From IMG/VR virus record IMGVR_UViG_3300021964_000026, positions 38,932 to 102,931 of that record: a stretch of 64,000 bases of DNA. The stretch is one strand, 5' to 3'. The notes under the pieces were generated by a model that saw nothing but the letters and a program-made list of their open reading frames with translations, was not told the DNA's origin and searched no databases. This document shows, piece by piece, positions 1-64,000 of this stretch. The number at the start of each line of letters is the position of its first letter. Within the stretch, counting starts at the first letter, position 1. Both the position numbers and the translations under genes were made by a program. The DNA comes from a virus.

Positions 1-1948
1 ACTCAACATGGAGGTCTGCATCGGGGGCATTCGTGCCGATACCAAGACGGTTGTTGGTGTCGTCCCAATGTAAGTTTGCATCGTCGCTGGCGAACGCCGC
101 CCCGTCGCTGAACTGAACTGCACCAGCAACACCCGATGGTGTCCCACCGCCGCCAGCAGAAGCAAGCGCGGTGTCAATTCCAGCAAGGTGAGCCTCAACA
201 TCAGCGGTAGCGGCGGTGTAGTTGCTCGGCGTAGCGGCCACAGGAACTTCGTCAGCGTCTTGGTCAGCGGTCGCCGCAGTTTCAATACCCCCCAACTTTG
301 TCCGTTCAGCCGATGTGATGATGGCTCCACTACCCGCATTGGTCACATCATTGAGTTCAGTCACGCTGTGAGTTGAAAGGTCAGTAATGTCGCTCGGCTT
401 GTTGAGGATTTGCGCGTCACCACTTACCGCATTCCAATCAGCGTTGACATTGACTTCAGCACCCGTAGCAATACCGTTCAACTTGGTGTGGTCAGCATCG
501 GTGAACACATTGGAATCGGTAGCCGCTTCAACCGCCGCGCGGATTTCAGCATCGGTTTGGTCAGCCGTCGCACCCGCCTCAACACCAAGAAGGGTGAGCA
601 TTTCTCCTTGCGTGATACCTGTCGCAAAGGCTGGCGCACCGCCGCTGATTTCAATTGCAGGGGCATTAGCGATGATGGCTGACTGATAATCACACCGAAC
701 CCACACCGTTCCTTCGTAGATGAATGTAGCGCGGTGTCCCGATGAGAGTGTAGCATTCAGTCCGCTCGGTGTAGTTTGGTTGTCAAACACAATGTCCCCC
801 ACACCATCGTTGCACACCTCAATGATGTGGCCTTCGGGGAACTTGTAGTTCGCGCTTCCGTCTCGTTCGGGGTTGAGCGTGATGGTCACGCCGCTGTTTG
901 GCGAGAGCATGAGGAACGAATCACCTTCCGCCGTCAACACCCAAGTGCCGTTTGTGGTTAGCGCGGTGCTGGTTGCATCAACGCCTCGCCCCTGCAACCG
1001 CACCGAGTAGTGTCCCGTCTGTTCGTTGTTGCGCCCTGCGAAGTAAAACGAGTCAGCCGCGTGGCTACCGCCACGGTCTGCGCCGCGTGATGGACCTTGC
1101 CCGTAGCCAGCGTCGCTGGCCGATGGTGGAGTTTGAGCAAATGCACCGTAGCGCGGATGGCTTACCCAATGCACATTCACGGTATCGGTGATAGCGAGTT
1201 CGCCGTTATCGTTGTGGATAGCGTTGAGGTGTGCGATGTTGTTGATACCTTCCGCACCACCGTCTGCAATCTCGCCGCCGCTGGTGATTGTTCCGACAGA
1301 AAGAGGCACACGGTAATCGGCTGTGCTTTCCAAGAACACGCGCTTGTCGTTGATTTCAACAATGTTGAGGTTGTTTGTTCCACCACCGCTGGCGGCGTAT
1401 TCCACACGGACATGCGCAAGCACGATGACTTTGGAGTTATCACCCGATGAAAGCGTCTTGTAGTTGATGAGGTATTGATTGGACGCGGATGGGTAAAGTC
1501 CCGTTGTTGTATCCGCAGGGCTTCCTCCTTCGTAGTGGACTTTGTTGTTGCCGCCGCTCGGCGCAATGTAGATGGTGTAAATGGCTTCTTCGTTGGCCGA
1601 CAATGAAAGTGCGCCTGTTCCGTGTGAACCGCTGTTGAGGTCAAGCGTGATGGTGTTGCCAACGCCGCTTCCAAACTCGTAGAGCGCGCCATCAAGCACA
1701 GCAAAACCACCGCTCACGGTGAGTGTGCTTTTGGTTGCACGCACCATTGAACCGGGCTGGTTGCCGCTGTTCGTTTCGTTGCGCGTAGAGCCGAAGGCTC
1801 CGTCTTGATACCGAAGAATGCCGTTGCCATGCACACCCTGCATCATGTTTGTCAGCGTCGTGGGCGACAACGAATCGCCGTCTCGCAGTCCGTCTTCGCC
1901 AAGTGTGTTCTGCGCGGCTGTATGCCCTGCTATGTTATCTGTTGCCAT
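1..1948 (-). CDS. Tail fibre / receptor-binding protein, 3' end truncated by window edge (>=649 aa; absent from ORF track)
   Basis: Manual translation from ATG 1948 (TGATG overlap with upstream gene): MATDNIAGHTAAQNTLGEDGLRDGDSLSP...KLNGIATGAEVNVNADWNAVSGDAQILNKP...WDDTNNRLGIGTNAPDADLHVE, open to base 1. Gly/Thr/Ala-rich, with fibre-type LGIGTxxP and KLxGIxxGA repeats; distal position in tail module. Confidence 0.7.
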   Translation of the reverse strand, partial: MATDNIAGHTAAQNTLGEDGLRDGDSLSPTTLTNMMQGVHGNGILRYQDGAFGSTRNETNSGNQPGSMVRATKSTLTVSGGFAVLDGALYEFGSGVGNTITLDLNSGSHGTGALSLSANEEAIYTIYIAPSGGNNKVHYEGGSPADTTTGLYPSASNQYLINYKTLSSGDNSKVIVLAHVRVEYAASGGGTNNLNIVEINDKRVFLESTADYRVPLSVGTITSGGEIADGGAEGINNIAHLNAIHNDNGELAITDTVNVHWVSHPRYGAFAQTPPSASDAGYGQGPSRGADRGGSHAADSFYFAGRNNEQTGHYSVRLQGRGVDATSTALTTNGTWVLTAEGDSFLMLSPNSGVTITLNPERDGSANYKFPEGHIIEVCNDGVGDIVFDNQTTPSGLNATLSSGHRATFIYEGTVWVRCDYQSAIIANAPAIEISGGAPAFATGITQGEMLTLLGVEAGATADQTDAEIRAAVEAATDSNVFTDADHTKLNGIATGAEVNVNADWNAVSGDAQILNKPSDITDLSTHSVTELNDVTNAGSGAIITSAERTKLGGIETAATADQDADEVPVAATPSNYTAATADVEAHLAGIDTALASAGGGGTPSGVAGAVQFSDGAAFASDDANLHWDDTNNRLGIGTNAPDADLHVE

Positions 1949-2298
1949 CACGATACCTCCAATATGAATGAGAAGCGCACTTCGTTCTCCGCGCTCTTTG
2001 TGAGCGAATGAATGTCAGCGCGATACACAGGAACGAACTCTCCCGTAGACGCGTCTTTGTATTGCAGGTAAACCTCTTGGATAGGTTTGGCAAACACATG
2101 CGACGCGTTTAGCACACCTTCTACGAGAATGCTGGTGTCGTCAATGATTTGCACACGAGGCACGATGCGTGCCAGCGTGCGCGCACCGCCGTCTTCGGAT
2201 GTGGCGATGGTTCCGTCGCTACCGACATGCAACTCGTTGACAAGCGTCGCAAGGTGTTCCACCAAGCGTCTCTTGACAGCGTTGAGCATTGGCATCAA
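1948..2298 (-). CDS. Small tail/baseplate-associated protein (116 aa)
   Basis: Coupled between hub-like gene and tail fibre; beta-rich sequence. Confidence 0.55.
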   Translation of the reverse strand: MMPMLNAVKRRLVEHLATLVNELHVGSDGTIATSEDGGARTLARIVPRVQIIDDTSILVEGVLNASHVFAKPIQEVYLQYKDASTGEFVPVYRADIHSLTKSAENEVRFSFILEVS

Positions 2299-3965
2299 AT
2301 CTTCCTCCGTATTCGTCGTCCCTTCGTGGTTCGCATTTCGTGTGCGCGCGGTCGGAGCATACGCACCTCCGCCGCTGAACCGGGTATTGCGGCTCCGCTT
2401 ACCAAACTTACGCCTGTGAAAGTGGTGGCTGTTTTGCCGCTATACGATACGAGCGATTGGTCAGCGATGATGAGGTGGCCGCTTGAGTCAAAACCGTCGG
2501 TGCTGGCGACTGTGATAGCCCCCGCCGAGTGTGTGCCGCTGATGCGCTTCGTGATACCGAAGCCAAGTGCTGACCGACCCGAACCATATCCGCTGTTGCG
2601 GTGAGCCAAAAGCATGCCAGCGTGGATGTCCGAGCCTGTGTTTGTTGCGCTTGTTTTGGTTCTCGCCAACTTCCCGATAACAGGACGGATTCGCAGTATG
2701 CCGCGCACCTTCAACTCCGCGCTACCTACGCCGCTTTTGTTGACGCTAACAACCTGTTGAGTTCGGTCAGCCTCACCTGCTTCATCGTCTACATCTGCGT
2801 CGTTGCCGAAAGCGTTGACCACAGCCTCAAGTCCCGCTTCGTAAGAAATCATTTGAAAGTTTGAAGTGCCATCCGAACTGTGTTCCAACTCAATGATGGC
2901 TTGACGCGATTCGCTGAATGAGGATTTGTAGTCAACGACATCACCGGGTTCCATGTCCCAAGACTGCGCGTGAAGGTTTGACTGCAACGCACCTTGCGCT
3001 TTTTTGTTGAGGCGAAGCATTTGGTTTGCGCTACTTCGTGCTTTTGTTTCGTTGTTCACAGTAGGGTCTTTGACCTTCATTTGTTTGATTGAGCCTTGTC
3101 GCTTCTGTGCTTCCGCGTCATCTACTTCAACGCTGATGGCGTCGTTGAGAGCGATGCCTGTGCCGCGCATAAGAATGCGATTAGCGACATCGGTGATGGG
3201 GTCAACTTTGGTTTTGCCGATGCCGCGCTGGATACCCAACTCACGGTCTTTGATGTTGAAGATTTTAGGCGCGTATGTGAAGTTCCCAAAGCGGTCGTAA
3301 TACATGATGAAGTGGTCGTGCCGACCAACAAAGCGCACCGCTGTTGGCAGAACAGTTGAGTTGAAGTTTTGCGCAACGAAGAGCGTGCTGATACCTTTCG
3401 CTTGCACGCTGTTCAATCCATGCAACGCCTTCGTGAACAACTTCTCAACTAAATCGGTGCTTCGCAAACCAACGCTCACCGTTTGTCCAGCGCGAACATG
3501 ACTTGTCTCAATCATTTGATAGTCAGCCAAACTCTTTCCTCTCATGTTGATAAGTTGAACTTGCGCGCCTTTGGTTGCTGACGCAACACCCTGTGTTCGC
3601 AGACGAAGTGTTGGGTCGTTCGCATCAATCAACAACATGGGGCGAGATGATGACGCGCTTAGTTGTTCACCGTTGAAGAAAGGTGCGTCTTCGTGTGTTG
3701 TGTGCGCGAGTCTTACTGATGATTGTTCTTCGCTGATGCGATAACGACGAGGGTGAGTCGGTTGGAAATCCTCTTGGTTGGGTTTGCTCACTTGCGTTGT
3801 CTTGCTGGTGTCTTGAATTGTTTCGTAAACAACATGATGAACGGCGTTATCCACAAAGGTTGGGCTTTCAGCGATAGCCCCCACTTCGTCGTGAACTTCT
3901 TTTGCACGCCCAAGACGCTGACCCGCGTATGAAGTATTGGTTGGTGATGGAACGCTGAATGTCAT
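2295..3965 (-). CDS. Putative tail-tip/baseplate hub protein (556 aa)
   Basis: Hub-like pattern (YYDRFGNFTY...ANRILMRG...A+SANQML...DMEPGDVVDY) resembling phage late-control D/Tal hubs; position after giant tail protein. Confidence 0.55.
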   Translation of the reverse strand: MTFSVPSPTNTSYAGQRLGRAKEVHDEVGAIAESPTFVDNAVHHVVYETIQDTSKTTQVSKPNQEDFQPTHPRRYRISEEQSSVRLAHTTHEDAPFFNGEQLSASSSRPMLLIDANDPTLRLRTQGVASATKGAQVQLINMRGKSLADYQMIETSHVRAGQTVSVGLRSTDLVEKLFTKALHGLNSVQAKGISTLFVAQNFNSTVLPTAVRFVGRHDHFIMYYDRFGNFTYAPKIFNIKDRELGIQRGIGKTKVDPITDVANRILMRGTGIALNDAISVEVDDAEAQKRQGSIKQMKVKDPTVNNETKARSSANQMLRLNKKAQGALQSNLHAQSWDMEPGDVVDYKSSFSESRQAIIELEHSSDGTSNFQMISYEAGLEAVVNAFGNDADVDDEAGEADRTQQVVSVNKSGVGSAELKVRGILRIRPVIGKLARTKTSATNTGSDIHAGMLLAHRNSGYGSGRSALGFGITKRISGTHSAGAITVASTDGFDSSGHLIIADQSLVSYSGKTATTFTGVSLVSGAAIPGSAAEVRMLRPRAHEMRTTKGRRIRRKI

Positions 3966-6900
3966 GCACCCACCCCGTTGTCTGTTCTGTCTCCTTCGCT
4001 ACTGTGGTTGCTCGTGTTGAGTTTGTCGCCAGCGTAGAGCGATTGCGTGTAGCGTGGTTGCACCGTGTAGTCAAGACGAACAAATGTATCCTGTCCTTCG
4101 TTCACCGATTGCCGACGAGCCGCGTCGCCACGGAAGTGTTGTAGCGTGTTGTTGGTCACAATCATGCGCGCGACAGGTTGAGTAGCCAGCGTTGTGAAAT
4201 CGCTGGCTTCACTACCGGGGATTTGAGGTCCGTTGCTGGTAGGGTCGCTTGTTGATGTCGTAAGGTCAAACAAGTAAACAGGCGCGTATGGTGGGTTGGA
4301 CGGAGCAGGGTTGCTGTTTCGCATGTAGGAAGAAGCGGCATCAGCGGCGCGTGCGTTGGGCGTGTCGTAGACAAACACACCGTAGCGACCGGCGGCAGTT
4401 GCGGACAGCACATGCGTCGTATCATCACGGAACAATTCAATGTGTTGGTTATCAAGAACGCGCACAGGGCGAACGAGGAACTTGATGGTCGTGTCCTTTG
4501 TGTTGGTTCTGTATGAGGTTGAGTCATGATTGCTGGTTTGATACGGATTGGTCGTGACACCGGAAGACGCGCCCCAATTAAGGTCGCTGATTGCCTCTCC
4601 ATCCGATGAAACTTCCATGATGTAAGTGCCACCCAGCGGAGGAATGCCATGCGTGGTTCCAAACTTCAAAACCTGCTTGGCTGATGAAAGGTTGAGCGTG
4701 TGGAGATTGAGGTTGTCAACCGCGCGGTTTGCTGTGCTAACACCACCCGCGAGAATAAAGCGTTGTCCAACCTGTCGGTCGGTGTGAACGCTGTTTGCTT
4801 CGGTGCTGGCGACAACATATCGTGGCGACATCTGTCCATCATTTTCAACAACACTCATGCCGTCAATTCCAATACGCGGTTTTGATTTTGCAATCGGTTC
4901 TTGCATGAAAGTGAAGTTTGATTTTTCAACATTGGTTCCAACATTTGCTTCGCGCTTAAGCAATCCATCATCACCTGCGAGTTCCAACTTTGCGCTAATT
5001 CCACGAGCCACTTCGTGAGATTCCAATTGAACATTTGAAGGGCGCAAAAAGCCACTCATGAACGGCGGCTCGCTGGTGTGATGAGAAAGCACCAAACCAA
5101 ACGGACGCATGTCTTCGGACACATCTTGGAGAATGTCTTCGTTGAAGTAAGTAGGATAGCGCACACCGCGTCCGTCTCCACGGTCGCCTACGCGCTTGGC
5201 TGTCGCAGGGTCAAAGAAATGAATGTGTGTTTCTGCGCTTCGTAGGTTGCTATCGGTAAACATCGTCTCGGCTACCTTTGTTCGGTCTGTTGCCCGGTAT
5301 GCATCCTCCGGGTCCCAAGACGGGCGGATGCCAAAGCCGCGCACAGGGAAACGACGAACCTCTTCACCGGTCGTGTTGCCCCACCAATCAATCATGTAGT
5401 GCGCTTGAGCCAATGCGAGATTTACGCGTTGGTCATCCGCGTCTGTCCCTGCTCTATGACCCGTTGGTGAATCAGCGTGGAACTTGCGAAGAGCGGTTGT
5501 CGGGTTGCGTATGTTGCGCACCGCACAACCAAACCCTTTCGTCATTCGGCGACCATCGCTGTATCGCACCTGTTGAAACTTAAGGTCGCTACCGATAAGC
5601 GCGGATGCGTTTGTCTGCCGCTCAATGATGCCGACATAATTTTGCTTGGTGGTTTCTGTTGTTGAACTGTTAGCACTTCCGTTTTGCACATTGGTGCGCG
5701 TCGTTGCATTTTGACTGCTGATAAACGGACCTTCGGCTTGGAAGTGATAGTAGATGTGTGGGTCGCGCAATCCTTGATTTGCTTTGATAGACCAGCGCGG
5801 TCGGTTGTAAGGTTGACGAACGGATATACGGTATCCCCACCCTGCTTGTTTGTGTGTTGCTTTAGTTTGAATAGTATCCGTTGTCGTTTCTACATCAGCA
5901 TTTGCGACAGTCAAACCCTTTGCATCCGATACCTGCTTGATGTTGTTGTCATCCCACTTGTCGCGCCAACCGGGTGCGGCTGTGCCGTAAAGCGAAAGCG
6001 AACTCATTTGCGCACCAAAACGATGACCACCCGGCCAAAATGCACCGAGGTTGTATTTGCGCGACTTTCCGTCTATCCCTGCTTGATTGGTGAGCGCGGC
6101 CACAGAATAAGTGTCAGCGATTGAACCATCCACATTGCTCGGTGATTTCATTCGGAACTTGAACGGACCGTCGCTCATGGCGTAGGTAAACTCGTGGTAG
6201 TGAATCATCTCGTAGTGTTCGGGCGCGTGGTTGTAGGCTTTCTTGTCAACCGCCGCATCACCTTTGTTGGTTCGGCTGTCCGAAAACCATGTCATCGGAC
6301 GACCGAGGTTGTAGTGCCATAGGCAAAGGTATGCATCGGGCAAATGTAGGCTGTTGGTGTCGCGCGTTCCGGACAGCAGTTGTGGCAAGTTGCGCGTAGC
6401 AACACTTGCTTGTGATTTGTTGTAGACTTCACCAGCACCGAGGTTGTTAAACTTGGACTTGATGCGGACGGTTGCGCCTTGAACAGCCGCGCTCCAAAAT
6501 CCGCTCGTGATGGCTGTCACGCTGTTGAACACAACAGGACCACTTGCGCTAAGACCGCTGATGTAGCCACGGTCTTCGTATGATGCGGTTTGCTCTACAC
6601 CACTATCATCAATGATAACAAGGTGTTGCGCATAGTAGTCAGCACCAGCAACAGGGAAAAGGTTGTTGTTGCGCACATACAGTTTGCTGTTTGATTGGTC
6701 GCCGTGTTCAACAGTCGCGGTAGGCGTAAGAGAAGTGAGGTAGTCCGTGTAAACATCAAGGTAGTGGGACGGGTATCCAAGCATTGTCGTTTGTGTTCCA
6801 ACTGCACCAAGCGTTGAACGACAGAAGAGGTAGTAGTCATCGGGGTGATAGTGTTGCGAACCTTTCCACGGCGCAGTTGCCGAAAAAATCGTAGAAGAAG

Positions 6901-9900
6901 CAAGCGCGGCACTCCACCACGGAACGGTCACGGTGTGGCCCGGTGTTGAGCGGTGGAACATGTTTGGATGATACGGTAGACTGCGACGCGTAAATGCACC
7001 CGAAGAAGTAGCATTGACACCGAATGGGTTGCTCAATCCGAGTGTGGGAATGTTGGTGAATTGTTCGCGCGTTGATGGGTCAATGTCCAAAATAACTTCG
7101 TTGAGGTAGATTTCACAACCGCGCACATCAGCCATTGTTGCTTCGGAAAGAATGAGGTCGCGGTCTTGCATAGCGACGACCGTAGCAAACAGTTGGTCGG
7201 TGAGTGTGCGCACCGTTGTGTTTGTCCCACCGGGGTCTTCGGGAGCATCGGTTGAAGCAAAGGTCGTGTTCTCGTTGTTCCCCATGAATTGTTTGCTGAA
7301 CAGGTTGGGTTGGATAACAATTTGATATGCGCCTACTTCTGCTGGGTCGGGGAAATGGAAGGCGGTGTTGTAGTTGGTTCCGCTTTCAAGTTGAATGCGA
7401 TGACCACCAGCGGCGTTGCATGATGCGCTGTCATCTGCGACGCCGTATCCATCAAAGCGCAACTTGGTTTCAGTCAACAGCGTAAATCCATCACCGTGAA
7501 TATCGCTTGGTGGGTTAGACGCGGTTGTTCCCGAAAACCACACAAGCGGGTTGGCAATGGTCTTGGTTGTGTCGTAGTCGGTTGCACCAAAGCATGCGCG
7601 ATTTGCTTGGTAGATTTGTTGATAGAGTGGGTGTGCGAGGTGGCCGGGAAGCATCGCCATCGTCGGCATGACATAGTGGTGTCCCATGCGCGGTAATGGC
7701 ATGGGCGTCAATTTGTTTGCCGCGCGCACCAAAGTTGCTGGGCTTGTTCCAGCCGCGAGCGAAGTCCAATCGGTGTGTGCTTTGTCGGGGCTGTTCCCAC
7801 TCACTTCGGCGTGGTCACGCAATCTGCGCGCCGCAAACTGTCGTGTAGACCCAGCAGGGATGTAGTAAGACGGTTTGATGGCGTCGTCTTCTTTGGCTGT
7901 AAAATCGGGCGCGAAGACAACACCTGTAAATCTGTGATAGGTCACACCCTCAATCACCACGGTTGTGTTGTTAGTAAAAGACGCGATTGTGCCATTGACT
8001 GACAGGAAGTAGCGTCCGTCCGGTGTCGGGTCTTGCTTCCAAATGTCAGCCGTGATGCTTTCATTGACGGTGATGTAGTCGTTGCCTTTGTCTTTGAATG
8101 TCAATCTGTTGAGCGTCATAGCATTGCTGACGATGCGCAACGGTTCGCGTTCCGTATAGGTGTAGCCCATCTTGGTGATGTGAAAATACAACGCGCGGTC
8201 GTGAGGCTCGTATGCGGTTTCAAGAATGTTGGTTGATTGCAACGCGTTGTTGCTGTCGGGGAAGTTGTTTGGGTTTTGATTGATGTGTTCGTAGCCATCC
8301 TGTTCCCAAAACGGTTCTGTTCGCGGTCGGTCGCTGTCCGATTCAAACGCTTGAGACACACCGCTTACCGGTTGACTTGGGTGTTGCAACCCGCCACCAC
8401 CCAGCGTTTCATGCTGGTAGGCTTGTAGGCGGTCAAAACCAGCGCGCACAAGAATGTTGCCGGGGATGTCATCGTGATTCGGCAACTGAATGCGCATGTT
8501 AGGAGAAACGCCCGAACCTGCGAGTGCGGGTGCAAGACCTTCGTTTTCTCGGTCATGCACCATTTCGTAGTCGCGAACAACAACACCCAGCGGTGAACCA
8601 CCGGTCAGTCGGTGTTGTTGACCCGTATCATCAACAACTATGATTTCGGTGAATTGGATTTCTTCGTTCGGTATGTTAAGCGCGTTTCGGACTTCGTAGG
8701 GGTATTGTTCAGCGAGTGCTGGATGAGCCAACTCTTGTGCTTGGATAATTGGATACATTGCCGCGTTTGTTGTTTCAAACGAAAAGCGCACATTGCCGTA
8801 GATGGTTTCACCAAAGCGAATGTATTCCGACCCAACCTTGTGAACCTGCCACGGCATTGAACCAAGCCCTCGCGCGTTTTGAGCAGGGAGTGTAAGGTTG
8901 CCTCCACCCATCCGTTTCCAAACAACATGCTCGGCGAAGAAATTGCGTGCGGCTAATCGTCCTTTGTAGTGCGCGTAAATGCCATCGCGGTGTGTTGAAT
9001 AAGTATCGTAGCCTGTGTTTTCGGTCTTGGCTGTTTCCGAATCAAACAGATTATCGTTTGGGTAGTGCGCGTTGTTGGGGTTTTCGGTCTTGTCAAAGAA
9101 CAAATCACCGGTAGGATAGAGGCAGGTTTCAGCCTGTGCAAGTTGTGAAGCAGTAGCCGCCGATGTTGTCCACAACGGGTTTGCGTCTGTTGGTTCAGTC
9201 ATGGTGGTGTCGTGCATTGCTTCTACATGCGGACCAGCGTTTGATTCAGCGTTGTAGCGGTCGTTGTTGAAACGGTCGTTGTGATACGCTGTGATGGTCC
9301 CGCCTTGCGTTCCTCCCCACTTGAGTTGAAGCATGTCTCCGCAGGTTTGTTGTCCGTTGCGCGCGGCTTTAGCAATGATAGGCAGGTCGCCTTCATAAGA
9401 AATAACAACAAAGTGTCGTTGATGCATTCCGACTGCATTGTGCGTGCTGGTTTTTGGCTCCCAAATATAATCGCCGTTTTCCAACTCTCCACCTTCTGCT
9501 ATGCGCAAAACCCACTCCATTGATTGAGGGTTATGACATGCGGTAGCCGCACCGTAAGGCGTAAAGCCCAACATTGGATGCCATGCGCCAAGACCAGCCG
9601 CAACTTTGTTGCTGATGTTGAGACTGTTGAGGTAGGAATAACGCTCACCATGCCAGCCGACAGCACCAACCGCGCGTGTTCGGTCTATGGCATCAACAAC
9701 GCCGTTAAAGTGGACTTGTGTTGACGCATAATGGTCAAACGGGCTGTTTGACATTTGCCCCGACGAAGTTGCTCCTGTGGCTCGCGAGCCGTCAACTGCG
9801 TTTTGAAAGCCGTTATCCCAGCGCAAATTGCCAGCCTTTGACCAAACAAACACTTTGTGACCTTCTCCCGTTACGCTGGTTACATCGCCCGTTCCGCTAA

Positions 9901-12900
9901 GGCTTGGTTGCTCCAATCGGTTTTGTCCGTTTCGGAAGTTCGCTCCAAGAATAAATGTTCCTTGCGCGACATCGTAGTTTGAATAATACCCGTAGTAAGA
10001 ATTGACTCCGTTGCTCACGCGTATCCAACCGTTTTCGGGTAGCGTCATCGGCAACGCTGTTCCTACGGAGACATGTCCGCCGCTTCCAGCGTCGGTGTAA
10101 GTGCCGAGGTCGCCAACATCAATCCAACCATAGCGGTCTTGCCGTTGCGCGTCTTGGAATGAAGGAAGGAAAGAACCACCAAGAGCCTTGAGATTTGACC
10201 GACCGGGCCATGTATTGATTGCCGCGGCAACAACTGCACCCAACTCTTCGCTGTTTTGACAGCGCGTTGCATCAATCAAGAACACATCGTCGGGAACATC
10301 AGCATCCAAGTCATGGTCGTAGTCTGTTAGCACTTGAGAACCAACCCGGAACATTGTAGCGTTGAGTCCAAGTCGGTCAATGTATTGCACCGACGCGTTT
10401 GCTGAATTGACCAGCGTGGCCGTGACAGGATGCGGTGGGTTTTTGCGCACGCTATTATCAAACCATGACCCTCCAACCGTATAACCTCCGTCAAGGTGGA
10501 AAATCAGTTTGTCTTCACGGAAGTTGCTATGCGATGTTGGAAATCGCGCAACTGCGGTATAATGAGAAAATGGATGACCGTATTCGTTCGCCGCGCTTTG
10601 CACCACCGAGTTTGCACCGAAAAAATGACTGCTAACATAACGCGCTTCAGTAGAAACAGTTTGATTAAACGCGCTGTTTGGAGAACCATAAGACGGCTCC
10701 CAATGTCGGAATGTTTCGTATGGGAACACATTGTTTGCACCGTATGCATTGGTTGGTGGCAAAAATTGATTTGCCGCGCCGTTAAGTGTTCCATTGCTCA
10801 ACTCGTTAGGGAAGAAATAACCCGACTCATTGCCTTGATTGAAGGTTGTTGCCATTGCACCATCAAGTGAGCAGTATTTTTTGAACGCGGCAGTCCATTT
10901 TGCCGACGGCTCAACTGATGTCGTTATGCTCGCGCTTTCTCCACTCCAATGTTTCGGGACTGCTTGACCCGGACCGAACACCATGTAGGCTACGCTGTTG
11001 GTTGAATCCGTGTAGCGTGCGTATGGATGAGCAAACCGAAGCACGACGGGTGTTGGTTGCGCGATGTTGACATTGGTGTAGGTGGTGTCGGGAATGGTGT
11101 GCGTGTTGTTATTGCCGTCAATGTCGGTGTTGAGAATGGCGTCTTGGTTGGCGAACGGTGGAGTCGCTTCTCCGCGATGTTGATTTGTAAGAACAGTAGC
11201 AGGGAACATAGCAAACAACGCGGTTGTGTCAAGAAGCGCGTAGGCTCCCATTTTTTCTCCGATGTCTTGTAGACCAGCACTCCCCGTTGGACCGCTTGAG
11301 TAGGGGTGTTTGTTGTGTGTGCTATAATCTACACGCGACCCATCGTTGATGTCCATAACAACACCGCTGAATCCGCCTCCAAAGTAAAGCGGCACATGGT
11401 GGTCAATGCTGTCTTGTGCGCCTCGGAAGTAAAGCAACGGGTTGCCTTTTCTGTTTGCGCGTAGACGCAACCCTTGAATGTCATTGACGAACTTGAATCG
11501 TTGAAGGATGAGATTGGTGTCAAGTGAGTCTTTGAAATCACCTTTGCTGTCGTCGTGATGCCACGCGAGTAGATGTCGCGCTACATCAGTTGGTGCATCA
11601 ATTGAACTCAACGCGGCGCAATGAATGTAAGTGTCTTCGTCAATGTCCATGCGTTTGAACGGCGACCATGAGCCGTCAATGGTTGTGCTACCTCCGAACT
11701 CGGTTGATGAGTCTTGATTGAGATTGCTACCACCGCTGATGTGTTGCAATTGCCACGCGTATTGACGACCAAGAACAGCAAAATGATGTGGGTCGCGCAT
11801 TTCAATTTGATAGGTGTCATACGCTGTTCCACTTGGGTAGGCTAAACTTCCGCTTTGCGGGTCAAGTTCGTAAGTTGCCGCTTCAAGCGAGGGCGTGATG
11901 TGGTCGCCTTCATATCGCGTATATTTGTCGCCACGCAAATGCTTCTGCCAATCGTCAGTAGGCACAGCGTTGTTTGTTTGGTCAATGAGAATCGGTGTTG
12001 CTGTGTTTGCGTTGCTTCCTTTGTAGCGCGTAGCAATGTTGAGAAGCGTGTAAGGGATGTATCCAACTTCCTCCATTCCTTCGCCTACATCATTTCCAAG
12101 ACCACCGAATTGTCCTCCCGAACTAAAAGAAGCGGAGATAGTATCGTGTTCTTGACTGCTGGCTTGCAAACCCCAATCGCGCGATAAAGAAGCGGAAAAC
12201 AATTTGTTCAACGGGATGATTTCTTTGTCGCTATTGAACTTGGTGATTTTGATAGCAGTCTGTGCGGCTTCACCCATGACTTCACCGTAAGTGCGACCGT
12301 CGGGTGCGCGCAAGTGTGAACAGTCAAAGTATTGGTCGTCTTCGTTTGGGTCTGCTGTGAAAGCGAAAGCGGTTGCCGCGGCAATCAATTCGTCAGTTAC
12401 GATGGTTGTTTGGTTGAGGTGAGGACTGATAATAACAGGAGCGCGTGTGTTAGACACGCTGGTAGGTCCACACTTGTCTTGACTGTTAAACCAAGTTGCA
12501 ACCATTGAATCTGCTTCTACACCTTCAACTCCACCGAAGATGTGAGGACCGCCGCGACCGTTGTGTGTGCGCGAAGTGTATGAAAAAACGACACCAACTT
12601 TGTCGTATTGACTTCTTGATGATGGGATAGCCAGCCAAACCAACCCACTATCGGGGAAGCCCATCCAACCCAACACATCGTCAACATCCGGCAAATGATG
12701 CCAAATACCGCCGTTGTGATAGCCGTAGCCGCTCGCGTCATGAATAGCCAACTGATTGTTTGCCATTGCTGTGTCCATTGTGACAGCGTATCCAGCGTTA
12801 GGTGTGTAGACGCCGCGCCATTTGTTGCCGCGCCAATTATAGTCTGTCGTTCCTGTGTAAAAGAACGGCGTTCCATCACCACCCTTGCCCCACATGTTTG

Positions 12901-15900
12901 CACCGATGGTGAAACCACCTTGTGCTATATCGCGGTCGTCAAAATGAATGAGCGTTTCTTCATCAATTGTGTTTGGCATAACCGAGTTGCGATGTGAAAA
13001 TGATTCACCCGCGCGTCGGTAGATGTAGCGAAGAATGTGAGACTTACCACGATGGTCAACCATTTTCAATCCGTAGAGTGGTTGAGTTCCAACTGATGCG
13101 TCGTTGACTTCTGTTGTCGGAACATACGAGTTGTATGTTTCAAAATAGGTGTCGCCTGTGGCGAGATAGTTGCCGTAAACCGAAGAAACAAAGCGTCCAG
13201 CACCCTTTCCGTCTTCACCAAAACCCCAATCGCCAGCATCGGGCGCAAAGCCGGGAACACCTGCGGCAACGATACCGCCGAAGTTTACTCTTGCGCGTGC
13301 ATAACTGCCGGTCTGTAATCCTTCACGGATGGTGAACTTTTGACCGCCGTTTTCAAACGATTCCATTGCACCTGTGTTTGAAGCGCGTCCTGTGGTTGTT
13401 CCTGTGTTGGGTGTTTCAAACCCTTCTGCGCTGTTGAAGTTGGTGGCGTATCCGAGGTGGAGGTTGGTGAAAAACTCGTCCGAGTCTTCATCCAATGCCA
13501 CATATTCGCGTAGAGTTGTGATGGGCGCAAACGGTTTGCCGTTTTTGTCAATCGGCATGGGTGCAGGGTGCATGTTTTCACCTGCAATTTCGGGTGGCGC
13601 GCAGTAGAAGTTGCGGAAACGACCACCATGCCCGATGAGGAATTGCGGTTTGTATTCTGCCTGTGCTTTGCTGTTGTCAAGCCACGCGCAAAAATTGCGG
13701 CTGGTTGCACCGGGAACGGTGCTGTGAACAACGATGCTGTATCCCTCATTGCCGTTTGCATCCTCAACAACGCGACCTAAATGAGCGCGTAGGTATCCCA
13801 TGTGAGAACCACGGTCAAATGATGTGAAGGCTGTGCGCGTGTTCCAAAACGGCGCGGGGTCATGCGTAGAGCCGGTCACGGCAAAGTCCGCGTGTTGGTG
13901 TGCGGATGTTGCGTCTGTTGGCTCTTGAGTGTCAATACCGCCTACGGAAATAGCGCGACGGTTGATGTCAAATCGTTCACCTTCACCTGCGTATTGGTCG
14001 GATGGTCGTCGTTGACTGCTACGACCGTTGAGCGCACCGCCTTGATTGATGAGACGAACAACTTCGCGAGCCGCCGCTTCAATGTCCGTGACACCTTCGC
14101 GCAACCCAATTTCACCCATGTCAATTGTGAGGCGGCGAACGAAGTCCATATCGGTCCAATGAGGTAGTTGGTTCAACCGAGCATCAACGATGGTGTTGTT
14201 TGTAGCACGCTTACCCTTCAAACAAAGGAAGGCCGAAATAACGCGTGTGCCTTCCGGTGTGTCAAAGAAAGTAGCCGAAAACTGATAGTGTCCACCGCTG
14301 TCGTCAATGATGGCCTCGGATGTGTCATGGTCAATTGTTTCGGCGTGGCGTAGAGCGGCTTTGTCAACATCAACAGTTGACTGCGCAACGCGTCCTTGAC
14401 CAAACTGCGTTGTTTCATCACCAAATGCTACGGTGTGTTCAGTTTGCCGCTTTGGTTTATTGTGTTTGGTTGCCGCAACATTGGATGTTGACATGAAGGA
14501 TTCATCCATGAGCCACCACGATTTGTGTGCGTAGGCTCCTTCAACAAATTGCGACTTACCTTCGTCTTTAATGAGGTTGTAAACAACGGTGTTGATGGTT
14601 TCCGCATGCGTGCTTGATGTCGTGGCTTTGTTTTTGTCTTGCGTCTTGAATCCAGCCGCTACATCAAGACCTTCAATCGTTGGTGTTGTTGCACTCGTTT
14701 GAACTTGCATGTGCAAGTCGTGGAACGCGATGAACTCACGGTCATGCTCTACATCGTAAAGCAACACTCGCGCGTGTGTTTCTGTGCTAAGGTAGGGGTC
14801 AAGGAACGCAACAACGGGTGCAGATGTGCTGTGTCCAAGTTCAGTCCAATTGAGTTCAATGGTTTTGTTCACATGTTGAACAAAGTTGCGAGCAGTTTCA
14901 AGACAAGTATCGCCAATAAGGAAGTTTTCAACAGGGAGAGTGTCGCGTGCTTCAACTCCAAGCGCACCCTTTCCACCATTGAAGCCCGACCATACTTCAT
15001 ATTCGTTGTAAACACCGCGCGATTTACAAAACATTCCCTCAATTGCGTGAGGATTGGTGTAGTGCATGTTCATCCAAACCGTATCACCGTAGCGCAATCC
15101 GCCGGGGCAGTAGGGGTTGTTCCATGTTGCGTTCGCGATACCGTCGGGTTGCTTGAGAGGTAGTTGAGTTGCGCTTGTTGCATAAATGCCAATGACGGTG
15201 AGTGTGTCCCCTGCCGCAAGACTTGGTGCGGTGCTGTCAAGAACCGGGTGAGCCACGACCTGCATTTCTCTTACCGTGGTTGTTGAGTTGTAAGTAATTT
15301 GATACTTACGACCTGTGGCTTCGTTAATAGCGGCAAACGCGTAGTTGGTTGGCAGATGTCCTTTGGGTAAATCACCTTCAAAAATAAAGGTCTGTGATGG
15401 TGAAAGCGGGTTAAGAAGAATAAGTTTGAGACGCGCACCTTTTGATTGAATGCGAGACAGATGAGGATTGGCTGTTGGTCCAGCCTTAAACTCAACCGCG
15501 CTGACATATTGGCGTAGGCCGTAGTCAAGGTTGCCTCCCTGTGTCATCACGCTTCCTCGGTCGTAGTAGAACGGTCGTCGGTATTCTTGAGCAGAAGAGT
15601 TGTAGTTGTCGTCGCCTGTAAGCGGGTATCCGTCTCCGTTTGGCAAAACACCAATGGTGATTTGAGAACCAACATCAAGCAAAGTGAAGAAGTCGGGACT
15701 TGAATGGCTTGCGAGTCCACTCAAAGAAAAATAACTGCCGCCCGCGTATTCGTAGTAAGCCCACTCACCGTTTCCAAGCACAACTTTACGCGCGCGTCGT
15801 GTGCTAACACCTTTGACCGTCCCAGCCGCGTTGAAGTTTGAATTGGGAATGCGCCCACTTCCTTCTGCGATGTAGACTCTCCTGTTGCTTCCTTGTCGGT

Positions 15901-18900
15901 CGTATCGCAACACCGTGGCGCGGATAGGCAGATTGTTGCTAAAACGATACTGATACTGTCCAAAGGCTTCGTAGTCGTTAGCGGCGTAGTTGGGCGCACG
16001 ACGACCCACAGGTGATGGGTTCCAAGCCTGTGCTGTCATTGTTGCATCCAAATGCAACTTCATGCTGTTGTCGGGGCCGGGGAACACACCTGCGTCTCGG
16101 TCTTCAAAGAATTGTTGAGGGAAAAGGGGGATTTCAACAAGCGCGCGAGTGCTGGCGTATTGTGTTCCCAACTGATAGTCGTGTTGAACAGAACCAATGG
16201 ACTGAAACAGCCGGTCGTTGACGGTTGTTCCATCCGCGCATATTGAAGAAGTTGCAAACAACGGGTCAAGCAAAACCAATTGACCTTCCTCAATTCTGCT
16301 TTTTGTGACCCAATCGGCAAACGATGCCGCTTCTTGTCCGTTAGCGAGTTTAAATGTCCCTGTTCCATGAACGAGTGTTCCGCTTGTAAAAGTGAAAGCG
16401 GTTCCGGTTTTGCTTGTGTATTCAGCACTTGCACCGTTCTGCAAATAAATACGACCGGTAGCAGGGAAGCAATAAGTCCCCCATGTTGCCAGCGATGTTC
16501 CCGCATTGTTCAATGCTTGAACCGACACGGTTCTCGCGGTGCTGTCCACTTCATTGATTTGCGCGGCACAATCATGACGCGTATTCCATCCGATGCGCGA
16601 TAATGTCGCGGGGTCCCATGTTGGTTTTGTGTTGACAGCACCTTGACCAGCACCACCGAGCGTGACCGAGACGACAGGCGCGCCCGGTTGAATCTCTTTG
16701 ACGATGTGCGAATCGGGACTTCCATCACCGCTATACGCCACAGTTTGGTCGGCGACATCGGACATCATACCCTGCCCCTCCATGATGAGGTAGCGTCCAG
16801 CACCGCTATCGTTGACTTGCATTGATGTGATACGCGCGGTAGATTGAATGTATTCAATGGTAAAGTAGGTGTTATCCGTAAAGTCCACAGTCGCGGGTGT
16901 TGCTCGCGATAACTGCATGGTGCGCTCGCGCTTTGTTGGTTGAACGATAAAGAGGTAGGAGTCGCCCTCTTTGTCGTTGTCAATGATGTCAAACATTTCA
17001 AACGCGCCGCCTTTTTGTGATGCGAACTGTTTGCTTTCTTGATAGTGAGTGGGTGATTCACCTACGGGTGGGTCGCTTGCGCCTCGTTGCATCGGTTGAA
17101 GGTGCAATTTGTGATAGGCTGACGGGTGGACTGTTGTTCCCACACCTTGTGGTGGCTTTCTTGGTTCATCATCGGATGTGCGCGGTGTGTAGTTGCTTGG
17201 GAGGTGCGACTCATCCAATTCATCGTTGTAAGCAATACCGCCTGTGTTGTCTCCGATAAGGTGGTGCGGCTTCATAACAACCTGTGCGTTGCCTACATCG
17301 CTTGAAGAAGCAACAATCACACCACCGGGTGCGTGGATGGTCGCGTTAGCACCAACAGCGTCAGCAATGTGTTCGGCTACGCGTTTTCCGTCAATCAAAG
17401 AACCTCCATCGGGGACAGTCTTGGTGATGAGAAGGGCTGGGTTGCTCAATCCCATTTTGCCGCCGGTGAGGTCAACAGCGTTGTAGTGGATTTCAACATA
17501 ACCAGCGGTGATACCCGACACTTCAAGAAGCGCGACACGAGATTCGGTTTCGGGTGTGAGGTGTGTTTTGTAGGCCGCATCGCTGGTTGAATCAACACCA
17601 ATGCCGCCACCCTTCAACAAAAACGGTTGAATGTCATCAACTGAAATCGCAATGACACCCGACCGCTTTCCATCAAGCGATGACAAACCGTTATCCACCA
17701 CACCGTTTGTTGTTGCTGATGTTCTAACATCCATGATTCGCGCGTTAAACGCTGTGTGTGTCAACGACACTTTGCTGTTAATCGGCATCACCTCTTTCAG
17801 TCCGAGGTATGAGCCAGCGAAGGTCACAAGAACATCATCGGCTATACCGTCAATGGTTCGCGTGATTTCCTGTTCATGGATGGGTGGAAGCATCCGCAAA
17901 AATGGGTGTCCTTCCCTGTGAGTCAATGTGTGTCGTCCTGTGTGGCCTGTCTTGAAGCGTTCAGCGATGGTCCACGATGTCGGCGCAAAACTGTTGGTGT
18001 TGACGGCAAGAGCGCGCGAATACATGAAGCCGTGAAACTCATTCGGGCTTTCATCAATCACCATCGCACCCGTTCGGTCAATTGCTTGACTCCCTGTGCC
18101 GAGCCGTTGAAACGGCTTTCCACTCTCGCTGTCAATCAACAAATCGGAGCGGATGAGAACCATTGCTGAATCGTTAGCGCGATGATAAGTTGCATCGTAT
18201 GCTGTGCGTGAATGAAGCACACCGCGCGAACCTGTGTCGGCTGAAACACCAAAGTCAAGGTGGATGCTGTCAACGGTGATGGTTCCGTTGGTGTTGATTT
18301 GCTTGAGACGAACGCGTTCGGGTGGGCTGTTGTTTTGCACACCTGTGAGAACATCTGTTGCTGTTGGATTGATGAGCAGGTTGAATGGCGTGTGAGCCAC
18401 GCTAATAACCTGCGCTCCCCCGCTATGCGCGGCGTTAGCAACGCGGTAGTTGCCGAGGCTTTCCAGCGTGTAGTTGCTCGCGAGCGTGTCGGACTTACCG
18501 CTTACCGTTTCGTAAAGCGTTTGACAAGCGGTGGCCCCAATGGTGATGGTGGTGTCGCCAGCAGACACATTTGAAGTCGCGTAAAACACAGTTTCGTCAA
18601 CGCTCACCGGCTCTTCAAAACGCCAAAGGCCCAGCGTGCTTGTAGAAAGCATGCATGGTTTAGCGCGCGATTCAATTGTTGAAACATCAGCCTTCCAATG
18701 AACGGATTCAATGTAGCCGCGATACTGACCACCTTCACCACCAATGAACAGGTCTTGGTCGTTGACATTGCATGTGTAGGATTTGTTGAGTTTGTGCGAC
18801 GCCATCAGTTCGCCGTTGACATACAGTTTAACCTGCTGTCCGTTGAACTCACCGGAGATGTGATACAATTCTCGCTGTCCAGCGTTGTAGCCCACATCAT

Positions 18901-19291
18901 TGCTGATGAAGGAACCCGCCGCCGTTGGATAATTGTTCGCGCTTGCGGCGATAGCGGAGGTTTTGTTGGTGAGTTGCACTTTAAACGAAGCGACACCGGG
19001 TGCATCAACGGTCCCCATTCTCAACTCAAACAGCCCTGCTTTGCTGGCAATAACACCACCGCAGTCGGGCGAAACCCAAGCCTCAACCGTGAACTGCTTG
19101 AGTGTTTGATTGTTGGCGTTGGCGAAACGATGGTTGTCGCCGTCTTGAAGAACAGGAGCAGATGAGCGCGCAACGCTACCGTTGAGTTCGCGCTTATGGC
19201 CTGTTTTGACAAAGTTGCCCTGTGGACAAACAACGCTGTCGCTTACGCCGTTGAAAAACAACGCGTGGCTTGACAGACCAATAACCGCCAC
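3962..19291 (-). CDS. Giant tail-associated structural protein (5109 aa) with N-terminal LamG/concanavalin-like domain
   Basis: 15.3 kb ORF. N-terminus LFFNGVSD...FTVEAWV...LYHISGEFNGQQVKLYVNG...LFIGG...YRGYIESV...LGLWRFEE is a LamG fold signature; lies in tail module downstream of tape measure. Confidence 0.8.
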   Translation of the reverse strand: MAVIGLSSHALFFNGVSDSVVCPQGNFVKTGHKRELNGSVARSSAPVLQDGDNHRFANANNQTLKQFTVEAWVSPDCGGVIASKAGLFELRMGTVDAPGVASFKVQLTNKTSAIAASANNYPTAAGSFISNDVGYNAGQRELYHISGEFNGQQVKLYVNGELMASHKLNKSYTCNVNDQDLFIGGEGGQYRGYIESVHWKADVSTIESRAKPCMLSTSTLGLWRFEEPVSVDETVFYATSNVSAGDTTITIGATACQTLYETVSGKSDTLASNYTLESLGNYRVANAAHSGGAQVISVAHTPFNLLINPTATDVLTGVQNNSPPERVRLKQINTNGTITVDSIHLDFGVSADTGSRGVLHSRTAYDATYHRANDSAMVLIRSDLLIDSESGKPFQRLGTGSQAIDRTGAMVIDESPNEFHGFMYSRALAVNTNSFAPTSWTIAERFKTGHTGRHTLTHREGHPFLRMLPPIHEQEITRTIDGIADDVLVTFAGSYLGLKEVMPINSKVSLTHTAFNARIMDVRTSATTNGVVDNGLSSLDGKRSGVIAISVDDIQPFLLKGGGIGVDSTSDAAYKTHLTPETESRVALLEVSGITAGYVEIHYNAVDLTGGKMGLSNPALLITKTVPDGGSLIDGKRVAEHIADAVGANATIHAPGGVIVASSSDVGNAQVVMKPHHLIGDNTGGIAYNDELDESHLPSNYTPRTSDDEPRKPPQGVGTTVHPSAYHKLHLQPMQRGASDPPVGESPTHYQESKQFASQKGGAFEMFDIIDNDKEGDSYLFIVQPTKRERTMQLSRATPATVDFTDNTYFTIEYIQSTARITSMQVNDSGAGRYLIMEGQGMMSDVADQTVAYSGDGSPDSHIVKEIQPGAPVVSVTLGGAGQGAVNTKPTWDPATLSRIGWNTRHDCAAQINEVDSTARTVSVQALNNAGTSLATWGTYCFPATGRIYLQNGASAEYTSKTGTAFTFTSGTLVHGTGTFKLANGQEAASFADWVTKSRIEEGQLVLLDPLFATSSICADGTTVNDRLFQSIGSVQHDYQLGTQYASTRALVEIPLFPQQFFEDRDAGVFPGPDNSMKLHLDATMTAQAWNPSPVGRRAPNYAANDYEAFGQYQYRFSNNLPIRATVLRYDRQGSNRRVYIAEGSGRIPNSNFNAAGTVKGVSTRRARKVVLGNGEWAYYEYAGGSYFSLSGLASHSSPDFFTLLDVGSQITIGVLPNGDGYPLTGDDNYNSSAQEYRRPFYYDRGSVMTQGGNLDYGLRQYVSAVEFKAGPTANPHLSRIQSKGARLKLILLNPLSPSQTFIFEGDLPKGHLPTNYAFAAINEATGRKYQITYNSTTTVREMQVVAHPVLDSTAPSLAAGDTLTVIGIYATSATQLPLKQPDGIANATWNNPYCPGGLRYGDTVWMNMHYTNPHAIEGMFCKSRGVYNEYEVWSGFNGGKGALGVEARDTLPVENFLIGDTCLETARNFVQHVNKTIELNWTELGHSTSAPVVAFLDPYLSTETHARVLLYDVEHDREFIAFHDLHMQVQTSATTPTIEGLDVAAGFKTQDKNKATTSSTHAETINTVVYNLIKDEGKSQFVEGAYAHKSWWLMDESFMSTSNVAATKHNKPKRQTEHTVAFGDETTQFGQGRVAQSTVDVDKAALRHAETIDHDTSEAIIDDSGGHYQFSATFFDTPEGTRVISAFLCLKGKRATNNTIVDARLNQLPHWTDMDFVRRLTIDMGEIGLREGVTDIEAAAREVVRLINQGGALNGRSSQRRPSDQYAGEGERFDINRRAISVGGIDTQEPTDATSAHQHADFAVTGSTHDPAPFWNTRTAFTSFDRGSHMGYLRAHLGRVVEDANGNEGYSIVVHSTVPGATSRNFCAWLDNSKAQAEYKPQFLIGHGGRFRNFYCAPPEIAGENMHPAPMPIDKNGKPFAPITTLREYVALDEDSDEFFTNLHLGYATNFNSAEGFETPNTGTTTGRASNTGAMESFENGGQKFTIREGLQTGSYARARVNFGGIVAAGVPGFAPDAGDWGFGEDGKGAGRFVSSVYGNYLATGDTYFETYNSYVPTTEVNDASVGTQPLYGLKMVDHRGKSHILRYIYRRAGESFSHRNSVMPNTIDEETLIHFDDRDIAQGGFTIGANMWGKGGDGTPFFYTGTTDYNWRGNKWRGVYTPNAGYAVTMDTAMANNQLAIHDASGYGYHNGGIWHHLPDVDDVLGWMGFPDSGLVWLAIPSSRSQYDKVGVVFSYTSRTHNGRGGPHIFGGVEGVEADSMVATWFNSQDKCGPTSVSNTRAPVIISPHLNQTTIVTDELIAAATAFAFTADPNEDDQYFDCSHLRAPDGRTYGEVMGEAAQTAIKITKFNSDKEIIPLNKLFSASLSRDWGLQASSQEHDTISASFSSGGQFGGLGNDVGEGMEEVGYIPYTLLNIATRYKGSNANTATPILIDQTNNAVPTDDWQKHLRGDKYTRYEGDHITPSLEAATYELDPQSGSLAYPSGTAYDTYQIEMRDPHHFAVLGRQYAWQLQHISGGSNLNQDSSTEFGGSTTIDGSWSPFKRMDIDEDTYIHCAALSSIDAPTDVARHLLAWHHDDSKGDFKDSLDTNLILQRFKFVNDIQGLRLRANRKGNPLLYFRGAQDSIDHHVPLYFGGGFSGVVMDINDGSRVDYSTHNKHPYSSGPTGSAGLQDIGEKMGAYALLDTTALFAMFPATVLTNQHRGEATPPFANQDAILNTDIDGNNNTHTIPDTTYTNVNIAQPTPVVLRFAHPYARYTDSTNSVAYMVFGPGQAVPKHWSGESASITTSVEPSAKWTAAFKKYCSLDGAMATTFNQGNESGYFFPNELSNGTLNGAANQFLPPTNAYGANNVFPYETFRHWEPSYGSPNSAFNQTVSTEARYVSSHFFGANSVVQSAANEYGHPFSHYTAVARFPTSHSNFREDKLIFHLDGGYTVGGSWFDNSVRKNPPHPVTATLVNSANASVQYIDRLGLNATMFRVGSQVLTDYDHDLDADVPDDVFLIDATRCQNSEELGAVVAAAINTWPGRSNLKALGGSFLPSFQDAQRQDRYGWIDVGDLGTYTDAGSGGHVSVGTALPMTLPENGWIRVSNGVNSYYGYYSNYDVAQGTFILGANFRNGQNRLEQPSLSGTGDVTSVTGEGHKVFVWSKAGNLRWDNGFQNAVDGSRATGATSSGQMSNSPFDHYASTQVHFNGVVDAIDRTRAVGAVGWHGERYSYLNSLNISNKVAAGLGAWHPMLGFTPYGAATACHNPQSMEWVLRIAEGGELENGDYIWEPKTSTHNAVGMHQRHFVVISYEGDLPIIAKAARNGQQTCGDMLQLKWGGTQGGTITAYHNDRFNNDRYNAESNAGPHVEAMHDTTMTEPTDANPLWTTSAATASQLAQAETCLYPTGDLFFDKTENPNNAHYPNDNLFDSETAKTENTGYDTYSTHRDGIYAHYKGRLAARNFFAEHVVWKRMGGGNLTLPAQNARGLGSMPWQVHKVGSEYIRFGETIYGNVRFSFETTNAAMYPIIQAQELAHPALAEQYPYEVRNALNIPNEEIQFTEIIVVDDTGQQHRLTGGSPLGVVVRDYEMVHDRENEGLAPALAGSGVSPNMRIQLPNHDDIPGNILVRAGFDRLQAYQHETLGGGGLQHPSQPVSGVSQAFESDSDRPRTEPFWEQDGYEHINQNPNNFPDSNNALQSTNILETAYEPHDRALYFHITKMGYTYTEREPLRIVSNAMTLNRLTFKDKGNDYITVNESITADIWKQDPTPDGRYFLSVNGTIASFTNNTTVVIEGVTYHRFTGVVFAPDFTAKEDDAIKPSYYIPAGSTRQFAARRLRDHAEVSGNSPDKAHTDWTSLAAGTSPATLVRAANKLTPMPLPRMGHHYVMPTMAMLPGHLAHPLYQQIYQANRACFGATDYDTTKTIANPLVWFSGTTASNPPSDIHGDGFTLLTETKLRFDGYGVADDSASCNAAGGHRIQLESGTNYNTAFHFPDPAEVGAYQIVIQPNLFSKQFMGNNENTTFASTDAPEDPGGTNTTVRTLTDQLFATVVAMQDRDLILSEATMADVRGCEIYLNEVILDIDPSTREQFTNIPTLGLSNPFGVNATSSGAFTRRSLPYHPNMFHRSTPGHTVTVPWWSAALASSTIFSATAPWKGSQHYHPDDYYLFCRSTLGAVGTQTTMLGYPSHYLDVYTDYLTSLTPTATVEHGDQSNSKLYVRNNNLFPVAGADYYAQHLVIIDDSGVEQTASYEDRGYISGLSASGPVVFNSVTAITSGFWSAAVQGATVRIKSKFNNLGAGEVYNKSQASVATRNLPQLLSGTRDTNSLHLPDAYLCLWHYNLGRPMTWFSDSRTNKGDAAVDKKAYNHAPEHYEMIHYHEFTYAMSDGPFKFRMKSPSNVDGSIADTYSVAALTNQAGIDGKSRKYNLGAFWPGGHRFGAQMSSLSLYGTAAPGWRDKWDDNNIKQVSDAKGLTVANADVETTTDTIQTKATHKQAGWGYRISVRQPYNRPRWSIKANQGLRDPHIYYHFQAEGPFISSQNATTRTNVQNGSANSSTTETTKQNYVGIIERQTNASALIGSDLKFQQVRYSDGRRMTKGFGCAVRNIRNPTTALRKFHADSPTGHRAGTDADDQRVNLALAQAHYMIDWWGNTTGEEVRRFPVRGFGIRPSWDPEDAYRATDRTKVAETMFTDSNLRSAETHIHFFDPATAKRVGDRGDGRGVRYPTYFNEDILQDVSEDMRPFGLVLSHHTSEPPFMSGFLRPSNVQLESHEVARGISAKLELAGDDGLLKREANVGTNVEKSNFTFMQEPIAKSKPRIGIDGMSVVENDGQMSPRYVVASTEANSVHTDRQVGQRFILAGGVSTANRAVDNLNLHTLNLSSAKQVLKFGTTHGIPPLGGTYIMEVSSDGEAISDLNWGASSGVTTNPYQTSNHDSTSYRTNTKDTTIKFLVRPVRVLDNQHIELFRDDTTHVLSATAAGRYGVFVYDTPNARAADAASSYMRNSNPAPSNPPYAPVYLFDLTTSTSDPTSNGPQIPGSEASDFTTLATQPVARMIVTNNTLQHFRGDAARRQSVNEGQDTFVRLDYTVQPRYTQSLYAGDKLNTSNHSSEGDRTDNGVGA

Positions 19292-19292
19292 T

Positions 19293-20456
19293 TCACGACC
19301 CCACTATGAAATCAATTGGCATGAAGGTCAATGAGCCTTCGTAAACATTCTCGCCAGCCATGTAGTTGAACGACATCGCGACAACTGTTCCGGAGATGCC
19401 TGTGAACTTACTTGTCGGGTTGAACTCAACACCGACGGGTTGATTGTTTGCCAACGCGTCTTGTTCGTCAGCATCCGCGCGCCCTGTGACCATGATGAGA
19501 TTGCGTTCGGTGTAGTCATCGGAGGCGGCTGTGCTGGTGATGAGTGAGTTGTAAGGGATTTGGATACCCACGATGTAGTCAGCCGTTTGTTTGTTTAAGA
19601 GACTCGCGTCTGCTTCAAAAATAGGGTCGTCGTCGGGTGTGTTGGCGATGGCTCCCGATGCACCAAGAAGGCTGGCGTTGCCGACATACGCGATGAGGTC
19701 TTGCAACTTATCACCCGCGCTACGGCACGACTTTGCTTGACCGCCAGCGCACACCTCAAACAACGGTGCTTTTGTAGCCAACCCCTTGCTGAAAAACGGT
19801 GTTTCGTTGTTGCCGCCAGCCCCTTTGTCCACTTGAGTGAAAGTGAGTTTTGCGTTGTTGGTCAATTCGCCGTTGCTGGTGGTGATAGTGAACGCGCTAC
19901 TGAAAGTTGTGCCTGTGGTGCTGACTTGTCGCGGGCTAAAGTCGGCGGCTTCACATGCGGTCTTGACAGCCGCCGCCAAGCCATCGTCGGTGGTGATGCC
20001 TTGAATGCCAACGGTCACGGTGGGTGGAACATTGATGTCGCTATGGGACGCTGTGCTACTGTCAAATTGGATTTTGATTGGGTCGCGCGTTGTGTTCTCA
20101 CCGGTGTAGGTTGATTCAATTGAAAAGGATTGACCGTTGAGGTCGCTCAATGAAACCGATGGACTGCTCCCACTCAAGTAGGATTGACGCGTTCCTCCGT
20201 CGCTGTTTGCTAACGCGCTAAAATCAATTGACGCTTTTGCCGCAACCGACTCAAACTCACTCGCCGCGCAATCGTCGTCAGCGAGAATGACATTGATTTT
20301 GAAGTCAGCCGTGACCATGTTGAGGTCAATACCGTAGCGTTCGCCAAGCACAGGCATTGGCATAACAGGAACGCTACGCGTGATGTTCATGCTGTAATCG
20401 GTCGCATCAACGGTCATGATGGTCCCGTCGTTGCGAATCAACCGTATTTTCGTCAA
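19293..20456 (-). CDS. Putative distal tail protein (387 aa)
   Basis: Immediately downstream of tape measure; beta-rich termini typical of tube-fold Dit proteins, with a central insertion. Confidence 0.5.
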   Translation of the reverse strand: MTKIRLIRNDGTIMTVDATDYSMNITRSVPVMPMPVLGERYGIDLNMVTADFKINVILADDDCAASEFESVAAKASIDFSALANSDGGTRQSYLSGSSPSVSLSDLNGQSFSIESTYTGENTTRDPIKIQFDSSTASHSDINVPPTVTVGIQGITTDDGLAAAVKTACEAADFSPRQVSTTGTTFSSAFTITTSNGELTNNAKLTFTQVDKGAGGNNETPFFSKGLATKAPLFEVCAGGQAKSCRSAGDKLQDLIAYVGNASLLGASGAIANTPDDDPIFEADASLLNKQTADYIVGIQIPYNSLITSTAASDDYTERNLIMVTGRADADEQDALANNQPVGVEFNPTSKFTGISGTVVAMSFNYMAGENVYEGSLTFMPIDFIVGS

Positions 20457-22156
20457 ACGCCCGACCTCCTGTTGCCGTGTGAGCGACCGCCGCGAGACAT
20501 TTCAGCGCGAATAAGGTCGCCAATTTCGCGCGCAAGTTGCTTCTTATCGGTGCGGTCGGTCACGCCACCGACATTGATGTTGACCGTCATGCCACCACCA
20601 CCACCCAAACCGATGCCTGTGGGGTTGTTCTTACGGTTGAGAGGCACGACAGCCTCCGGGCCATCCTCACCAACCACCGCAAGCGTAGGGCTGGTCACGA
20701 TGCCGCCTTCCGCGAGCAATGGGATTTTCGGTAAGCCCATTGTGCCGCCACCAAGAATCTCCGGCAGTTCAAACGAAAACTCTTCCGCGAAGTCGTTGTA
20801 AACGCCGATGATGCCGTTGAAAATGTCAAAGAATCCATCCTTTGCGTTGGTCCACATGCGCCCCGGCAATTTCATGAAGTAGTCCAAAAGGCTCTCGCCA
20901 CCATCTATCACATTTTCTTTTAAGGAAGTCAATGGTGTGAGCAACGCGGCAACAAGCCCCCCTACTAAACCAACAACGACTCCGAAACCTGCTGTGAGAA
21001 GTCCGAACGCTAAGCCGAAAATCGCTTTGATAGTTGACGCGATAAAGGTCACAATTTCCGAACCGAGGAACTTGATGAACTCCAACATCCCTGTAAGGAA
21101 GAGTGTGAATGTTTCCCAATTGCGAATAATGAAAGCAATGACGAAAAGAACCGCCGCGGTGATGGCCGCAGGGATAGCCAGCCCTGTTATCAAGAACAAG
21201 CCAACAAAGACAGCAAACGCGCCAAGAACACCAATAAGAACGCCTTTGATACCTTCACCAGCACCCATCGCGTAAGCAACAAGCGCGGCGATGCCACCAA
21301 CAACAAGTCCAACACCAGCGACAATAGCACCAATGGTTCCTTGAATGGCTACTGCGGTTCCAGCCTTAACCGCGGCAACAACTGTTTGAAGCATTAAGAA
21401 AGAACCAATGAGCGTCGCCAACACACCAACTGCGCCTACAACCGCGAGAACCACATTGTCAAACTCCGCGTTGAAAAGACGGTAAGCACCGACGGTGATA
21501 ACAGCCGCACCAGCCAGCAAACCCATAGTTGCTCCAAGTGCGGCTGACGCAATACCCGCAGTCAACAAAGCCGCCGCGAGAACATCAAGCGCGGTTGCCA
21601 ACCCACCCTCATCACCTTCACCTGTGATGACATAGACCAACCCCTGCATCGCATCGTGCAACGGCCCCAAGTCTTCGGTGTATGTAAGAAGCGGACTATT
21701 CGCGCCTTCAAACGCCAGCGATAAAGCGGCAAGCGCGAATCCAACAATGAGGAAAATGCTCACCAGCGAGAATGCCGACACCATGATGCGACGAAAGAGC
21801 GTGTTCTTCTTGTCCAACACCTTGTTGCCGAACTTGACTGCTACACCATGTGCAATGGTTGCCGCGGCCAATTTTTCCATCACGGTCATGTTGGCTTTCA
21901 AATCATCTCGCTGTTTGTCATTGAGGTTGGCAAACAACACGCCGCGTTTGACAACATTCACCATTGATTCAGCAAACCCTTGCAATTGAAGACGGATGGC
22001 GTTGAGTGGTGAGCGTTTTAGCGCGGTCGTGACCTTCTTCTGTTGCTTTTCAAACACGCCCATTTTCTTTGTCGCGTTCATGTTGAAAACGCCAAACTGT
22101 TCAAGCGCGACGGTGAGTTCATCCACTTGGTCTTTCAACTGCTGAATATCACTCAT
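20453..22156 (-). CDS. Tail tape measure protein (567 aa)
   Basis: Long Ala/Gly/Leu-rich helical and hydrophobic repeats; C-terminal IPLLAEGGIVTSPTLAVVGEDGPEAVVPL motif typical of TMPs; follows chaperone pair. Confidence 0.85.
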   Translation of the reverse strand: MSDIQQLKDQVDELTVALEQFGVFNMNATKKMGVFEKQQKKVTTALKRSPLNAIRLQLQGFAESMVNVVKRGVLFANLNDKQRDDLKANMTVMEKLAAATIAHGVAVKFGNKVLDKKNTLFRRIMVSAFSLVSIFLIVGFALAALSLAFEGANSPLLTYTEDLGPLHDAMQGLVYVITGEGDEGGLATALDVLAAALLTAGIASAALGATMGLLAGAAVITVGAYRLFNAEFDNVVLAVVGAVGVLATLIGSFLMLQTVVAAVKAGTAVAIQGTIGAIVAGVGLVVGGIAALVAYAMGAGEGIKGVLIGVLGAFAVFVGLFLITGLAIPAAITAAVLFVIAFIIRNWETFTLFLTGMLEFIKFLGSEIVTFIASTIKAIFGLAFGLLTAGFGVVVGLVGGLVAALLTPLTSLKENVIDGGESLLDYFMKLPGRMWTNAKDGFFDIFNGIIGVYNDFAEEFSFELPEILGGGTMGLPKIPLLAEGGIVTSPTLAVVGEDGPEAVVPLNRKNNPTGIGLGGGGGMTVNINVGGVTDRTDKKQLAREIGDLIRAEMSRGGRSHGNRRSGV

Positions 22157-22157
22157 T

Positions 22158-22451
22158 TCACCACCCCTCGCTGAACGGCATCGGGCCGTGTGTTGAGCCT
22201 ACGCGTGTTTTGCTTTTTGCTCCATCGGTCGCCTTCTGCATTTCCTCGGCCTTCACGCGTTCCGAAGCACTCGCCCAAACAAACGATGTTTCAAACGCGC
22301 TGATGCTCATGTCCCACACCTGTTGAATGCTGATTCCATAATGCTTGGCTACGAAATACGCCGCCGCATCAAAGTTATGCGACAAGTCGGGCGATGGCTT
22401 TCGTAGAAACTGATAGGCTTCTTCTACTCGTCCGCCCCACCCGCTAAAGGG
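22158..22451 (-). CDS. Tail assembly chaperone, frameshift extension (gpGT-like C-terminal part)
   Basis: -1 frame ORF with no good independent start, overlapping the chaperone at slippery heptamer C-CCT-TTA; encodes AYFVAKHYGISIQQVWDMS, typical of GT extensions. Confidence 0.7.
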   Translation of the reverse strand, partial: PFSGWGGRVEEAYQFLRKPSPDLSHNFDAAAYFVAKHYGISIQQVWDMSISAFETSFVWASASERVKAEEMQKATDGAKSKTRVGSTHGPMPFSEGW

Positions 22452-22792
22452 TTCGCCAGCAGGTCTTGAGGTTGGGGCAACAACGCGGTGATTTGGTTCG
22501 CGATGAATGGCCGTAGCGACAGCATTTGCGGAATGGTGAGGCGCGGTTCTGTTTTCTCCACAGCCTCGGCAAACATGTATTTCCAATAGTTGGCGAGGTC
22601 AATATCAACCGAGCCAGCCGCGCTTAGGTTCACGAAAGTCTTGATTGCGTCTTGCAACTGCATGAAGGAGAGTTCCTTCACCCATACTTTCATGACCACT
22701 TCGGGGTCATTTTCGTCTGCTTGTATTTCATGCTCAACCGCTTGGCTACTCACCAAGAGGCTCATTGGGTCTGCTATTTTCGGCATTGTCAT
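22424..22792 (-). CDS. Tail assembly chaperone (gpG-like)
   Basis: ~120 aa acidic ORF between major tail protein and tape measure, ending just past a slippery site. Confidence 0.7.
   Translation of the reverse strand: MTMPKIADPMSLLVSSQAVEHEIQADENDPEVVMKVWVKELSFMQLQDAIKTFVNLSAAGSVDIDLANYWKYMFAEAVEKTEPRLTIPQMLSLRPFIANQITALLPQPQDLLANPLAGGADE
22445..22451 (-). other. Programmed -1 ribosomal frameshift site CCCTTTA
   Basis: X-XXY-YYZ heptamer in correct phase (AAC CCT TTA to CCC TTT AGC), joining the two chaperone frames upstream of TMP. Confidence 0.75.
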
Positions 22793-23147
22793 CACTTACT
22801 CCCTCATCACTTGTCGCGGCCTCTTTGGAGGGAACGACGGCCTCGGCTTCAACTGCCTCTTTGGAGGGGGTATCGGCTTCGGTAAGGCGGGTAATGAGTT
22901 CCGCCTTTGTGCCTGTGACCGGTAGACCTCGCGCCCGTAGCAGGGCTTTGAGTTCGTCAACAGTCATGGACTCGTAATTGGGTTCGTCAACTTCAACGGG
23001 TTGTTCTTCCGTCTGTTGCTCTTTGGGGAATGGATTGCCGTCGCTCTTGGCGGCTTCGGGGTTGAACACTTCTTCAACGGGTTCAGCAATGAATGCACCT
23101 TCTGCAACCGCGCGAATACGCAATGGGCGGTTGCTACCAATGTGCAT
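22746..23147 (-). CDS. SAP-domain protein
   Basis: YESMTVDELKALLRARGLPVTGTKAELITRL is a canonical SAP motif; start at MHIGSN follows upstream stop. Confidence 0.8.
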   Translation of the reverse strand: MHIGSNRPLRIRAVAEGAFIAEPVEEVFNPEAAKSDGNPFPKEQQTEEQPVEVDEPNYESMTVDELKALLRARGLPVTGTKAELITRLTEADTPSKEAVEAEAVVPSKEAATSDEGVSDDNAENSRPNEPLGE

Positions 23148-23155
23148 GTCGCGAT

Positions 23156-23305
23156 TCAAGCACCACACCCGCCTTTATCCATGCAGTCGGAACACTTGTT
23201 CTTCCCGCAGTTGTCGCAACACTTGCTCGCGCGGCAACCACTTTTGCCGCACTCGTCGCATCCATCACCTTTCATAATCGTCCAAGCATCGTTCATTGGG
23301 TTCAT
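23156..23305 (-). CDS. Metallothionein-like Cys-rich peptide (49 aa; absent from ORF track)
   Basis: MNPMNDAWTIMKGDGCDECGKSGCRASKCCDNCGKNKCSDCMDKGGCGA*; AGGTGA RBS upstream; fills the gap between two genes exactly. Confidence 0.75.
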   Translation of the reverse strand: MNPMNDAWTIMKGDGCDECGKSGCRASKCCDNCGKNKCSDCMDKGGCGA

Positions 23306-23306
23306 T

Positions 23307-23786
23307 TCATTCACCTAACCGTTGGACTCGTCGCATTGTTGACGCAGACGGCTCAAACACGCTTTGAGGGTTTTTGTCCATTGGGAATGCTTGACGATAG
23401 TCTGCACCTGCTCCCGTTTGTTCTGCTCTTTGAGCCAAACGCTGTTGTTTTGCATCGCGTCTTCGGTCCATGAAACGCTGTTTTGGTGGTCGCGAAATCG
23501 CTGACTCTTCTTGTCCTGTGTGACCTAACGATTGAAACGAGCGTTCGTCACCGACAGATGGGTGTTGCTGACGCTCCGGCCTTCCTGCCCTGTATCCGTA
23601 TTGTCCATAAGTCCGCATGTCTCTTGAAGAAGGATGTGTGTCGCCAGCATTGTAGGTTGCTCCGGGTTGTTGCACAAACTGTTGAGGTATCGTGCCTCCC
23701 GTTCCTAACCGATTCGTTCCTTGCATGTCTGCTTGTTGCTCCGGGTTTGCTTTCAACAATTTCCACGCTTCATTCATCGGATTCAT
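23307..23786 (-). CDS. Hypothetical Q/R-rich protein with MNPMNEAWKLLK leader (159 aa)
   Basis: GAGGTGA RBS before ATG 23786; low-complexity, probably disordered. Confidence 0.7.
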   Translation of the reverse strand: MNPMNEAWKLLKANPEQQADMQGTNRLGTGGTIPQQFVQQPGATYNAGDTHPSSRDMRTYGQYGYRAGRPERQQHPSVGDERSFQSLGHTGQEESAISRPPKQRFMDRRRDAKQQRLAQRAEQTGAGADYRQAFPMDKNPQSVFEPSASTMRRVQRLGE

Positions 23787-23796
23787 TCTGTTCACC

Positions 23797-25743
23797 TCAC
23801 ATATGCAAGAAAGCATCGCGCGAAATCACGCGCACATGCTTCGGCATGATTTTCAATTCACTCTTGATAACACCCTTGTCTTCGGGGATGGGGAGGGGAG
23901 CCTCCGTGATAATGTAGTCGTCAACAACAATAATGACCTCTTCGCGGTTTGCACCAGCACCAGCCTTCGTCAGCGTGAGTGTGATAGGTTCGGTGAAGTC
24001 ATGTGTTCGGTTGGTTCGGAACTCGTGCCAAATCAACGGGTCGCTGGCGATGACGGTCATGGACAATTCGTATTCCATCGTCTTTTCAATCATGAGGTTG
24101 GCGTTGCGCGAACCACCGAAGGGGATTTGCTCAAGCGAATCGCCAGCCGTGTTGCGGTCTTCGGCTTGGCTGTTGCCGCGAATGGTGTAGATGGCTTCGG
24201 TGTTGTTGTTGCCGCTCAAAGCAAAGTTTGTGACTTGCGCGATGTTGACACCAAATGAACTGATTTGTCCGTTGTAGAAGAAGAAGGGCTTCTCGGTGTT
24301 TGGCGCGATGCCAGCCTTCTTTCGGTTGATTGTGCTATTTCCGACATTCTCAAACATGCGGTGCGCGGTGTAGCGGTCGCCTTTGTTGGAGTTCTCAAGA
24401 CGACCGGTGTCGGTGTAGCAGTAGAGCGCGTCAAAGTTGATGCTCAATTTTACTTCTGCATCTGCGTCAGCCGCGAGTGAGAAGTCCTTTACTTTGCATC
24501 CTTTCCAAACGCGCGTAAGTTGTTTGCTGTCCGATGCGGAACCGGGTGCGGCTTCGTTCGCTAATGCATCCGATGTGTTAGCGTTGTAAGAACCGGTGTT
24601 GCGAGTGCGAATGCTTGATTCAAGAGCAAAAGTGGGGAGTGTAGCACCGGAGAAAAGCAGTCGCGATTGACGGTTGGTGATGGTTCCGTAGGTGGCCGCG
24701 TCGGTGTCAAAGTGCGGCGAACCGTTGGATGAAGCGGCATCATACTTCAAACGCTTGATGGTGTAGTTGCCGAGCGCGTGACTGAAATAGAATGGTTCGT
24801 CAACATGGATTCTGCGCTCGGAGAGCGTCTCGTCAACATACAACACTTGGCGGATTTCGTTTCGCTCGGCATTCTCCATTGTGATTCCTGTGCCGTCCGC
24901 ACCCCATGTTGCGCCGGAGGCGGCGGCGGGAGTGTCCTTTGGGAAGGCAACCGTTGTGCCGTCCGCGATGATGATGTAATCACCGGGGTCCGGCTTTCCG
25001 GTCATGGTTCCTGTGAAAGCGACATAGGTATCGCCAGCGGCGATGTCCTTCTTGGTATGACCGCTGGGGTCAGTCATGACTGCGCTTGGCACATCAATGA
25101 CTTCGCGACCGAGTGAGTAGTAGAGCCAACGCGCGCTGTTCATCATTATTTCCATTGAGCCGCCCTCGTTGGAGAATCGCTGTGGTTCTTGGATGACAAC
25201 ATCACGGCCTACGCCGACGATGTGCGAGCGTCGCACTTCCACTTTGGTTTCGGGAAGCGAGACGGTTGCCGCGAGGCCGATGAATTGGTCAGTCAACACC
25301 GACTCGTCAGCGGAAGCGGCATTAGCGTGATGGGTCATACCGGTGTCAATCGTGGGCGTTCCCAGCGTTTGAATGACGAGTTCATCACCCGAAGTTGAAG
25401 CAGTTGATGTGGCCTCCTTCAAATCGCGGTCAAGTGTGATTGATGTTCCAGCGTTCGCGACGATGGTGTAGGAGTTGCCCGTCGTCGCGTAGTCGTCAAG
25501 AGGGAATGTTCCGCCGCCGATGATGCGGAGTTCCGAGCCGACGAGCATGTTCTTGGGGTATCGGAGGTTGGATGAAGGAGACTCAAAGAAACCTGCGTTC
25601 GCGCCGCTAAAGGTCAACACATTGCGATTGCTTGAGTCAACTGTAAACACAAGTCCGCCAAATGAACCATGCGCGAGAACGATTCCACATTCTTTGCCGA
25701 ATGTGACCTCGGATAAGTCGCCCTTGTAAACCGTTGATACCAT
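23797..25743 (-). CDS. Major tail (tube) protein with insertion domains (648 aa)
   Basis: Position between terminator-like gene and chaperones; tube-like motifs (EVTFGKE..., LPTFALE..., GCKVKDFSL..., PFFFYNG...). Confidence 0.7.
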   Translation of the reverse strand: MVSTVYKGDLSEVTFGKECGIVLAHGSFGGLVFTVDSSNRNVLTFSGANAGFFESPSSNLRYPKNMLVGSELRIIGGGTFPLDDYATTGNSYTIVANAGTSITLDRDLKEATSTASTSGDELVIQTLGTPTIDTGMTHHANAASADESVLTDQFIGLAATVSLPETKVEVRRSHIVGVGRDVVIQEPQRFSNEGGSMEIMMNSARWLYYSLGREVIDVPSAVMTDPSGHTKKDIAAGDTYVAFTGTMTGKPDPGDYIIIADGTTVAFPKDTPAAASGATWGADGTGITMENAERNEIRQVLYVDETLSERRIHVDEPFYFSHALGNYTIKRLKYDAASSNGSPHFDTDAATYGTITNRQSRLLFSGATLPTFALESSIRTRNTGSYNANTSDALANEAAPGSASDSKQLTRVWKGCKVKDFSLAADADAEVKLSINFDALYCYTDTGRLENSNKGDRYTAHRMFENVGNSTINRKKAGIAPNTEKPFFFYNGQISSFGVNIAQVTNFALSGNNNTEAIYTIRGNSQAEDRNTAGDSLEQIPFGGSRNANLMIEKTMEYELSMTVIASDPLIWHEFRTNRTHDFTEPITLTLTKAGAGANREEVIIVVDDYIITEAPLPIPEDKGVIKSELKIMPKHVRVISRDAFLHM

Positions 25744-25763
25744 GTTGTTTGCCCCGCCCTGTC

Positions 25764-26204
25764 TTACGCGATGAGTTCCGAGAATATAACGATTTCAACT
25801 TGGAAGGTCATCCTGTGGAGTCGCTTTGTCCGGTCCGAAAGGTCAGTCCGCATCTTATAGAGTAATCGGTCAAAGTTCGCGCCATCGCCTTTTCGTTGAC
25901 TATGCACCACGCGACGAACCTCATCCTCCATTTTCATGAGGTGGCTACGACCGTTCATGGTGCGCGCATCCACGGTGATGTTGATGCGCGTGTGAACAAA
26001 GTCGTAGAACACTTCGGGTTGCTCTTCGTTGTGAACCGTTTCGTAAAGGAGGATAGCGTCTTTGTTGGTGAGGTCAAGACGCTTACCGCGACCAGCCTCA
26101 ACCGTCGTGATGTCCTCAATGATGGGTGTGCGTTGGTTCGTGTTGCCACGGTTCCAATTATCCGAGAGGATTTTTTTGATGAGTTCAACGGATTCAAGAG
26201 CCAA
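25764..26204 (-). CDS. Putative tail terminator / tail completion protein (146 aa)
   Basis: TTG start after GGGAGG RBS; size, alpha/beta pattern and position just upstream of tail tube. Confidence 0.55.
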   Translation of the reverse strand: MALESVELIKKILSDNWNRGNTNQRTPIIEDITTVEAGRGKRLDLTNKDAILLYETVHNEEQPEVFYDFVHTRINITVDARTMNGRSHLMKMEDEVRRVVHSQRKGDGANFDRLLYKMRTDLSDRTKRLHRMTFQVEIVIFSELIA

Positions 26205-26469
26205 TAATATCCCTCCCAATTGCAGATTGTGCGCGTGCTTGTTTCTTCGCCAAAGCGACGATGTTTTTGTATTCGGGACTTGACTCGTCCATGACTTTTC
26301 CGTTCGCGTCAATCAACTCTCCTTCGCTGTTGACAGCCGCTCCGTAGTCAAGGGCGCATGCGTCAAGGAAAACGCGACCTTTGTCGCTAAACACGCTGTT
26401 CTCGCGTGCTTGCTTGACAGGCTCTATGAGAGCCTTCGCGATGGCTTTATTGATTATTTCTTTCATCAC
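26194..26469 (-). CDS. Hypothetical head-tail joining region protein (91 aa)
   Basis: Coupled ORF between adaptor and terminator-like genes. Confidence 0.55.
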   Translation of the reverse strand: MMKEIINKAIAKALIEPVKQARENSVFSDKGRVFLDACALDYGAAVNSEGELIDANGKVMDESSPEYKNIVALAKKQARAQSAIGRDIIGS

Positions 26470-28064
26470 AACACCGTCATCACTTCTGTGTAGCGCGGTA
26501 AGGTTTCTGCTACCTGCGCCTTGAACAACTGATACTTACTACCCAAGTCCACATTCTGCGTGCCTTCGGGCAACAGCACGCTTCGGTCGTCGGACAGAAT
26601 CAAATCCATCGCGACCAACTTCGTGCAAACATCCTCAATAGCCTTCTCAACATACCGCTCACCGTAAACATAGGACACCTTGACGGCGTTCCATGAGAAG
26701 TAGGGGTAGGAGTTGTTGAAGTAAATCACACCCATGTCGTAGTCAGCCCACCAATCACGAAGACGAGCCTCGTCGCCTGTGGTCGTGCCTACATAATCAA
26801 TTTTGAACTTCTTTTGGAGGATGGTCGCGTCAGCGACAGCCGCCGCGCTGATGTCGCCTACGAGGTCAGCAACACCGCTCATGACATTCCCGCTAAGGCT
26901 GGTGTAGTAGCCGAACGCGCTTCCAATGCTGATGATGCCGTAAGGTGCGAATCCCGTAGCGTCAGCGACCGTGATAGTGGTCGCGGTTGATGACGACACC
27001 GTGGTTGAGTTGTCGGTCGCACCGGTGAAAGTGATGCCGTCGGAGGTGCATGCGTAGGTGGCGTTTTCGCCAGCCTCACCGCGACGCATGGAGGTGATTT
27101 TGAGTTGACCGCCACCGTAGTCAGCATTCGCGGAAGCCATAAACTCGTGATGCACCGATGCGGTGATTTGCCCGTCGGTGGCGGCGGTTGTGTCTTCAAG
27201 GTGAAAGTTGGGTGAGAAATGAATCTCATTTTTCCCTTTGCGCGTATCCTTATTGATGAGGTCGGCAAGTTGTTGAGCGGTGCTAACATTGTCAAAACGA
27301 GCCGCGAACCGATGCGTGTGGTTGCTTGTGCCATCACCAGCCGTCAGCGTAGCCACACCTCCACCACCGGGACACAGAAACACTTTGTCCGTCCCAGCCG
27401 TCAGTTGCGTAAAGTCAGCCACCTTAAGTCGGATTTCAGCCGCCGCGATTTCGCGGTAATCAGCACCTTGCCATATCTCAAGGCGAAGAATCTGTTGCGC
27501 GTTGCGGAACATCAAGGGGACAGAACCCACATAGTCGGTGTAGTAGCGGCGACGGTAGGGCTTGTAGGTGTCAAAGTTGAGGTATTCAGCCGTCTGCAAC
27601 ATAGGTCGCCATGCGTTGTTTGTGAGGTTGTCAATTTTGTCTTGGGTGCGGAGGATGAGCGTTTCAACCTGCGCTTTCGTGACCCCTTTGCGTTTGCCGT
27701 TCGTGAACGATTGGAGGTTTTGCACCTGCGCGTTTGCCGCTGTGGTGTAGTCTCCTGTCAAAGCCCCTGTGAAAGAAAGACGAACATTGCCGGAAGCGCG
27801 AGCCACACTTGTGATAACTCGTTCCTCACCCATTTCGGTATCGCTGGTAATTTCAATCGTATCACCTACTTCAAACCCAACCAATCGGTAGTCTGCGGGG
27901 GAAATGTCAACATGGGTAGAGCCGTCTTCTGCGGCCAAGTAAACAGGGTCGGGGAATGGGATTTGAAGAATGTCAGCAACCTTCTGTGCGGATGTGTAGT
28001 AAAGCCTGTCGGGAAAAAGAGGACGACCTTCGCGCTCACCTGTTTGGAATACGGTCGGCATCAC
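26466..28064 (-). CDS. Head-tail adaptor-like protein with large insertions (532 aa)
   Basis: YYTSAQKVADIL...LILRTQDKIDNLTNNAW...VKVSYVYG...AIEDVCTKLVA matches the gp6/gp15-type adaptor pattern. Confidence 0.6.
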   Translation of the reverse strand: MMPTVFQTGEREGRPLFPDRLYYTSAQKVADILQIPFPDPVYLAAEDGSTHVDISPADYRLVGFEVGDTIEITSDTEMGEERVITSVARASGNVRLSFTGALTGDYTTAANAQVQNLQSFTNGKRKGVTKAQVETLILRTQDKIDNLTNNAWRPMLQTAEYLNFDTYKPYRRRYYTDYVGSVPLMFRNAQQILRLEIWQGADYREIAAAEIRLKVADFTQLTAGTDKVFLCPGGGGVATLTAGDGTSNHTHRFAARFDNVSTAQQLADLINKDTRKGKNEIHFSPNFHLEDTTAATDGQITASVHHEFMASANADYGGGQLKITSMRRGEAGENATYACTSDGITFTGATDNSTTVSSSTATTITVADATGFAPYGIISIGSAFGYYTSLSGNVMSGVADLVGDISAAAVADATILQKKFKIDYVGTTTGDEARLRDWWADYDMGVIYFNNSYPYFSWNAVKVSYVYGERYVEKAIEDVCTKLVAMDLILSDDRSVLLPEGTQNVDLGSKYQLFKAQVAETLPRYTEVMTVL

Positions 28065-28921
28065 TCATCCTCCATTCTCGCGCGATAATCAAGGAACCTG
28101 TTTTTCAAGTTTTTCGGCATTTTAGGTAGTCTTCCGTGTTCTTGATGGAAAGCGTGTATGTCGGGGAACAGGTGGTCAACTCTACCGCCGCGTGATTCTT
28201 TGCGAGTGCGACGCAGTTTTTGTTCAAACTCTTCTTGCGCTCGTCGTTGCGCTAATTGGAGGTTGTATTGTTGAACGCGAGGTGTTTCTTTTGGAGCCTG
28301 TGCTTGAGACTGTTGACGGATGCGCTGTTCTTCTGCTTGCATTTCTCGCAACTTTTGAGCGTGTTCTGCGAAACCTTGAGCCTCCATTTCTTCGGGCGTC
28401 ATTTTCAGCAACCGCCAAGCCAACTCCATCGCTTCGCCAGCGTTTTTTTGCTGAAAATCACGAATGTTTTGATTGAAGTCCCCATGCACCGAATCCTGCC
28501 AATCACTTTCCCCTCTATTGGGAGGCATAGGATTCTTTTCATTGTCGCGGCCAACATCAATCATGTTTCTTTTAGGGATGATGTTCACCCCTCGCCTCGC
28601 TCGCTCATCGGATAACCGTTGATGCCATTCCGCACTCGGTGCGACATGTTGAGCAAAGTCCAATTCCTTAGCACTCCATTGTGATACATCGTCGGGTCGT
28701 TGCGCTACCCACGATTCCCATTCTTGCGGACTCGGAACCCTTCCCATGTAACCTCCGCCTCTATTGTTAGGGTCAAACTCCAATCGCGACTGCCTCGGTG
28801 CGAATAAGCCAATTTCGGGTGTATTCAAAGGAAGTGGCGGGGTGTCCCCATGATACGCGGGAGGTTCCTCACCCGCGGCGTTATTTTTCAACAGCCTCCA
28901 AGAGAAGTTCATTGGATTCAT
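28061..28921 (-). CDS. Hypothetical protein with two copies of the MxxxWRLLK tag
   Basis: ATG 28921 in TGATG overlap; N-terminal MNPMNFSWRLLK and internal AMELAWRLLK. Confidence 0.7.
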   Translation of the reverse strand: MNPMNFSWRLLKNNAAGEEPPAYHGDTPPLPLNTPEIGLFAPRQSRLEFDPNNRGGGYMGRVPSPQEWESWVAQRPDDVSQWSAKELDFAQHVAPSAEWHQRLSDERARRGVNIIPKRNMIDVGRDNEKNPMPPNRGESDWQDSVHGDFNQNIRDFQQKNAGEAMELAWRLLKMTPEEMEAQGFAEHAQKLREMQAEEQRIRQQSQAQAPKETPRVQQYNLQLAQRRAQEEFEQKLRRTRKESRGGRVDHLFPDIHAFHQEHGRLPKMPKNLKNRFLDYRARMEDE

Positions 28922-29187
28922 CAAACCACCTCTTCGGTCTTCGCGAGGTTATACTCCATCGGCTTCTTGCATGCACCGCATCGCTCAAGGTAGCAAAAGT
29001 GGAGCATGCCGCAGAAGCGGCAACGCGTGCCGGAACCGATGTTCACAATGTCTCGGATGTTGCGCGTCTTCATGTTTTGACGCTTGATAACACCCTTCAA
29101 CTTGTCGCGCTCATCGGTCTTGACCATTGATTCTTCGGCCTTACGCCAGCCTTGTTTCTCAAGGCGTTGCAGTTCACTCAAATCCAT
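28921..29187 (-). CDS. Zn-ribbon protein (88 aa)
   Basis: CRFCG...CGAC; GAGGTGA RBS before ATG 29187. Confidence 0.75.
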   Translation of the reverse strand: MDLSELQRLEKQGWRKAEESMVKTDERDKLKGVIKRQNMKTRNIRDIVNIGSGTRCRFCGMLHFCYLERCGACKKPMEYNLAKTEEVV

Positions 29188-29197
29188 GTCGTTCACC

Positions 29198-29371
29198 TCA
29201 CGAGGTGACGACTACGACATAGAGGTTGCCCTGCATGGTGTAAGAGGTGATACCCTCAACCGTCTTCCCGTTGGTGTAGTCGTCAAGGACCTTTTGCACG
29301 CCACCAGCCACAGCCGCGCCTGTCTCGCACCCTTCGTTGGGTGTGAACTCAAACACTTTTGTGTCGGACAA
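29198..29371 (-). CDS. Small virion-region protein (57 aa; absent from ORF track)
   Basis: TTG start after GAGGTGA: MSDTKVFEFTPNEGCETGAAVAGGVQKVLDDYTNGKTVEGITSYTMQGNLYVVVVTS*; fills the intergenic gap. Confidence 0.7.
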   Translation of the reverse strand: MSDTKVFEFTPNEGCETGAAVAGGVQKVLDDYTNGKTVEGITSYTMQGNLYVVVVTS

Positions 29372-29382
29372 GGTGAATCACC

Positions 29383-29631
29383 TCATCGCTTGCCGACGAC
29401 GAAGAGCCTTCCACCTGCCGCGTTTGCGGGGTCAGTAAACTTGAGGGTGGTCCCGTCAATGGTCGCGCCATGAGGCGCGCCAACGCCACCCAAAGGTGAA
29501 ACGGTTCCCATGAGGATTTCGCTAAGGAAAGCACTCAAGTCTGCTTCGGTATCACCGTTTGCAACGGTTCCGGTAATCACAATCATGTCGCCAATAGTGT
29601 GCGGTCGGTTATCGCTAACAAATGCCATCAT
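29383..29631 (-). CDS. Small beta-rich structural protein (82 aa)
   Basis: Coupled ORF downstream of MCP; halovirus-like small capsid-region protein pattern. Confidence 0.6.
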   Translation of the reverse strand: MMAFVSDNRPHTIGDMIVITGTVANGDTEADLSAFLSEILMGTVSPLGGVGAPHGATIDGTTLKFTDPANAAGGRLFVVGKR

Positions 29632-30002
29632 TCATCATCTCCTGTTGGTTCTGCTTCTTCGCCATCGGTTAAAGACTCTTCGGACGGGTTGAGGTGCGCG
29701 TCAATTGCCGCGAGCAACTTCTTCTTGGTGGACAGGGAAGAGGATTCAATTTCCTTTTCCTCCATCCACGCGAGAATGTCGCCTTTCGTCCAACCCATGT
29801 CGGGAATGCCGTCGTCGCCAGCGTCCACGGTTGGGGCTTCAAAGGTGTAGCCCTCAATCCGGAACTCCGGCCCGTCAATAGCCACACGGTTTGCCTCAAG
29901 CCATTCAGCCGAGACTTCGCGGGCTTTACCCCAAGTCCACCAACCTAAACGACCCATGTTCGCGCCAGCGCGTCGTGGACCTTTGTAGGTAATCGTTGGC
30001 AG
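29628..30002 (-). CDS. Protein with C-terminal HeH/LEM-like domain; probable CTG start
   Basis: WTKGDILAWMEEKEIESSSLSTKKKLLAAI is HeH-like; GAGGTGG RBS 5 nt before CTG at 30002. Confidence 0.6.
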   Translation of the reverse strand: MPTITYKGPRRAGANMGRLGWWTWGKAREVSAEWLEANRVAIDGPEFRIEGYTFEAPTVDAGDDGIPDMGWTKGDILAWMEEKEIESSSLSTKKKLLAAIDAHLNPSEESLTDGEEAEPTGDDE

Positions 30003-30012
30003 AAGAACCACC

Positions 30013-30474
30013 TCAAACCACAAGCAAAAGAAGTTCAGCACCCGTCGTATCGTCGGTTGTGCCGTCGCTGGACAGTTCAACATCAAAGGTCAAAACAAGC
30101 GCGCTGGTCTTGGTCACACCAAGAGAAGCGGTTGCGTCAGTCTGTGAGGTGTAAACACCAAGAATGCTTGTGATGCCCGCGCCACCTGCGTCCTGTGTTG
30201 GGTCGTTGGAGAGCGTCAGCGTGTCGCCTTCGGTAAGCGCGCTACTCATCGTAATGCCAATCAATCGCGGGCTTTGAGACGAGTTCGTGCCGTCAGCCTG
30301 TCGTGGCTCAAAAGGCGTGAGTGTGCCGGGGTAGGTCCCGGTTCCGCCCGTCTGCCAAGTCGTGCTGTCGTTGTTGCTCGCACCTGCTTGCATTTCAATG
30401 TCAAAGTTCACGGTAGTCGTAGCCGTTCCGCTACAAGTGTATCGTATTCCTCGGTTGTCTTTTTCTGTTGCCAT
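30013..30474 (-). CDS. Putative capsid decoration / minor capsid protein (153 aa)
   Basis: Thr/Gly-rich beta protein directly after MCP; GAGGTGA RBS. Confidence 0.55.
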   Translation of the reverse strand: MATEKDNRGIRYTCSGTATTTVNFDIEMQAGASNNDSTTWQTGGTGTYPGTLTPFEPRQADGTNSSQSPRLIGITMSSALTEGDTLTLSNDPTQDAGGAGITSILGVYTSQTDATASLGVTKTSALVLTFDVELSSDGTTDDTTGAELLLLVV

Positions 30475-30485
30475 ATTTCATCACC

Positions 30486-31634
30486 TCATTGTAGGTCGCG
30501 AATGCTCCCGCTTGCGCCAAAGAACGAACACCAAAGTTCGCCCATCGTTCGGTAAAGCCCCTCTTGTCCAAGACGGTTAATCGCGAATGGGTCGCCCGTT
30601 TCAATACCGCTTTCGTAGTATTGGGTTGGGATTGCAGTTTGGAACCACAGGTAGTCCGTGTCCAAGTAGTAAATGCGCGACAGACTGCTTGCGCCTTCGT
30701 CGGGCATGTCTTTGGTTGGAATCATGGGGACACCGTTGTAAGTCGCGACGATGAACCCAGCCTCAAGACCGGGAACACCCTTCACACCGTTGAAAGTGGG
30801 GGTCACGCGCTTGCTGTCCATGAATCGCTGTTGCGATTGGAGCAATTGCTGAACGCGCATCAAAGTGTCGTAGCCCGTAAGCATGACCTTCGGGTTGCCA
30901 CCACGAGTCCAAAGTTGTTGGAACAATCCGTCCATTTGGTTGAGGGACAGGTTGCGGTTCGCGGATAGAGCGTCAACATCAACTTCCGCGCTGTGGAAAG
31001 CGGCGGAACCATCGCGAGTGATGGAATACATGTCGTGCTTGGTTAGCGAAGTAGTAATGTGGTTGGTTCCCGTCGTCATCTTGTCCGGGTCGGAGGTGAT
31101 TCGGTCAAGAGACTCAAAGTTGTTGCCAGCGGTCGTGTCAACATCCTCAAGGAGCATGCGGTTGATGTGTTCTGCGTGGTGCTTCCCCATTTCTTCTTTG
31201 AGAACGGTGCGCACATCGCCAAGTCCATCGTCCTTGTCGGAAAGGAACATGCTCACTTCGGACAGGTCAAAAGTGTGCGCGACAGTCTTGGGCTTTGCGG
31301 CCACATGCAGGAACTCCGGCTTGGTGGTGTCGGGAAGAACGCCGTTCTCCGCGATGCCACCGCCCTTGGTGAAGGAAGCGCGCTCCGTGAGGATGCGCCA
31401 TCCACTTCGCTCCCAAGGCTTCTTTGGCAGAATGGAGAATGCGTTGAACTCTTGGTTCAATTGCGACCACACTTTGCGACCGTAGATTGCTTGATAGGTT
31501 CCCGCGGTGGTGGACAACAAAGGCGCGTCAGCCTTCAAAATGTCGCCGCTTCCGTAGGTGTAGCCGGTTTGGGACGCGCCACCGTAGTAGTAGCGTTCCA
31601 TGTCTTGAACTGTTCTTACATAATTTCGTGCCAT
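30486..31634 (-). CDS. Major capsid protein (HK97 fold, halovirus/magrovirus type)
   Basis: AIYGRKVWSQLNQEFNAFSILPKKPW...KPKTVAHTF...ATYNGVPMIP...GELWCSFFGASGSIRDL; directly downstream of prohead protease. Confidence 0.9.
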   Translation of the reverse strand: MARNYVRTVQDMERYYYGGASQTGYTYGSGDILKADAPLLSTTAGTYQAIYGRKVWSQLNQEFNAFSILPKKPWERSGWRILTERASFTKGGGIAENGVLPDTTKPEFLHVAAKPKTVAHTFDLSEVSMFLSDKDDGLGDVRTVLKEEMGKHHAEHINRMLLEDVDTTAGNNFESLDRITSDPDKMTTGTNHITTSLTKHDMYSITRDGSAAFHSAEVDVDALSANRNLSLNQMDGLFQQLWTRGGNPKVMLTGYDTLMRVQQLLQSQQRFMDSKRVTPTFNGVKGVPGLEAGFIVATYNGVPMIPTKDMPDEGASSLSRIYYLDTDYLWFQTAIPTQYYESGIETGDPFAINRLGQEGLYRTMGELWCSFFGASGSIRDLQ

Positions 31635-33064
31635 CAGTATTCCCCTCCTTTGAGTGCCTTGTCAGCAAGTCGGTGAACATCGTCCCACGACATGTTTGCC
31701 AAGTCAGCAGTTTCGGGAATGGTCACGGATGCAGTCGCGGCGGACTTTGCAATCATGGATGAAGCGGATGAAACATTGTCAATCCGTTCGTTGAGCGCGA
31801 GGACAGCCTTCTGCAACTCAACCATTGGCTGGCGCGCGTCAAATCGGCTCTTGGCGATTGCGTCAGCCTCGGCTTTCTGCTCCTTGAGGAACCGGTCGGT
31901 GAAGTGGTTGTTCAAGTCCGACTTGAATTGTTGCTCGGTAGCCGCGGCCTTGAACACCTCGTAAGCGGACTCAATCTCGGACTGCGAAACATTCGCGGCG
32001 TTGAGGTAGTCGCCCTTGATGACATTCTTGTTGCCACTTGGCGCGGAGCCAAAGTTGGGCTGTGGTCGCTTGCCGGAATCGTCTTCGCCAGCACCTTCAA
32101 GGGAACCCTGTCCGCGCATGTCAAATGCACTTTCGCCGGGTCCGTAGCCCTTGTTGAAGTGGTCGCGAGCGGCGTTGGGGTCAAACCCTGCGCTCTTTAC
32201 AGTCTGCTCAAGCCACAGTAGGTAGTCGCTCGTAATCATGTCATTTCCTTTGCTCATTTTCTCATCTCCGTCTTCGTCGTCGTCGTCGTCGTCGTCCGCA
32301 TACATGCCTGTCTCTTTGTCCTCCATCATGGGAGGTTTCGGTTTCTTCTTGTCTTCACGAGCATCCATCAACGACTCTTCTTCGTTTCCGTCTTCGTCAA
32401 TGTCTTTCGTGTCAAGAAGGTCATCAAGACCCTTGTCTTTGGACTCTTTGTCTTTCTTGTCCTCGTCTTTCTCGTCAAGTTTCTTTGACAAGCGTTCAAG
32501 GACGCTTTGCAGTTCGCTCATCGTATTGGTCATGTTATCACCTGTGTCTTCCTTAAGGATACGAAATTGTGCTTCCGGGTTGATACCCTTCTCGCAAATC
32601 GTGACCTCATGGAGTTCCATACGACGGATTTCGCGGTAGTCTCCGCGGGTTTGGTCGCTCTTGTTGACGCGCTCAAAGGCTTGACCGCCAATGGAGAACG
32701 AGCGCAGGTTCCCTTTGCGGATTTCCGAAGCCACTTCACGCGCCTTCTCAATGTCGCCGCGTAGTTTGATAACAACAAACATGCCGGTGTCGTCCACTTC
32801 GGACTTCCACATGCGACCGGATGAATCGGTGTAGGAAGGGATGACCGTTCCCACTTGGATGTTGGAGTGTGCGAGTTGCACATTGCGAAAACCATCGGCT
32901 TTCATGAACTTGCCGAACGCGTCTTTGAGTGCCGAGCGAGTGATGAGGTCGCCCTGCTTGTCAACCATCTCAACCGACGCGTATCCAGCAACAACCAAAT
33001 CGTTCCCAAGACCCTTCAAAATGATGGGGTCCGAGGAAGAAGAGGGAGCCGCGAGAATCGCCAT
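31634..33064 (-). CDS. HK97-type prohead protease fused to acidic/coiled-coil scaffold (476 aa)
   Basis: VAGYASVEMVDKQGDLI, catalytic His (LAHSN) and Ser (FSIGG), LHEVTICEKGINPEA; acidic coiled-coil C-terminal half. Confidence 0.9.
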   Translation of the reverse strand: MAILAAPSSSSDPIILKGLGNDLVVAGYASVEMVDKQGDLITRSALKDAFGKFMKADGFRNVQLAHSNIQVGTVIPSYTDSSGRMWKSEVDDTGMFVVIKLRGDIEKAREVASEIRKGNLRSFSIGGQAFERVNKSDQTRGDYREIRRMELHEVTICEKGINPEAQFRILKEDTGDNMTNTMSELQSVLERLSKKLDEKDEDKKDKESKDKGLDDLLDTKDIDEDGNEEESLMDAREDKKKPKPPMMEDKETGMYADDDDDDDEDGDEKMSKGNDMITSDYLLWLEQTVKSAGFDPNAARDHFNKGYGPGESAFDMRGQGSLEGAGEDDSGKRPQPNFGSAPSGNKNVIKGDYLNAANVSQSEIESAYEVFKAAATEQQFKSDLNNHFTDRFLKEQKAEADAIAKSRFDARQPMVELQKAVLALNERIDNVSSASSMIAKSAATASVTIPETADLANMSWDDVHRLADKALKGGEY

Positions 33065-33082
33065 TGTCCACCCGACTCATTT

Positions 33083-36000
33083 TCATGCTATATCAAGGGA
33101 ACCCTTCTCAATCGCGATAACACCTTCGTCTTCAAGACGCGCTGTTTCGCCTCTATTGCTTCGCAGTCGCTTGGTTTTTTTTGCCGTGGCTGGCTTCAAC
33201 TCGTCATCGGCTCGCGCTTGGGGGTCAAAATCCGGCATGGTGTTATCGCGGATGTTCTGCGTTGGTCCTCGCGGAGACTCGTCGGGTGTCGCATAATCCA
33301 TACCCAAACCCTGCACACCGGTGCTGGTGATTTTCTCTTTGGCGAGATGTTCCAATCCGCGCTCAATCAAATCAAGTCCACGCTTGATGACCTCTTCTTC
33401 TTCCTCCAACACATGCTTTCGTTTCTTGGAGTGTCCAGCGGGAGGTTCGGGTTCAACTTCATCGTATTCGGGTTCTTCAACATCCTCTTCTTTCAACAAC
33501 CAAGCCGCTTTTGCAACCCAATACGCTTCTTGGTCCCGCGCTAATCGCACAAGGTATTCGTTGCCCCACACGGAAGACTGCGGCTCAACATGCCACAGAC
33601 CGTCTTCTTTGCGCGTTTTGCAAATCACCTCATCGTCAAACGCAGGGAAGCGTATGATGATGTTGCCTTTCTTCATGGATACGCGTTGAGGAACATGATG
33701 CTCACCCGACATGATAGCGAGGGTTTCTACGCTGTTTGCCGCGAACGGTTCGTTGTCGGTGATTTTTGCGGAGCGGATGCGGTAGACGGGGTGTTCTTTC
33801 TTTGATGCACTCACACCTGTGCAACGCACCGTAGCAAAATCACCCACCTTCAACCCGCGTGGTCCTTTCGCGCTACCTACATTCATGTAGTGTTCTTCAC
33901 CAACCTGTTGTGCGCGCTTCCCGTAATTTTCCGGATGCATCAGCGGTCCGACACCAATGCCGTAAGTCGTCCCCGATGCGGAGAGAATGATGACATCCAC
34001 CATTTTTTCTTTGCTCAACAGCACCCATTTCGGATGACGCGACTCTCCTTTCATGTAGGTTGCGTTGGCATCGCGAAGAAGAATGTCAACGCCATCGTTT
34101 TCTTTCCGCAAACCGTCAATCGCGGTTTGCAACCCTTCGTCATCGCTACGCTTGGTGTTGATGGGTTCGGGCATTTTGATGTGTTCGCTGGATTCGTATT
34201 GAGCGCGAAGGTGGCGGATGCGGTCTTTCGTCGGCATGTTGTGCGTGTCCTCGTCTGCCGTCTTGAGCAAGTCAATGACGGTCATCAATCCATCATGAAG
34301 AACCGCGTGAACCGTGAAGTCCTTCTCGTAGACCTTATCCGCTTCCTCCAAAATAGTCTCATCCAACTTCACCTCTCCGTCAACACCGTATGCCGTGATG
34401 CCTTTTTTGTCTTTGGTCGCGATAACATGTTCACCTTGCGGGTAGAGCGATATGACCCAATCACCTGTAAAACCGCGCAGATGTTGCATGTCATCCAAGT
34501 CAAATATCCGGTGCATGAACTTGACAGGTTGGGGCTTCCCGTCCTCTTTGATGAGCAAAGTGTCGTCAAGCGCGACATCAAGAATGTGGGCTGACATGTT
34601 GAAGCCTTCGCCGACTTCGGGCATTTGGTCTTGAGCGTTCGCCATCACCGCGTGAAGGTCTTGACCTAAGCGTTGGTTCGGGTTTGGTTGACCTTCAAAC
34701 TGCGTGTAGTCCAAGTATTGCAGGTTGTTGGTGTCCAACTGCGGCAGGTCCGGATTTGCTCTTTTCATGGCTTTGGGAGGCATCACCAACTTCATCGCAG
34801 GTGGAGGATTGAATGTGTGCGTGTCCTCGTTTTCAAAGTAGACCTTCGCATCGTTCAACGCACCGGGGATAGCGGTGAAAGGTAAAGGACGACGCGTTGC
34901 GTATCCCAAGTGAAACTTTTTGTCCGCGCAAGTGAAAACAGGCGTGACCGGTGCGTTGTGCAAATTGGAACGACGGTCCCCCAACTCACCCATTGAGTCT
35001 CCCAGCGTGCTTCCCATCATGACAGGTTCGGAGTTGGTTGATGTGTTTCGTAGCACTCGTTTGCTGGTTGCATCACCCAGCACATCGGCGATGTTGCGGA
35101 GGGATTGACCGTTGTGAAAGTTCATCACTTTTTGAGGTCGCCGTTGTGGGGCATTTCCTTGAAACATACGCAGTTTGGAAAAGTCAAGCGCGACATCCGA
35201 GCCTTGCTCGGTGAGTTTGTGCGCGTTTTGCAAAACACGAACGATGGCTTGGCGTTCACGGTCAAAGGATACCGGTTGATTCTTTTTGCCTCTCTTGAGT
35301 GTTGCACTCGCGCCACCATGACGAACGCCGTGGATTTGAGCGTCAAGTTCTGCAAAGGAACCACCGTTGTTGAAAACATAATTGTTGCCTCCGCGCTTCG
35401 GTAAATCAACGATGTCCAACATGTCTTTCGCGTTAGCACCGGTCAACATCACACCATCGTTGTTGTGTAAAGCGTATCGTGCTACGAATGCGTCTTTCCA
35501 AGAAATCTCCTGTTCTTTGCTCGCCGCTTTGACATTCTCCATCACTTGATTGAAAATGCTCACATCATCGTCTTCAACCGCGTCAACACCATCAGCGAGG
35601 TCCGAAGCCACACGATGACCTTTCGGTTGAACACCGCCGTAGATACGGTCAAGCATTTTTTCTGCCATGTAAGGGGAACCGCTATGCACATTTCTGTTGA
35701 CGCGAAGTTCCTTCAAACCTTTGACGACATCATCGGGTAAATCAAACTTCGCTGTTTTTTTGCCGATGCTGATACCGTCCTTCAACAACTTTTCTCGCGT
35801 TTCCGGTTTGAGCATGGCGATTTGCTCCGCAAGTTTCAGCGCGTAAGCAGTCGCGACCCACGCTTTGTCGTTGTCTTCTGTGAACACACCGGGAAACAAC
35901 TTCTCAATCGTGGGACGAAGGGCTTGTTGGAAAATCTGCTCAACCGCATTCAAGGTGTCCACATTGTTTTGCAACAGCCGCGCGTCATTCTCCAATTTCA

Positions 36001-39000
36001 TCTCACCACCATCAACGGGTAAAGGGTTCTCGCGCACTTTGCTCAACCGCTGATTCAACCGCTCCAACAGTTGCGTATCACCGTCTTCGCTCGCTTGGTG
36101 AATCATCCTCATGAGGCGCGCTTCGTATGACGATTGAAGGAACGAGGGTGTAGCATCAATCACCAACGCGTCGTTTTGAATAACGCCATCATCGTCTTCG
36201 TATTGGTGGTATCCTACAACTCGCCCCTTGTTGTCTTGAAATCCGGTAATGAGACTGTTCAACTCCTTTGCGCGTTGACCCATCGCTTGTTCATCACCGC
36301 GCTGTTTTGCAACTTGATACATGTTGTCAAGGCGTTTGATTTCCTGTTCTAAACGCCCCCTCGTGGTGATGTTCTTCACTTTTGGTGTTGGTGGACGATA
36401 GGGTTGATTGAGGTCGTCAAGGCGTTTGATGTAGTCTTGATACTCTTCTTTGCTGTAAATAGCATGCTGTGAAGGAACATAAGCATCATCATCGCCTAAC
36501 ACATCCAACAGCATGTCCTTTGAGCCGCGACCGCCATAACCAACAGCATCGTGATGATGTCGTGATTGCTTGATGTGACGCATTCGCTCATGCGTCTTTG
36601 CATCAATCAGCGCGTTGTAAGCCTTCATCGCTTCATCGCTGTGAGCATGAAGCGGCTCGTGCGCACCGAGAAGCAACAAATCAATGAGCATTTTTTGTTG
36701 CCGCGAGTATTGGCTTCGTGGTTTGCCGAGTTCCATTTCCTTTGCTTGACTACGATTCGTTTGCCTTCTTCCGAAAATGCGTCGCGTGTTGCCTTTTGAT
36801 TGAGCGTTCATACGCTCTTTGCGAGCGTCAAACATTGGAGTGTGCAGGGCTGTGCGTGTTGTTTCAAGAGGGATGCCATCAAGACCCAAGAAGCCCAGCA
36901 GGTCTTCCATGTCAAGCCCCAAGTGGTCGTTGTGAGCCATGTGAAACGAGTGCATCCCTCGCGCGGCTGATGTTCTTGGCAACGGCATGTCTTTGGTGTA
37001 TTCTTCAATTTCTTGAAGCACCGTTGAAGGGTCTTCGTCGGGAAGTTCAACGCCGCGATAATCACCGAAGAAGGGGTTGATGCCCGTTTCAACCATTTCT
37101 TGGGCTGACATTTCTCCGCGCGGCATCACGAGATTGACCGGCTGACCCGCATCGTATTGAGCGAGCAGGTCATCCATTTGTTCTGTCATACCGTATTCGC
37201 GAATTGCATCCATCAAGTCTTGACGCGTTTGGCCCTCGGTGTCTTTTGTTGGGTCAAAAATGTTGAGTTGTTCTTTGGCTGGGTTTGCGCCCGACCCTGT
37301 GCGTTTTGCTCTTCGGCTCATCATCACTCTTCGGGATGGCAACTCGGAAAACAAAACACCGGGCATCGCGCTTTCATACCCGTTGATGAAATCACCCCAA
37401 TCGCCGTCGCTGTTTCCGCGTCTACCGACACCCTCCATGAGAACACCAAGAGGTGTGTCTTTGAGTTCCGGCTCTTCAAGCATGTCAAACTCGTTGACCT
37501 CATTGGTGTGCATGTAGCCGTTGATGGTGTGGCGCATCAAATCGGTGAAGTCTTTCTTGACCTTTTGATTGGTTCCGGCCTCAATGATGTGTTCCAACTC
37601 ACCCTCGTTAAAGAAGCCGCGCCGAACCAAGTCCTTCATGTCCGGCAAATGGCTGTTGAGGAAAATGGTTGAGCCAAGCGCGTCTTCATGAAAGTGAGGA
37701 TAAAGCGTGTCGCTACTGTCGCCATCAAGTTGAACACCCATGTTGTTTTTGTTTTGAAATCTCGTAAGAACGGCCATCATGTCAATTTCGTTCAACGCGT
37801 TTTCAAGTTGTGAATCGTCAAGTCGGCTCCATTGGTTGAGTTTCAACTGCTCTTTGGTTTCTTCATACTTTTCCTCAATGTTGGCTCGCGCATCGGCAGT
37901 CGCTTGTTCCGAAAAACGATTGGGTAGCGTCCCCGACTCCCCGTTTCTCCCCGCACCACCAGCGTGAAGCGTGTGCAACATGTTGTCAATCATGAATGCG
38001 TGATGCGCCATATAGCCGCGCAAATCGGGGAACTTGTTGAACACCCTCTTCAAGCCGCTGTCGTCAATCGTTCCGTCGTTTCGCGTCCCACCGTTGGTTA
38101 GCAACATCCACTTCGCGATGTTGTATTGGTCTTGGAAAGGAAGCATGCCGATGCCGAGCCGTTGCGATTCAAGACCTGTGCGACCAAAGTTCCCACCATT
38201 CTTATCAACTTCGTCTTCGGTAGGAATTGAGTTGCGGTCTTTTCGCGAGTTAGCAACTGTGCGCAACTCATCAACAGGTGATTTCCCACTACGACCAACT
38301 CCTTTCGGAATACCGTCTTCGTCAAATAGGCGTTTGAGAATATCACGACGAGGAATACCTTCATTCTCCCAATTCTTGACGCGCATGAAATGCATGTCCA
38401 ACAAAGGATGTGAAAGCAAAGGATGGTCTTGACCAAATTGTTCAGCAAAGGATGTTTTGAAATCATCAAGACCGTATTGATAGAGTGCGCTCGTTGTTGC
38501 ATTGTTGCCTCTCCATTGGCTGAACATGTGGTCTTTCTTCAACGAAGGGTGAAGGTTGTCGGCAATGTCCTTCATCGTTTTATCTAAACGCTTTGCGTTG
38601 CGCGCGTTGTTCCCGTAGAGATGACGATTGAGTTGTTGAAAGAGCGGTGCTTCGGTGAACGCCACTTGACCTTTTCTTGTCGGGAACATGTGTAGAGGGT
38701 CAAAATGCGAGTGCTGACCCACCACATCGGTTCCGCGCTCTTCTACATTGGGAACAGTCTCCATGCGGAAACCGAGATACATGCGAACATAGCGGTCAAG
38801 TTTGTCTTCGTCTCCGCTGTCAATTGCTTCTTGCAACTCTTCTTGAGTGAAAAGGTGTTTGACTTTGTGATGACGACGACCTGCGCGTTCAGCGCGTGTT
38901 CCTGTTTTGGAATAGTCGGAGAATATGCGCTCCGCACCTCGCGACGAGGGGCGGCGCAGTTGAACCTCCGCTTCTTCTTTGAGAAGAATACGCGTGAATC

Positions 39001-39130
39001 CGTGGTTCTCCAAGTTGTTTGCACTCATCAAGAGGTTGACGGCTTCTTCGCGAGCATCGCCTTTGTTGATGATAGCGTGAACAAACTCATCAATCACGCG
39101 GCGGTGATATTGAACAGCGTCCTCACGCAC
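33083..39130 (-). CDS. Large putative internal virion protein (2015 aa) with C-terminal degenerate ATP-dependent DNA ligase-like domain
   Basis: Between portal and protease. C-terminal region aligns by eye to ligase motifs I-V plus OB fold, with catalytic residues substituted. Confidence 0.7.
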   Translation of the reverse strand: MREDAVQYHRRVIDEFVHAIINKGDAREEAVNLLMSANNLENHGFTRILLKEEAEVQLRRPSSRGAERIFSDYSKTGTRAERAGRRHHKVKHLFTQEELQEAIDSGDEDKLDRYVRMYLGFRMETVPNVEERGTDVVGQHSHFDPLHMFPTRKGQVAFTEAPLFQQLNRHLYGNNARNAKRLDKTMKDIADNLHPSLKKDHMFSQWRGNNATTSALYQYGLDDFKTSFAEQFGQDHPLLSHPLLDMHFMRVKNWENEGIPRRDILKRLFDEDGIPKGVGRSGKSPVDELRTVANSRKDRNSIPTEDEVDKNGGNFGRTGLESQRLGIGMLPFQDQYNIAKWMLLTNGGTRNDGTIDDSGLKRVFNKFPDLRGYMAHHAFMIDNMLHTLHAGGAGRNGESGTLPNRFSEQATADARANIEEKYEETKEQLKLNQWSRLDDSQLENALNEIDMMAVLTRFQNKNNMGVQLDGDSSDTLYPHFHEDALGSTIFLNSHLPDMKDLVRRGFFNEGELEHIIEAGTNQKVKKDFTDLMRHTINGYMHTNEVNEFDMLEEPELKDTPLGVLMEGVGRRGNSDGDWGDFINGYESAMPGVLFSELPSRRVMMSRRAKRTGSGANPAKEQLNIFDPTKDTEGQTRQDLMDAIREYGMTEQMDDLLAQYDAGQPVNLVMPRGEMSAQEMVETGINPFFGDYRGVELPDEDPSTVLQEIEEYTKDMPLPRTSAARGMHSFHMAHNDHLGLDMEDLLGFLGLDGIPLETTRTALHTPMFDARKERMNAQSKGNTRRIFGRRQTNRSQAKEMELGKPRSQYSRQQKMLIDLLLLGAHEPLHAHSDEAMKAYNALIDAKTHERMRHIKQSRHHHDAVGYGGRGSKDMLLDVLGDDDAYVPSQHAIYSKEEYQDYIKRLDDLNQPYRPPTPKVKNITTRGRLEQEIKRLDNMYQVAKQRGDEQAMGQRAKELNSLITGFQDNKGRVVGYHQYEDDDGVIQNDALVIDATPSFLQSSYEARLMRMIHQASEDGDTQLLERLNQRLSKVRENPLPVDGGEMKLENDARLLQNNVDTLNAVEQIFQQALRPTIEKLFPGVFTEDNDKAWVATAYALKLAEQIAMLKPETREKLLKDGISIGKKTAKFDLPDDVVKGLKELRVNRNVHSGSPYMAEKMLDRIYGGVQPKGHRVASDLADGVDAVEDDDVSIFNQVMENVKAASKEQEISWKDAFVARYALHNNDGVMLTGANAKDMLDIVDLPKRGGNNYVFNNGGSFAELDAQIHGVRHGGASATLKRGKKNQPVSFDRERQAIVRVLQNAHKLTEQGSDVALDFSKLRMFQGNAPQRRPQKVMNFHNGQSLRNIADVLGDATSKRVLRNTSTNSEPVMMGSTLGDSMGELGDRRSNLHNAPVTPVFTCADKKFHLGYATRRPLPFTAIPGALNDAKVYFENEDTHTFNPPPAMKLVMPPKAMKRANPDLPQLDTNNLQYLDYTQFEGQPNPNQRLGQDLHAVMANAQDQMPEVGEGFNMSAHILDVALDDTLLIKEDGKPQPVKFMHRIFDLDDMQHLRGFTGDWVISLYPQGEHVIATKDKKGITAYGVDGEVKLDETILEEADKVYEKDFTVHAVLHDGLMTVIDLLKTADEDTHNMPTKDRIRHLRAQYESSEHIKMPEPINTKRSDDEGLQTAIDGLRKENDGVDILLRDANATYMKGESRHPKWVLLSKEKMVDVIILSASGTTYGIGVGPLMHPENYGKRAQQVGEEHYMNVGSAKGPRGLKVGDFATVRCTGVSASKKEHPVYRIRSAKITDNEPFAANSVETLAIMSGEHHVPQRVSMKKGNIIIRFPAFDDEVICKTRKEDGLWHVEPQSSVWGNEYLVRLARDQEAYWVAKAAWLLKEEDVEEPEYDEVEPEPPAGHSKKRKHVLEEEEEVIKRGLDLIERGLEHLAKEKITSTGVQGLGMDYATPDESPRGPTQNIRDNTMPDFDPQARADDELKPATAKKTKRLRSNRGETARLEDEGVIAIEKGSLDIA

Positions 39131-39141
39131 ACTTCATCACC

Positions 39142-39486
39142 TCAATAATAATCGGTGATGGTGTATGCGGATTCGGGGTTTTTGTCGGAGGGGTCGCCTG
39201 TTTTGTTCTCGCGCATATCAACCGTATTCGGCCATCCAGCATGCGTCTTGAGTTTTGCTTCCTCTTTCTTCGCACCGGTGTTCTTGACATCCTCAACCTC
39301 AATCTGTTGCTGGTTCGTCCAATAAGTGCCGGGGCGAACCTTGTCAACACCACGAACGCTTTCAAACGAGTCGCCGGTCTTTGACCCCAACTTCGCGTCA
39401 GCCTTTTCCATCAATTCGTTGGCCTGTTTGATGAGTTCGTCAACATCGGGCGCGTGTTGCCCTGCTCCAACCTTCATTGGCTTCAT
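39142..39486 (-). CDS. Hypothetical head-module protein (114 aa)
   Basis: Coupled ORF (ATGA overlap) in the portal-protease interval. Confidence 0.7.
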   Translation of the reverse strand: MKPMKVGAGQHAPDVDELIKQANELMEKADAKLGSKTGDSFESVRGVDKVRPGTYWTNQQQIEVEDVKNTGAKKEEAKLKTHAGWPNTVDMRENKTGDPSDKNPESAYTITDYY

Positions 39487-39836
39487 TGGTCAATCCTCCT
39501 TCCTTCAACTTGCGCGGCTTCGTTTGCCATCGCGTGAATCTCATCCCATGACATTTCATGCCATTCTTCGTTTGATGATGGCATGCTCATACCTGCGTCG
39601 TCAATCGCGGCGGCGGCTTTGCTGATAACGGTGTCTCGGTCGCCACGGAGTGGGTCGCCCCAAACATCCTCGTTTGCGGGAGTGTTAGCGCGAACAAATC
39701 CAGCGCGCTTGAGCAGAAGTTCGGGTGTGTTCATGCTCTTACGCATGGCGGACAATTCGGCATCCATCGTTTCCATTTTGCTGATGAGTGCTTTCATCAG
39801 CGTTATTGCGTCTCCGGATTCTTCCGACACGCTCAC
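39483..39836 (-). CDS. Scaffold-like protein (117 aa) sharing C-terminal MSWD motif with the protease/scaffold
   Basis: EMSWDEIHAMA versus NMSWDDVHRLA; N-terminal coiled coil. Confidence 0.7.
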   Translation of the reverse strand: MSVSEESGDAITLMKALISKMETMDAELSAMRKSMNTPELLLKRAGFVRANTPANEDVWGDPLRGDRDTVISKAAAAIDDAGMSMPSSNEEWHEMSWDEIHAMANEAAQVEGRRIDQ

Positions 39837-40177
39837 ACCTGTCCTTGCTTCTTGAAGTGGCTACCGATTCGGTCGGGGCCAATGTAGCCCATTGGACGGT
39901 CGCCCGATTTCGCGATAACACCTTGCGTGCTGTTGAATTGCATCACAGGTGCGCCGCCAGCAAACACATCATTGACACCAAGAATGCGGTCGTTTTGTCC
40001 GGTTTGGGCTTTGTAGATATGACCAACATCATCCGCGAGGTAGTCGCTGGTTTGCTGAATGCTTCGTAGGAATTGTTCGGCTGAAACGAGGTCGTTGTTA
40101 GCGAGCGCGACCTTGAACTCACTCAATGAAGTTTCAAGTTTGCGCACCATCGGGTCCATCTTTTGCAGTAGGCTCAT
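39833..40177 (-). CDS. Hypothetical head-module protein (114 aa)
   Basis: First ORF after portal; helical. Confidence 0.7.
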   Translation of the reverse strand: MSLLQKMDPMVRKLETSLSEFKVALANNDLVSAEQFLRSIQQTSDYLADDVGHIYKAQTGQNDRILGVNDVFAGGAPVMQFNSTQGVIAKSGDRPMGYIGPDRIGSHFKKQGQV

Positions 40178-40208
40178 GCGTCCGACGAGGACGCTTCACC
40201 ACTTTAAC

Positions 40209-42056
40209 CTATTGGAAACCGCTTTCTTTCTGTTTTGAAGTCGGGTCTTTCGCGGCTTGAACGCTGTCAAGAGCCTGTTCAAGCGGTGTCTTTTCACTTC
40301 CGCGTTGATTCTTTTTGGAAGAGGGTGCGCCCGATTGATGGGTTTCGGAACTGATAGGTGCAGGGCCACGGTCGCGCTGACCTGTGCCTTCACCAAGTCC
40401 GATGGCCTTCTCCATCATCATGATTTGACCGCCTCCCTGCGGTGGGGGTCCTCCCCCACCGGGGGGAAGCCCTGCCCCCGGCGGCATCATCGGACCCCCA
40501 CCCTGTGGAGGTATGCCGCCCCCCGGCGGCATGGGTGGAGGCATACCGCCACCCGGTGGCATACCGCCACCCGGTGGCATACCGCCCATCGCGCCACCCT
40601 GTTGTTGCATGGCGGCTTCTTGTGGGTCGGGTTTCTTGTAAACGAAGCGTATGTCGCTCCCAGCATCTTCGGTCAATTCCGGCTGGAAACCAAGTGCTTG
40701 CATACGCTGTGCGATGTTGACTTCCTGTTCGTCGCGTCGCAGTCGTGTGATTTCATCCTCTTCCTCGTTTGGATACAGCGTGAGCGACCAATCGTGAACG
40801 CCCATTTGTTCAAGCAATCGTGGGAACAATTCACGCGAATACAACTTTTGACCCGATTCAACAGCGCGGTTGGTCACAAGGATTTGCATACCCTCGTTAT
40901 TGAGTCCACCCGATTTACCCGCGTCCATCATGAACACATTGGATACACCGTAGAAAGCGGCGATACGCATGCGGATTTCGTCGCGAACCTGCGCGTATTG
41001 CATTTCATCAAGACTATCCATGAAGCGAACAAACTCAACTTTACCACGACCCGATGCTGATTCAACACCAACCTTCGGGATGTAGTGAGGGTCGCGTTCC
41101 ATTTTCTCTTCTGCGCCTTTCCAAAACGAAGCGGTGGATTGAATGTTGTCCGTGGTGATAGCGAGAACGCCACGAGGAATACGACGCTTTTGATACGCGA
41201 GGTAGATGTAGTTGTCCATCGCGGTGAGTGATTGCGCCTGTCGCCACATGCTGGCTACGGGTGAGCGACCGTAGAGTTTTGACGGATTGAACTTTGAGAT
41301 GTGCAACACTTCACCGTCAATGTAGTATTGCGTCTTTCCACTACCGGCGGTGTTGATGTAGTGAACATCTTGGAGAGGCAAACCGCAGTTGTGAACTTCA
41401 CACTTTTTGTGGTCGCCGTTGTGGGGATAGGTCTTATCGCGATGCACAGGACACAGAAGGTATCGTCCTCCGCGCTTACCTGCTTTGTCAGCCACAATGC
41501 GCATGAAAGTGGGGTCGCCACGCACCAACTCTTTGATGCGGAAAAACTCAATTTCACCGTTCTTCGGGTCAATAAAATACTCCTTGATGAGCAAAAGAAA
41601 CGCGTCATCAACGATGTCCAAGTCCCATTCAATCTCTTTCATCACCTCAATGAAGGATTGGTCCATGCTGTTGCGTTGTTTCATCAACCAGCGCGGGTAA
41701 AGGATTTGGTCAGCGTCGGGGGTTTCAAACTCTTCTTGACCGCAAATGCGACATTGACTCACCGTATCGTGTTGATACTCTTCTTCACAGTTCGTGCATT
41801 TCTTGTGAAACTTCTTCTCCCAATAGTAGCCGCGACGAAAAATCTCTTGACATAGCGTGTTAATGGTCGTGCGGAGGATGATGGATTCTTGAACGGTCGC
41901 GTAAAGCGCAGGGATGGACACACCTTGGACGAGAACGGGTTCTTGGATACCCGTCTTCCAAAGCGGCATTTGTGGTTCGGGGGTTGTTCGGCGGCTAAAC
42001 GGCTTCGTCAATGTTGACAAAAAACGACCGACTAAGCCTCTTTCTTCGGCCATCAT
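40209..42056 (-). CDS. Portal protein (615 aa) with two Zn-ribbon insertions and Pro/Gly/Met-rich tail
   Basis: EVLHISKFNPSKLYGRSPV, DEMQYAQVRDEIRMRIAAFYGV are HK97-family portal motifs; position between TerL and protease. Confidence 0.9.
   Translation of the reverse strand: MMAEERGLVGRFLSTLTKPFSRRTTPEPQMPLWKTGIQEPVLVQGVSIPALYATVQESIILRTTINTLCQEIFRRGYYWEKKFHKKCTNCEEEYQHDTVSQCRICGQEEFETPDADQILYPRWLMKQRNSMDQSFIEVMKEIEWDLDIVDDAFLLLIKEYFIDPKNGEIEFFRIKELVRGDPTFMRIVADKAGKRGGRYLLCPVHRDKTYPHNGDHKKCEVHNCGLPLQDVHYINTAGSGKTQYYIDGEVLHISKFNPSKLYGRSPVASMWRQAQSLTAMDNYIYLAYQKRRIPRGVLAITTDNIQSTASFWKGAEEKMERDPHYIPKVGVESASGRGKVEFVRFMDSLDEMQYAQVRDEIRMRIAAFYGVSNVFMMDAGKSGGLNNEGMQILVTNRAVESGQKLYSRELFPRLLEQMGVHDWSLTLYPNEEEDEITRLRRDEQEVNIAQRMQALGFQPELTEDAGSDIRFVYKKPDPQEAAMQQQGGAMGGMPPGGGMPPGGGMPPPMPPGGGIPPQGGGPMMPPGAGLPPGGGGPPPQGGGQIMMMEKAIGLGEGTGQRDRGPAPISSETHQSGAPSSKKNQRGSEKTPLEQALDSVQAAKDPTSKQKESGFQ
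40540..40586. repeat. 18-bp tandem repeat (GGCATACCGCCACCCGGT, ~2.6 copies) encoding GGMPPG
   Basis: Direct inspection; lies within portal low-complexity tail. Confidence 0.85.
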
Positions 42057-43459
42057 ATCATCTCCACAAGTCGGTTAGCGTCGTCAAGGAGACGAAGGGT
42101 TTCACCATCCCGACTGAATAGCGCACGCACTCCCGCCTCATCAATGTTCCACTCCTTAAGCAATTCTTCACGCTTGTCCGGAACATCCTTCCAATTTAAC
42201 CATTTGACGATGCGATAAAGTTCATCGCGACGCGATTTGATAATGTCAGTTTTCCGACCGCGCAAATCAAGCAATTCAAGGACAGCACCCGCTTGTCCCT
42301 TCTTCATACGAAGGTGCGGACGAATACCCTTCATCAATGCGCGAAGGTCGTTTTCGCTGTAAAATTGAAGACGATGTTGTGTGCGTCGGCTGTTCTTGTG
42401 GATTTTCAAATCGGTTTGAAGCACACCACAACCGAGGGCTTTGTGCAATTGTTCGCAATGCAACTTCCCCCGCTCACCTGTCGCGATGAAACCAGCACGA
42501 GGCTCAAGCCGCTTGGTGATGGTGATGTAGCCATCAGCGTCAAGGAAGCCAGCGGCGTAAGCCCACACATCCTTGAAAATCACGGTGTTATCGCGAACGA
42601 TTCCCCACCCTGCACCGACTTTTTCAATGTCGTATTCTACACCATGCATTTTGAACAGCGCGCTTAGTTGCGGTATTGAAAGGTGTTTGGTGTTTTCCAT
42701 GCTCGCAAACACTTCACTCGCAGGTAAAGGTCCGCGCTCTTCAAGCACCGTCGCGGCTTTTGTCAAGTAAATTGCATCGGTCTTTTTGATGTTGTCAACC
42801 GAATGGAGACTGTTTCGCCACTCTTTTTTTGCATTCTTTTTCAGTTGTTGCGCGTCAACCCACATCTGCCGTTGTTCTTCATTGAAGTCGCCTTCAATCA
42901 ACAGCAACTTGCTGATGATGTCGTTCGCTTTTTCCCATTGCACGCAAGCACGACGAAGTGCATATTCACGCGTTTGACCGTGTTTGCGGAGTGCGAGCAA
43001 ATCGCGTTCGCTCACACCCAAATTGCGAACGGTTGATTCGTGCTTCCCAATCCAATCAATGGATTGAAGCGTAGCCTCCACTTCCTGTTTCTTCGCAATG
43101 CGGATGGCGTCAATCGCGTGGTCAATGGCTTCGCGCATTTCTTTATGCTCGCGTCGTGCCATACGGAGGTCTTTGACCAAATCCCCAGCACCACGACCGA
43201 ACATTGATTGAAACCAACCACCGTCGGGGAGAGAACGGTTGAGTTGTTGAGCAACTTCCCGCGCCATCTGTTTCTTTTTTTCTTCTTCCTCTACTTCGTT
43301 AGGGCGCGGAGGTGTAGGGTTTGCGTTGGCTTCACCCTGTCCTTGAGACACAGGCATGGGTGCATCACCAAATGTCGGACCCTCAATGACATTCTTCAAC
43401 AACGGATTGTCGCTGAACATGTCGGGGTCCGACAAATCAATCAATACGCTCGCCCCCAA
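42053..43459 (-). CDS. Protein with C-terminal LAGLIDADG endonuclease-like domain (468 aa)
   Basis: YAAGFLDADGYITI motif followed by typical beta/alpha pattern (IRPHLRMKKGQA); helical N-terminal 290 aa. Confidence 0.85.
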   Translation of the reverse strand: MGASVLIDLSDPDMFSDNPLLKNVIEGPTFGDAPMPVSQGQGEANANPTPPRPNEVEEEEKKKQMAREVAQQLNRSLPDGGWFQSMFGRGAGDLVKDLRMARREHKEMREAIDHAIDAIRIAKKQEVEATLQSIDWIGKHESTVRNLGVSERDLLALRKHGQTREYALRRACVQWEKANDIISKLLLIEGDFNEEQRQMWVDAQQLKKNAKKEWRNSLHSVDNIKKTDAIYLTKAATVLEERGPLPASEVFASMENTKHLSIPQLSALFKMHGVEYDIEKVGAGWGIVRDNTVIFKDVWAYAAGFLDADGYITITKRLEPRAGFIATGERGKLHCEQLHKALGCGVLQTDLKIHKNSRRTQHRLQFYSENDLRALMKGIRPHLRMKKGQAGAVLELLDLRGRKTDIIKSRRDELYRIVKWLNWKDVPDKREELLKEWNIDEAGVRALFSRDGETLRLLDDANRLVEMI

Positions 43460-43608
43460 TACAATGCAAAATCAATTTTGCATGTTAGGCATTTGTCCGA
43501 TTGCAAAGTCGCTTTTTTGCATTTGCGACATACCGTCGCGTAACGAATGCGCTTCGGCAACTTTCTCCGCACTTTGTGCTTGAACACATCGTAGTGTTTG
43601 CTCGGCAT
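43441..43608 (-). CDS. Small basic Zn-ribbon protein (55 aa; absent from ORF track)
   Basis: MPSKHYDVFKHKVRRKLPKRIRYATVCRKCKKATLQSDKCLTCKIDFALYWGRAY*; TGATG coupling to upstream gene. Confidence 0.65.
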   Translation of the reverse strand: MPSKHYDVFKHKVRRKLPKRIRYATVCRKCKKATLQSDKCLTCKIDFALYWGRAY

Positions 43609-44486
43609 CACCACTTCACCTTATCCGCCCAATACGCGGCACTCATCGGACCGCGTGCTATGTTCTTTCGGTGTCGCGACTTGAATGACTTGCGTTTTGC
43701 TTTCATCCGCGCGGATTCACCAGCCTTCGGTTTACCTGCAACGCTTGCGCCCTGCTCACCGAAGCGAATTGTTTTGACTTTGCCGCCCGAACGAGCGACA
43801 ACAATGTGCGACTTCTTGGGATGGTCGGGTGTCTTCTTCGGCTTGTTGTAGCCTTCCACACCCGCACGCTCAAGGCGCGTGTCTTTCTTGAGAAGCCGCC
43901 AAGAAAGGTTCATTGGATTGCCTGTGCGAATGTCGGGGTGTCGCATGTTGCGAAACGAATTAGGCATGTTTTGTGCTTCATCAATTTCTTGCGTGATTAT
44001 TTGAGGACGAGGCGCGTCAATCTCAATGTAAGGGTCTTCCTTCGGTTTGTTAGGGTCGGGTCGTAATGCCCCTCCTGTCAGCATATCAAAGAATGCATTG
44101 CCTGTCTTTTCATTCGGGTCAACGCGCGTCGTCGTGGTTTTAGTAGGAGTCACTTGTCCGACTTCAACTCCAATAAGACCGCGGTGAGGCTCTCCTTGAG
44201 GTAAATTGCTTCCTTGCATCGCGCTTGCCGTGTTCGCAATGCAGTCGTCCGTGGTGCATCCGATGCCACCATGCCCCATGTGGACTTTGTTGCCTCCGCA
44301 TTCATACGGACAATCGCCGCCTATGTCCATGCTGGCTGGATTGTATTGAGTGATGGAGTTTCCTTGTTGGTCATACGCGTAAGGAACAGAATGAACAGGG
44401 TGGTTAGGGTCCTTTACCCTCTCCCATTGTTCCATGTAGTCTTCCTGTTTGAGAAGAAGCCACCAATCGTCGCTCAACAATTCCAC
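43608..44486 (-). CDS. Two-module protein: Cys-containing domain plus basic marine-virus domain, each preceded by a W-x-LLK tag
   Basis: C-terminal GYNKPKKTPDHPKKSH...TIRFGEQG...RKSFKSRH...SAAYWADKVKW is a recurrent basic viral domain; tags DDWWLLLK and NPMNLSWRLLK. Confidence 0.7.
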   Translation of the reverse strand: MELLSDDWWLLLKQEDYMEQWERVKDPNHPVHSVPYAYDQQGNSITQYNPASMDIGGDCPYECGGNKVHMGHGGIGCTTDDCIANTASAMQGSNLPQGEPHRGLIGVEVGQVTPTKTTTTRVDPNEKTGNAFFDMLTGGALRPDPNKPKEDPYIEIDAPRPQIITQEIDEAQNMPNSFRNMRHPDIRTGNPMNLSWRLLKKDTRLERAGVEGYNKPKKTPDHPKKSHIVVARSGGKVKTIRFGEQGASVAGKPKAGESARMKAKRKSFKSRHRKNIARGPMSAAYWADKVKW

Positions 44487-44887
44487 CTCTTCAATGCCGC
44501 TCCCTTCGGGGTCAACTTACCCTTCTTGGAGGTTGGACCTTTGACGCCACTCATCCGCGCGCAAAAAGACTTCCTACGACCAGCGGCTTTGCCACCAGCC
44601 TTGAGTTTGCTTGGTTTCTTTGTGACAGGTCGCTTGAGGTTCGCGCCTGTTTTGCGCTTGGCGGCGGCACGACCTTTTGCATTCAAACCGCCTGTGCGCG
44701 CATGTTTGTTCTTGTTATAGCCGTGAAACGGTTTGCTTTTACTTTTGGCTTTGAGAATCGCCATGCTGATTTCAAACGGAGTGCAACATGTGCAAAAAGA
44801 GACTTCTTTCGCGATGTCATCATCATACATCGCAATCAACTCTTCCGCGGTGATTGGCTTGTGATAAATCAATTCAAACTCACTCAT
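44474..44887 (-). CDS. Highly basic viral protein (DUF6321-like)
   Basis: GGLNAKGRAA...GANLKRPV...RRKSFCARM...ALKRWNC, recalled from marine phage families; family name unverified. Confidence 0.65.
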   Translation of the reverse strand: MSEFELIYHKPITAEELIAMYDDDIAKEVSFCTCCTPFEISMAILKAKSKSKPFHGYNKNKHARTGGLNAKGRAAAKRKTGANLKRPVTKKPSKLKAGGKAAGRRKSFCARMSGVKGPTSKKGKLTPKGAALKRWNC

Positions 44888-44891
44888 TTTG

Positions 44892-45359
44892 TCAACCCCT
44901 CGTCAAATGATGATACCCGCATATACATGGGTATGTGTTGATTCTATAACCCACTTGCTTTGATTGATACGCTCTATCGGGTTCCGCGTGCGCGGGAGAT
45001 TGGTATTGATTCTTCTTCGGAGTAGGGCATTTTTCACCTGTTGGTGTGTCGTAGCCACCGCCCTTCATGAAAAGCCACGCATCATCCATCGCTTTAACGA
45101 TGGTGGGCTTTCCGCCTACACCCTGCTTTTTACTACGCTTGCGTTTTGTTGCCGCGCGCTTTTGACCCGTTGACATAGAGCCGCTGGTCTTGGGAGTTTT
45201 GCTTGATACCTTAACGGATGGGCGACACTTGGGGTAGCCCTTTGAGGAAGTCTTGGCTTTGCTTCGGCCACAGGGAGGATGCTTACCGTCCTTACCTGTG
45301 CGCGAAACATCCACCCACTTCTCCTTGAACCAACGGTTCAAGTTCTTTTCAACCGTCAT
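44892..45359 (-). CDS. Basic protein (DUF5872-like C-terminal half) fused via tag to a C...YxCxxCxxHLT domain
   Basis: LNRWFKEKWVDV...CGR...YPKCRP; then MDDAWLFMK and CPTPKKNQY...YPCICGYHHLT; ATGA coupling. Confidence 0.65.
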   Translation of the reverse strand: MTVEKNLNRWFKEKWVDVSRTGKDGKHPPCGRSKAKTSSKGYPKCRPSVKVSSKTPKTSGSMSTGQKRAATKRKRSKKQGVGGKPTIVKAMDDAWLFMKGGGYDTPTGEKCPTPKKNQYQSPAHAEPDRAYQSKQVGYRINTYPCICGYHHLTRG

Positions 45360-45559
45360 TTTCCAGCCCACGCATCACAAGTATAGTCTTCGTGGCAGTT
45401 AAAATCATACCACTTACAGTAGCCCGTCTTTGGGTCTTCTGTTGCTGAATCGTCCCACGCTTTGCAGTTGCCGCAACACTTCTTGTTTTCACAAGGGCGA
45501 TAATTCGGCGCGTCTTTCTTGGCTTTCATCAAAGCCCACGCTTCTTCAAGAGGAATCAT
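45356..45559 (-). CDS. HiPIP-like Cys-rich small protein (67 aa)
   Basis: NYR...CGNCKAW...GYCKWY...TCDAW follows HiPIP Cys spacing; leader MIPLEEAWALMK. Confidence 0.6.
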   Translation of the reverse strand: MIPLEEAWALMKAKKDAPNYRPCENKKCCGNCKAWDDSATEDPKTGYCKWYDFNCHEDYTCDAWAGK

Positions 45560-45747
45560 TTCTTCTTCCCCCCTTTCTTCCCGCGGAACTTTCCACGACA
45601 GTATTGAACAGCCCAACCGTTTGCATACGCGCTTGGATACACCTTGAACTTCCGCTTGGCCGCGGCCTTACCCGCTGGACACAACTTCTTCTCAAGGTAG
45701 CCAAACGCGGCATCAGTTCCAATGCACAAATCGCAATCGCAACTCAT
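45556..45747 (-). CDS. Small basic protein (DUF5872-like N-terminal half)
   Basis: AKRKFKVYPSAYANGWAVQYCRG motif; family name recalled, unverified. Confidence 0.65.
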   Translation of the reverse strand: MSCDCDLCIGTDAAFGYLEKKLCPAGKAAAKRKFKVYPSAYANGWAVQYCRGKFRGKKGGKKK

Positions 45748-45777
45748 TTCAAAAACCCCATTCATTAAAAGGATAAA

Positions 45778-47181
45778 TCAATCCAACAACCCCGCCATAA
45801 TTTCATCCAAGTCCACGATGCGCTCACGGAACTCCGTAGTGGCCCAATGAGCCAGCGCGAGAGCGATGGCGAAGTCGTCGTGCCGACCGATGCTGTCAAG
45901 CCGCCCCTTCTTGCTCATACCGAACATGAGCAGTTCGCGCTCAAGTTCGGACATCAGCGTTCGGGAGCGGTCGTCGCCCCACGGCAGACGGATTTGCTCT
46001 TTCTCAAAGCGCAACACCAAACCCATGAGAAGCGACTCACGGCGTTGGCGTGTAGAAATGAAGGTCTTGATAGGAAGGTCGGTGTCCGCGCGCAATTCAG
46101 TTGCGAAGACGCGCTGGAAGTTGTTCGCCTCAAGTTCAATGACATCGGGATTGAACTTCGCATTCAATCGTTGAATCTCGGTGATTTGTGTGCGGAAATC
46201 CATGTTCTTCCTACGAATCGCGTGAACCAACTCAAGCAATTCGGGGTTGGTGGATGGACGACGAAGCACGACCATCACGGTGTAGTCAGCCGAGCGGTCG
46301 GATGAAATAGCGGGGTCCCAACCGATGAAGTATTGGTCGTCGGGGTCGCCGACTTCGCGCTCAATCAACTTGAGTGTTGTGTCTTTCGCGGCTTGGAGAA
46401 TGGTTGATGGGAAAAGACTGCTCACATCATCCATCGGTTCGCACAGGTATTCACGAGCGAACGCGATGGCTGGCATATCGTTGCGTCGTGCATCAAGTGA
46501 TTCCAAGTCCCAACGCTCCGGCCAAAGAGCCTCACCTTTGGTGTTGATAGCGGGGTAGGTTTCAACGAGATAACCTTCGCGCGATTCAAGTTCGGTGTAA
46601 AGGTCAGTTGGTGTAAACGGTGTGCCGACAATCATCAGTTTGGAGGTGTGGTGAAGCGTTGGCACGAGGACTTCGTAGAACCATGATGCGACGCGAGCGA
46701 GTTCAGTATCCGTTGTCCCCCACAGAATGTCATCGCAAAGGATGAGGTCGGGGTGAATACCACGGATAGCACCACCAACCGACTTCGCGCTGATGTTTGA
46801 ACCGTTGCTGAAACCGAAGAAGGTCTTTGACCACGAATCGGATTTTTTCATTTTCGCGAGAAAAGGAACGCTGTCAATCAAATCGTTGAGTGTGCGCATG
46901 TGGTGGATGGACTGATGCAGACTGTGCGAAATCAACACGGCTTTTGTCTTCGGGTTGAATGCCGTTTTCCACAGCATGTAGCCGAGGAACAGCGTTGACT
47001 TACCGTGGTCACGCGCGGCTTTAACACAATACCGCTTACGCGATTCAAGGTTGTTGAACCATTGCTCATGATGCCATGAAAGTTGAAACCCAAGAATCTC
47101 TTCAAAGAAAAACTTGAAGTCGCGCTTCGCTACCTCAAAGTCAATTTCTTCAATTGCTTCAAGGGAGAGGGGCGACTGCAC
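45778..47181 (-). CDS. terL: Terminase large subunit
   Basis: Walker A AARDHGKST, Walker B LILCDD, coupling motif VGTP, RNase H-like nuclease IGWDPA...HDDFAIAL. Confidence 0.95.
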   Translation of the reverse strand: MQSPLSLEAIEEIDFEVAKRDFKFFFEEILGFQLSWHHEQWFNNLESRKRYCVKAARDHGKSTLFLGYMLWKTAFNPKTKAVLISHSLHQSIHHMRTLNDLIDSVPFLAKMKKSDSWSKTFFGFSNGSNISAKSVGGAIRGIHPDLILCDDILWGTTDTELARVASWFYEVLVPTLHHTSKLMIVGTPFTPTDLYTELESREGYLVETYPAINTKGEALWPERWDLESLDARRNDMPAIAFAREYLCEPMDDVSSLFPSTILQAAKDTTLKLIEREVGDPDDQYFIGWDPAISSDRSADYTVMVVLRRPSTNPELLELVHAIRRKNMDFRTQITEIQRLNAKFNPDVIELEANNFQRVFATELRADTDLPIKTFISTRQRRESLLMGLVLRFEKEQIRLPWGDDRSRTLMSELERELLMFGMSKKGRLDSIGRHDDFAIALALAHWATTEFRERIVDLDEIMAGLLD

Positions 47182-47187
47182 ACAGCA

Positions 47188-48741
47188 TCACCCACGAATG
47201 TTCAACCCTTTCAGTAGCGAGTCCCACGAGGCTTGGTGTTTGTCTTCGGATGCATTGATACTAAACGCGTCGTCTCCGTCAACGCTAATGTCGCCGACAT
47301 CAAGTTTTTCCGCTTTTTCTTCCGCGACTTTTTTCGCTTTTTCTTCATCACCCGCGGCAACAGCCTGTTGGAATCGCGAGTCGTTTTTGAGTGATTGCAA
47401 GAAGAAGCGTCCCTGTGGTGATTTAGGATTCAATTGAAACGCGTCAAGCATTTCTTGTGTGATTTTCATTTCGGCATTTTCGGGGTCAAAACCTGCGTCA
47501 AACATACGCTGTGGCAATTCTGCTTGACTACCCTTTGGTCCGATGGTTTTCTCACCGTAATACTGACGGGCTTTTCGCCCTTCTTTGGATGTCAAATAAT
47601 TGCGAATACCGCGCATCCGTGGGTCTTCGGATTCGGTCGCCGTAGCGGTTTCAGCCGGTGCTGGGGTTGGTGGCCCCGCTTGAGTCGCAGGTGGCGCGGA
47701 TGCTTCGGGTTCTTCGGGTTCTTCGGGCATGGTGATGTTGCCAACATCAAGCGTTTCGGGTTCTACCGGAGCATCAGCACGCTCGCGTTCGGCGGCGGCT
47801 TCGGACGGTGCTTCGGGCATCGGTTGTTCGGTTTGTTCAACCACTTGGTCGGGTCGGAATGCGTCGCCTCGTTTTTGAGCGCGCCTTCGTTCTGCCATCT
47901 GTCGCGCTCGGTCAAACATACCCGGTCGTGCTTGTGTTGCACCTTCACCGATTCGTTTGATTTCAGCACGCATGGCGTCCTCGGCAGTCATGGTTGGGTT
48001 GCCGTCGGCGTCTTTTGGGATTTCAACATTGAAATCGCGAGCGAGGTTGCGGTTTTGCTGACCTGCGAACTGTTGCATGTTTTCCGAAAATCCTTGACTC
48101 CCCTCAACATAGCGGTCACGCGCTTGTTGTCGCTCACCCTCGGCGGTGCTAAGTCCGCCTTCAAGTCGGCGTCGTCGTGCCTCGGATTCGCGAGCGTCAG
48201 CACTTGCGCGTCGGTGTTGCACGAATGCACGAGGGAGTTCACGCATGGTCTGTCCCATACGGCGCGCCATACCGGGTTCACCCGTCTGTCCACCGCCACC
48301 GAACATATCACTCATTTTTTGCCCTATCGCACTTCCGTAAAGTCCAGCGTGCCGATAGTCTCGCGCGCTGGCACGATTCCCGGCCATTTCAGCATCACTT
48401 ACGCGTTGACCTGCTTGACCAACTCGTTGTGCGCGAACCGCTTGTTTGGCGGCTCTTGGATTTGGGGCAACCGATGTGCCACCTGCTTGAACCGCCGGTT
48501 GAAATGTGGGAGTAGGCATACCGTAGGTCCCAACTTCCTTCCGAATAATATCGGGGTGAGAGTTGTCGCGCTTTGCAACGGCTTTGATAACGGGTTCCCA
48601 ACTGTCTTCTTGAACGCCGTAAAGAACATAATTGATGTCGCTAAGGTTGCCGCCTTTTGCGATGAGGAACTCAACAGTCCCCATGTCTTGTCCATGCCGA
48701 AGCATGCTGTCGTTCCATTCAATTTCCCAATTTTCAACCAT
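47188..48741 (-). CDS. Hypothetical protein (517 aa), possible internal virion protein
   Basis: Long coupled ORF, A/R/Q/E-rich and largely disordered; two LDVG[DN]I motifs. Confidence 0.75.
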   Translation of the reverse strand: MVENWEIEWNDSMLRHGQDMGTVEFLIAKGGNLSDINYVLYGVQEDSWEPVIKAVAKRDNSHPDIIRKEVGTYGMPTPTFQPAVQAGGTSVAPNPRAAKQAVRAQRVGQAGQRVSDAEMAGNRASARDYRHAGLYGSAIGQKMSDMFGGGGQTGEPGMARRMGQTMRELPRAFVQHRRASADARESEARRRRLEGGLSTAEGERQQARDRYVEGSQGFSENMQQFAGQQNRNLARDFNVEIPKDADGNPTMTAEDAMRAEIKRIGEGATQARPGMFDRARQMAERRRAQKRGDAFRPDQVVEQTEQPMPEAPSEAAAERERADAPVEPETLDVGNITMPEEPEEPEASAPPATQAGPPTPAPAETATATESEDPRMRGIRNYLTSKEGRKARQYYGEKTIGPKGSQAELPQRMFDAGFDPENAEMKITQEMLDAFQLNPKSPQGRFFLQSLKNDSRFQQAVAAGDEEKAKKVAEEKAEKLDVGDISVDGDDAFSINASEDKHQASWDSLLKGLNIRG

Positions 48742-50530
48742 TCAACGCGCCCCCACAAGACCTCTTGATAGCGCGAACCACATCGTGCGTAGTGTTAAAG
48801 GATTTCGCAATGACACCCCAATCACCAAGCGACATAGCAATCGCGCGAGCAGTTGCGCTGGATACGCCGACTTCGTTGCTTAATCGTTGCATATCGTATG
48901 CATCCAACGGGTCGTATTTCACTATCAAAGAGCCACCAGCATCGTGCAACTGCACACGCTCCATGATGTTCGCGATAACACCCATTGGGTCGTCATCGGA
49001 GAATTGAAAATCGCTGGGGTCAAAAAAAGGATTGAAGTTTGGATTCGCGAAAAAGCCCGGTTGAGTTTGAGGTGTTATCGGCATGTCATCGCCGATGACC
49101 TCCTGTGTGGTGTCAATCGCTGGTGGCGCGCTCATCGGCTCTTCGGGCATAACAGGCGCAACAGGTCGGTCATCACCAAGCGCACCTCCACTCAAATGCG
49201 CGGGGAACTCATCATATCGGTGGTCTGTTCCCTGCTCCACGCCTTGACGCAATGAGTGTCCTGTGTCAGCCATACCTAACGCTTCCATGTCAAGTTGCTT
49301 TCCACCCGATTGAAGTGCAACATCGCGCCAACCGCTGACGACCGAACCGGGTGCTGTTTGATACATTGAAAATTGATTGGGGTTGACGCCTAATTGCTCG
49401 GCTGTTTTCATCATCGCCAAGATTTCAATTGCCGCGGTGTTGCGTCCTTTGTCGCCTCCGCGCACCATCGGTGCAACATGGTCGCGGTGGTTTCGGAACA
49501 TCGCGTGAACTTCATCGTTGGTGTCAATTTGTAGTCCGGCTCGTAAGTTTCTCATCACTTTACGCAATCCTGTGGCCGCACCGTCTTTTCCTCGTCCGTA
49601 AAGCAGTTGATTGACAGGCGCGCGAGCCATTTGACGAGCCGTCTCTTGACTGTATCCGTTGTCTTGGAGTTGACGCATCACTTTGCTGGACATGCCGCCG
49701 CTGGCCGAAGGCACGAAAAAGTCGCTGGGGAGGATGGACACGATGTCCATTGGTGAAATCCGACCGTATGCCGCGCTTTGCTCGTGTAGGTCTTTGTGGT
49801 GAGAAGGAAACTTCGTGTTGTCTCGCGAAGTCGGGTCTTTGTCGTTTGAAGTGTAGCGGTGGGTCACACCGTTGGTGATTTGTTGAGGCTCAACGACATT
49901 TTGTTGCGCGCCTATGGTGGTTTCCAAACCAATTGCTTTCGCTTCGTCTTGGATTTCTTTGGCGGCATGTAAAGCGGCTGACTCAAGGTGTTGTCCGAGT
50001 TCGGGGTGCGTCTCGTTTCGTGCGTGGTTGTTGATGAGTTTGCCGTCGCTGGTTCTCACCTTTCGCTGTGCAGTAGGAATGCGCTTGTGTTCATGACCGC
50101 CGTAGTGGTTGTTTTTGTAGTCGGGATGAAGTGAACCATCATCGCCGAAAGGTGTAGGGAGGATGTGAAAGTCATCACCGTTCTGCCGTTTGATAGCGTT
50201 GAAGCGTTTTGTAGCGCGATTGATGAGGTCTTTCGCGGTTTTCAACGCAGACCCCTCCGATGAAGGTTTCATGCGAACACCGCCTTCACCGGTGTAGCCA
50301 CTTTCCATCAATTCACGCGCCATGATACGAGCCGCGATGTCCATTGGGAACAGACCCAACAACCCCGATTCAATCAGTTCGTTAAACGGCTTACCTGTGC
50401 GCGAATTGATGTGAAAATGTGAAAGCGATTCGTGGTCGGAATCAGCCGAGGGAAACGATTGGTCTTCCAATTTGCCTGTTTCGGGATTGAGATACCACAC
50501 ACCCTTACCCTTGAGAATAATATCGCTCAT
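48734..50530 (-). CDS. Hypothetical protein (598 aa), possible internal virion protein
   Basis: Long coupled ORF beginning MSDIILK-G. Confidence 0.75.
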   Translation of the reverse strand: MSDIILKGKGVWYLNPETGKLEDQSFPSADSDHESLSHFHINSRTGKPFNELIESGLLGLFPMDIAARIMARELMESGYTGEGGVRMKPSSEGSALKTAKDLINRATKRFNAIKRQNGDDFHILPTPFGDDGSLHPDYKNNHYGGHEHKRIPTAQRKVRTSDGKLINNHARNETHPELGQHLESAALHAAKEIQDEAKAIGLETTIGAQQNVVEPQQITNGVTHRYTSNDKDPTSRDNTKFPSHHKDLHEQSAAYGRISPMDIVSILPSDFFVPSASGGMSSKVMRQLQDNGYSQETARQMARAPVNQLLYGRGKDGAATGLRKVMRNLRAGLQIDTNDEVHAMFRNHRDHVAPMVRGGDKGRNTAAIEILAMMKTAEQLGVNPNQFSMYQTAPGSVVSGWRDVALQSGGKQLDMEALGMADTGHSLRQGVEQGTDHRYDEFPAHLSGGALGDDRPVAPVMPEEPMSAPPAIDTTQEVIGDDMPITPQTQPGFFANPNFNPFFDPSDFQFSDDDPMGVIANIMERVQLHDAGGSLIVKYDPLDAYDMQRLSNEVGVSSATARAIAMSLGDWGVIAKSFNTTHDVVRAIKRSCGGALNG

Positions 50531-51789
50531 CCAAGACCACCTCGCCTCACATATAGGTCGTAGGGGTGCGCTCCCCAGCGTGTCGCGTCATCATCGGGGT
50601 CAGTCTCCGTCGCACCTGTGGGTGCAGAAGTCAAGCCACCCGACGCGTTATCGGTCGCACCTTCGGTCGCACCCTGCATGGATTTGTCCTCTTTGCGCAT
50701 CATGCGTCGCAACAAATGATTGAGTTGGTCAATGAGTTGACGGTATTCAATACGGTCGCGAGGCGAAATGCGGTTAGTCAGTTTAACACGCTGTGCGCGC
50801 GCTTTCAAGAACTCTTCGGAGGCGAGAATAGCGTCGCTCGCACCAATGCCGCCAGCACCGCCAGCGAGTGATGTCGCTTCGGACATCATTTTTCCACCGG
50901 GTGTTTTCGCTGTGCGCGGTTGCCGAGTAGCCTTTGAGTGTGGTTTGGAGTCGCGAGAGCCACGAGGCGCGCGGACCTTTCTCGCTTCGGGTGTAACAGT
51001 CGGTGTTTGATAAGGGTCGTCCAGCGGTGGTGATTCAAGTGCTGTTTGTTGACGAAAGTCTTGACCTATGCGCTTTTGCGGGTTTGCATAGTTTGAGCGT
51101 GCTTGTGTTTGTGTGGCAGAAGTCAAACGAGGGAACCCGAAGCGATTTGGTTGTTGGTGTCCGTAGAATCCACCGAACGAACGAAACGGTGCTGAACCAG
51201 CCATCATCGGTGTAATTGCGGCTGTTCGTCGTCTTGGGCCAACGCGATATTGCTTACTTTTTTTGCCTTTACCCTTCGTTTGAGTTTCGGTGGTTTCTAT
51301 TTTCCCTTTCTTCCGCCTACCTTTCTTGGCGCGTTGCCTCGCCATCACCGTATCAATGGTGGTGGTTTTCTTCGGTTTTTCATCATCAAACTTCGGTTCG
51401 CGTTTTTTGCGAATCATTTCAAACGCTTCATCAATAAATGGAGCGGTGGACATCAACATGTTCATCCCCATGCCGCTTGCGCGAGGGTTTGCGCCGTCAA
51501 TTGCTTCGCTTTGACCGACCTGCCCTGTGAGTTGGCTCAATTCAGCCTGTTGCTTCACTTGACTGTCTTCTTCGTCATTGGGATTCTTTTGCGGGATTTT
51601 GATTTTCATGTGTTGCAATCCCTGCAATTTATGAGCGCGCTGTTCTTGTTCTTCACGCTTCTTCGCATCGTGTCGTGCGCGCTCATCGGAGTCTTCACGA
51701 CCCACTTGGGAATCACCTTGCAATTCTTCCGCGCTTTCGCGTGGGTTGAAACGCATACCAGCGGTGCTTCCTTCGGGTCCACCGACCAT
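50527..51789 (-). CDS. Basic low-complexity protein (420 aa)
   Basis: K/R-rich core (RQRAKKGRRKKGK); coupled ORF. Confidence 0.75.
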   Translation of the reverse strand: MVGGPEGSTAGMRFNPRESAEELQGDSQVGREDSDERARHDAKKREEQEQRAHKLQGLQHMKIKIPQKNPNDEEDSQVKQQAELSQLTGQVGQSEAIDGANPRASGMGMNMLMSTAPFIDEAFEMIRKKREPKFDDEKPKKTTTIDTVMARQRAKKGRRKKGKIETTETQTKGKGKKSKQYRVGPRRRTAAITPMMAGSAPFRSFGGFYGHQQPNRFGFPRLTSATQTQARSNYANPQKRIGQDFRQQTALESPPLDDPYQTPTVTPEARKVRAPRGSRDSKPHSKATRQPRTAKTPGGKMMSEATSLAGGAGGIGASDAILASEEFLKARAQRVKLTNRISPRDRIEYRQLIDQLNHLLRRMMRKEDKSMQGATEGATDNASGGLTSAPTGATETDPDDDATRWGAHPYDLYVRRGGLG

Positions 51790-52457
51790 CAGTCTTCACC
51801 ACCCATGAGTTTTCCACGAAGTCGCGCCCACACTTCGGGACTCTCTTTCGCCAATTCAACCTTGAGAATGTTGATGGTTTGAGCGTTCATGGTTTCGTTG
51901 GTTGTTCCAGCCGCGCGCTCTTGAACGCGCATGATGTCTTTTACCGTCTCACGCACCTCTTTGTGAAGTGAAACGATGTTGCGCACATATTGAGGGTCGT
52001 TGCGGTCAGCGTCGTCAAGAAAATGTCCCAATTCGCCGTTAATTCGCGATAGGTTGTTGCGCAAAGCATTCATTTCATGCCCTGCTTCAACGATGATAAG
52101 GTCTGCCGCACCCTTTTGCACAACGGGTTTGAGGTGGTGCTTGAGGTGATGATAAATGCTGGATTCGGGCATTTGGATGTCCAAAGCGATTTCTTCGGCG
52201 GTCATTGACGCGTTGAAGTAGGCCATTTCCAACTCTTCGCGCTTAATAGACACACAAAAACCGCATTCGCTGTTGCTCCCCATGTGATATTCGCCCATGT
52301 GGTTGCGAAAATGACGGTCAGCCGTTCCTTCGCGCCAACCTTTGTCTTTGTCCAACTGTTTTGCGATAATGATGCCATGTGTCATCATTTCCTCAAGACC
52401 GTCGCGTTCCGAGTCTTGACAAAACTTGCAAGACGCTCGCGTTATACGCTCCGCCAT
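51789..52457 (-). CDS. Tandem Zn-HTH plus coiled-coil protein; terminase small subunit candidate (222 aa)
   Basis: Two repeats CxxC-(HTH)-HxxxH (CKFC...RHFRNH; CGFC...HHLKHH) followed by oligomerisation-like helices; upstream of terL. Confidence 0.55.
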   Translation of the reverse strand: MAERITRASCKFCQDSERDGLEEMMTHGIIIAKQLDKDKGWREGTADRHFRNHMGEYHMGSNSECGFCVSIKREELEMAYFNASMTAEEIALDIQMPESSIYHHLKHHLKPVVQKGAADLIIVEAGHEMNALRNNLSRINGELGHFLDDADRNDPQYVRNIVSLHKEVRETVKDIMRVQERAAGTTNETMNAQTINILKVELAKESPEVWARLRGKLMGGED

Positions 52458-52494
52458 AGCAAACTCCAAGTAGCCGTAGCAAAAGAGTGTTTCC

Positions 52495-52833
52495 ATGCGA
52501 AAGCGGCTCGGTCGTGCGCCTAAAGTTGCGGGTGTTCCACTCACCGTGGACACAGCGAGAAGCCTTTCGCGGGCGGCATTGGACATCATCGCCAACAACA
52601 AAGCATCATTGAGTGAGCGAGAACGCCGAATGAACATTTGTCGCGCATGTCCCGACCGAAATCACGACCGTTGCGGTCTTTGTGGTTGTTTCATCAAAAC
52701 GAAAACCATTCTCAACAGTAGCGAATGTCCCGTCGGAAAATGGTCAACCCTGTTGACCGAGACGGCGGTAGACGATGCCGGTCGCGCTAAAACAAACGAA
52801 AAGCGCGCCGATAATCCAAGTGAGCGTGTTTGA
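52495..52833 (+). CDS. Cys-rich small viral protein (DUF6171-like)
   Basis: RRMNICRACP...RCGLCGCFIKTKT...CPVGKW is a recurrent phage motif; the only convincing plus-strand gene inside the late region. Confidence 0.7.
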   Translation: MRKRLGRAPKVAGVPLTVDTARSLSRAALDIIANNKASLSERERRMNICRACPDRNHDRCGLCGCFIKTKTILNSSECPVGKWSTLLTETAVDDAGRAKTNEKRADNPSERV

Positions 52834-52977
52834 ATCCATTTTTGGACCGGAAAACACCAACAACATGAAGCAACCCAGCGTTAGCGAGATGAGTTGCACC
52901 ATTATCATGTCAACAACAACGGATTTGCGCAAATTGGTCATATCGCTAACAGCACCAAAGAGTGTAGTCATGTCCAT
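52744..52977 (-). CDS. Small two-TM membrane protein (77 aa), holin-like topology
   Basis: Two hydrophobic segments and basic C-terminus (YRRLGQQG). Confidence 0.65.
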   Translation of the reverse strand: MDMTTLFGAVSDMTNLRKSVVVDMIMVQLISLTLGCFMLLVFSGPKMDSNTLTWIIGALFVCFSATGIVYRRLGQQG

Positions 52978-52981
52978 GTTA

Positions 52982-53554
52982 TCACCGCCCCGTCATCACC
53001 GAGCGAAGGAATGAACCAGCACCTTGACCCACGCTTTGCACCATACCGGGGTCTGCGAGCGCGCTATCCAGCATACCTTGCATAGTTGATTGATTCGCGA
53101 TAGCGACTATTTGCTGGAATTGCATGTTCATTTGCTGAACATTGTTGGAGGCCGCGTTGAGGATTTGCGTTTGGGTCATGGTCACGCTATCACCCGTTGG
53201 CAAACCCTGCACGCCGCTAAAATCAAAGGTAAAACCGTCGTCTGCCTCTTTGATTTTGGCGTTCGCGAGCATTTGATGCACCGAAACCGCGACCACATTG
53301 CTGATGAGGCCGATAAGCATGTTCAAGTTCGCACCGTTGTTGTCCGATAGCCACTTATCAATGAGCGGGTTGGTGGTTATCATCATGGATAGGATGTCCA
53401 TTTCGCTCGGTGGGGGTGGGGGTGCGTAGGGATTGTAGCCGCCACCCGCGCTCATGGTTCCCATTTGAGGCACTTGTTGTTGTCCATTCGGCAATCCGAG
53501 GTTCAACGCACCCGGATTTTGTGCAGGTTGTTGGTTATTTGACCACCATGCCAT
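52982..53554 (-). CDS. Q/N/M-rich protein with poly-Pro stretch (190 aa)
   Basis: GAGGTGG RBS; YAPPPPP; amphipathic helices. Confidence 0.75.
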   Translation of the reverse strand: MAWWSNNQQPAQNPGALNLGLPNGQQQVPQMGTMSAGGGYNPYAPPPPPSEMDILSMMITTNPLIDKWLSDNNGANLNMLIGLISNVVAVSVHQMLANAKIKEADDGFTFDFSGVQGLPTGDSVTMTQTQILNAASNNVQQMNMQFQQIVAIANQSTMQGMLDSALADPGMVQSVGQGAGSFLRSVMTGR

Positions 53555-53563
53555 GATACCACC

Positions 53564-54445
53564 TCACGCGCTACCCTCATTTTGTTGTTGCGGTAGAGGG
53601 AGAGGTGCGCTTTGTTGTTGCATTTGATGCATCGCGAGTGCGTCATGAAGCAGTTTTGTGTTGTTCCCCGCTTGGAATTGACGCATATCAAACACAATCA
53701 TCACCAAATCGTTCATTCCCGTCGCGGAATTGGTGAAATGCGTGATGGGAATGTTGTCTTGTTTCAACATCGCGAAGAATTGTTCGTATTTTGCAAGGAT
53801 TGGCGGCGTATTATCCTTCTTTTTGATGCTGTTGACAGGCACAGCAACGACTGAAACACCCTTTTTCAACTTGGCTTTGAGGGTTCCGCCACTCGCTTCT
53901 TCCTCCGCTTCATCCTCTTTTTCCCATTTTGTAAGCAAATGATACAGGTGAAGGTGTTCCGGGCAGTAAGTTGCGCGCATTCTACGACCGCTTGTGACCT
54001 TTTCTCGCGCTACGAAGGCTTCAATCTCGCCTGTGACCGGGTTTTTGAAGTAAATGTCCCACAGCGATTTACCGTTTTCTTCGTCAATAATTTGCTCGTA
54101 GATGTTGCCAGCCATGCGTAGAAGGTATTCAACATCGCATCCATCCACGCAACAGCGCATTGTGTTGGTGTTGTAGCGATATTTGCCACCCCAAGCGCGT
54201 TTTGGAGAGAAAATAGACCGTTTTGTTGGCGTAAGCAACTTGTAAGCCTGTTTAATGTCCTTTCTACGCGCTTTTTTGAGGTTTGAGTGCTGTGAAGGGA
54301 AGAAATTGACCTGCGGAACCTCAATGTGGTCGCTCGCGTTGGTCATCGCGGCCTGTGCAGAAGCCTGTTGTTGCATCTGCGCGAGGCTCATTTGAGTCTG
54401 TGCGGCAAGCCGCAGTAGGTCGTTTTGGGGTGTATTTCCAAGCAT
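53564..54445 (-). CDS. Putative Zn-binding protein with Q-rich termini (293 aa)
   Basis: CCVDGC...YCPEH; directly downstream of GTPase. Confidence 0.75.
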   Translation of the reverse strand: MLGNTPQNDLLRLAAQTQMSLAQMQQQASAQAAMTNASDHIEVPQVNFFPSQHSNLKKARRKDIKQAYKLLTPTKRSIFSPKRAWGGKYRYNTNTMRCCVDGCDVEYLLRMAGNIYEQIIDEENGKSLWDIYFKNPVTGEIEAFVAREKVTSGRRMRATYCPEHLHLYHLLTKWEKEDEAEEEASGGTLKAKLKKGVSVVAVPVNSIKKKDNTPPILAKYEQFFAMLKQDNIPITHFTNSATGMNDLVMIVFDMRQFQAGNNTKLLHDALAMHQMQQQSAPLPLPQQQNEGSA

Positions 54446-54449
54446 TTTA

Positions 54450-55172
54450 TCACCAACTTAGCATCTCAATCATCGTTTTTTCAACATTCCAGCCAATTTT
54501 CGTCGCCATCATGCTAATGCGACACGGAATACCGGCTTTTTGGAGTCTTCGCATGGCTGGACGGTGTGCGTTGAACACTTTATGCTCTCGCAAACGCCCG
54601 GATTGCCACAAAATGTTCGCATTATCGTCCCACCACTCGTCTGCTTTGTTCGCGACAAGCCAAATCTGCTTCGGAGCGTAGCGTTTTCCCTTCAAACGGG
54701 ACTTCAAAGAGCGATAATTCCACCTTTTTTCAATCAGCGCGTCTACGAGGTATTCAAAACCACCCACAGCGTCAATCACCTGCGCTCCGTTGCCTTTCAA
54801 AACGCGAGTATCGGTCATGAAAATGACGATTTCCACCTGTCGGTCCACCATATCGTCAATCCACAGGTTCCAAAAGCGTTGCTGACCGCCAATATCGGAG
54901 GAATGAACGACTCTTTTCTCACCTTTCCAGCGAACACGCTTGCGCGTTGCCTTCGGAAGCACATATCCGCCTCCTAAAAGCCGTTTCGCGTGCATGGTGC
55001 GCTCTTCAATGTCGTCCATTTCGCCCGGAGTGCGCATAAACAAGTCAAGCGTCGTTTTTCCGACCTGTGTTGGTCCGTAAACGCCGATTCTGCGCGGTTT
55101 GACGAAGTTGTAGAGTTCACGACCGTAAACGACCGCGCCCATCAACGCGCTACCAGCGAATGTTGCGACCAT
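54450..55172 (-). CDS. Arf-like small GTPase with N-terminal hydrophobic helix (240 aa)
   Basis: G1 GPTQVGKTT, G3 DIGGQQRFWNLW, IFMTD, G4 ANKAD, G5-like MATKIG; ATG 55172 in TGATG overlap. Confidence 0.85.
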   Translation of the reverse strand: MVATFAGSALMGAVVYGRELYNFVKPRRIGVYGPTQVGKTTLDLFMRTPGEMDDIEERTMHAKRLLGGGYVLPKATRKRVRWKGEKRVVHSSDIGGQQRFWNLWIDDMVDRQVEIVIFMTDTRVLKGNGAQVIDAVGGFEYLVDALIEKRWNYRSLKSRLKGKRYAPKQIWLVANKADEWWDDNANILWQSGRLREHKVFNAHRPAMRRLQKAGIPCRISMMATKIGWNVEKTMIEMLSW

Positions 55173-55417
55173 CAGCCCACCCAATCACGAACTTTGTTGT
55201 AAAACCACTCAACGGTGTTCTCCCAAATGCTCACATCGGCGGTTGTTTCAAACCAAGAAACACTCAAACCACTCGCGACGCCAACAATGATGCACAAAAT
55301 CAAGGCTCTTCCACGCTCGTAGTAGGTGTCAAGCGTGTTTTGCGTGTGCAAAGCGCGTAGTGTAGCCTCCGTCGCATCATCACCCGGCGTTTTGAAGAGC
55401 CAACCCAACGCTATCAC
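55172..55417 (-). CDS. Small single-TM membrane protein (~78-81 aa)
   Basis: ALILCIIVGVASGLSVSWF segment; coupled on both sides; may start at TTG 55408. Confidence 0.7.
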   Translation of the reverse strand: MIALGWLFKTPGDDATEATLRALHTQNTLDTYYERGRALILCIIVGVASGLSVSWFETTADVSIWENTVEWFYNKVRDWVG

Positions 55418-55935
55418 TCCTTTTTCTTTGCGTATGTGCCGTCAGCGTTCCTTTTGCGCGTGTCGCCACTACCCAAATTGAGTGATTTTTTGGTTTGAGC
55501 CTTGTGTTGCGGAGCATCCGCTTCCACATCACCGTTCATCAACTTGAGGTATTGCTGAACTTCGGGGTCTTCTTCCAACGCTTCAAGTTGTTTCGCGAAG
55601 GCGACCTCCTGTTTTTTGATTTCCATGTCCATTTGCTTCTGCGCAAAGCGCATTTGTTGATTTTGCATCTGCCGCGTCATGTTTCGTTGCATGTTTGAGA
55701 TGACCGCGCGTTGGTCCATGCCGTCTTGTGCCAGCATTTTGTAAATGAAATACGCCATACCCTGCAAAGTGAACGCGCCCATTGTGTAGGTGATGGCGTT
55801 CGTGTAGGTCGTGTCGTCGTAAAGCCACAGTCTCGCGTCAAAAACTGCGATGGCGCACCCGACAAGGATGCTCACAAATGAAATCAGTCCAAGCACGCGT
55901 AATTCGTCTTTGTTTTGGGGGGTTTGCGGTTGCAT
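55414..55935 (-). CDS. Two-TM membrane protein with cytoplasmic coiled coil (173 aa)
   Basis: AAGGAGG RBS before ATG 55935; two TM segments followed by a Q/M/K-rich heptad region. Confidence 0.75.
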   Translation of the reverse strand: MQPQTPQNKDELRVLGLISFVSILVGCAIAVFDARLWLYDDTTYTNAITYTMGAFTLQGMAYFIYKMLAQDGMDQRAVISNMQRNMTRQMQNQQMRFAQKQMDMEIKKQEVAFAKQLEALEEDPEVQQYLKLMNGDVEADAPQHKAQTKKSLNLGSGDTRKRNADGTYAKKKE

Positions 55936-55992
55936 AACAGAATCCTCCTTACTACGCGACATCGCGTGCGCTACATAAGCGTGTTGATTCAC

Positions 55993-56064
55993 CCTTTTAT
56001 TGATATTTTTATATTATCATTATAACAATAATAACTTATTTCTTATTATAAGAAAAATGTGAGA
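55993..56064. promoter_or_regulatory. Extremely AT-rich intergenic spacer (promoter/terminator or unwinding element)
   Basis: ~70 bp almost devoid of G/C in a ~50% GC genome, directly upstream of the GTPase operon. Confidence 0.5.
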
Positions 56065-59000
56065 TTATTGCGAATCCTCTTCACCCGGTCGCTTTGGTCG
56101 CATTGCTTCCGACATCATCGCGTAAGGCTGGTATGGAGGGAATGCCGCCATCCCTTCTCTCAACTCTCGCCCTGCTTGTAGTTGCTGACCGTATGCAGTT
56201 CGTGGGTTTTGCATCATTTCCGGCATATTCGGGTCCACCGTCGGTCGTCGTATATCTCGTCGTATATCCGCCGCCGTTCCCGCAACAGGAGGTTGTTGTG
56301 GTTGTTGTTGCATTATGCCACCAGCCGCACGCACATCTTGTTCAACTTGTTCATACCCCCTTTGCTTCCGAGCCTGTTCAATTTGATTCGCGGCGTAGTC
56401 GTATCCCATCATTGCGTCGTAGTTGTTTGGTCGGAGTGTTGGGTTCGTTTTGACCATCATGGTGAGCGCGTCATCAATCTGCTTCTGTGTTTCGGGAGGC
56501 AACGCACCAACCGCGTGTGCGGCAGTCAACTCACCGTAGTTGGCAATGCCGTCCTTTTTACCCGCTTCACCTTGAAGAATGCGGTCCATCAATTGCTCGT
56601 ATTCGTAGTTTGGTTGTTCGCGGAACTCCGTCATGCGAACCATCATGTCATACGCGTTTTGGTCCGCTTCGGAAATGTTGACCGGGTTGTTAGCGTTGAT
56701 GAGGTCGCGTAGTTTTGTTTCTTCAAATGAGCGCGAAACGACATCTTCTCCATCCTCGTCTTTCGTTGTTTGATACTTCATCACACCCATCGGTAGTCGC
56801 TGAATGTCATCAAAAGCCAAGTTCGCGCGAACCTTGTCTGCGAAATCACGCGGGCTGATTTTTACAACATTGTCGTATTTGTCACGCTGGTCGCCAGCGG
56901 TTTTGTGACCGAGCGGGATGCGGATGTAGGAATTGAGTTTGACGGCTTCGGCTAATTCCTCCGCCGTCTCAAAGTCTTTGTCTTCAATAATTTGCGCCGC
57001 GTAGTCTTCAAGAATGGTTCGCAGGTTTGAGTTTTCTTGAGTCTTCTGCGCGTAGTTGTTGATGTTCAAATCAGCGGGAATGTTGGGGTGGTCAAGTGCA
57101 TTAAGGTGGCCGTTGATGAAGACTTCCATCGCTTTGTGCTTCACGAAGTCTTGAAACAACTCCGTAATTTGCGCGTTGAGGCTTTTGGTGTAATTGTCGT
57201 TGATAGAACGCATTTGTCCCCTTTCGTTCGGTGTTAGGAAGAAGGCATCAGCGTCTTTGATACTTTTCAGTTTACCCTTCGCTTCATCGCTGAAAGTCAA
57301 TTCTGCTTCCGGCATTTCCAACTCCGAATAGGGAGACAAACCAAACTTGGCGCGCAAATCATTCAACTCTTCACTTGCGATACCGATAGCGCGTTTCATC
57401 ATCATTGGTGTTTTCATACGACCAAGCGCGCGTTGCACCTGTTGGGCTGTTTCGGGGTTGAACTCTTGACCTTTCTTCACACGCTTGAACGCCCTCATTG
57501 CCTTCGGCATGTGTCCGAAAATGCGCTCAACATCATCGGTGGTGATGGGGGACGGCTCGTGATTCGCGCCCGGTTCAAACAATCCTTCCTTCAATTCTTT
57601 TGGTGAGAGATGTCGCCCATGAGCAAATGTCAATGGGTTGTAGAAGCGATAACTCATTGGGAGTTTGTTAGCGAAAATGTCCTTGTAGGTGATGTTGAGT
57701 TTGCCCTCATCATCCATTGGCAACACATCCTTCTCACCGAACTTTACTTTCTTCGGTTTACCCGTTGCAGGGTTGATGATTTTTTCACCTGCCAATTGAC
57801 CACGCGTAAAACTCTCTTCTGCGTAAGACTGCAATTCTTGAAGCAAACCTTGCGCGTAGTGGAAATCATCGTTGTGGACATCACGGAAATCGTCAAGCGG
57901 GATGGCCTGTATTTTTGACACCAACTCTTTGAACTCGTCCGCGATTGATTGGTCTTGAGTTGACTGCACATAGCGCAAACCCATCGCGGTGAGTGTTTTG
58001 ATTCGGCTTTCAATTGAACTCTTGATGTGCGCGTGTTGAGCGGCTTCGTGTGTTCCCGTCATCGGTAGGATGCTTCCAACATCCAGCGTTGGTTTCTCTT
58101 CACCGATGTTGATGTCGCCAACATCCAGCGTTGGTTTCTCTTCACCGATGTTGATGTCGCCAACATCCAATTTAGGTTCGGGTTGAGGGATTGGTTTCCA
58201 TTTGCCATCAACCATTGTCAAACGCGTTGAAGCGTCAACGGCGTTTCGTCCTAAACGCCTACGCGCCTCTTCTCGTTTTCGTGCCGCGGCGTCTATTCCG
58301 CGGCTTCGGTCGCTCACGAACTTCTCGCGACCAATGATGTCGCCGTAGATTTGCATAGCGGGTTTGAGTGGTTTCATGTCATACAATTCTCGCACGAAAT
58401 CCGGCATGTCGTCGGATGTCAGCATGCTGGTCTTCATCGCGAGAAGTTGGTTGGCGTAGTCCATCGCCTGTCCAGCCATACTGCTATGCACATAGTGGTG
58501 ATTCTTACCTTCAATCAACTCACCCGTTTCGCGGTCAATGTAGCCTTCAATGGGTGTCGGGTCTGTTGGGTCAATGATACCGCTACCCAAGCAATGCGAA
58601 CAAAGACCATTCGCGCACCTGCCTGTTTGGGAGTGTTCAGCGGTGTGGTCGCAATCCGGACACGCGAGTTGTTCGTGGTCGTGAGGTTCCATCAATTCAG
58701 CATGAGGGTGGTCATCAAACGATTTGGTCCCATGAGGTCGCAGATGTTGCTTCATGTATTTTTTCATCGCGGCTTCGTTGACACCCATTCCTTTCAATTC
58801 GGGAACATGGTGGGACAAGTAGATGGCCGCTTCATCGGGTGTGACATGCCGGTGGCCGAAGCAAGTGCCACACATCGTAGGTGCGTGGTTTTTGAAATTG
58901 CTCAAGAGATTAAACGCGTCATGAAGTCCTTGTTTGATTTTTTCTTCCGAGCCGCGCGTAAAGTGAGAGTTCTGCTCCCGTCGTGCGGCTTCTTCTTCGG

Positions 59001-62000
59001 TCAACAACCCCATCTCGTTTGGTTCCGCGTCATGGTGTTCTTGAGGAATGGTTGCGTGATTCATTTCCGCATCCGATGAAACTTCCATGTTGTCAATAGC
59101 ATCCGCGAGCGATTTGACTTCCTTCTTTGTGCTTGCCGCCTTCGTATCGTTCAACAAAGCCGACGCGCGCTTCTTTTCCTGTTCAGTCATGGGGTGTCCC
59201 ATCATGGCTCGCTTTGCGAACAGCATGTTTTCATCATTGATTCGCATTCGCGCTTTGTTGTTGTTGAAGAAACGGATACCTGTCCCACCCATTTCACCGA
59301 TGCGTCCCATTTTGAAGTTGTCAAGTGACATGCTGTAATCGGTCATCGGTTGCCCTGTTCCGGGGTCAATTGACAGGATGGTGTTGAAATCGTCGCCGTA
59401 AACATCCGCGTGGAGTTTGTTCATCGCGGCCAAGTAGTCTTCGTAGTTGTCAATGTCGCCCAACTTGGCGATTTTGTCTCCCGCCTTCAAGTAAGCCGCG
59501 ATAATACGACTGTTGAATCGCTCGGTGTGTTCCGGTAGGTTGTCTTTGAGAAGAGCGGCTTTCTTTTGCGCTTCTTCAACCAACCGCTCGCGATACTTGT
59601 ATTTGTCCTTCACCTTCTTGTAGCGTTTGTTGATGGCTACGCGTTGCTCTTTGATTTCGTCTTTCTGTTGCTGGGACGAGTAGAGTCCCGGCTCATTGAA
59701 CTCTCTACCGTCGCGCATCACTTTGACCGGTTTTGTTTGTTCCCACATCGCGTCGTTTTGAGCAATGGCGTCCAAGTAATTGTCGTAAGCCTCTTGGAAC
59801 AACGCGAGGTCTTCTTTTCGCTCACCGACAGCGGTCATCGCTTTACCGTAGTTGATGAGCGGTTCGTTGATGGTTTGAATGACATTGTTGCGAACAGCCT
59901 CGTTGTCATGCTTGATGTTGACATTATCCTTCCCGTAAACGCCTTTGTTCAAGTCTTTGATGAAATCCATCACGCCTTCAAATGCGTTCAATCGGTTTGC
60001 GAGCAAAATGCCGCGACGGTCTTCTTCATGATACCGGTCATGCGCGTCGTCGTTATCCAACAAAAACGAGTTGGCGACCAATTCTTCGTTGTTCAACCCA
60101 GCAGGGCCGGAAGCCACCGTCTTTTCACGATGCTTGTAGAGTCCGAACTTTTTGTAAATGGCTTGCGCGTTTGGGTTGCCGCTAAGGACCGCCTTTTTGA
60201 TTTCCTTTCGCAATCGCTTTGCCGTTCTGTTTTCCCACTCACCTTGATATTTCCCTTCCCCAGCGCGTCGCAGTTGCGACAATAAATCGTCGCGCTTGAA
60301 CTTGTCGCTGTTGGGGTAAATGAAGTTGTAAATCGCCTCCAATGAGGGTGTCCCTTCATCAGCCACGACCTTCAAAAAATCGTCGCCCAAACCCTCTTTT
60401 TGATACCGTTGCAACAACGGAACGGTCATCACTTTGTAAACATAGGGTGTTCGGTCGCCCAAACTGATAGGTGCGTTCGGTCGCTCTTGTTTTGCGCGTT
60501 CGGCTGTGCGCGTGCTGTGCCTGTCGGGATGACATGCGAGACATTCTTCGGGTTCGTGAAAAATATCCTTCTCGTATTCGGGTGGGATGTCGTCGGGGTC
60601 TGCTAACCCAAGTTGAGCGAACGCGTCTTCCTCCATGTGCTTTCGCGCGACATGGTTTCTTTGACGCTTTCTCATCTGTTCAGCGACTTTCGCTTGATGC
60701 TCGTTGTCTACGGCAGACCGTTGACCGTTGACCTTCATGAACGCAAGAAGTCGTCCAAGCGCGTATCCAGCAAGGCCACCACGCTCGGTTTCATTGACAA
60801 GCGAGTTCATCGCTTCTTCGTAGCCTTCGGGCGACATGTCTTTGTTGGCGTATTTCATAGCGGCCTCAACAAACGCGAGTTTGGAAATCCCCAAGTCGTC
60901 AATTCGCTTGGTCGCGTTGTTGAGTTGCGCACTCAACCTCGGCATGATGTTTGAGAGTCTACCGAAGTTTTGGACTGACCTGTATTGAGGGTTGCCCTCT
61001 TCGTCTTTACCAGCCTCCACAACGCTATAACCGGTCACGAGTTCATCCAACGCTTGATACCGCATTTTGTCATCAATGTCCATCTCTTCGGGTTTTTGGA
61101 ACTTGACGAAATCCTCCGCCGTCAAATTGAGTTTTGCGATTTTTTCGTCAATTTCGCGCTTTTCGTCGTCCTCTTTGGCGTTTTGCGCTTTGTGAGCCGC
61201 TACACGCAGTTGTCGCACAACGCGACCAACACCTGCGAGTTGGTGGTGAAGGTCTTGCACAGCCTCAATCATCTTCCCTTCGCTTGCGCCGTGAAGCATG
61301 TGAGACGGGTCAAAATCAGTCCCAGCCAGCCCACCGAGAACGGCTTCATCGTCAATTTGGTGTTTTTGTTCAGCGTCTTTGTTTTTGGTCAACGCCCTCT
61401 CGTGTTCGCGAATCGCGGTTTTGTGCATCTCAAATTGATGTTGCGTCAATTCACCCGTCTGCAACCTGCGTTCAAGGTCGCGCAAACGCTTGTCCATCGT
61501 GGTTCGTGTTGCTTCACCGCGAATCCGTTTCACTTCCGATTCCTCGGTGTTGATGGCCGATTCGGTTGCTTCTCCTAACCTACCGTATTGTGCCGCTTCA
61601 CTCGCACGCGATGCGCGTTCAGCGATGCTCCCAGCGGCTTGTCCTTGGTCAAGCCCTATCGCTCGCTCATCATCGCGACTTGAACCGCTCAACACTTCAC
61701 CGGGCGACATTGCCGCACCAAGACCGGGGTGATAACCAGCGTTGTCTTCATTTTCCAAGAAGTTGCCTATTTCCTCGCGCACTTTGTCGCTAAACGGACT
61801 TTTGTTGCTCGTGAAATAAGGGAGAAGGAAGTCGGGAATGTTCGGCGCGCCTGTTTCAATGCCAAGTTCCTTTGCCGCATCACGCATGGAGGGTGTGATA
61901 GCGTTGGGTCGCTGTTTTACGCTCTCACCAACAACGCCGCCACCACGCGTTCGCTTAGGGCCGAAGTTTTTCTGCCCCGTCAACGAAATCATGAACTCGT

Positions 62001-62997
62001 TGAATTGGTTTTGCAACAAACCAAACGCTCGCGCGTCGTCCATAGGAGCAAGTTCTTCACCCTCGTCGCTCATGGTGCGGTCAACGGTTCGCATACTTGG
62101 GTCGGCCTTGATTTTATCAATGCGTTGCAACAAACCTTGAGTCAGCGCGGTGGATGGTTTCTTGACCTGTATTTCGGGGACATCCTGTGGCCCCCGCTGG
62201 GTCATGTCCACCCGGTCAAAGAATTGCTTGTATTGGTCTTCCAACTGCTTATCCTCTCTACGCTTACGCGTTTTGAAAGCCTCAAGGTTGTCAAGTCCCG
62301 AATCGGTGTCGGTTTGTAGGTCTTCACGCTCTTCTTCGTATTGCCTGTCCCTAAACGAAGGTTGCACGACAACGCGCTTACGCTTCATGCGCACTTGTGG
62401 GTTCATCGGAGTTCCCATTTCATCTACACCAGCGTCGCGAGAAAGCGTGGTGTAAAGCGGGTGTTGCGCTTTCTTCATCAACTGCAAAATACCTTTGAGG
62501 CTATCCTTACGGTAAAACCCTTCTTGCGCGATAGGGTCGGCGATGAATGAGGATAGTTTTGGGTGTTTGATGCCCTTTTGCGCCGCCTCTTCCAGCGTGT
62601 CATTCTTTTGTTCATTGCCTTCATCATCCTCGTAGGTGAAGTTTTCATCCTCTTCGCGACATTTTTTCAGTTCGGGATACTTACCGCTTATTGTGTTCAG
62701 CGCGAAAATAACCGTGTCGTTGATGATGGGTTCCGAAGCGATAGAGGGCATACCGTCTTCGCGTTCAGCCTCCGGGTCTTCAATTCCCAAACCGCGCGCC
62801 AGCAATGTGTTGTGAATGCCGGTGATACCGTAGTAGAGATTCCACGCGTCTGCTTCGCTTTTCTCGGTCGCCTCGTATTTCTCAACCTCTTCAAGAAGAA
62901 AGGGTGCAAGGCTGTTGTAGCCTTGCTGGATAGCACCCATTCTGCTTTCGCGCTCGCCGTCTTCCTCGGCTTTGACGATGCGGATAAAGCGACCCAT
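56065..62997 (-). CDS. Very large protein of unknown function (2310 aa) with DnaJ-like Zn finger and LDVGDI repeats
   Basis: 6.9 kb ORF, mostly helical/charged; CGTCFG...CPDC...CSHCLGSG; begins MGRFIRIVK-A. Confidence 0.8.
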   Translation of the reverse strand: MGRFIRIVKAEEDGERESRMGAIQQGYNSLAPFLLEEVEKYEATEKSEADAWNLYYGITGIHNTLLARGLGIEDPEAEREDGMPSIASEPIINDTVIFALNTISGKYPELKKCREEDENFTYEDDEGNEQKNDTLEEAAQKGIKHPKLSSFIADPIAQEGFYRKDSLKGILQLMKKAQHPLYTTLSRDAGVDEMGTPMNPQVRMKRKRVVVQPSFRDRQYEEEREDLQTDTDSGLDNLEAFKTRKRREDKQLEDQYKQFFDRVDMTQRGPQDVPEIQVKKPSTALTQGLLQRIDKIKADPSMRTVDRTMSDEGEELAPMDDARAFGLLQNQFNEFMISLTGQKNFGPKRTRGGGVVGESVKQRPNAITPSMRDAAKELGIETGAPNIPDFLLPYFTSNKSPFSDKVREEIGNFLENEDNAGYHPGLGAAMSPGEVLSGSSRDDERAIGLDQGQAAGSIAERASRASEAAQYGRLGEATESAINTEESEVKRIRGEATRTTMDKRLRDLERRLQTGELTQHQFEMHKTAIREHERALTKNKDAEQKHQIDDEAVLGGLAGTDFDPSHMLHGASEGKMIEAVQDLHHQLAGVGRVVRQLRVAAHKAQNAKEDDEKREIDEKIAKLNLTAEDFVKFQKPEEMDIDDKMRYQALDELVTGYSVVEAGKDEEGNPQYRSVQNFGRLSNIMPRLSAQLNNATKRIDDLGISKLAFVEAAMKYANKDMSPEGYEEAMNSLVNETERGGLAGYALGRLLAFMKVNGQRSAVDNEHQAKVAEQMRKRQRNHVARKHMEEDAFAQLGLADPDDIPPEYEKDIFHEPEECLACHPDRHSTRTAERAKQERPNAPISLGDRTPYVYKVMTVPLLQRYQKEGLGDDFLKVVADEGTPSLEAIYNFIYPNSDKFKRDDLLSQLRRAGEGKYQGEWENRTAKRLRKEIKKAVLSGNPNAQAIYKKFGLYKHREKTVASGPAGLNNEELVANSFLLDNDDAHDRYHEEDRRGILLANRLNAFEGVMDFIKDLNKGVYGKDNVNIKHDNEAVRNNVIQTINEPLINYGKAMTAVGERKEDLALFQEAYDNYLDAIAQNDAMWEQTKPVKVMRDGREFNEPGLYSSQQQKDEIKEQRVAINKRYKKVKDKYKYRERLVEEAQKKAALLKDNLPEHTERFNSRIIAAYLKAGDKIAKLGDIDNYEDYLAAMNKLHADVYGDDFNTILSIDPGTGQPMTDYSMSLDNFKMGRIGEMGGTGIRFFNNNKARMRINDENMLFAKRAMMGHPMTEQEKKRASALLNDTKAASTKKEVKSLADAIDNMEVSSDAEMNHATIPQEHHDAEPNEMGLLTEEEAARREQNSHFTRGSEEKIKQGLHDAFNLLSNFKNHAPTMCGTCFGHRHVTPDEAAIYLSHHVPELKGMGVNEAAMKKYMKQHLRPHGTKSFDDHPHAELMEPHDHEQLACPDCDHTAEHSQTGRCANGLCSHCLGSGIIDPTDPTPIEGYIDRETGELIEGKNHHYVHSSMAGQAMDYANQLLAMKTSMLTSDDMPDFVRELYDMKPLKPAMQIYGDIIGREKFVSDRSRGIDAAARKREEARRRLGRNAVDASTRLTMVDGKWKPIPQPEPKLDVGDINIGEEKPTLDVGDINIGEEKPTLDVGSILPMTGTHEAAQHAHIKSSIESRIKTLTAMGLRYVQSTQDQSIADEFKELVSKIQAIPLDDFRDVHNDDFHYAQGLLQELQSYAEESFTRGQLAGEKIINPATGKPKKVKFGEKDVLPMDDEGKLNITYKDIFANKLPMSYRFYNPLTFAHGRHLSPKELKEGLFEPGANHEPSPITTDDVERIFGHMPKAMRAFKRVKKGQEFNPETAQQVQRALGRMKTPMMMKRAIGIASEELNDLRAKFGLSPYSELEMPEAELTFSDEAKGKLKSIKDADAFFLTPNERGQMRSINDNYTKSLNAQITELFQDFVKHKAMEVFINGHLNALDHPNIPADLNINNYAQKTQENSNLRTILEDYAAQIIEDKDFETAEELAEAVKLNSYIRIPLGHKTAGDQRDKYDNVVKISPRDFADKVRANLAFDDIQRLPMGVMKYQTTKDEDGEDVVSRSFEETKLRDLINANNPVNISEADQNAYDMMVRMTEFREQPNYEYEQLMDRILQGEAGKKDGIANYGELTAAHAVGALPPETQKQIDDALTMMVKTNPTLRPNNYDAMMGYDYAANQIEQARKQRGYEQVEQDVRAAGGIMQQQPQQPPVAGTAADIRRDIRRPTVDPNMPEMMQNPRTAYGQQLQAGRELREGMAAFPPYQPYAMMSEAMRPKRPGEEDSQ
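58076..58169. repeat. 42-bp perfect tandem repeat (~2.2 copies) encoding LDVGDINIGEEKPT
   Basis: Unit starts at 58076, 58118 and 58160. Confidence 0.9.
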
Positions 62998-63360
62998 TGG
63001 TGATGGGGAGGGTGGCTACGCCCTTGAAGGTAGCGGTTGGCAATTTTTTTGCTGGATTTTTTTTTTGCCTCCCACGAAAAAATTGTCTGTATTTCGCACG
63101 CGGTTAAGCAGGGCAAATTGCCCGTCGCGCGACGCACCTCCGGCTAAGCGCGAGGGCAAATAGCGCGAGGCTCGCGCGAAACCGTTGCACCACGCGCCTA
63201 TCGGCGATGCCCTGTATGTCGCGCGATGCCCTGCAATGGTCGCGCTATCGCGGGTTGGGCGCGCGATGCTATCGCGCTTCCAACCATACGGTTGTCGCGC
63301 GTGTGTTGCGTTCCTTCTCGGCAACACGCGCGAGAGGCCGACAACCCGATTTTGGCTGAC

Positions 63361-63372
63361 CCCTTATAAGGG
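63361..63372 (+). promoter_or_regulatory. Archaeal TATA box (palindrome CCCTTATAAGGG) for the divergent plus-strand gene
   Basis: TTATAA ~60 nt upstream of ATG 63429, which has a GAGGT RBS. Confidence 0.6.
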
Positions 63373-63428
63373 AGTCGCCAACCCTTGCTGTTCGGTCAAG
63401 CGGCCAAGAGCCGTGATGAGGTATTGAA

Positions 63429-64000
63429 ATGAAACCACAATTGAAGCCCGAAGTGAAGACCTATGTCCTTGGGATGCTCGCCCCACACAGCGACTCCCTC
63501 AAGGATGAAATGTTTGAGACGCATGTTCTCAACAGCGAAAGCCCCGCCTTCTCAACGAAGGCGAAGCCGACCAGCGACAGAAACAGCCAAGCGAAGGGGG
63601 CCACCCTTCTCGTTCGCTTCGCCGCATCTGTCGGTGTTGAACATGCGCTGATTGAACGCTACCACACCAAAGGTGGCGGCATCAATGCCAAGAACGACCG
63701 CAACGCTCTCAACGAGATTAACACCCTCGTCGTGAAGCACTTCTTGAATGCTGGACACAGCGGGAACGCTCTCGTTGACGCCATCGCTCAAGCACTCTCC
63801 GACTACGGCGACAGCCCAGCACCGACCCTTGAGGTTGACATTGACGCCCCGACCCTTGAGGTTGGCTCCGTTGGTGGCTTTGACCTTGACGCCGCCATGT
63901 CCGAGGTTGACGATGACGCCACCACCACCACCACCACCACCACAGCGACGGAGCGAGATTCTCGCATTCTCGTCCGTTCCGTTGATGATGTGGCCCACCT
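63429..64000 (+). CDS. Hypothetical protein, first gene of a divergent (probably early) unit, truncated by window end; absent from ORF track
   Basis: MKPQLKPEVKTYVLGMLAPH...APTLEVDIDAPTLEVGSVGGFDLDAAMSEVDDDATTTTTTT..., open to 64000; RBS and TATA upstream. Confidence 0.7.
   Translation, partial: MKPQLKPEVKTYVLGMLAPHSDSLKDEMFETHVLNSESPAFSTKAKPTSDRNSQAKGATLLVRFAASVGVEHALIERYHTKGGGINAKNDRNALNEINTLVVKHFLNAGHSGNALVDAIAQALSDYGDSPAPTLEVDIDAPTLEVGSVGGFDLDAAMSEVDDDATTTTTTTTATERDSRILVRSVDDVAH

What the first reader, a model, noticed from the sequence alone, without database searches (positions are those of the whole stretch)
23156..45559. Recurring MNPMxxAWxLLK peptide tag on unrelated cargo domains: candidate modular capsid-loading and processing system
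Seen: the same ~12-aa amphipathic motif occurs at least 8 times in 6 otherwise unrelated ORFs spread over 22 kb. Copies: MNPMNDAWTIMK (23270-23305), MNPMNEAWKLLK (23751-23786), AMELAWRLLK (28403-28432), MNPMNFSWRLLK (28886-28921), NPMNLSWRLLK (43887-43919), LSDDWWLLLK (~44448-44477), MDDAWLFMK (45063-45089), MIPLEEAWALMK (45524-45559). It always sits at the N-terminus or exactly at a junction between domains, giving tag-domain-tag-domain polyproteins. Weaker copies occur in other head-region proteins (DAAFGYLEK, EISMAILK, DEAFEMIRK, ASWDSLLK, KAAWLLK). Established: T4 internal proteins share an N-terminal capsid targeting sequence removed by the prohead protease, and HK97 protease cleaves after Lys. 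Inference: the tag directs small effectors (metal-binding, basic DNA-binding, disordered) into the procapsid, and cleavage after the final Lys frees them for co-injection. Its DNA may also act as a cassette or recombination handle that lets new cargo genes enter the late operon.
Basis: partly seen in the sequence, partly recalled or inferred. Interest (0 to 1): 0.9.

Follow-up and report, generated by a model that had tools for sequence, protein, structure and literature searches.

The report
Shared cargo tag in archaeal virus
A 12-residue peptide (MNPMNxAWxLLK) is reused at the start of, between, and sometimes at the end of dozens of unrelated late proteins in an abundant group of marine archaeal tailed viruses, most likely as a common signal for protease processing and capsid loading, much like the leader on phage T4's injected internal proteins.

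Summary
The window (3' 64 kb of a 102.9-kb magrovirus-like archaeal tailed virus) holds 8 model-supported tags plus 1 diverged copy in 7 ORFs. The strict motif occurs 8 times in the genome against 0.1 in shuffles.

Related IMG/VR genomes carry 10-17 tags each. In five near-complete genomes, 56 of 59 tags lie on the structural-module strand. In total, 232 unique tags flank about 157 unrelated, mostly orphan segment families.

Tags come in two flavours: N-terminal (MNPMN[ED]AWxLLK, each behind a Shine-Dalgarno) and internal ([GS]EPMD[LI]AWRLLK). Internal tags join 2-7 unrelated modules into polyprotein-like ORFs. About 5% of tags are C-terminal.

The same cargo occurs stand-alone or fused in different genomes. 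At one hotspot, homology is 81-90% up to the tag and vanishes right after its Lys. Synonymous sites are scrambled, so selection is on the peptide. Cellular genomes and haloviruses lack the tag.

Best reading (about 0.5): a T4-CTS-like targeting and processing signal cut after Lys by the HK97-type (S78) prohead protease, whose own domain ends in an invariant tag-like ...FRILK. Cleavage and packaging are inferred, not shown. An uncleaved docking helix is the main rival. The scan noted this motif once before, on the neighbouring window of the same genome.

The parts
23270..23305 (-). Tag 1, N-terminal (MNPMNDAWTIMK) of a 49-aa Cys-rich mini-protein (ORF 23156-23305)
   Evidence: (33.6 bits); GGTGA Shine-Dalgarno upstream
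23751..23786 (-). Tag 2, N-terminal (MNPMNEAWKLLK) of a 159-aa orphan protein (ORF 23307-23786)
   Evidence: (37.3 bits); GAGGTGA upstream
28886..28921 (-). Tag 3, N-terminal (MNPMNFSWRLLK) of the two-module 286-aa ORF 28061-28921
   Evidence: (35.3 bits)
28403..28438 (-). Tag 4, internal (GEAMELAWRLLK, residues 162-173 of ORF 28061-28921). The module after it (MTPEEMEA...) is a stand-alone N-tagged gene in some relatives.
   Evidence: 13 stand-alone vs 12 fused; 37.9 bits; no SD
43887..43922 (-). Tag 5, internal (GNPMNLSWRLLK, residues 189-200 of ORF 43608-44486). phrog_7595 starts at residue 200.
   Evidence: (27.6 bits)
44448..44483 (-). Diverged N-terminal tag (ELLSDDWWLLLK) of ORF 43608-44486. 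The apparent G002 orthologue has a canonical tag at its N-terminus.
   Evidence: below threshold; orthology judged by eye from the downstream sequences
44750..44785 (-). Tag 6, internal W->M variant (CTPFEISMAILK, residues 35-46 of ORF 44474-44887), directly before the DUF6321 module
   Evidence: (23.4 bits)
45063..45098 (-). Tag 7, internal (VKAMDDAWLFMK, residues 92-103 of ORF 44892-45371), directly after the DUF5872 C-terminal-half module (phrog_23735 ends at residue 95)
   Evidence: (24.9 bits)
45524..45559 (-). Tag 8, N-terminal (MIPLEEAWALMK) of a 67-aa Cys-rich protein (ORF 45356-45559)
   Evidence: (29.1 bits)
31634..33064 (-). S78 (HK97-type) prohead protease fused to scaffold: the candidate reader and cutter of the tag. 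His66 and Ser124 are invariant.
32552..32581 (-). Tag-like end of the protease domain (NPEAQFRILK, then ED and a hypervariable linker): candidate self-release site
   Evidence: invariant in 53 sequences; short strand, then disordered; homologous strand in haloviruses and HK97 gp4
33491..33508 (-). Shortened tag-like site AAWLLK|EED in the 2015-aa head protein (33083-39130), at the boundary between a folded domain and an acidic tail
   Evidence: AAWLLK / AALLLK / APLMIK, Lys conserved in four genomes
30486..31634 (-). HK97-fold major capsid protein: the shell into which tagged proteins are proposed to be loaded

Best explanation
The tag is a short, portable recognition peptide read in trans by the virus's head-assembly machinery. 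It marks accessory late proteins, whether stand-alone or concatenated into polyproteins, for incorporation into the procapsid. It also supplies a cleavage site after its invariant Lys for the S78 prohead protease. On this view a fast-changing set of small proteins is released inside the head and probably delivered with the DNA, as with the T4 internal proteins and their capsid-targeting sequence.

Shown: the tag's existence, modularity, peptide-level selection, restriction to the late module, virus specificity, placement at module boundaries, and a cargo-swap hotspot.

Inferred: which component reads it, that it is cut after Lys, and that the cargo ends up in virions and is injected.
For: (1) Strong enrichment, coding strand only (78 of 78 on the MCP strand).
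(2) About 157 unrelated segment families among 380 segments flanked by 344 tag instances. None of 20 cargo proteins from the MCP-centred loci has a Pfam match.
(3) 15 of 63 multi-member families occur both as stand-alone N-tagged genes and as fused internal modules, as expected if both forms give the same mature products.
(4) Near-identical linkers join 2-7 unrelated modules.
(5) Conservation ends sharply at Lys (4.0 bits, then 1.1), with A or G at P1' in about half of cases.
(6) HK97, the one S78 protease with a verified site, cuts after Lys at TFNK|S.
(7) The virus's own protease domain ends in an invariant NPEAQFRILK, followed by a hypervariable, predicted-disordered linker. The giant head protein has a conserved AAWLLK|EE at a domain/tail boundary.
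(8) In haloviruses, K|[AS][DK]G sites fall at the protease/scaffold junction and the end of the MCP N-terminal extension in both viruses, and in HCTV-1 also at the end of the protease N-terminal extension and near the portal C-terminus.
(9) 56 of 59 tags lie on the structural strand and none in the replication module.
(10) The hotspot has constant upstream sequence plus tag and unrelated cargo, matching the T-even Ip loci (PMC3012670, PMC12373910).
Against: There is no proteomic or structural evidence for cleavage or packaging.

About 5% of tags are C-terminal with only 2-11 residues after the Lys. Cutting there achieves little, so at least part of the function is docking rather than removal.

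The FRILK strand is the native end of the S78 fold (homologous in haloviruses and HK97), so its likeness to the tag may be partly coincidental.

P1' is variable (A, G, N, M, E, Q). Lys specificity is established only for HK97.

Tagged genes also sit next to tail-fibre genes and at the far end of the late operon, not only in the head block.

AlphaFold gave no confident structure for a tagged protein.
Confidence: 0.5

Rival explanations
1. Uncleaved docking helix. The tag is a position-independent short amphipathic peptide that binds a common site, for example the inner face of the HK97-fold shell, the scaffold or another virion hub. It tethers cargo without being cut, like an encapsulin cargo-loading peptide. 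Multi-tag ORFs would then be multivalent beads-on-a-string proteins.
For: Tags work at N-terminal, internal and C-terminal positions. C-terminal tags make little sense as cleavage sites. The M-x-x-A-W-x-L-L pattern preceded by N/E-P fits a capped amphipathic helix (read directly from the sequence). A 12-residue conserved stretch is longer than a typical protease site.
Against: Near-identical linkers between every pair of unrelated modules, and free interchange of fused and split forms, are explained more simply by cleavage. The conserved Lys with a small P1' resembles the HK97-type site. C-terminal tags always keep at least 2 residues after the Lys (0 of 11 with 0-1).
Confidence: 0.25
2. Polyprotein-processing signal unrelated to the capsid. 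The tag is the recognition site of some protease, viral or host, that cuts late polyproteins and leaders in the cytoplasm as an expression strategy. The products act in the cell, not in the virion.
For: Multi-tag ORFs of up to at least 1,205 aa. Some tagged genes lie outside the head block.
Against: S78 is the only protease family recognised among the roughly 30 window ORFs scanned against Pfam; the window's two largest ORFs (5109 and 2310 aa) and the upstream 39 kb were not scanned. No cellular genome carries the motif, which argues against a host signal. Single-domain proteins with only an N-terminal tag gain nothing from cytoplasmic cleavage.
Confidence: 0.12
3. Intracellular sorting or membrane-binding helix. 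The amphipathic tag directs late proteins to a membrane or a viral assembly compartment, possibly linked to the small-GTPase membrane operon noted by the first reader at 52.7-56 kb.
For: Amphipathic character. A membrane/GTPase gene block lies in the same late region (unchecked note).
Against: Twelve residues with only 4-5 hydrophobic positions is weak for membrane binding. Repeated internal copies and the sharp Lys boundary are not expected of such a helix. No co-variation or linkage with that operon was tested or seen.
Confidence: 0.08
4. DNA-level element (recombination handle or cassette boundary), or a diverged paralogous family, rather than a functional peptide.
For: At one hotspot homology breaks exactly at the end of the tag.
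Against: At identical residues only 38-56% of codons are the same. All six Leu codons are used. The longest shared run within this genome is 12 nt. Cargo segments show no similarity to one another and differ widely in composition.
Confidence: 0.03

Closest known systems
Capsid targeting sequence (CTS) of T-even phage internal proteins Ip1-3, Alt and relatives
   Same: A short shared N-terminal leader on otherwise unrelated, highly diverse small proteins. The genes sit in polymorphic hotspots. The leader ends at the prohead protease's cleavage residue. The cargo is packaged and injected as anti-defence proteins (PMC3012670, PMC12373910).
   Different: No sequence similarity. The tag ends in Lys, not Glu. 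The protease is HK97-type S78, not T4 gp21. The host is archaeal. The tag also occurs internally (polyproteins of up to 7 or more modules) and at C-termini, which I do not know of for T4. Function is untested here.
Prohead-protease-processed head and ejection proteins of giant phages (phiKZ, SPN3US)
   Same: Many head-internal proteins are cut, some at several sites, at a short consensus by the prohead protease (PMC10052503, PMC7411985).
   Different: Their consensus is a 3-residue A/S/G-x-E motif (my recollection, not read here), not a 12-residue portable module. They have no concatenation of unrelated modules with identical linkers and no gene fusion/fission pattern.
Encapsulin cargo-loading peptides
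   Same: A short peptide on unrelated cargo that docks to the interior of an HK97-fold shell. It can work from either terminus and is portable to foreign proteins (PMC8346489 and reviews listed).
   Different: Encapsulin peptides are Gly-rich and extended, usually C-terminal, and uncleaved. The shells are cellular compartments with one or a few cargos. No sequence similarity.
HK97 gp4/gp5 maturation, and self-release of protease-scaffold fusions (P2 gpO, herpesvirus assemblin)
   Same: S78 family protease with conserved His and Ser. HK97 cuts after Lys before a small residue. The domain end carries a hydrophobic-hydrophobic-Lys in HK97 (IAAMK), the haloviruses (GVVSK) and this clade (FRILK). 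Self-release at the protease/scaffold junction is described for P2 gpO (as quoted in preprint 10.64898/2026.09.13.751334).
   Different: HK97 has essentially one substrate class, its own MCP delta domain. Here the MCP has no propeptide, and the putative substrates are dozens of accessory proteins.
Polyproteins of large dsDNA viruses (ASFV pp220/pp62, poxvirus and adenovirus core precursors)
   Same: Core or internal virion proteins are made as precursors and cut at a short consensus by a virion-associated protease (my knowledge, not checked here).
   Different: These are eukaryotic viruses with cysteine proteases and GG-X / AG-X sites. Their modules are fixed structural proteins, not hypervariable orphans.

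Membership tests
T4-type capsid-targeting leader / internal-protein system | One short leader shared by otherwise unrelated small proteins | tested here: met
   About 157 unrelated segment families behind one tag
T4-type capsid-targeting leader / internal-protein system | Genes in polymorphic hotspots with constant leader and variable cargo | tested here: met
   Upstream 84-90% and tag 81% identical, then 27-36% after the Lys; at least 5 cargo types in one slot
T4-type capsid-targeting leader / internal-protein system | Leader strictly N-terminal and removed by the prohead protease at its last residue | tested here: inconclusive
   58 of 78 tags in the MCP-centred loci are N-terminal, but internal and C-terminal copies exist. 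Removal is untestable in silico.
T4-type capsid-targeting leader / internal-protein system | Sequence homology to the T4 CTS, or a gp21-type protease | tested here: not met
   The tag ends in Lys and the protease is Pfam S78. The system is analogous, not homologous.
T4-type capsid-targeting leader / internal-protein system | Leader sufficient to load foreign protein into capsids; cargo injected | not testable with these tools
   Needs co-expression or virion proteomics
Substrate of an HK97-family (S78) prohead protease | A catalytically competent S78 protease encoded next to the MCP | tested here: met
   PF04586 at E=1e-9. His66 and Ser124 invariant in 25 sequences. Core fold pLDDT 75-85.
Substrate of an HK97-family (S78) prohead protease | Site resembles known or inferred sites of the family (Lys at P1, small P1') | tested here: met
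   HK97 TFNK|S verified. Tag ...LLK|[AG]. Own junction FRILK|E. Halovirus K|[AS][DK]G at expected processing points.
Substrate of an HK97-family (S78) prohead protease | Demonstrated cleavage | not testable with these tools
   Halovirus virion-protein papers are not held
Encapsulin-type cargo-loading peptide | Short terminal peptide on cargo encoded beside an HK97-fold shell gene | tested here: met
   All 78 tags lie within 10 kb downstream of the MCP in 36 loci
Encapsulin-type cargo-loading peptide | Gly-rich extended consensus; shell without portal, terminase or tail | tested here: not met
   The tag looks helical and amphipathic. The locus is a full tailed virus with TerL, portal, tube and tape measure.
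Magrovirus-like archaeal tailed viruses (Marine Group II / Poseidoniales viruses) | About 100-kb linear genome; MCP about 33% identical to haloarchaeal siphovirus MCPs only; halovirus-like structural block | tested here: met
   102.9 kb. MCP 33% to HVTV-1/HCTV-1 with the same gene order. Matches the description in PMC5434244. Many Tara Oceans relatives.
Magrovirus-like archaeal tailed viruses (Marine Group II / Poseidoniales viruses) | Archaeal-type replisome genes (PolB, RFC, MCM, primase); host assignment | not tested
   The early module lies upstream of the window and was not annotated. The only host hint is a 3.3-kb tagged contig binned in an archaeal MAG.

The most novel reading that the evidence does not exclude
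These abundant marine archaeal viruses use a portable 12-residue 'capsid-loading code'. One peptide, read by the HK97-type protease/scaffold/shell system, both loads and liberates a large, rapidly exchanged arsenal of orphan proteins. These include true polyproteins of 5-10 unrelated modules, an expression strategy not described for tailed viruses. The same peptide would be a viral counterpart, and possibly an evolutionary precursor, of encapsulin cargo-loading peptides.
Probability: 0.3. Interest if true: 0.9.

Novelty: new variant of a known kind. Interest (0 to 1): 0.78.

Why it matters
If the reading holds, a simple sequence search would list the packaged and processed accessory proteome of one of the most abundant archaeal virus groups in the ocean: 10-17 tags per genome, over 550 MCP relatives in IMG/VR, and 4,272 protease clusters. 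That set contains hundreds of orphan families that are otherwise uninterpretable and are prime candidates for injected counter-defence proteins against uncultured Marine Group II archaea.

It would be the first case of a polyprotein strategy in Caudoviricetes. It would also give a 12-residue tag for loading foreign proteins into an HK97-fold capsid.

The idea is directly testable by heterologous co-expression, although the hosts are uncultured.

Tried and rejected
- **Chance or composition:** rejected by shuffles and by the strand control.
- **Host-derived signal (like L27/Prp mimicry in phage 80alpha):** a scan of 596 Gb of cellular genomes gave one real hit, a viral-looking 3.3-kb contig. 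The other three hits are not in ORFs.
- **Tag shared with cultured relatives:** HVTV-1 and HCTV-1 late regions have none.
- **DNA-level repeat:** rejected by codon analysis.
- **Internal tags as hidden gene starts:** no Shine-Dalgarno upstream of any internal copy.
- **Chaperonin or a second protease as reader:** no such Pfam family among the window ORFs scanned. The 5109-aa and 2310-aa ORFs and the upstream 39 kb were not scanned.
- **Cargo function:** Pfam found nothing in the 20 cargo proteins from MCP-centred loci. Across all tagged proteins scanned it found only DUF5872, DUF6321 and weak sub-threshold GNAT, HMG-box and Gly-zipper hits. PHROGs gave only 'unknown function'.
- **AlphaFold of the two-module protein without an alignment:** mean pLDDT 54, uninformative.
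- **Co-variation of tag with protease junction:** not possible. The junction is invariant in all 53 sequences, and the protein search lists only members at least 87% identical.
- **Halovirus virion-protein papers** (PMC3592136, PMC3737338, PMC3696780): not held.
P0025 is not in IMG/VR.
It was redone by deriving them from the loci.

Full report
**What the window is.** The window is bases 38932-102931 of a 102,931-bp IMG/VR virus record estimated 98% complete. All long ORFs in the window are on the - strand. Pfam identifies a T4-type large terminase (45778-47181), portal (40209-42056), S78 'HK97' prohead protease fused to a long C-terminal region (31634-33064), HK97-fold MCP (30486-31634) and tail tube (23797-25743).

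The MCP's only annotated relatives are the roughly 102-104-kb haloarchaeal siphoviruses HVTV-1, HCTV-1 and HCTV-5 (33% identity) and a few methanogen viruses. Gene order matches the haloviruses. This is the description of magroviruses, viruses of Marine Group II archaea (PMC5434244). The clade is very abundant: more than 550 MCP relatives in IMG/VR and 4,272 protease clusters, many from Tara Oceans on contigs of about 100 kb.

**Checking the observation.**
- [AS]Wx[ILFM][ILM]K occurs 8 times in the genome against 0.1 in shuffles.
- A position-weight model built from 204 instances in other contigs, with this genome excluded, recovers eight tags in the window at 23-38 bits. Shuffles give 0.1 per genome at 12 bits or more.
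W->M/F/Y occurs in 47 of the 204 model instances.
- LSDDWWLLLK is below threshold. It sits at the N-terminus where the apparent G002 orthologue has a canonical tag (orthology judged by eye).
- The N-terminal copies each follow a GGTG-type or G-rich Shine-Dalgarno by 4-8 nt. The internal copies have none.
- Independently defined families begin or end at the tags. phrog_7595 starts at residue 200, the last residue of tag 189-200. phrog_23735 ends at residue 95, where tag 92-103 starts. The DUF6321-type families start just after tag 35-46.

**The tag in relatives.**
- A back-translated MNPMNxxWxLLK pattern, for which I estimate about 0.02 chance hits, finds 28 IMG/VR contigs. The internal flavour EPMDxAWRLLK finds 20 more, many of them complete genomes of 95-108 kb.
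- In 80 MCP-centred loci (925 kb) there are 78 tags. All 78 are on the MCP strand and all lie downstream of the MCP. 58 are N-terminal and 20 internal, on 37 unrelated cargo clusters.
- Whole-genome censuses give 10, 13 and 17 tags in three complete genomes and 16 hits at a looser threshold in an 82.8-kb relative.
- Across five near-complete genomes, 56 tags are on the structural-module strand and 3 on the other (amino-acid-weighted binomial P = 7e-9). None is in the replication module.
- Pooling all sources gives 344 tag instances (232 unique by context; several contigs were fetched twice) flanking 380 segments in about 157 clusters, of which 94 are singletons.
- Representatives of 23 of 37 cargo clusters are acidic, 7 are basic and 4 are Cys-rich. 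None of 20 cargo proteins from these loci has a Pfam match.
- Cellular genomes lack the tag: 4 hits in 596 Gb, of which only a 3.3-kb viral-like contig in an archaeal MAG is real. HVTV-1 and HCTV-1 also lack it.

**Anatomy of the tag.**
- The consensus is x-[N/E]-P-[M/L/I/F]-[N/D/E]-x-A-W-x-[L/V/F/I]-L-K. Information falls from 4.0 bits at Lys to 1.1 at the next residue (A or G in about half of cases) and about 0.5 beyond, with Pro enriched three residues after the Lys.
- There are two flavours: MNPMN[ED]AWxLLK at true N-termini, and [GS]EPMD[LI]A[W/M/F/Y]RLLK internally.
- Internal tags join unrelated segments of roughly 80-450 aa into polyprotein-like ORFs. Examples are 4 tags in a 776-aa ORF, 5 and 4 tags in adjacent ORFs of 1,029 and 1,079 aa, and 7 tags in an ORF of at least 1,205 aa that appears to continue across the ends of its contig.
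- A profile of the tag searched against 1.84 billion proteins gives 27 library-wide significant hits, led by multi-tag proteins. Single tags are too short to reach significance, so this is a lower bound.
- 11 of 232 unique tags are C-terminal, with 2-11 residues after the Lys and never 0 or 1. One example is a Cys-rich protein ending ...AWRLLKNDK just before the giant fibre gene.

**Evolutionary behaviour.**
- The same cargo family is found as a stand-alone N-tagged gene in some genomes and as an internal module in others, in 15 of 63 multi-member families. Both internal tags of the window's two-module proteins are examples.
- At one slot downstream of the MCP, 11 distinct contigs are 84-90% identical over the 300 nt upstream and 81% across the tag. 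Identity then drops to 27-36% (ungapped) immediately after the Lys codon, with at least 5 unrelated cargos.
- Within genomes, identical tag residues share a codon only 38-56% of the time, and all six Leu codons are used. The longest exact run shared by two tags in this genome is 12 nt. Selection therefore acts on the peptide.

**Who reads it?**
- S78 is the only protease family recognised among the window ORFs scanned.
- Its catalytic-type His66 and Ser124 are invariant, and the core folds at pLDDT 75-85.
- A gap-tolerant tag pattern hits only three things in the genome: the tagged proteins, the end of the protease domain (GINPEAQFRILK-ED), and AAWLLK-EED near the C-terminus of the 2015-aa head protein.
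- The protease junction is invariant in 53 distinct sequences and is followed at once by a linker that varies in length and composition. AlphaFold predicts that linker to be disordered.
- The giant-protein site keeps its Lys in four genomes, at a boundary between a folded domain and an acidic tail.
- The FRILK strand is, however, the native end of the S78 fold. Haloviruses have ...KFGVVSK there and HK97 gp4 has ...GIAAMK, with the Lys at the same spacing from the conserved Cys in HK97 gp4 and here.
- HK97's verified maturation cut is TFNK|SLGS, since PDB chains of mature gp5 start at residue 104.
- In the haloviruses, hydrophobic-x-K|[AS][DK]G occurs only on the coding strand (3 sites in HVTV-1, 5 in HCTV-1). 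These sites include the protease/scaffold junction and the end of the roughly 70-residue MCP extension that our MCP lacks, in both viruses. In HCTV-1 they also include the end of the protease N-terminal extension and a site near the portal C-terminus.
- Together these make Lys-specific cutting by this protease lineage plausible, but they do not demonstrate it.

**Interpretation.** The features that are shown are these: one leader on many unrelated, fast-changing small late proteins; a hotspot with constant leader and variable cargo; an ending at the residue type the neighbouring prohead protease is expected to cut. [quoted passage not shown]

I therefore favour a targeting-plus-processing signal for procapsid loading (about 0.5). 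The polyprotein architecture and the neutrality of fusion and fission argue for cleavage. The C-terminal tags argue that docking is part of the function, and an uncleaved docking helix of the encapsulin type is the main rival (about 0.25). Cytoplasmic polyprotein processing (0.12), sorting to a membrane or compartment (0.08) and a DNA-level role (0.03) are less likely.

**Novelty.** No paper in the searchable library links magroviruses with polyproteins, and the tag is absent from cultured relatives. The kind of system (a capsid-targeting leader, with protease-processed head proteins) is known. The sequence, the archaeal virus lineage, the HK97-type protease context, the scale, and above all the concatenation into multi-module polyproteins and the position-independent use are new. 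I rate it a new variant of a known kind.

**Limits.**
- All functional statements are inferences from sequence.
- Counts include some redundancy between overlapping loci.
- Gene calls in relatives are a simple longest-ORF heuristic.
- Strand was used as a proxy for the late module.

Noticed in passing
window 3962-19291 (-): A single 5109-aa ORF downstream of the tape-measure region. Homologues of 5,526-5,660 aa occupy the same position in three complete relatives (37-46% identity). It is presumably a giant tail fibre or adhesin. It carries no tags.
   Followed up: partly
window 44892-45765 (-): DUF5872 appears split. Its N-terminal part is in the 69-aa ORF 45556-45765 and its C-terminal part in ORF 44892-45371. 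A tagged Cys-rich gene (45356-45559) lies between them.
   Followed up: partly
window 42053-43459 (-): The 468-aa ORF between the portal and the tagged genes contains a LAGLIDADG-like motif (..GFLDADGYI..). It has no Pfam hit and may be a homing-endonuclease-derived domain.
   Followed up: no
window 40209-40700 (-), portal C-terminus: The portal ends in a long Gly/Pro/Met-rich low-complexity tail with GGMPPGG-type repeats, which is unusual for portal proteins.
   Followed up: no
window 32480-32550 (-), just after the protease junction: Conserved Met residues (..NMTNTMSELQSVLERL..) directly after the hypervariable linker could be an internal start for a nested scaffold protein, as reported for HFTV1 gp17/gp17.5 (preprint 10.64898/2026.09.13.751334).
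   Followed up: no
genome 35357-36394 (upstream of the window; L048:2358-3395): A 345-aa multi-module ORF has one degenerate tag (SEPMDVVARLLK-AP) and three minimal hydrophobic-K-A-P junctions (VIVKAP, HIKAP, VIKAP). These may be cleavage-only sites lacking the N-terminal half of the tag.
   Followed up: partly
L051 (WTHI01000045.1, 3.3 kb): A contig carrying a tagged KPKRTP-domain gene is binned in a 'Methanobacteriota archaeon' MAG. It is either a weak host hint or a binning artefact.
   Followed up: no
G007 (108,650 bp): 107575-108651 and 43-3618: Two multi-tag ORFs abut the two contig ends and probably form one polyprotein of about 1,550 aa with about 9-10 tags. The contig would then be a circular permutation or a terminally redundant genome.
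   Followed up: no
L032/L033 (HVTV-1, HCTV-1): Halovirus MCPs carry a basic N-terminal extension of about 70 aa, and their proteases an N-terminal extension of about 150 aa. This clade lacks both. In HCTV-1 both extensions end in K|ADG; in HVTV-1 the MCP extension does. This predicts the halovirus maturation sites.
   Followed up: partly

Follow-up and report, generated by a model that had tools for sequence, protein, structure and literature searches.

Arf-family GTPases (the Asgard protein GerdArfR1, 8OUN/8OUM; Arl8; Arf6/Arf1; Sar1; SR-beta) share with the viral GTPase described below a G domain that follows an N-terminal hydrophobic or amphipathic helix, a switch II with DxGGQ and then RxxW-type residues, a D-x-R after strand 4, and the G4 motif NKxD. 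Virus-encoded members of the Ras superfamily are known from giant viruses: the Nucleocytoviricota have recently captured Rab/Ran genes from eukaryotes, giving rise to viral Rab/Ras/Ran GTPases (such as the mimivirus Rab 5XC5). Tailed phages carry lysis cassettes in their late block, in lambda upstream of the terminase and in P2 between head and tail genes. For tailed viruses of archaea, a review describes the egress machinery as 'completely uncharacterized' (PMC10791045). In Euryarchaeota, the ArvA-ArvB-ArvC system acts on the cytoplasmic membrane and, like the locus studied here, combines a small GTPase with an N-terminal helix and a metal-binding (Zn-ribbon) partner in one operon (PMC10927574).

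Here we analyse a stretch of 64,000 nt (the window) from the viral record IMGVR_UViG_3300021964_000026 (record length 102,931 bp), which contains a six-gene cassette around an Arf-like GTPase. We found no published description of such a cassette, in agreement with the initial annotation, which knew of none for head-tail viruses, and no mention of a GTPase in the magrovirus papers that were searched.

Organization of the locus

The viral genome encodes PolB, two SNF2 helicases and a Cpn60_TCP1 thermosome subunit (E=2e-116), together with a structural block of terminase, portal, protease, major capsid protein (MCP) and tube genes. Since a genome of ~100 kb with a PolB/SNF2/thermosome block and an HK97-type structural block has the features described for magroviruses (PMC5434244), the virus is, by gene content and not by phylogeny, a tailed virus of marine group II archaea, namely a group-A-like magrovirus (Magrovirales); a magrovirus had been assumed in the initial annotation. 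In the surface ocean, magroviruses rank among the most abundant viruses of archaea.

On the minus strand, six co-directional ORFs (g1-g6, 52744-55992) are tightly spaced with median gaps of 0-9 nt; the g3 to g4 junction has a median of 49 nt, and the start choice there is uncertain. The gap from g6 to g7, in contrast, has a median of 224 nt. Upstream of g1, the non-coding stretch from about 55936/55993 to 56064 has a very high AT content: across 68 related loci, the 60-nt segment poorest in GC has a median GC of 0.20, compared to 0.37 within coding sequence and 0.46 across whole loci. A tight six-gene run behind its own AT-rich spacer had already been noted, and both elements are retained. The spacer itself (55936..56064, minus strand) lies between a 2310-aa gene and g1, includes an AAGGAGG ribosome-binding site and is, judged from its sequence, a candidate promoter and leader. 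From gene position we infer that the six genes are expressed late, as one membrane-associated small-GTPase module.

The viral GTPase

Gene g3 (54450..55184, minus strand) encodes a divergent small GTPase, recognized by motifs as well as profile and structure matches. Its true start may be ATG 55172, downstream of the listed codon, where it overlaps the g2 stop as TGATG. The protein has the motifs G1 GPTQVGKTT, G2 T63, G3 DIGGQ followed by RFWNLW, and G4 NKAD. Among 23 divergent members, D97 and G100 of G3 and N179 and K180 of G4 (N179-K180-x-D182) are invariant and G1 is nearly so. Switch II of the window protein, DIGGQQRFWNLW, carries the Arf-type DxGGQ...W signature, and D-x-R follows strand 4 as in the Arf family, whereas the residue after DxGG is not conserved in the viral family (Q, E, D, H, A or F). 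An AF2 model with a pLDDT of 89.3 and a pTM of 0.85 (an earlier one from a shallow alignment was poor, with a pLDDT of 59) has a Ras-like alpha/beta fold, and by this fold and its motifs g3 is a real Ras-superfamily (TRAFAC) small GTPase.

Single-sequence searches of Pfam, PHROGs, NCBIfam, PADLOC and PDB with g3 gave no match; in Pfam, no family reached E<=1 and the window protein stays below the gathering score of PF00025 (Arf). The family profile against the PDB retrieved GerdArfR1 (8OUN) as best match (E=3.7e-8), followed by Arl8A/B at about 1e-4. Weak Pfam matches of the relatives were most commonly to Arf (10 of 23, best E=0.0048) and in two of 23 to SRPRB; likewise, the nearest named non-viral ESM-Atlas clusters bear PF00025, with SRPRB in one Atlas cluster. 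In VIA-align, Arf6 (Z 17.0/16.9), Sar1 (16.5) and SR-beta (16.2, also 14.9) ranked highest over 160-171 residues, with Rag and G-alpha within 1-2 Z of them. Foldseek against the PDB returned Rab/Ras/Rho at E 1e-9 to 1e-7 and, taken alone, puts Rab/Ras first. We conclude that g3 encodes a structurally intact, very divergent Arf/Sar/SR-beta-like GTPase, which upholds the Arf-family-like assignment made at first sight.

In every clade the G domain is preceded by an extension of 25-31 residues, of which residues 5-28 are modelled as a helix with a hydrophobic first half and a hydrophobic moment of 0.25-0.50 in the second half. This predicted Arf-type hydrophobic/amphipathic helix is putatively membrane-binding, and in the window clade it is more hydrophobic than in the Arf family and anchor-like as in SR-beta. 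The viral GTPase also differs from that family in length, being about 60 residues longer. Its long switch I/interswitch region includes a basic RKR patch that is invariant, NKAD is followed by a Trp-rich insert, and the virus that encodes it is tailed and infects a non-Asgard archaeon.

A search of 1.8 billion representative proteins revealed no homologue of cellular origin, and a profile search of a library without protein names gave nothing resembling a typical cellular GTPase. The nearest viral structures in BFVD are the giant-virus GTPases (5XC5, Z 14.8). Compared with these captures, g3 represents an ancient virus-specific Arf-like family of Caudoviricetes-type archaeal viruses with its own conserved partners. 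Thus, Arf-like GTPases with an N-terminal, putatively membrane-binding helix and dedicated partners occur in viruses of non-Asgard archaea, a finding relevant to how Arf-type membrane switches arose and spread.

Partner proteins

In all four clades in which the cassette was found (see below), the GTPase is flanked upstream by two small membrane proteins, g1 and g2. By hydropathy, g1 (55414..55992, minus strand) is a membrane protein with a Q/M/E/K-rich coiled-coil-like helical region and a basic C-terminal tail; read from its probable true start, ATG 55935 after the AAGGAGG, it has 173 aa. It had been described as a coiled-coil protein with two TMs. The coiled-coil-like region and one strong TM (33-51) stand, whereas the second segment (about 64-87) is a weaker, conserved hydrophobic stretch. 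g2 (55172..55417, minus strand; about 78 aa) has one TM by hydropathy, as first described, and a conserved cytoplasmic N-terminus, MGWLFKTPSDDATEATLRALH; its true start is probably TTG 55408, giving MGWLFKTP as in relatives. g1 was detected by HMM beside the GTPase in three clades, and the g2 slot holds a 72-78-aa ORF in all four, hydrophobic in most.

Downstream, g5 (52982..53554, minus strand) encodes a 190-aa protein rich in Q (10.5%), N (9.5%), G (10%), M (7.9%) and P (6.8%), with a hydrophobic/amphipathic helix in its centre and a conserved C-terminus that is rich in Gly and has Arg as its last residue, which fits its earlier description as a Q/N/Pro-rich amphipathic protein. The helix is borderline in hydropathy and contains charged residues in relatives. 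Equivalents exist in all four clades, recognized by HMM or by position and composition. g6 (52744..52977, minus strand; 77 aa) has two TMs, KSVIVDMIMVQ conserved in TM1 and YRR near a weakly charged C-terminus (YRRLGQQG). Of its 'holin-like' label, size and the two TMs hold, but the best PHROG holin match (E=0.055) is not significant, and g6 resembles a holin in size and topology only. The 3' end of g6 is overlapped by a conserved, converging DUF6171 gene on the plus strand (52495-52833), which was absent from the first reading and bounds the cassette. With TMs in g1, g2 and g6 and the hydrophobic N-terminal helix of the GTPase, most cassette members have the membrane character first ascribed to them.

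The similarity of g3 to SR-beta suggests that the GTPase could instead act as an SR-beta-like membrane receptor that, with g5 as chaperone, helps to target or insert either membrane proteins of the virus or its highly hydrophobic tape-measure protein. In the structure comparison SR-beta ranks near the top, SRPRB recurs among the Pfam and Atlas matches, and the Met/Gln-rich g5, whose profile found nothing significant among PDB sequences, gave a faint STI1-domain match (E=0.12). However, all these matches are weak or tied with Arf/Sar, and no SRX or longin-like partner was identified, so that we regard such a helper function as very improbable.

The most persistent detectable partner of the GTPase is the orphan protein g4 (53564..54445, minus strand; 293 aa), which was HMM-detected beside it in all four clades. 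At its N-terminus it has a basic helix (KARRKDIKQA), and C98, C99/C103, C161 and H164 probably form a C-C-C-H metal site, in keeping with the proposed Zn binding. Its suggested role as GAP did not hold: Pfam yielded neither ArfGAP (PF01412) nor any other family, the pattern C98, C99/C103...C161-x2-H164 does not contain the CxxC-x16-CxxC finger, and no Arg is invariant in the alignment across four clades. Since the residue after DxGG varies as well, neither the mechanism of GTP hydrolysis nor GAP and GEF roles can be assigned. The g4 profile found nothing significant among PDB sequences and ESM Atlas gave no usable match; a profile search of proteins returned 631 clusters, and among the 120 of them listed none was named beyond 'hypothetical protein' or carried a Pfam domain.

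A probable metal-binding partner beside an Arf/Sar-type fold with an N-terminal helix recalls the euryarchaeal system, in which ArvA with its Zn-ribbon partner drives vesicle formation (PMC10927574). By analogy with ArvA or with Arf/Sar1, the viral GTPase and its membrane partners might bend or bud the host membrane into a membrane-bound replication/assembly platform or into vesicles without rupture, with g1, a membrane protein with a coiled coil, and g5, of low complexity, as potential scaffold-like parts. Compared with the Arv scheme, however, the viral cassette has three or four additional membrane proteins as well as a protein rich in Q, N and M, and contains neither OapC nor DUF2073 of ArvB nor another Pfam family; a search of the complete viral genome, in which the controls scored, did not detect OapC/ArvC (PF09845). 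Neither a coat-like fold nor a known effector domain was detected in the cassette (Pfam, PHROG; profiles of g1, g4 and g5 against the PDB; the g1 profile gave nothing significant). The receptor/GEF and coat-like roles given to the neighbours in the initial annotation found no support. Moreover, internal membranes are not known to be required by tailed viruses, and magrovirus reads occur mainly in the free-virus size fraction (PMC5434244). Non-lytic remodelling thus appears unlikely, though it deserves consideration.

Conservation and genomic position

All six genes are present in the same order in 69 of the 69 IMG/VR loci of the window's clade, counted as the related loci with enough flank. 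Marine viral contigs of 90-110 kb from four divergent clades share the core g1-g2-GTPase-g4-g5, so the synteny check proposed in the initial annotation supports the six-gene unit in its own clade and a five-gene unit beyond it. g6 is confined to the window clade and the P0004 clade. The cassette is kept from 95% down to about 30% GTPase identity with constant internal order; at a median identity of 83%, the GTPase gene surpasses all its neighbours in conservation. With P0007 and P0040 as queries, no related loci were found.

The cassette lies upstream of the terminase in the window genome, but between MCP and tail-tube genes in the P0024 clade. As its position in the late block differs while the internal order is constant, the cassette moves as a unit inside this block. 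The P0024 location is a frequent site of completion and ejection proteins, and the cassette is always within the structural block; the membrane proteins and the GTPase could hence be packaged in the virion, take part in tail or head completion, or form or regulate a channel that delivers the genome into the next host. There is no known precedent, however, for a G protein with a membrane-anchoring helix in a tailed virion, the position differs between clades in an otherwise kept structural gene order, and the hydrophobic N-terminal anchors suggest insertion into the membrane of the producing cell. We consider a virion or entry function improbable.

A similarly low probability is given to host take-over or superinfection exclusion at the membrane, by which the virus would alter envelope, transport or division signalling or block the entry of rival viruses. 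The membrane location and a G-protein switch would suit signalling, but the cassette belongs to the late structural block and not to the early genes, and strict five-gene conservation in distant clades fits a core step of the life cycle better than an accessory role. As a defence or anti-defence system the cassette was discarded, with no PADLOC match; the absent defence-family match argues neither for nor against take-over or exclusion.

Proposed role in egress

Among the 28 late proteins scanned, g1-g6 form the sole cluster of predicted membrane proteins. None of the 28 had a lysis-category match in PHROGs and no endolysin was found in the late block, which agrees with the earlier statement that recognizable lysis genes are lacking elsewhere in this region. 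A 567-aa protein with 10 hydrophobic segments, considered as a second membrane module, is a tape-measure protein. With holin-based cassettes the locus shares small multi-TM proteins and late-block positions, and it has its own AT-rich spacer. Unlike them, it contains no endolysin, spanin or significant holin-family similarity, and no known component of phage lysis cassettes corresponds to its GTPase or to its two large, soluble orphan proteins.

We tentatively favour the reading that the cassette is a GTPase-controlled device for membrane disruption and egress, while rating it below an even chance. It is favoured because the membrane-protein cluster is unique in a late region devoid of lysis matches, because the cassette occupies both positions used by the lysis cassettes of lambda and P2, and because ArvA, a small GTPase with an N-terminal helix and a Zn-ribbon partner, drives vesiculation (PMC10927574). 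It is weakened by the fact that no member resembles a characterised lysis protein and that two of the four clades lack g6. We propose that the GTPase would sit on the cytoplasmic face of the host membrane via its N-terminal helix, together with g1 and g2, while g4 would set or read its nucleotide state. Perturbation of the membrane by g5 and g6, jointly with g1 and g2, would be timed by this state. The outcome would most likely be timed membrane disruption and virion release from a peptidoglycan-free host, with GTPase gating as a substitute for the holin clock.

It is somewhat more doubtful that the cassette is the missing lysis/egress machine of these globally abundant archaeal tailed viruses, with a GTPase anchored together with g1/g2 and regulated by g4 timing the rupture by g5/g6. 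In that case a G protein would gate lysis or egress in place of the holin clock, and Arf-like membrane switches would have an independent lineage, carried by viruses, beyond Asgard archaea and eukaryotes. Since the GTPase family was not found by tblastn in the INPHARED phage records, which are expected to include haloarchaeal tailed viruses, the cassette would at best be a lineage-specific solution. The cassette provides a concrete gene set, common to at least four viral clades, that is open to expression and assay. Among 185k species genomes scanned, one match was obtained: a 16-kb contig with the complete cassette, assigned to a 'Parvibaculum' MAG but most likely viral and mis-binned.

Organisation of the cassette

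The 102,931-bp IMG/VR record is estimated to be 98% complete, and the window represents its last 64 kb. Genes on the plus strand, in the left third, specify a DNA polymerase of family B together with two SNF2-type helicases and a chaperonin of the thermosome type (Cpn60_TCP1, E=2e-116), while the minus-strand right two-thirds comprise terminase, portal, prohead protease, SU10-type capsid protein, tail tube and tape-measure protein. Group A magroviruses, which infect marine group II archaea, have been described with the same layout (PMC5434244), and judged by gene content rather than phylogeny the genome appears to be a group A-like magrovirus.

Within the late region, 52744-55992 is filled by six minus-strand ORFs, namely g1 (55414-55992), g2 (55172-55417), the GTPase gene g3 (54450-55184), g4 (53564-54445), g5 (52982-53554) and g6 (52744-52977). 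Within the run the genes follow closely on one another (median gaps 0-9 nt among related loci), except for g3-g4 (median 49 nt, because start calls vary), and the run is followed by a median gap of 224 nt after g6. A striking AT-rich stretch separates g1 from the stop of the upstream 2310-aa gene (56065). This spacer is conserved, since in 68 related loci the 60-nt window of lowest GC ahead of g1 has a median GC of 0.20, compared to 0.37 in a window of the same size within g4 and to 0.46 for whole loci. The proposal of six tightly spaced genes behind an AT-rich spacer is thus borne out.

The initial annotation was also right in its list of six ORFs, but the starts need small corrections and a plus-strand gene had been overlooked. 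For g1, ATG 55935, seven bases after AAGGAGG, is most likely the start; g2 would begin at TTG 55408, yielding the N-terminus MGWLFKTP as in all relatives, and ATG 55172, which overlaps the stop codon of g2, may be the start of the GTPase. The overlooked gene (52495-52833, plus strand) encodes a small Cys-rich protein that matches DUF6171 above the curated Pfam threshold (29.1 bits, E=1.3e-6). It is kept in 80 of 80 related loci, is the only plus-strand gene examined in that part of the late block, and converges on g6, whose last 90 nt it overlaps in the window genome. The cassette is therefore bounded at both ends, by the AT-rich spacer on one side and the convergent DUF6171 gene on the other. 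Since the latter also covers the listed N-terminus of the 282-aa downstream ORF g7 (51789-52637, minus strand), this ORF was listed too long; its relatives suggest a start near 52457, and the product probably comprises about 222 aa (MAERITRASCKFC). The g7 ORF shows weak HTH matches and CxxC motifs and may encode a regulator or a protein resembling a small terminase. In the P0004 clade, one of three further viral clades, a homologue (MAGRQTRKNCPFCQHPERD...) likewise lies behind the cassette.

Conservation across viral clades

The six proteins and their neighbours were compared by tblastn in 80 IMG/VR loci retrieved by the GTPase. Given enough flank, the six genes always occur in unchanged order, and HMMs detected all six in 69 of 69 loci of the window's clade with sufficient flank, so that the six genes are co-conserved. 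The GTPase is the most conserved protein of the neighbourhood (median identity 83%), followed by g4 (70%), g2 (69%), g1 (58%), g6 (57%) and g5 (56%), with flanking late genes at 54-57%.

A search of 1.84 billion representative proteins with the GTPase profile gave only 86 hits, none of which resembled a typical cellular GTPase, in a library that carries no names. Divergent full-length hits led to three more clades of 90-110 kb viral contigs, named after the hits P0006 (4 loci), P0004 (13 loci) and P0024 (140 stretches). All three share the order of a TM/coiled-coil protein, a mostly hydrophobic small protein of 72-78 aa, the GTPase, a g4 homologue and a Q/N/M-rich protein of 200-246 aa. With HMMs built solely from the window's clade, g4 was found beside the GTPase in 4/4 P0006, 11/11 P0004 and 53/60 P0024 loci, g1 in the P0006 and P0004 clades, and g5 and g6 in the P0004 clade. 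The P0024 cassette, which has no g6, is located between the genes for capsid and tail tube. This different location indicates that the five-gene core g1-g2-GTPase-g4-g5 is relocated as a whole within the late block, which is the strongest available evidence for one functional module. In one such locus (L109:3689-13925) the flanking genes encode an SU10-type capsid and a tail tube, and a small SAP-domain protein (E=4e-10) is encoded immediately upstream of the cassette.

Among 185,579 species genomes, the cassette was present on one contig only (L088, NZQM01000026.1), binned with an alphaproteobacterial 'Parvibaculum sp.' MAG. As all six genes of the cassette are found on this 16-kb contig, it is probably viral, namely a mis-binned magrovirus fragment.

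The GTPase

In an alignment of 23 members with identity down to 24%, G1 (GxxxxGKTT), the switch I Thr, G3 (D97, G100) and G4 (N179, K180, D182) are invariant or nearly so, and AlphaFold with this alignment reached a pLDDT of 89.3 and a pTM of 0.85. Foldseek retrieved G domains of the Ras superfamily, among them Rab, Ras and Rho (E 1e-9 to 1e-7). An exhaustive VIA-align search was led by Arf6 (Z 17.0, 16.9), Sar1 (16.5) and SR-beta (16.2), followed by an Asgard Rag-like protein and G-alpha (Z 15-15.6). The best match of the family profile was GerdArfR1 (8OUN, E=3.7e-8), an Asgard Arf-related protein (bioRxiv 10.1101/2024.02.28.582541), with the N-terminal helix inside the alignment; Arl8A/B (~1e-4) and, weaker, other Arl/Arf proteins, Rab33 and IFT22 came next. 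By language-model features the viral clusters are followed by bacterial ones, 17-67% of whose members carry PF00025 Arf, and Arf is the commonest of the weak Pfam matches (10/23 members). Switch II of the window protein (DIGGQQRFWNLW) has the Arf/Arl pattern. Every clade possesses an N-terminal helix of 25-31 residues, which in the window's clade has an anchor-like first half of Gly, Ala, Ser and hydrophobic residues with low hydrophobic moment and an amphipathic second half, whereas in the other clades it is amphipathic throughout (moment up to 0.50).

However, compared to Arf proteins the viral GTPase is ∼60 residues longer, contains an invariant RKR patch in a lengthened switch I/interswitch, carries a Trp-rich insertion behind NKAD, varies in the residue following DxGG, and stays below Pfam's Arf threshold. 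We therefore regard the GTPase as Arf-like in working principle and as representing a new, very divergent family rather than a certified Arf-family member. As a predicted switch, it belongs to a type in which membrane insertion depends on the nucleotide state. In BFVD, the nearest viral structures all belong to Rab/Ras/Ran proteins encoded by giant viruses of eukaryotes, and the best 50 matches include no protein of a prokaryotic virus.

The partner proteins

TM segments were called by hydropathy only, and the coiled coil of g1 was deduced from composition. In g1, a single strong TM is accompanied by a second hydrophobic stretch that is conserved (TYxMxxFxxQG), by a long helix rich in Q/M/E/K and by a basic C-terminal tail, also conserved; g2 combines a highly conserved N-terminus of 35 residues with one TM. 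The g5 protein is rich in Q/N/G/M/P with a conserved Gly-rich C-terminus, and its central helix is charged in relatives and hence amphipathic rather than TM. An N-terminal pattern M-(G/A/V)-(W/L)-(L/W/F)-F (MGWLF, MGLFG, MGWFS, MVWPF) is common to g2 and g5 (window 55408 and 53554; also in the related loci L085, L091 and L109) and recurs in all four clades; it might represent a common docking or membrane-dipping peptide.

The orphan family of g4 spans 631 metagenome clusters, and the 120 matches listed are all unnamed and devoid of Pfam domains. Residues invariant in the four-clade alignment include C98, C161, G102, G153, G196, P203 and D230; another Cys follows 1-5 residues past C98, and 12 of 13 sequences have H164, so that a C-C-C-H metal site is probable. 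The Cys/His pattern does not fit an ArfGAP finger, and no Arg is invariant across the four clades, wherefore the GAP role previously assigned to g4 is not supported. In a divergent g4 homologue (L085:7714-8487), neither the second Cys nor the His of this putative site is present (QCVVTGVD, TYCPQALQ), while its clade-mate L082 retains both; the site may therefore be dispensable in some lineages. The g6 protein has two TMs, the first of which contains a conserved Asp; its likeness to holins, as described earlier, does not go beyond size and topology.

Possible function of the cassette

By hydropathy, membrane association is predicted for four or five of the six products. The cassette lies always within the late structural block. 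Lysis cassettes of lambda-like and P2-like phages occupy the positions where the viral cassette sits, and peptidoglycan is absent from the host group. Among 28 late proteins scanned, neither a second membrane-protein cluster nor a lysis-category match was found, in agreement with the initial view of a late region devoid of recognisable lysis genes. A review describes host exit by tailed viruses of archaea as completely uncharacterized (PMC10791045), and vesicle budding in Haloferax is driven by ArvA, a small GTPase that acts together with a Zn-ribbon protein (PMC10927574). Membrane products, switch type, late position, the lack of lysis-category matches and of peptidoglycan, and the ArvA precedent lead us to favour, tentatively, a GTPase-gated device for membrane disruption or egress. 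Non-lytic membrane remodelling ranks second and seems rather unlikely; functions in the virion or in entry, in membrane targeting and in host takeover are considered less likely still. The absence of the GTPase family from the INPHARED phage collection and that of g6 from two clades argue against a general role of the cassette.

Elsewhere in the window, a 567-aa protein (20453-22156, minus strand) with ∼10 hydrophobic segments matched tape-measure PHROGs (E down to 6e-7) and adjoins a giant ORF of 5109 aa (3962-19291). The 2310-aa gene contains three tandem copies of the peptide (EEKPT)LDVGDINIG (58060-58170, minus strand).

Follow-up and report, generated by a model that had tools for sequence, protein, structure and literature searches.

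The GTPase gene and its operon

The DNA analysed here (hereafter, the window) is a 64,000-nucleotide stretch, positions 38,932 to 102,931, of the IMG/VR virus record IMGVR_UViG_3300021964_000026. On its minus strand, the window encodes a small GTPase within an operon of overlapping or coupled genes; the features of this locus are summarized in Table 1. The list of open reading frames gives the GTPase gene as 54450..55184 (-) with a TTG start; we prefer the ATG at 55172, which overlaps the stop codon of the upstream gene g81 (TGATG junction) and is also where the homologues start.

Table 1. Features of the GTPase locus (positions in the window; counts out of 152 refer to GTPase family members and counts out of 80 to loci)
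Feature	Position	Strand	Description
Promoter-like A/T-rich site, candidate operon start	56045..56074	-	Gap upstream of g192; consensus scan, 10/12 matches
g192, first operon gene	55414..55992	-	Membrane protein; strong TM 33-51, Gln-rich coiled-coil tail
g81	55172..55417	-	Small 1-TM protein, TM 38-56; 79/80 loci
Small GTPase gene	54450..55172	-	240 aa; ATG at 55172, stop codon 54450-54452; ORF and translation
N-terminal hydrophobic helix	55101..55166	-	Residues 3-24 (22 residues); DSSP helix in model
G1 / P-loop	55050..55076	-	G33-T41, GPTQVGKTT; G38, K39 152/152; T40, T41 151/152
Switch I insertion	54948..55004	-	Residues ~57-75; gap vs ArfR in hhalign alignment
Probable switch I Thr (T76)	54945..54947	-	T 132/152, S 16/152; directly before beta2 in model
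G3 / switch II	54861..54896	-	D93-W104, DIGGQQRFWNLW; D93, G96 152/152; W101 149/152
Basic insertion after helix 3	54669..54737	-	Residues ~146-168; gap vs ArfR; extra helix 156-164 in model
G4, guanine specificity	54639..54650	-	N175-D178, NKAD; N175, K176 152/152; D178 151/152
G5	54501..54509	-	M222-A223-T224; A223 144/152; aligns with ArfR G5
g293	53564..54445	-	Soluble orphan; conserved basic patches and Cys/His motif; 80/80 loci
g190	52982..53554	-	Pro/Gln-rich; one weakly hydrophobic segment; 56/80 loci by tblastn
g77	52744..52977	-	Small 2-TM protein, holin-like topology; 80/80 loci

The open reading frame and the G domain are confirmed as real, beyond chance resemblance. The protein possesses the hallmarks of the Ras-like superfamily (TRAFAC class), namely, the G1 GxxxxGK[ST], G3 DxxG, G4 NKxD and G5 (S)A motifs and a small G-domain fold, and the nucleotide-binding residues are invariant across 152 homologues, with identity down to 30%. 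In the confident AlphaFold2 model (pLDDT 84.6, pTM 0.82), the G domain follows the helix formed by residues 3-24, and a search of the PDB with the profile of the viral family retrieves small GTPases (E = 7.9e-07). The NKAD motif at N175-D178 is the G4 that the initial annotation, made from the sequence alone, had reported. Its reading of G3 holds for the motif, DIGGQQRFWNLW, and for the downstream Trp (W104, at G3+11), which is kept in 149-151 of the 152 family members, whereas the ‘catalytic’ Gln, although present in this protein, is not conserved family-wide: position 97 is occupied by Q in 83-84 members, by E in 39, by D in 23 and by H in 5. The basic insertions noted at the same time, in the switch I region and after helix 3, were both located in the hhalign alignment, and both are K/R-rich (11 K/R in residues 57-92 and 9 in the 23 residues 146-168, in a protein with an overall pI of 10.1). 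The switch I insertion carries a family-specific R-T59-x-H61 motif (T59 and H61 in 150/152) as well as P73, and is followed by P73-x-x-T76, where T76 probably serves as the switch I Thr.

The N-terminal helix is rich in Gly, Ala and Ser, contains no charge within residues 1-17, includes a G7 that is invariant in A4, and is kept as a hydrophobic helix in all viral subfamilies. Compared with the N-terminal segments of Arf proteins, the viral segment has a longer median uncharged run (16 vs 7 residues), a higher mean hydrophobicity (0.59 vs 0.36) and a lower hydrophobic moment (0.40 vs 0.51). Thus, the extension, which the initial annotation had called hydrophobic/amphipathic and likened to Sar1/SR-beta, resembles a hydrophobic anchor more than an amphipathic helix of the Arf type. 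Its KD 18-mer maximum, 1.21, falls under the standard TM threshold of 1.6, and the segment might alternatively be packed onto the G domain.

The gene order of the operon is identical across 80/80 loci, and a core consisting of two TM proteins, the GTPase and the Cys/His protein g293, in this order, is kept in three virus groups between which the GTPase identity is 30-40%. The first gene, g192, occupies the same position at 77 of the 80 loci and has a homologue in the P0006-type group (E 1e-16); a protein of ~72-79 aa takes the place of g81 in the distant groups. The g293 gene, with its Shine-Dalgarno sequence GGTGA within the 3' end of the GTPase gene, follows the GTPase in all three deep virus groups; its product contains the Cys/His motif C98...G-C..., Y-C161-P-E-H164-L-H166 and is poorly modelled (pLDDT 59). 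The topology of g77 and a faint match to a PHROG holin (E 0.055) hint at a holin-like protein. Otherwise, Pfam yielded no family for the operon neighbours at E <= 1 beyond noise, and no recognisable family emerged from Pfam, PHROGs and further family searches. The operon lies upstream of a gene for a weak HTH protein, followed by three ORFs and the large terminase, and the GTPase module heads a same-strand block running into the packaging and head genes.

A GTPase family of magrovirus-type viruses

The virus record spans 102,931 bp and is 98% complete. The virus encodes a terminase, a portal, a protease, an HK97-type major capsid protein (MCP) and a tail tube protein, along with PolB, SNF2/DEAD helicases and a Cpn60 chaperonin. 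The MCP has matches solely among haloarchaeal viruses (33% identity) and methanogen viruses, and the head and tail genes, this MCP, PolB and Cpn60 bear out the initial assignment to an archaeal tailed virus. Homologues come from Tara and other marine metagenomes. Judging by this gene content, we are dealing with a magrovirus-type virus (order Magrovirales; PMC5434244, PMC10768690), a type recognized by a genome of ~100 kb, a halovirus-like structural module, PolB, a chaperonin and marine provenance; the gene set of the published magroviruses agrees with the features of this virus (PMC5434244). The presumed magrovirus host is a euryarchaeon (PMC5434244). Marine group II archaea are the presumed hosts of these viruses. 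A search of prokaryote genomes for hints of the host returned only a Maricaulis MAG, which we rejected as a host because this MAG contains three different magrovirus-like contigs, a finding that we read as mis-binning.

The family appears to be limited to these viruses. Among 1.84 billion representative proteins searched with phmmer, there are 73 family representatives, all of which belong to the viral GTPase family, and no cellular or other non-family homologue at E <= 1e-3. Two GTPase subfamilies account for 153 and 140 IMG/VR loci, respectively; P0046-type relatives were sought in IMG/VR but not found, and a tblastn search through 50,697 records of phages and archaeal viruses detected no relative. 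The provenance of the most divergent family members shows no cellular link. Pfam, NCBIfam, PHROGs and PADLOC returned nothing usable for the GTPase, and none of the PDB sequences was matched significantly in a phmmer search. In the ESM atlas, the nearest non-viral clusters are partly annotated as Arf; a search of 300 Pseudomonadota genomes with the viral profile yielded nothing besides one bin with three virus-like contigs and so lends no support to such Arf-annotated bacterial clusters as kin. The magrovirus papers that we word-searched make no mention of a GTPase, and a joint query for ‘magroviruses’ and ‘GTPase’ retrieved no paper. As far as searched, this is a virus-specific, deeply divergent family that seems to be confined to magrovirus-type viruses of marine archaea. 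Giant viruses also encode small GTPases, of the Rab, Ras and Ran families, and these are the sole viral structural matches in BFVD; however, they belong unambiguously to eukaryotic families and are found in viruses of eukaryotes, in contrast to the orphan family of archaeal tailed viruses described here.

Arf-like motifs and overall affinity

The key question is whether the viral family belongs with Arf or with other Ras-like GTPases. For comparison, we employed Arf-family proteins, among them the Asgard ArfR, for which structures in both nucleotide states are published (10.1101/2024.02.28.582541), and a set of bacterial Ras-like proteins of ~165 aa that match Pfam Ras at 95-115 bits. We take these bacterial proteins to be Rup1-like GTPases. 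With Arf-family members such as GerdArfR1 (8OUN/8OUM) and Arl8, the viral GTPase shares the G-domain fold, a helix before beta1, GKTT, DxGG with Trp at +11, and NKxD. Of these, the paired Gly of G3 (146/152), the G3+11 Trp and the GKTT motif (151/152) are common to the virus and Arf and absent from the bacterial Ras-like proteins, in which G3 is DxHGE without GG or the Trp and the P-loop reads GKTS; the bacterial proteins, which have NKxD in common with the virus, also lack the N-terminal helix and all the viral insertions. Conversely, other Arf hallmarks are missing in the virus: the W of the WD before G3 is found in 0/152 members, R at G3+8 in 1/152 and PTxGF in 0/152, whereas in the Arf set the switch II signature residues are present in 24-30 of 30 sequences and PTxGF in 21 of 34. 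The viral proteins differ further by the variable ‘catalytic’ residue, the longer, uncharged N-terminal segment and three insertions of ~11-19 residues. Some derived motifs are common to the viral GTPase and Arf/Sar/G-alpha proteins. The Arf reading of the initial annotation is thus supported in part: GG, the Trp and GKTT speak for it, whereas WD, the G3+8 Arg, PTxGF and a conserved Gln are missing, and the whole-domain scores do not set Arf apart.

In whole-domain hhalign comparisons, the viral family scores 77.4 with Arf, 75.2 with ArfR and 74.6 with the Ras-like set, effectively a tie, whereas Arf and Ras-like score 146.8 with each other, about twice the score of either with the viral family (~75). 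The two halves of the domain diverge: the N-terminal half favours the Arf side (61-67 vs 46 for Ras-like), and the C-terminal half, with G4, G5 and helix 5, favours Ras-like (42.9 vs 36.1 or 22.7 for the Arf side). The viral HMM gives GerdArfR1-type Asgard ArfR 31.5 bits compared to 8.4 bits for the bacterial Ras-like proteins and a median of 11.6 bits for the Arf family; the ArfR score arises solely from two segments, the N-terminal helix with the P-loop and beta3 with switch II. The top PDB profile match is GerdArfR1 (8OUN, E 7.9e-07), followed by Arl8A/B, and the switch II segment produces a local match to Arl8 and ArfR. The hhalign match to GerdArfR1 (97.8%) was considered as Arf-specific and rejected, the Ras-like control having scored equally. 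Pfam Arf (PF00025) does not match the GTPase at E <= 10; among 17 family members, 8 match it weakly (best E 0.0048), below the threshold and no better than MMR_HSR1 or Roc, 7 weakly match PF01926, and there are weak matches of the MMR_HSR1 and EF-Tu types. VIA ranks Arl2, Sar1, SR-beta and Arf6 highest, and Rab/Ras proteins lead the Foldseek matches in the PDB, with E values that are all alike. Sar1 and SR-beta resemble the viral protein in the hydrophobic N-terminal anchor and in tolerating His at the ‘catalytic’ G3 position (5/152 in the virus), but show no significant sequence match to it (SRPRB in 1 of the 17 members, E 0.19), and the viral anchor is below the TM threshold.

The PMSF tree places the viral family on the Arf side, beside an Arf-like sequence, with support of 89-91. 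The AU test rejects no placement, with p values of 0.24-0.37 for all alternatives tested, including 0.364 for the virus with Ras-like and 0.365 for Arf monophyly without the virus. The stem of the viral family, ~3.9 substitutions per site, makes long-branch artefacts likely. A bacterial group of ~190 aa (ITGPxxxGKTT, no NKxD) scores 28.3 in hhalign and p 0.24 in the AU test when joined with the virus; since NCBIfam names the comparator groups as ‘small_GTP’ only, its MglA/CvnD identity is putative. A robust grouping with MglA/Rup-type GTPases, which would speak against Arf kinship, was not obtained.

Two accounts that involve Arf have to be weighed against these results. That the viral proteins are true Arf/ArfR members evolving fast, or an old branch of this family in viruses, is possible although rather unlikely; as in Arf and Sar1, GTP would then shift the interswitch and free the N-terminal helix into the membrane to recruit effectors. 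The PDB ranking, the ArfR bit score, the N-terminal half, the shared motifs, the VIA matches and the tree argue for it; the tied whole domain and the C-terminal half, the low median score across Arf proteins, the Pfam results, the missing hallmarks, an N-terminus unlike the amphipathic Arf helices, Arf monophyly without the virus and the long stem argue against it. In view of the GerdArfR1 match, the N-terminal half scores, the PMSF tree and the ESM clusters, a true Arf affinity may be understated. Capture of an Arf gene from eukaryotes or Asgard archaea, which the initial annotation had entertained, is exceedingly improbable as a recent event: the resemblance of the switch II motif to Arl8 and GerdArfR1 is the only observation in its favour, and it is contradicted by the lack of a non-family match among the 1.84 billion representatives, by an identity to ArfR of 23%, by the Arf/Ras-like mutual score double that of either with the virus, by divergence of the family to 30% identity over three virus groups with conserved synteny, and by marine group II archaea being the presumed hosts. 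On these comparisons, the viral family carries some Arf-like motifs, yet overall it seems to stand no nearer to Arf than to the Ras-like proteins; the signature, although real, is local.

A putative membrane switch late in infection

Taken as a whole, the data are best explained, and this we consider somewhat probable, by a virus-specific GTPase of the Ras-like superfamily that is predicted to act as a membrane-attached GTP switch late in infection. The protein would bind guanine nucleotide through its intact G1, G3, G4 and G5 motifs, would be held at or cycle onto the host membrane via its strongly basic surface together with the hydrophobic helix at the N-terminus, and would work as a GTP-controlled switch with fixed partners, namely, the two upstream membrane proteins and the downstream Cys/His protein. 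Given that the catalytic position is variable (Q, E, D, H), GTP hydrolysis is probably partner-dependent, and the co-translated g293 would be the first candidate for the partner; because the neighbours have no recognisable family and the g293 model is poor, a regulator role for g293 is a guess. The location of the module at the head of a strand block that runs into the packaging and head genes makes a late job at the membrane most likely, with control of virion release as our first choice and a membrane-bound assembly site as the second. It is not known by what mechanism tailed viruses of archaea are released (PMC10791045).

A described parallel is the archaeal ArvA-ArvB-ArvC system (OapABC; PMC10927574), in which ArvA drives vesicle formation in Haloferax (PMC10927574). 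By description only, the likeness extends to a GTPase with a hydrophobic helix, a zinc-type protein in the operon and action at the membrane. Descent of the viral gene from a host euryarchaeal ArvA (OapA)-type GTPase, such that it would drive or hijack vesiculation in the manner of the three Arv proteins with g293 in place of the zinc-ribbon protein ArvC, strikes us as improbable. This scenario is compatible with the N-terminal hydrophobic helix of ArvA and its best HHpred match to Pfam Arf, with the zinc-ribbon protein, a proposed GAP, of the ArvA operon (PMC10927574), with a euryarchaeal presumed host (PMC5434244), with the Cys/His protein after the viral GTPase in all groups, and with the weak matches of 7/17 members to PF01926, the annotated family of ArvA. 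However, no cellular protein came up at E <= 1e-3 in the exhaustive search with phmmer, so that any ArvA-type origin would have to be old; g293 matches no Pfam family, DUF2072 included; none of the genes next to the viral GTPase matches DUF2072 or DUF2073, and the viral operon has two to three small TM proteins in addition; and most ArvA homologues are in Halobacteriota, Methanobacteriota and DPANN phyla, with Poseidoniales not named (PMC10927574). A tblastn search of plasmids with ArfR, seeking archaeal ArvA-type genes, gave only one Nostoc and one Legionella match.

Alternatively, instead of being a membrane switch, the GTPase might serve virion assembly, DNA packaging or translation, its proximity to membrane-protein genes being incidental. 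The placement of the operon ahead of the weak HTH protein and, three ORFs on, the large terminase fits such a function, as do the weakly matching models of the MMR_HSR1 and EF-Tu types and the very basic character of the protein, which is also suited to nucleic-acid binding; the basic surface could indeed bind nucleic acid rather than lipid. We regard this alternative as quite improbable on account of the hydrophobic N-terminal helix conserved in every subfamily, the finding that in three virus groups the strict coupling is with TM proteins and not with the genes for terminase or capsid, and the makeup of the GTPase, which contains no RNA-binding or extra domains.

The predicted membrane switch, with Arf-like motifs but without closer overall kinship to Arf, informs the question of how these viruses act on host membranes more than the question of how eukaryotic Arf arose. 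The relevance for the origin of eukaryotic trafficking GTPases is accordingly smaller than the initial annotation had hoped: once the Ras-like control is taken into account, the family cannot be shown to be Arf, and on the present phylogeny and structures, it is not citable as Arf outside Asgard archaea. A bolder scenario, which we consider unlikely, posits an ancient viral offshoot of Arf/ArfR in viruses of Euryarchaeota, with the GTPase and its TM and Cys/His partners making up a new GTP-switched release machine; if true, Arf-type membrane switches would not be limited to the Asgard-eukaryote line. In the surface ocean, magroviruses count among the archaeal viruses of highest abundance, and a strictly conserved, virus-encoded predicted GTP switch tied to membrane proteins provides an expressible candidate for the control of their exit or of another membrane step.

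The GTPase and its viral family

The GTPase gene was called in the ORF listing as 54450..55184 (-), with a TTG start; we prefer the ATG at 55172, which shares bases with the stop codon of the gene upstream (TGATG) and coincides with the start of the homologs. The resulting 240-aa product contains the motifs reported in the initial annotation, namely, G1 (GPTQVGKTT), G3 (DIGGQQRFWNLW) and G4 (NKAD), along with G5 (M-A-T). In a confident AlphaFold2 model (17 homologs as input; pLDDT 84.6, pTM 0.82), a helix at residues 3-24 precedes the G domain. The N-terminal extension described as hydrophobic and amphipathic is recovered in the model, but it exceeds the Arf helices in length and hydrophobicity and is less amphipathic than they are. 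Aligned with an Asgard Arf-related GTPase (ArfR), the protein shows three insertions: one lies in switch I, another follows helix 3 and the third follows G4. The first two are strongly basic, as had been claimed; the pI of the whole protein is 10.1.

When 1.84 billion representatives were searched exhaustively with phmmer, 73 proteins were retrieved, all of them members of the same viral family, with no match to a protein of a named family; no Pfam model matches the GTPase either, and some family members carry the JGI label “GTPase SAR1 family protein”. In IMG/VR, the subfamily of this GTPase is represented by 153 loci, a second subfamily, only 32% identical to the first, by 140 loci, and a third by a few. 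The homologs were recovered from marine metagenomes, Tara among them, and lie on contigs of ~100 kb. In BFVD, every viral small GTPase is a Rab, Ras or Ran protein of a giant virus. Separately, a short contig in a Pseudomonadota-phylum genome (L119, 3.1 kb) encodes a Rho/Rac-type GTPase (Pfam Ras, 169 bits) with a eukaryote-like P-loop region (KCVVVGDGAVGKTCLL); either the contig is a contaminant or the gene was transferred.

Across the 152 aligned full-length members, with identity down to 30%, the nucleotide-binding residues are invariant, and so are the family-specific positions T59, H61, W101, W104, R111, D121, R123 and H197. The catalytic glutamine, as had been noted, is present in the protein at hand (Q97, codon 54884-54886) but, unlike the adjoining invariant residues, varies across the family (Q in 84 members, E in 39, D in 23 and H in 5). 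An acidic residue in this position is unusual among small GTPases.

Relationship to Arf and Ras-like GTPases

Among solved structures, the best match of the family profile is 8OUN (E 7.9e-07), the Asgard Arf-related GTPase GerdArfR1 (10.1101/2024.02.28.582541), followed by Arl8A/B, with Rab33B and Ras behind; hhalign against a GerdArfR1-type protein gave 97.8% probability over 176 columns. The control sets comprised bacterial matches to the Ras and Arf models drawn from 300 genomes, GerdArfR1 orthologs, and a broad Arf set (n=34) made up of eukaryotic Arf1/2, Arf6, Arl2, Arl4C and ARFRP1, a Korarchaeum protein and other Asgard ArfRs. The hhalign scores of the viral family were 77.4 with broad Arf, 75.2 with ArfR, 74.6 with the bacterial Ras-like proteins and 28.3 with a 190-aa bacterial group, compared to 146.8 for Arf against Ras-like. 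The N-terminal half scored 61.3, 67.1 and 46.3 with Arf, ArfR and Ras-like, respectively, and the C-terminal half 36.1, 22.7 and 42.9. The HMM-to-sequence scores agree with this: the viral HMM gave 31.5 bits on ArfR, contributed wholly by the N-helix with the P-loop and by beta3 with switch II, and a median of 11.6 bits for Arf-family members vs 8.4 for Ras-like proteins.

The Arf/Arl signature that had been proposed is partial. The GG in G3, the Trp at G3+11 and the GKTT are shared with Arf and absent in bacterial Ras-like proteins, whereas the W before G3, the Arg at G3+8, PTxGF and the conserved Gln, all Arf hallmarks, are missing.

In the LG+G4 tree, the viral clade attaches at the center. 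In the LG+C20+F+G4 (PMSF) tree with the broad Arf set, a split separates Ras-like, Rho and the 190-aa group from Arf, and the viral clade, on a stem of ~3.9 substitutions per site, falls on the side of Arf (support 89-91, unstarred); its nearest neighbor in this tree is P0313, a divergent Arf-like metagenomic protein of 180 aa to which the viral HMM assigns 26 bits. The AU test rejects none of the placements compared, whether the virus is grouped with ArfR (p 0.36), with the 190-aa group (p 0.24) or with Ras-like and Rho (p 0.364), or Arf is kept monophyletic to the exclusion of the virus (p 0.365). Capture from eukaryotes or Asgard archaea, the other origin initially suggested, is excluded as a recent event given that there is no close cellular relative among the 1.84 billion representatives, the family is itself deeply diverged, and synteny is conserved. 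Judging from these comparisons with Arf, ArfR, the bacterial Ras-like proteins and the 190-aa group, the viral family is best regarded as an orphan lineage within the Ras-like superfamily that bears part of the Arf signature.

The virus, the operon and a possible role

The source record (102,931 bp, judged 98% complete) belongs, as annotated initially, to an archaeal tailed virus: the window encodes the large terminase, portal, prohead protease, HK97-type capsid protein and tail tube, and the only matches of the capsid protein are to tailed viruses of haloarchaea (33%) and to viruses of methanogens. Outside the window lie the genes for SNF2/DEAD helicases, a family B DNA polymerase and a full-length Cpn60/TCP-1 chaperonin (thermosome; Pfam E 2e-116). 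The virus fits the published description of magroviruses, for which this chaperonin has been reported and which are presumed to infect marine group II archaea, the basis of our host assignment (PMC5434244, PMC10768690). The sole match in prokaryote genomes is a MAG labelled Maricaulis sp., in which three different contigs (C111, C57 and C77) each encode a GTPase of the viral family; these are most likely mis-binned magrovirus DNA and not a sign of a bacterial host.

Features of the window, of the virus outside it and of one Pseudomonadota-phylum genome (g192 to g282 numbered in transcription order)
Feature	Position	Strand	Description
Giant ORF	3962-19291	-	5109 aa
Giant ORF	33083-39130	-	2015 aa
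HNH ORF	42056-43459	-	468 aa; HNH endonuclease-like segment (PHROG 5046, E 1e-10); between portal gene and region reaching terminase gene
g282	51789-52637	-	7th; weak helix-turn-helix match; 106-nt gap after operon
g77		-	6th; 2 TM
g190		-	5th; Pro/Gln-rich
g293		-	4th; soluble, conserved basic patches, Cys/His motif
GTPase	54450..55172	-	3rd; hydrophobic N-terminal helix
g81		-	2nd; 1 TM
g192		-	1st; TM and Gln-rich coiled coil
Giant ORF	56065-62997	-	2310 aa; directly upstream of operon
Rho/Rac-type GTPase	L119:1016-1624	+	Pseudomonadota-phylum genome
Chaperonin	L150:13734-15227	+	outside window

The operon genes overlap or lie a few bases apart, Shine-Dalgarno sequences fall within the gene before, and the gene order is kept in 80/80 related loci. 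Both distant subfamilies retain the core of TM protein, small protein, GTPase and g293-like protein, the latter with the same C...C / YCxxH motif. The neighbors have no family match in Pfam, PHROGs or PADLOC, and the predicted structure of g293 is poor. Downstream of g282 are three further ORFs and then the large terminase gene, so that g282, with its weak helix-turn-helix, might be the small terminase subunit. The three giant ORFs share the strand of the structural genes, and the 2310-aa one contains short tandem peptide repeats (LDVGDINIGEEKPT).

The magrovirus literature covered by a word search does not mention a GTPase, and a joint literature search found no paper linking magroviruses with a GTPase. 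From the operon context, that is, gene order and the features of the neighbors, we infer that the protein would be attached to the membrane and, late in infection, act as a GTP switch jointly with the other products of the operon. The variation at the catalytic position suggests that GTP would be hydrolyzed in trans, with g293 as the obvious candidate partner. The closest functional analogy, judged by description, is the operon ArvA-ArvB-ArvC, which serves vesiculation in Euryarchaeota (PMC10927574). No release machinery is known for tailed archaeal viruses (PMC10791045), which makes virion release the most attractive candidate role for this GTPase.
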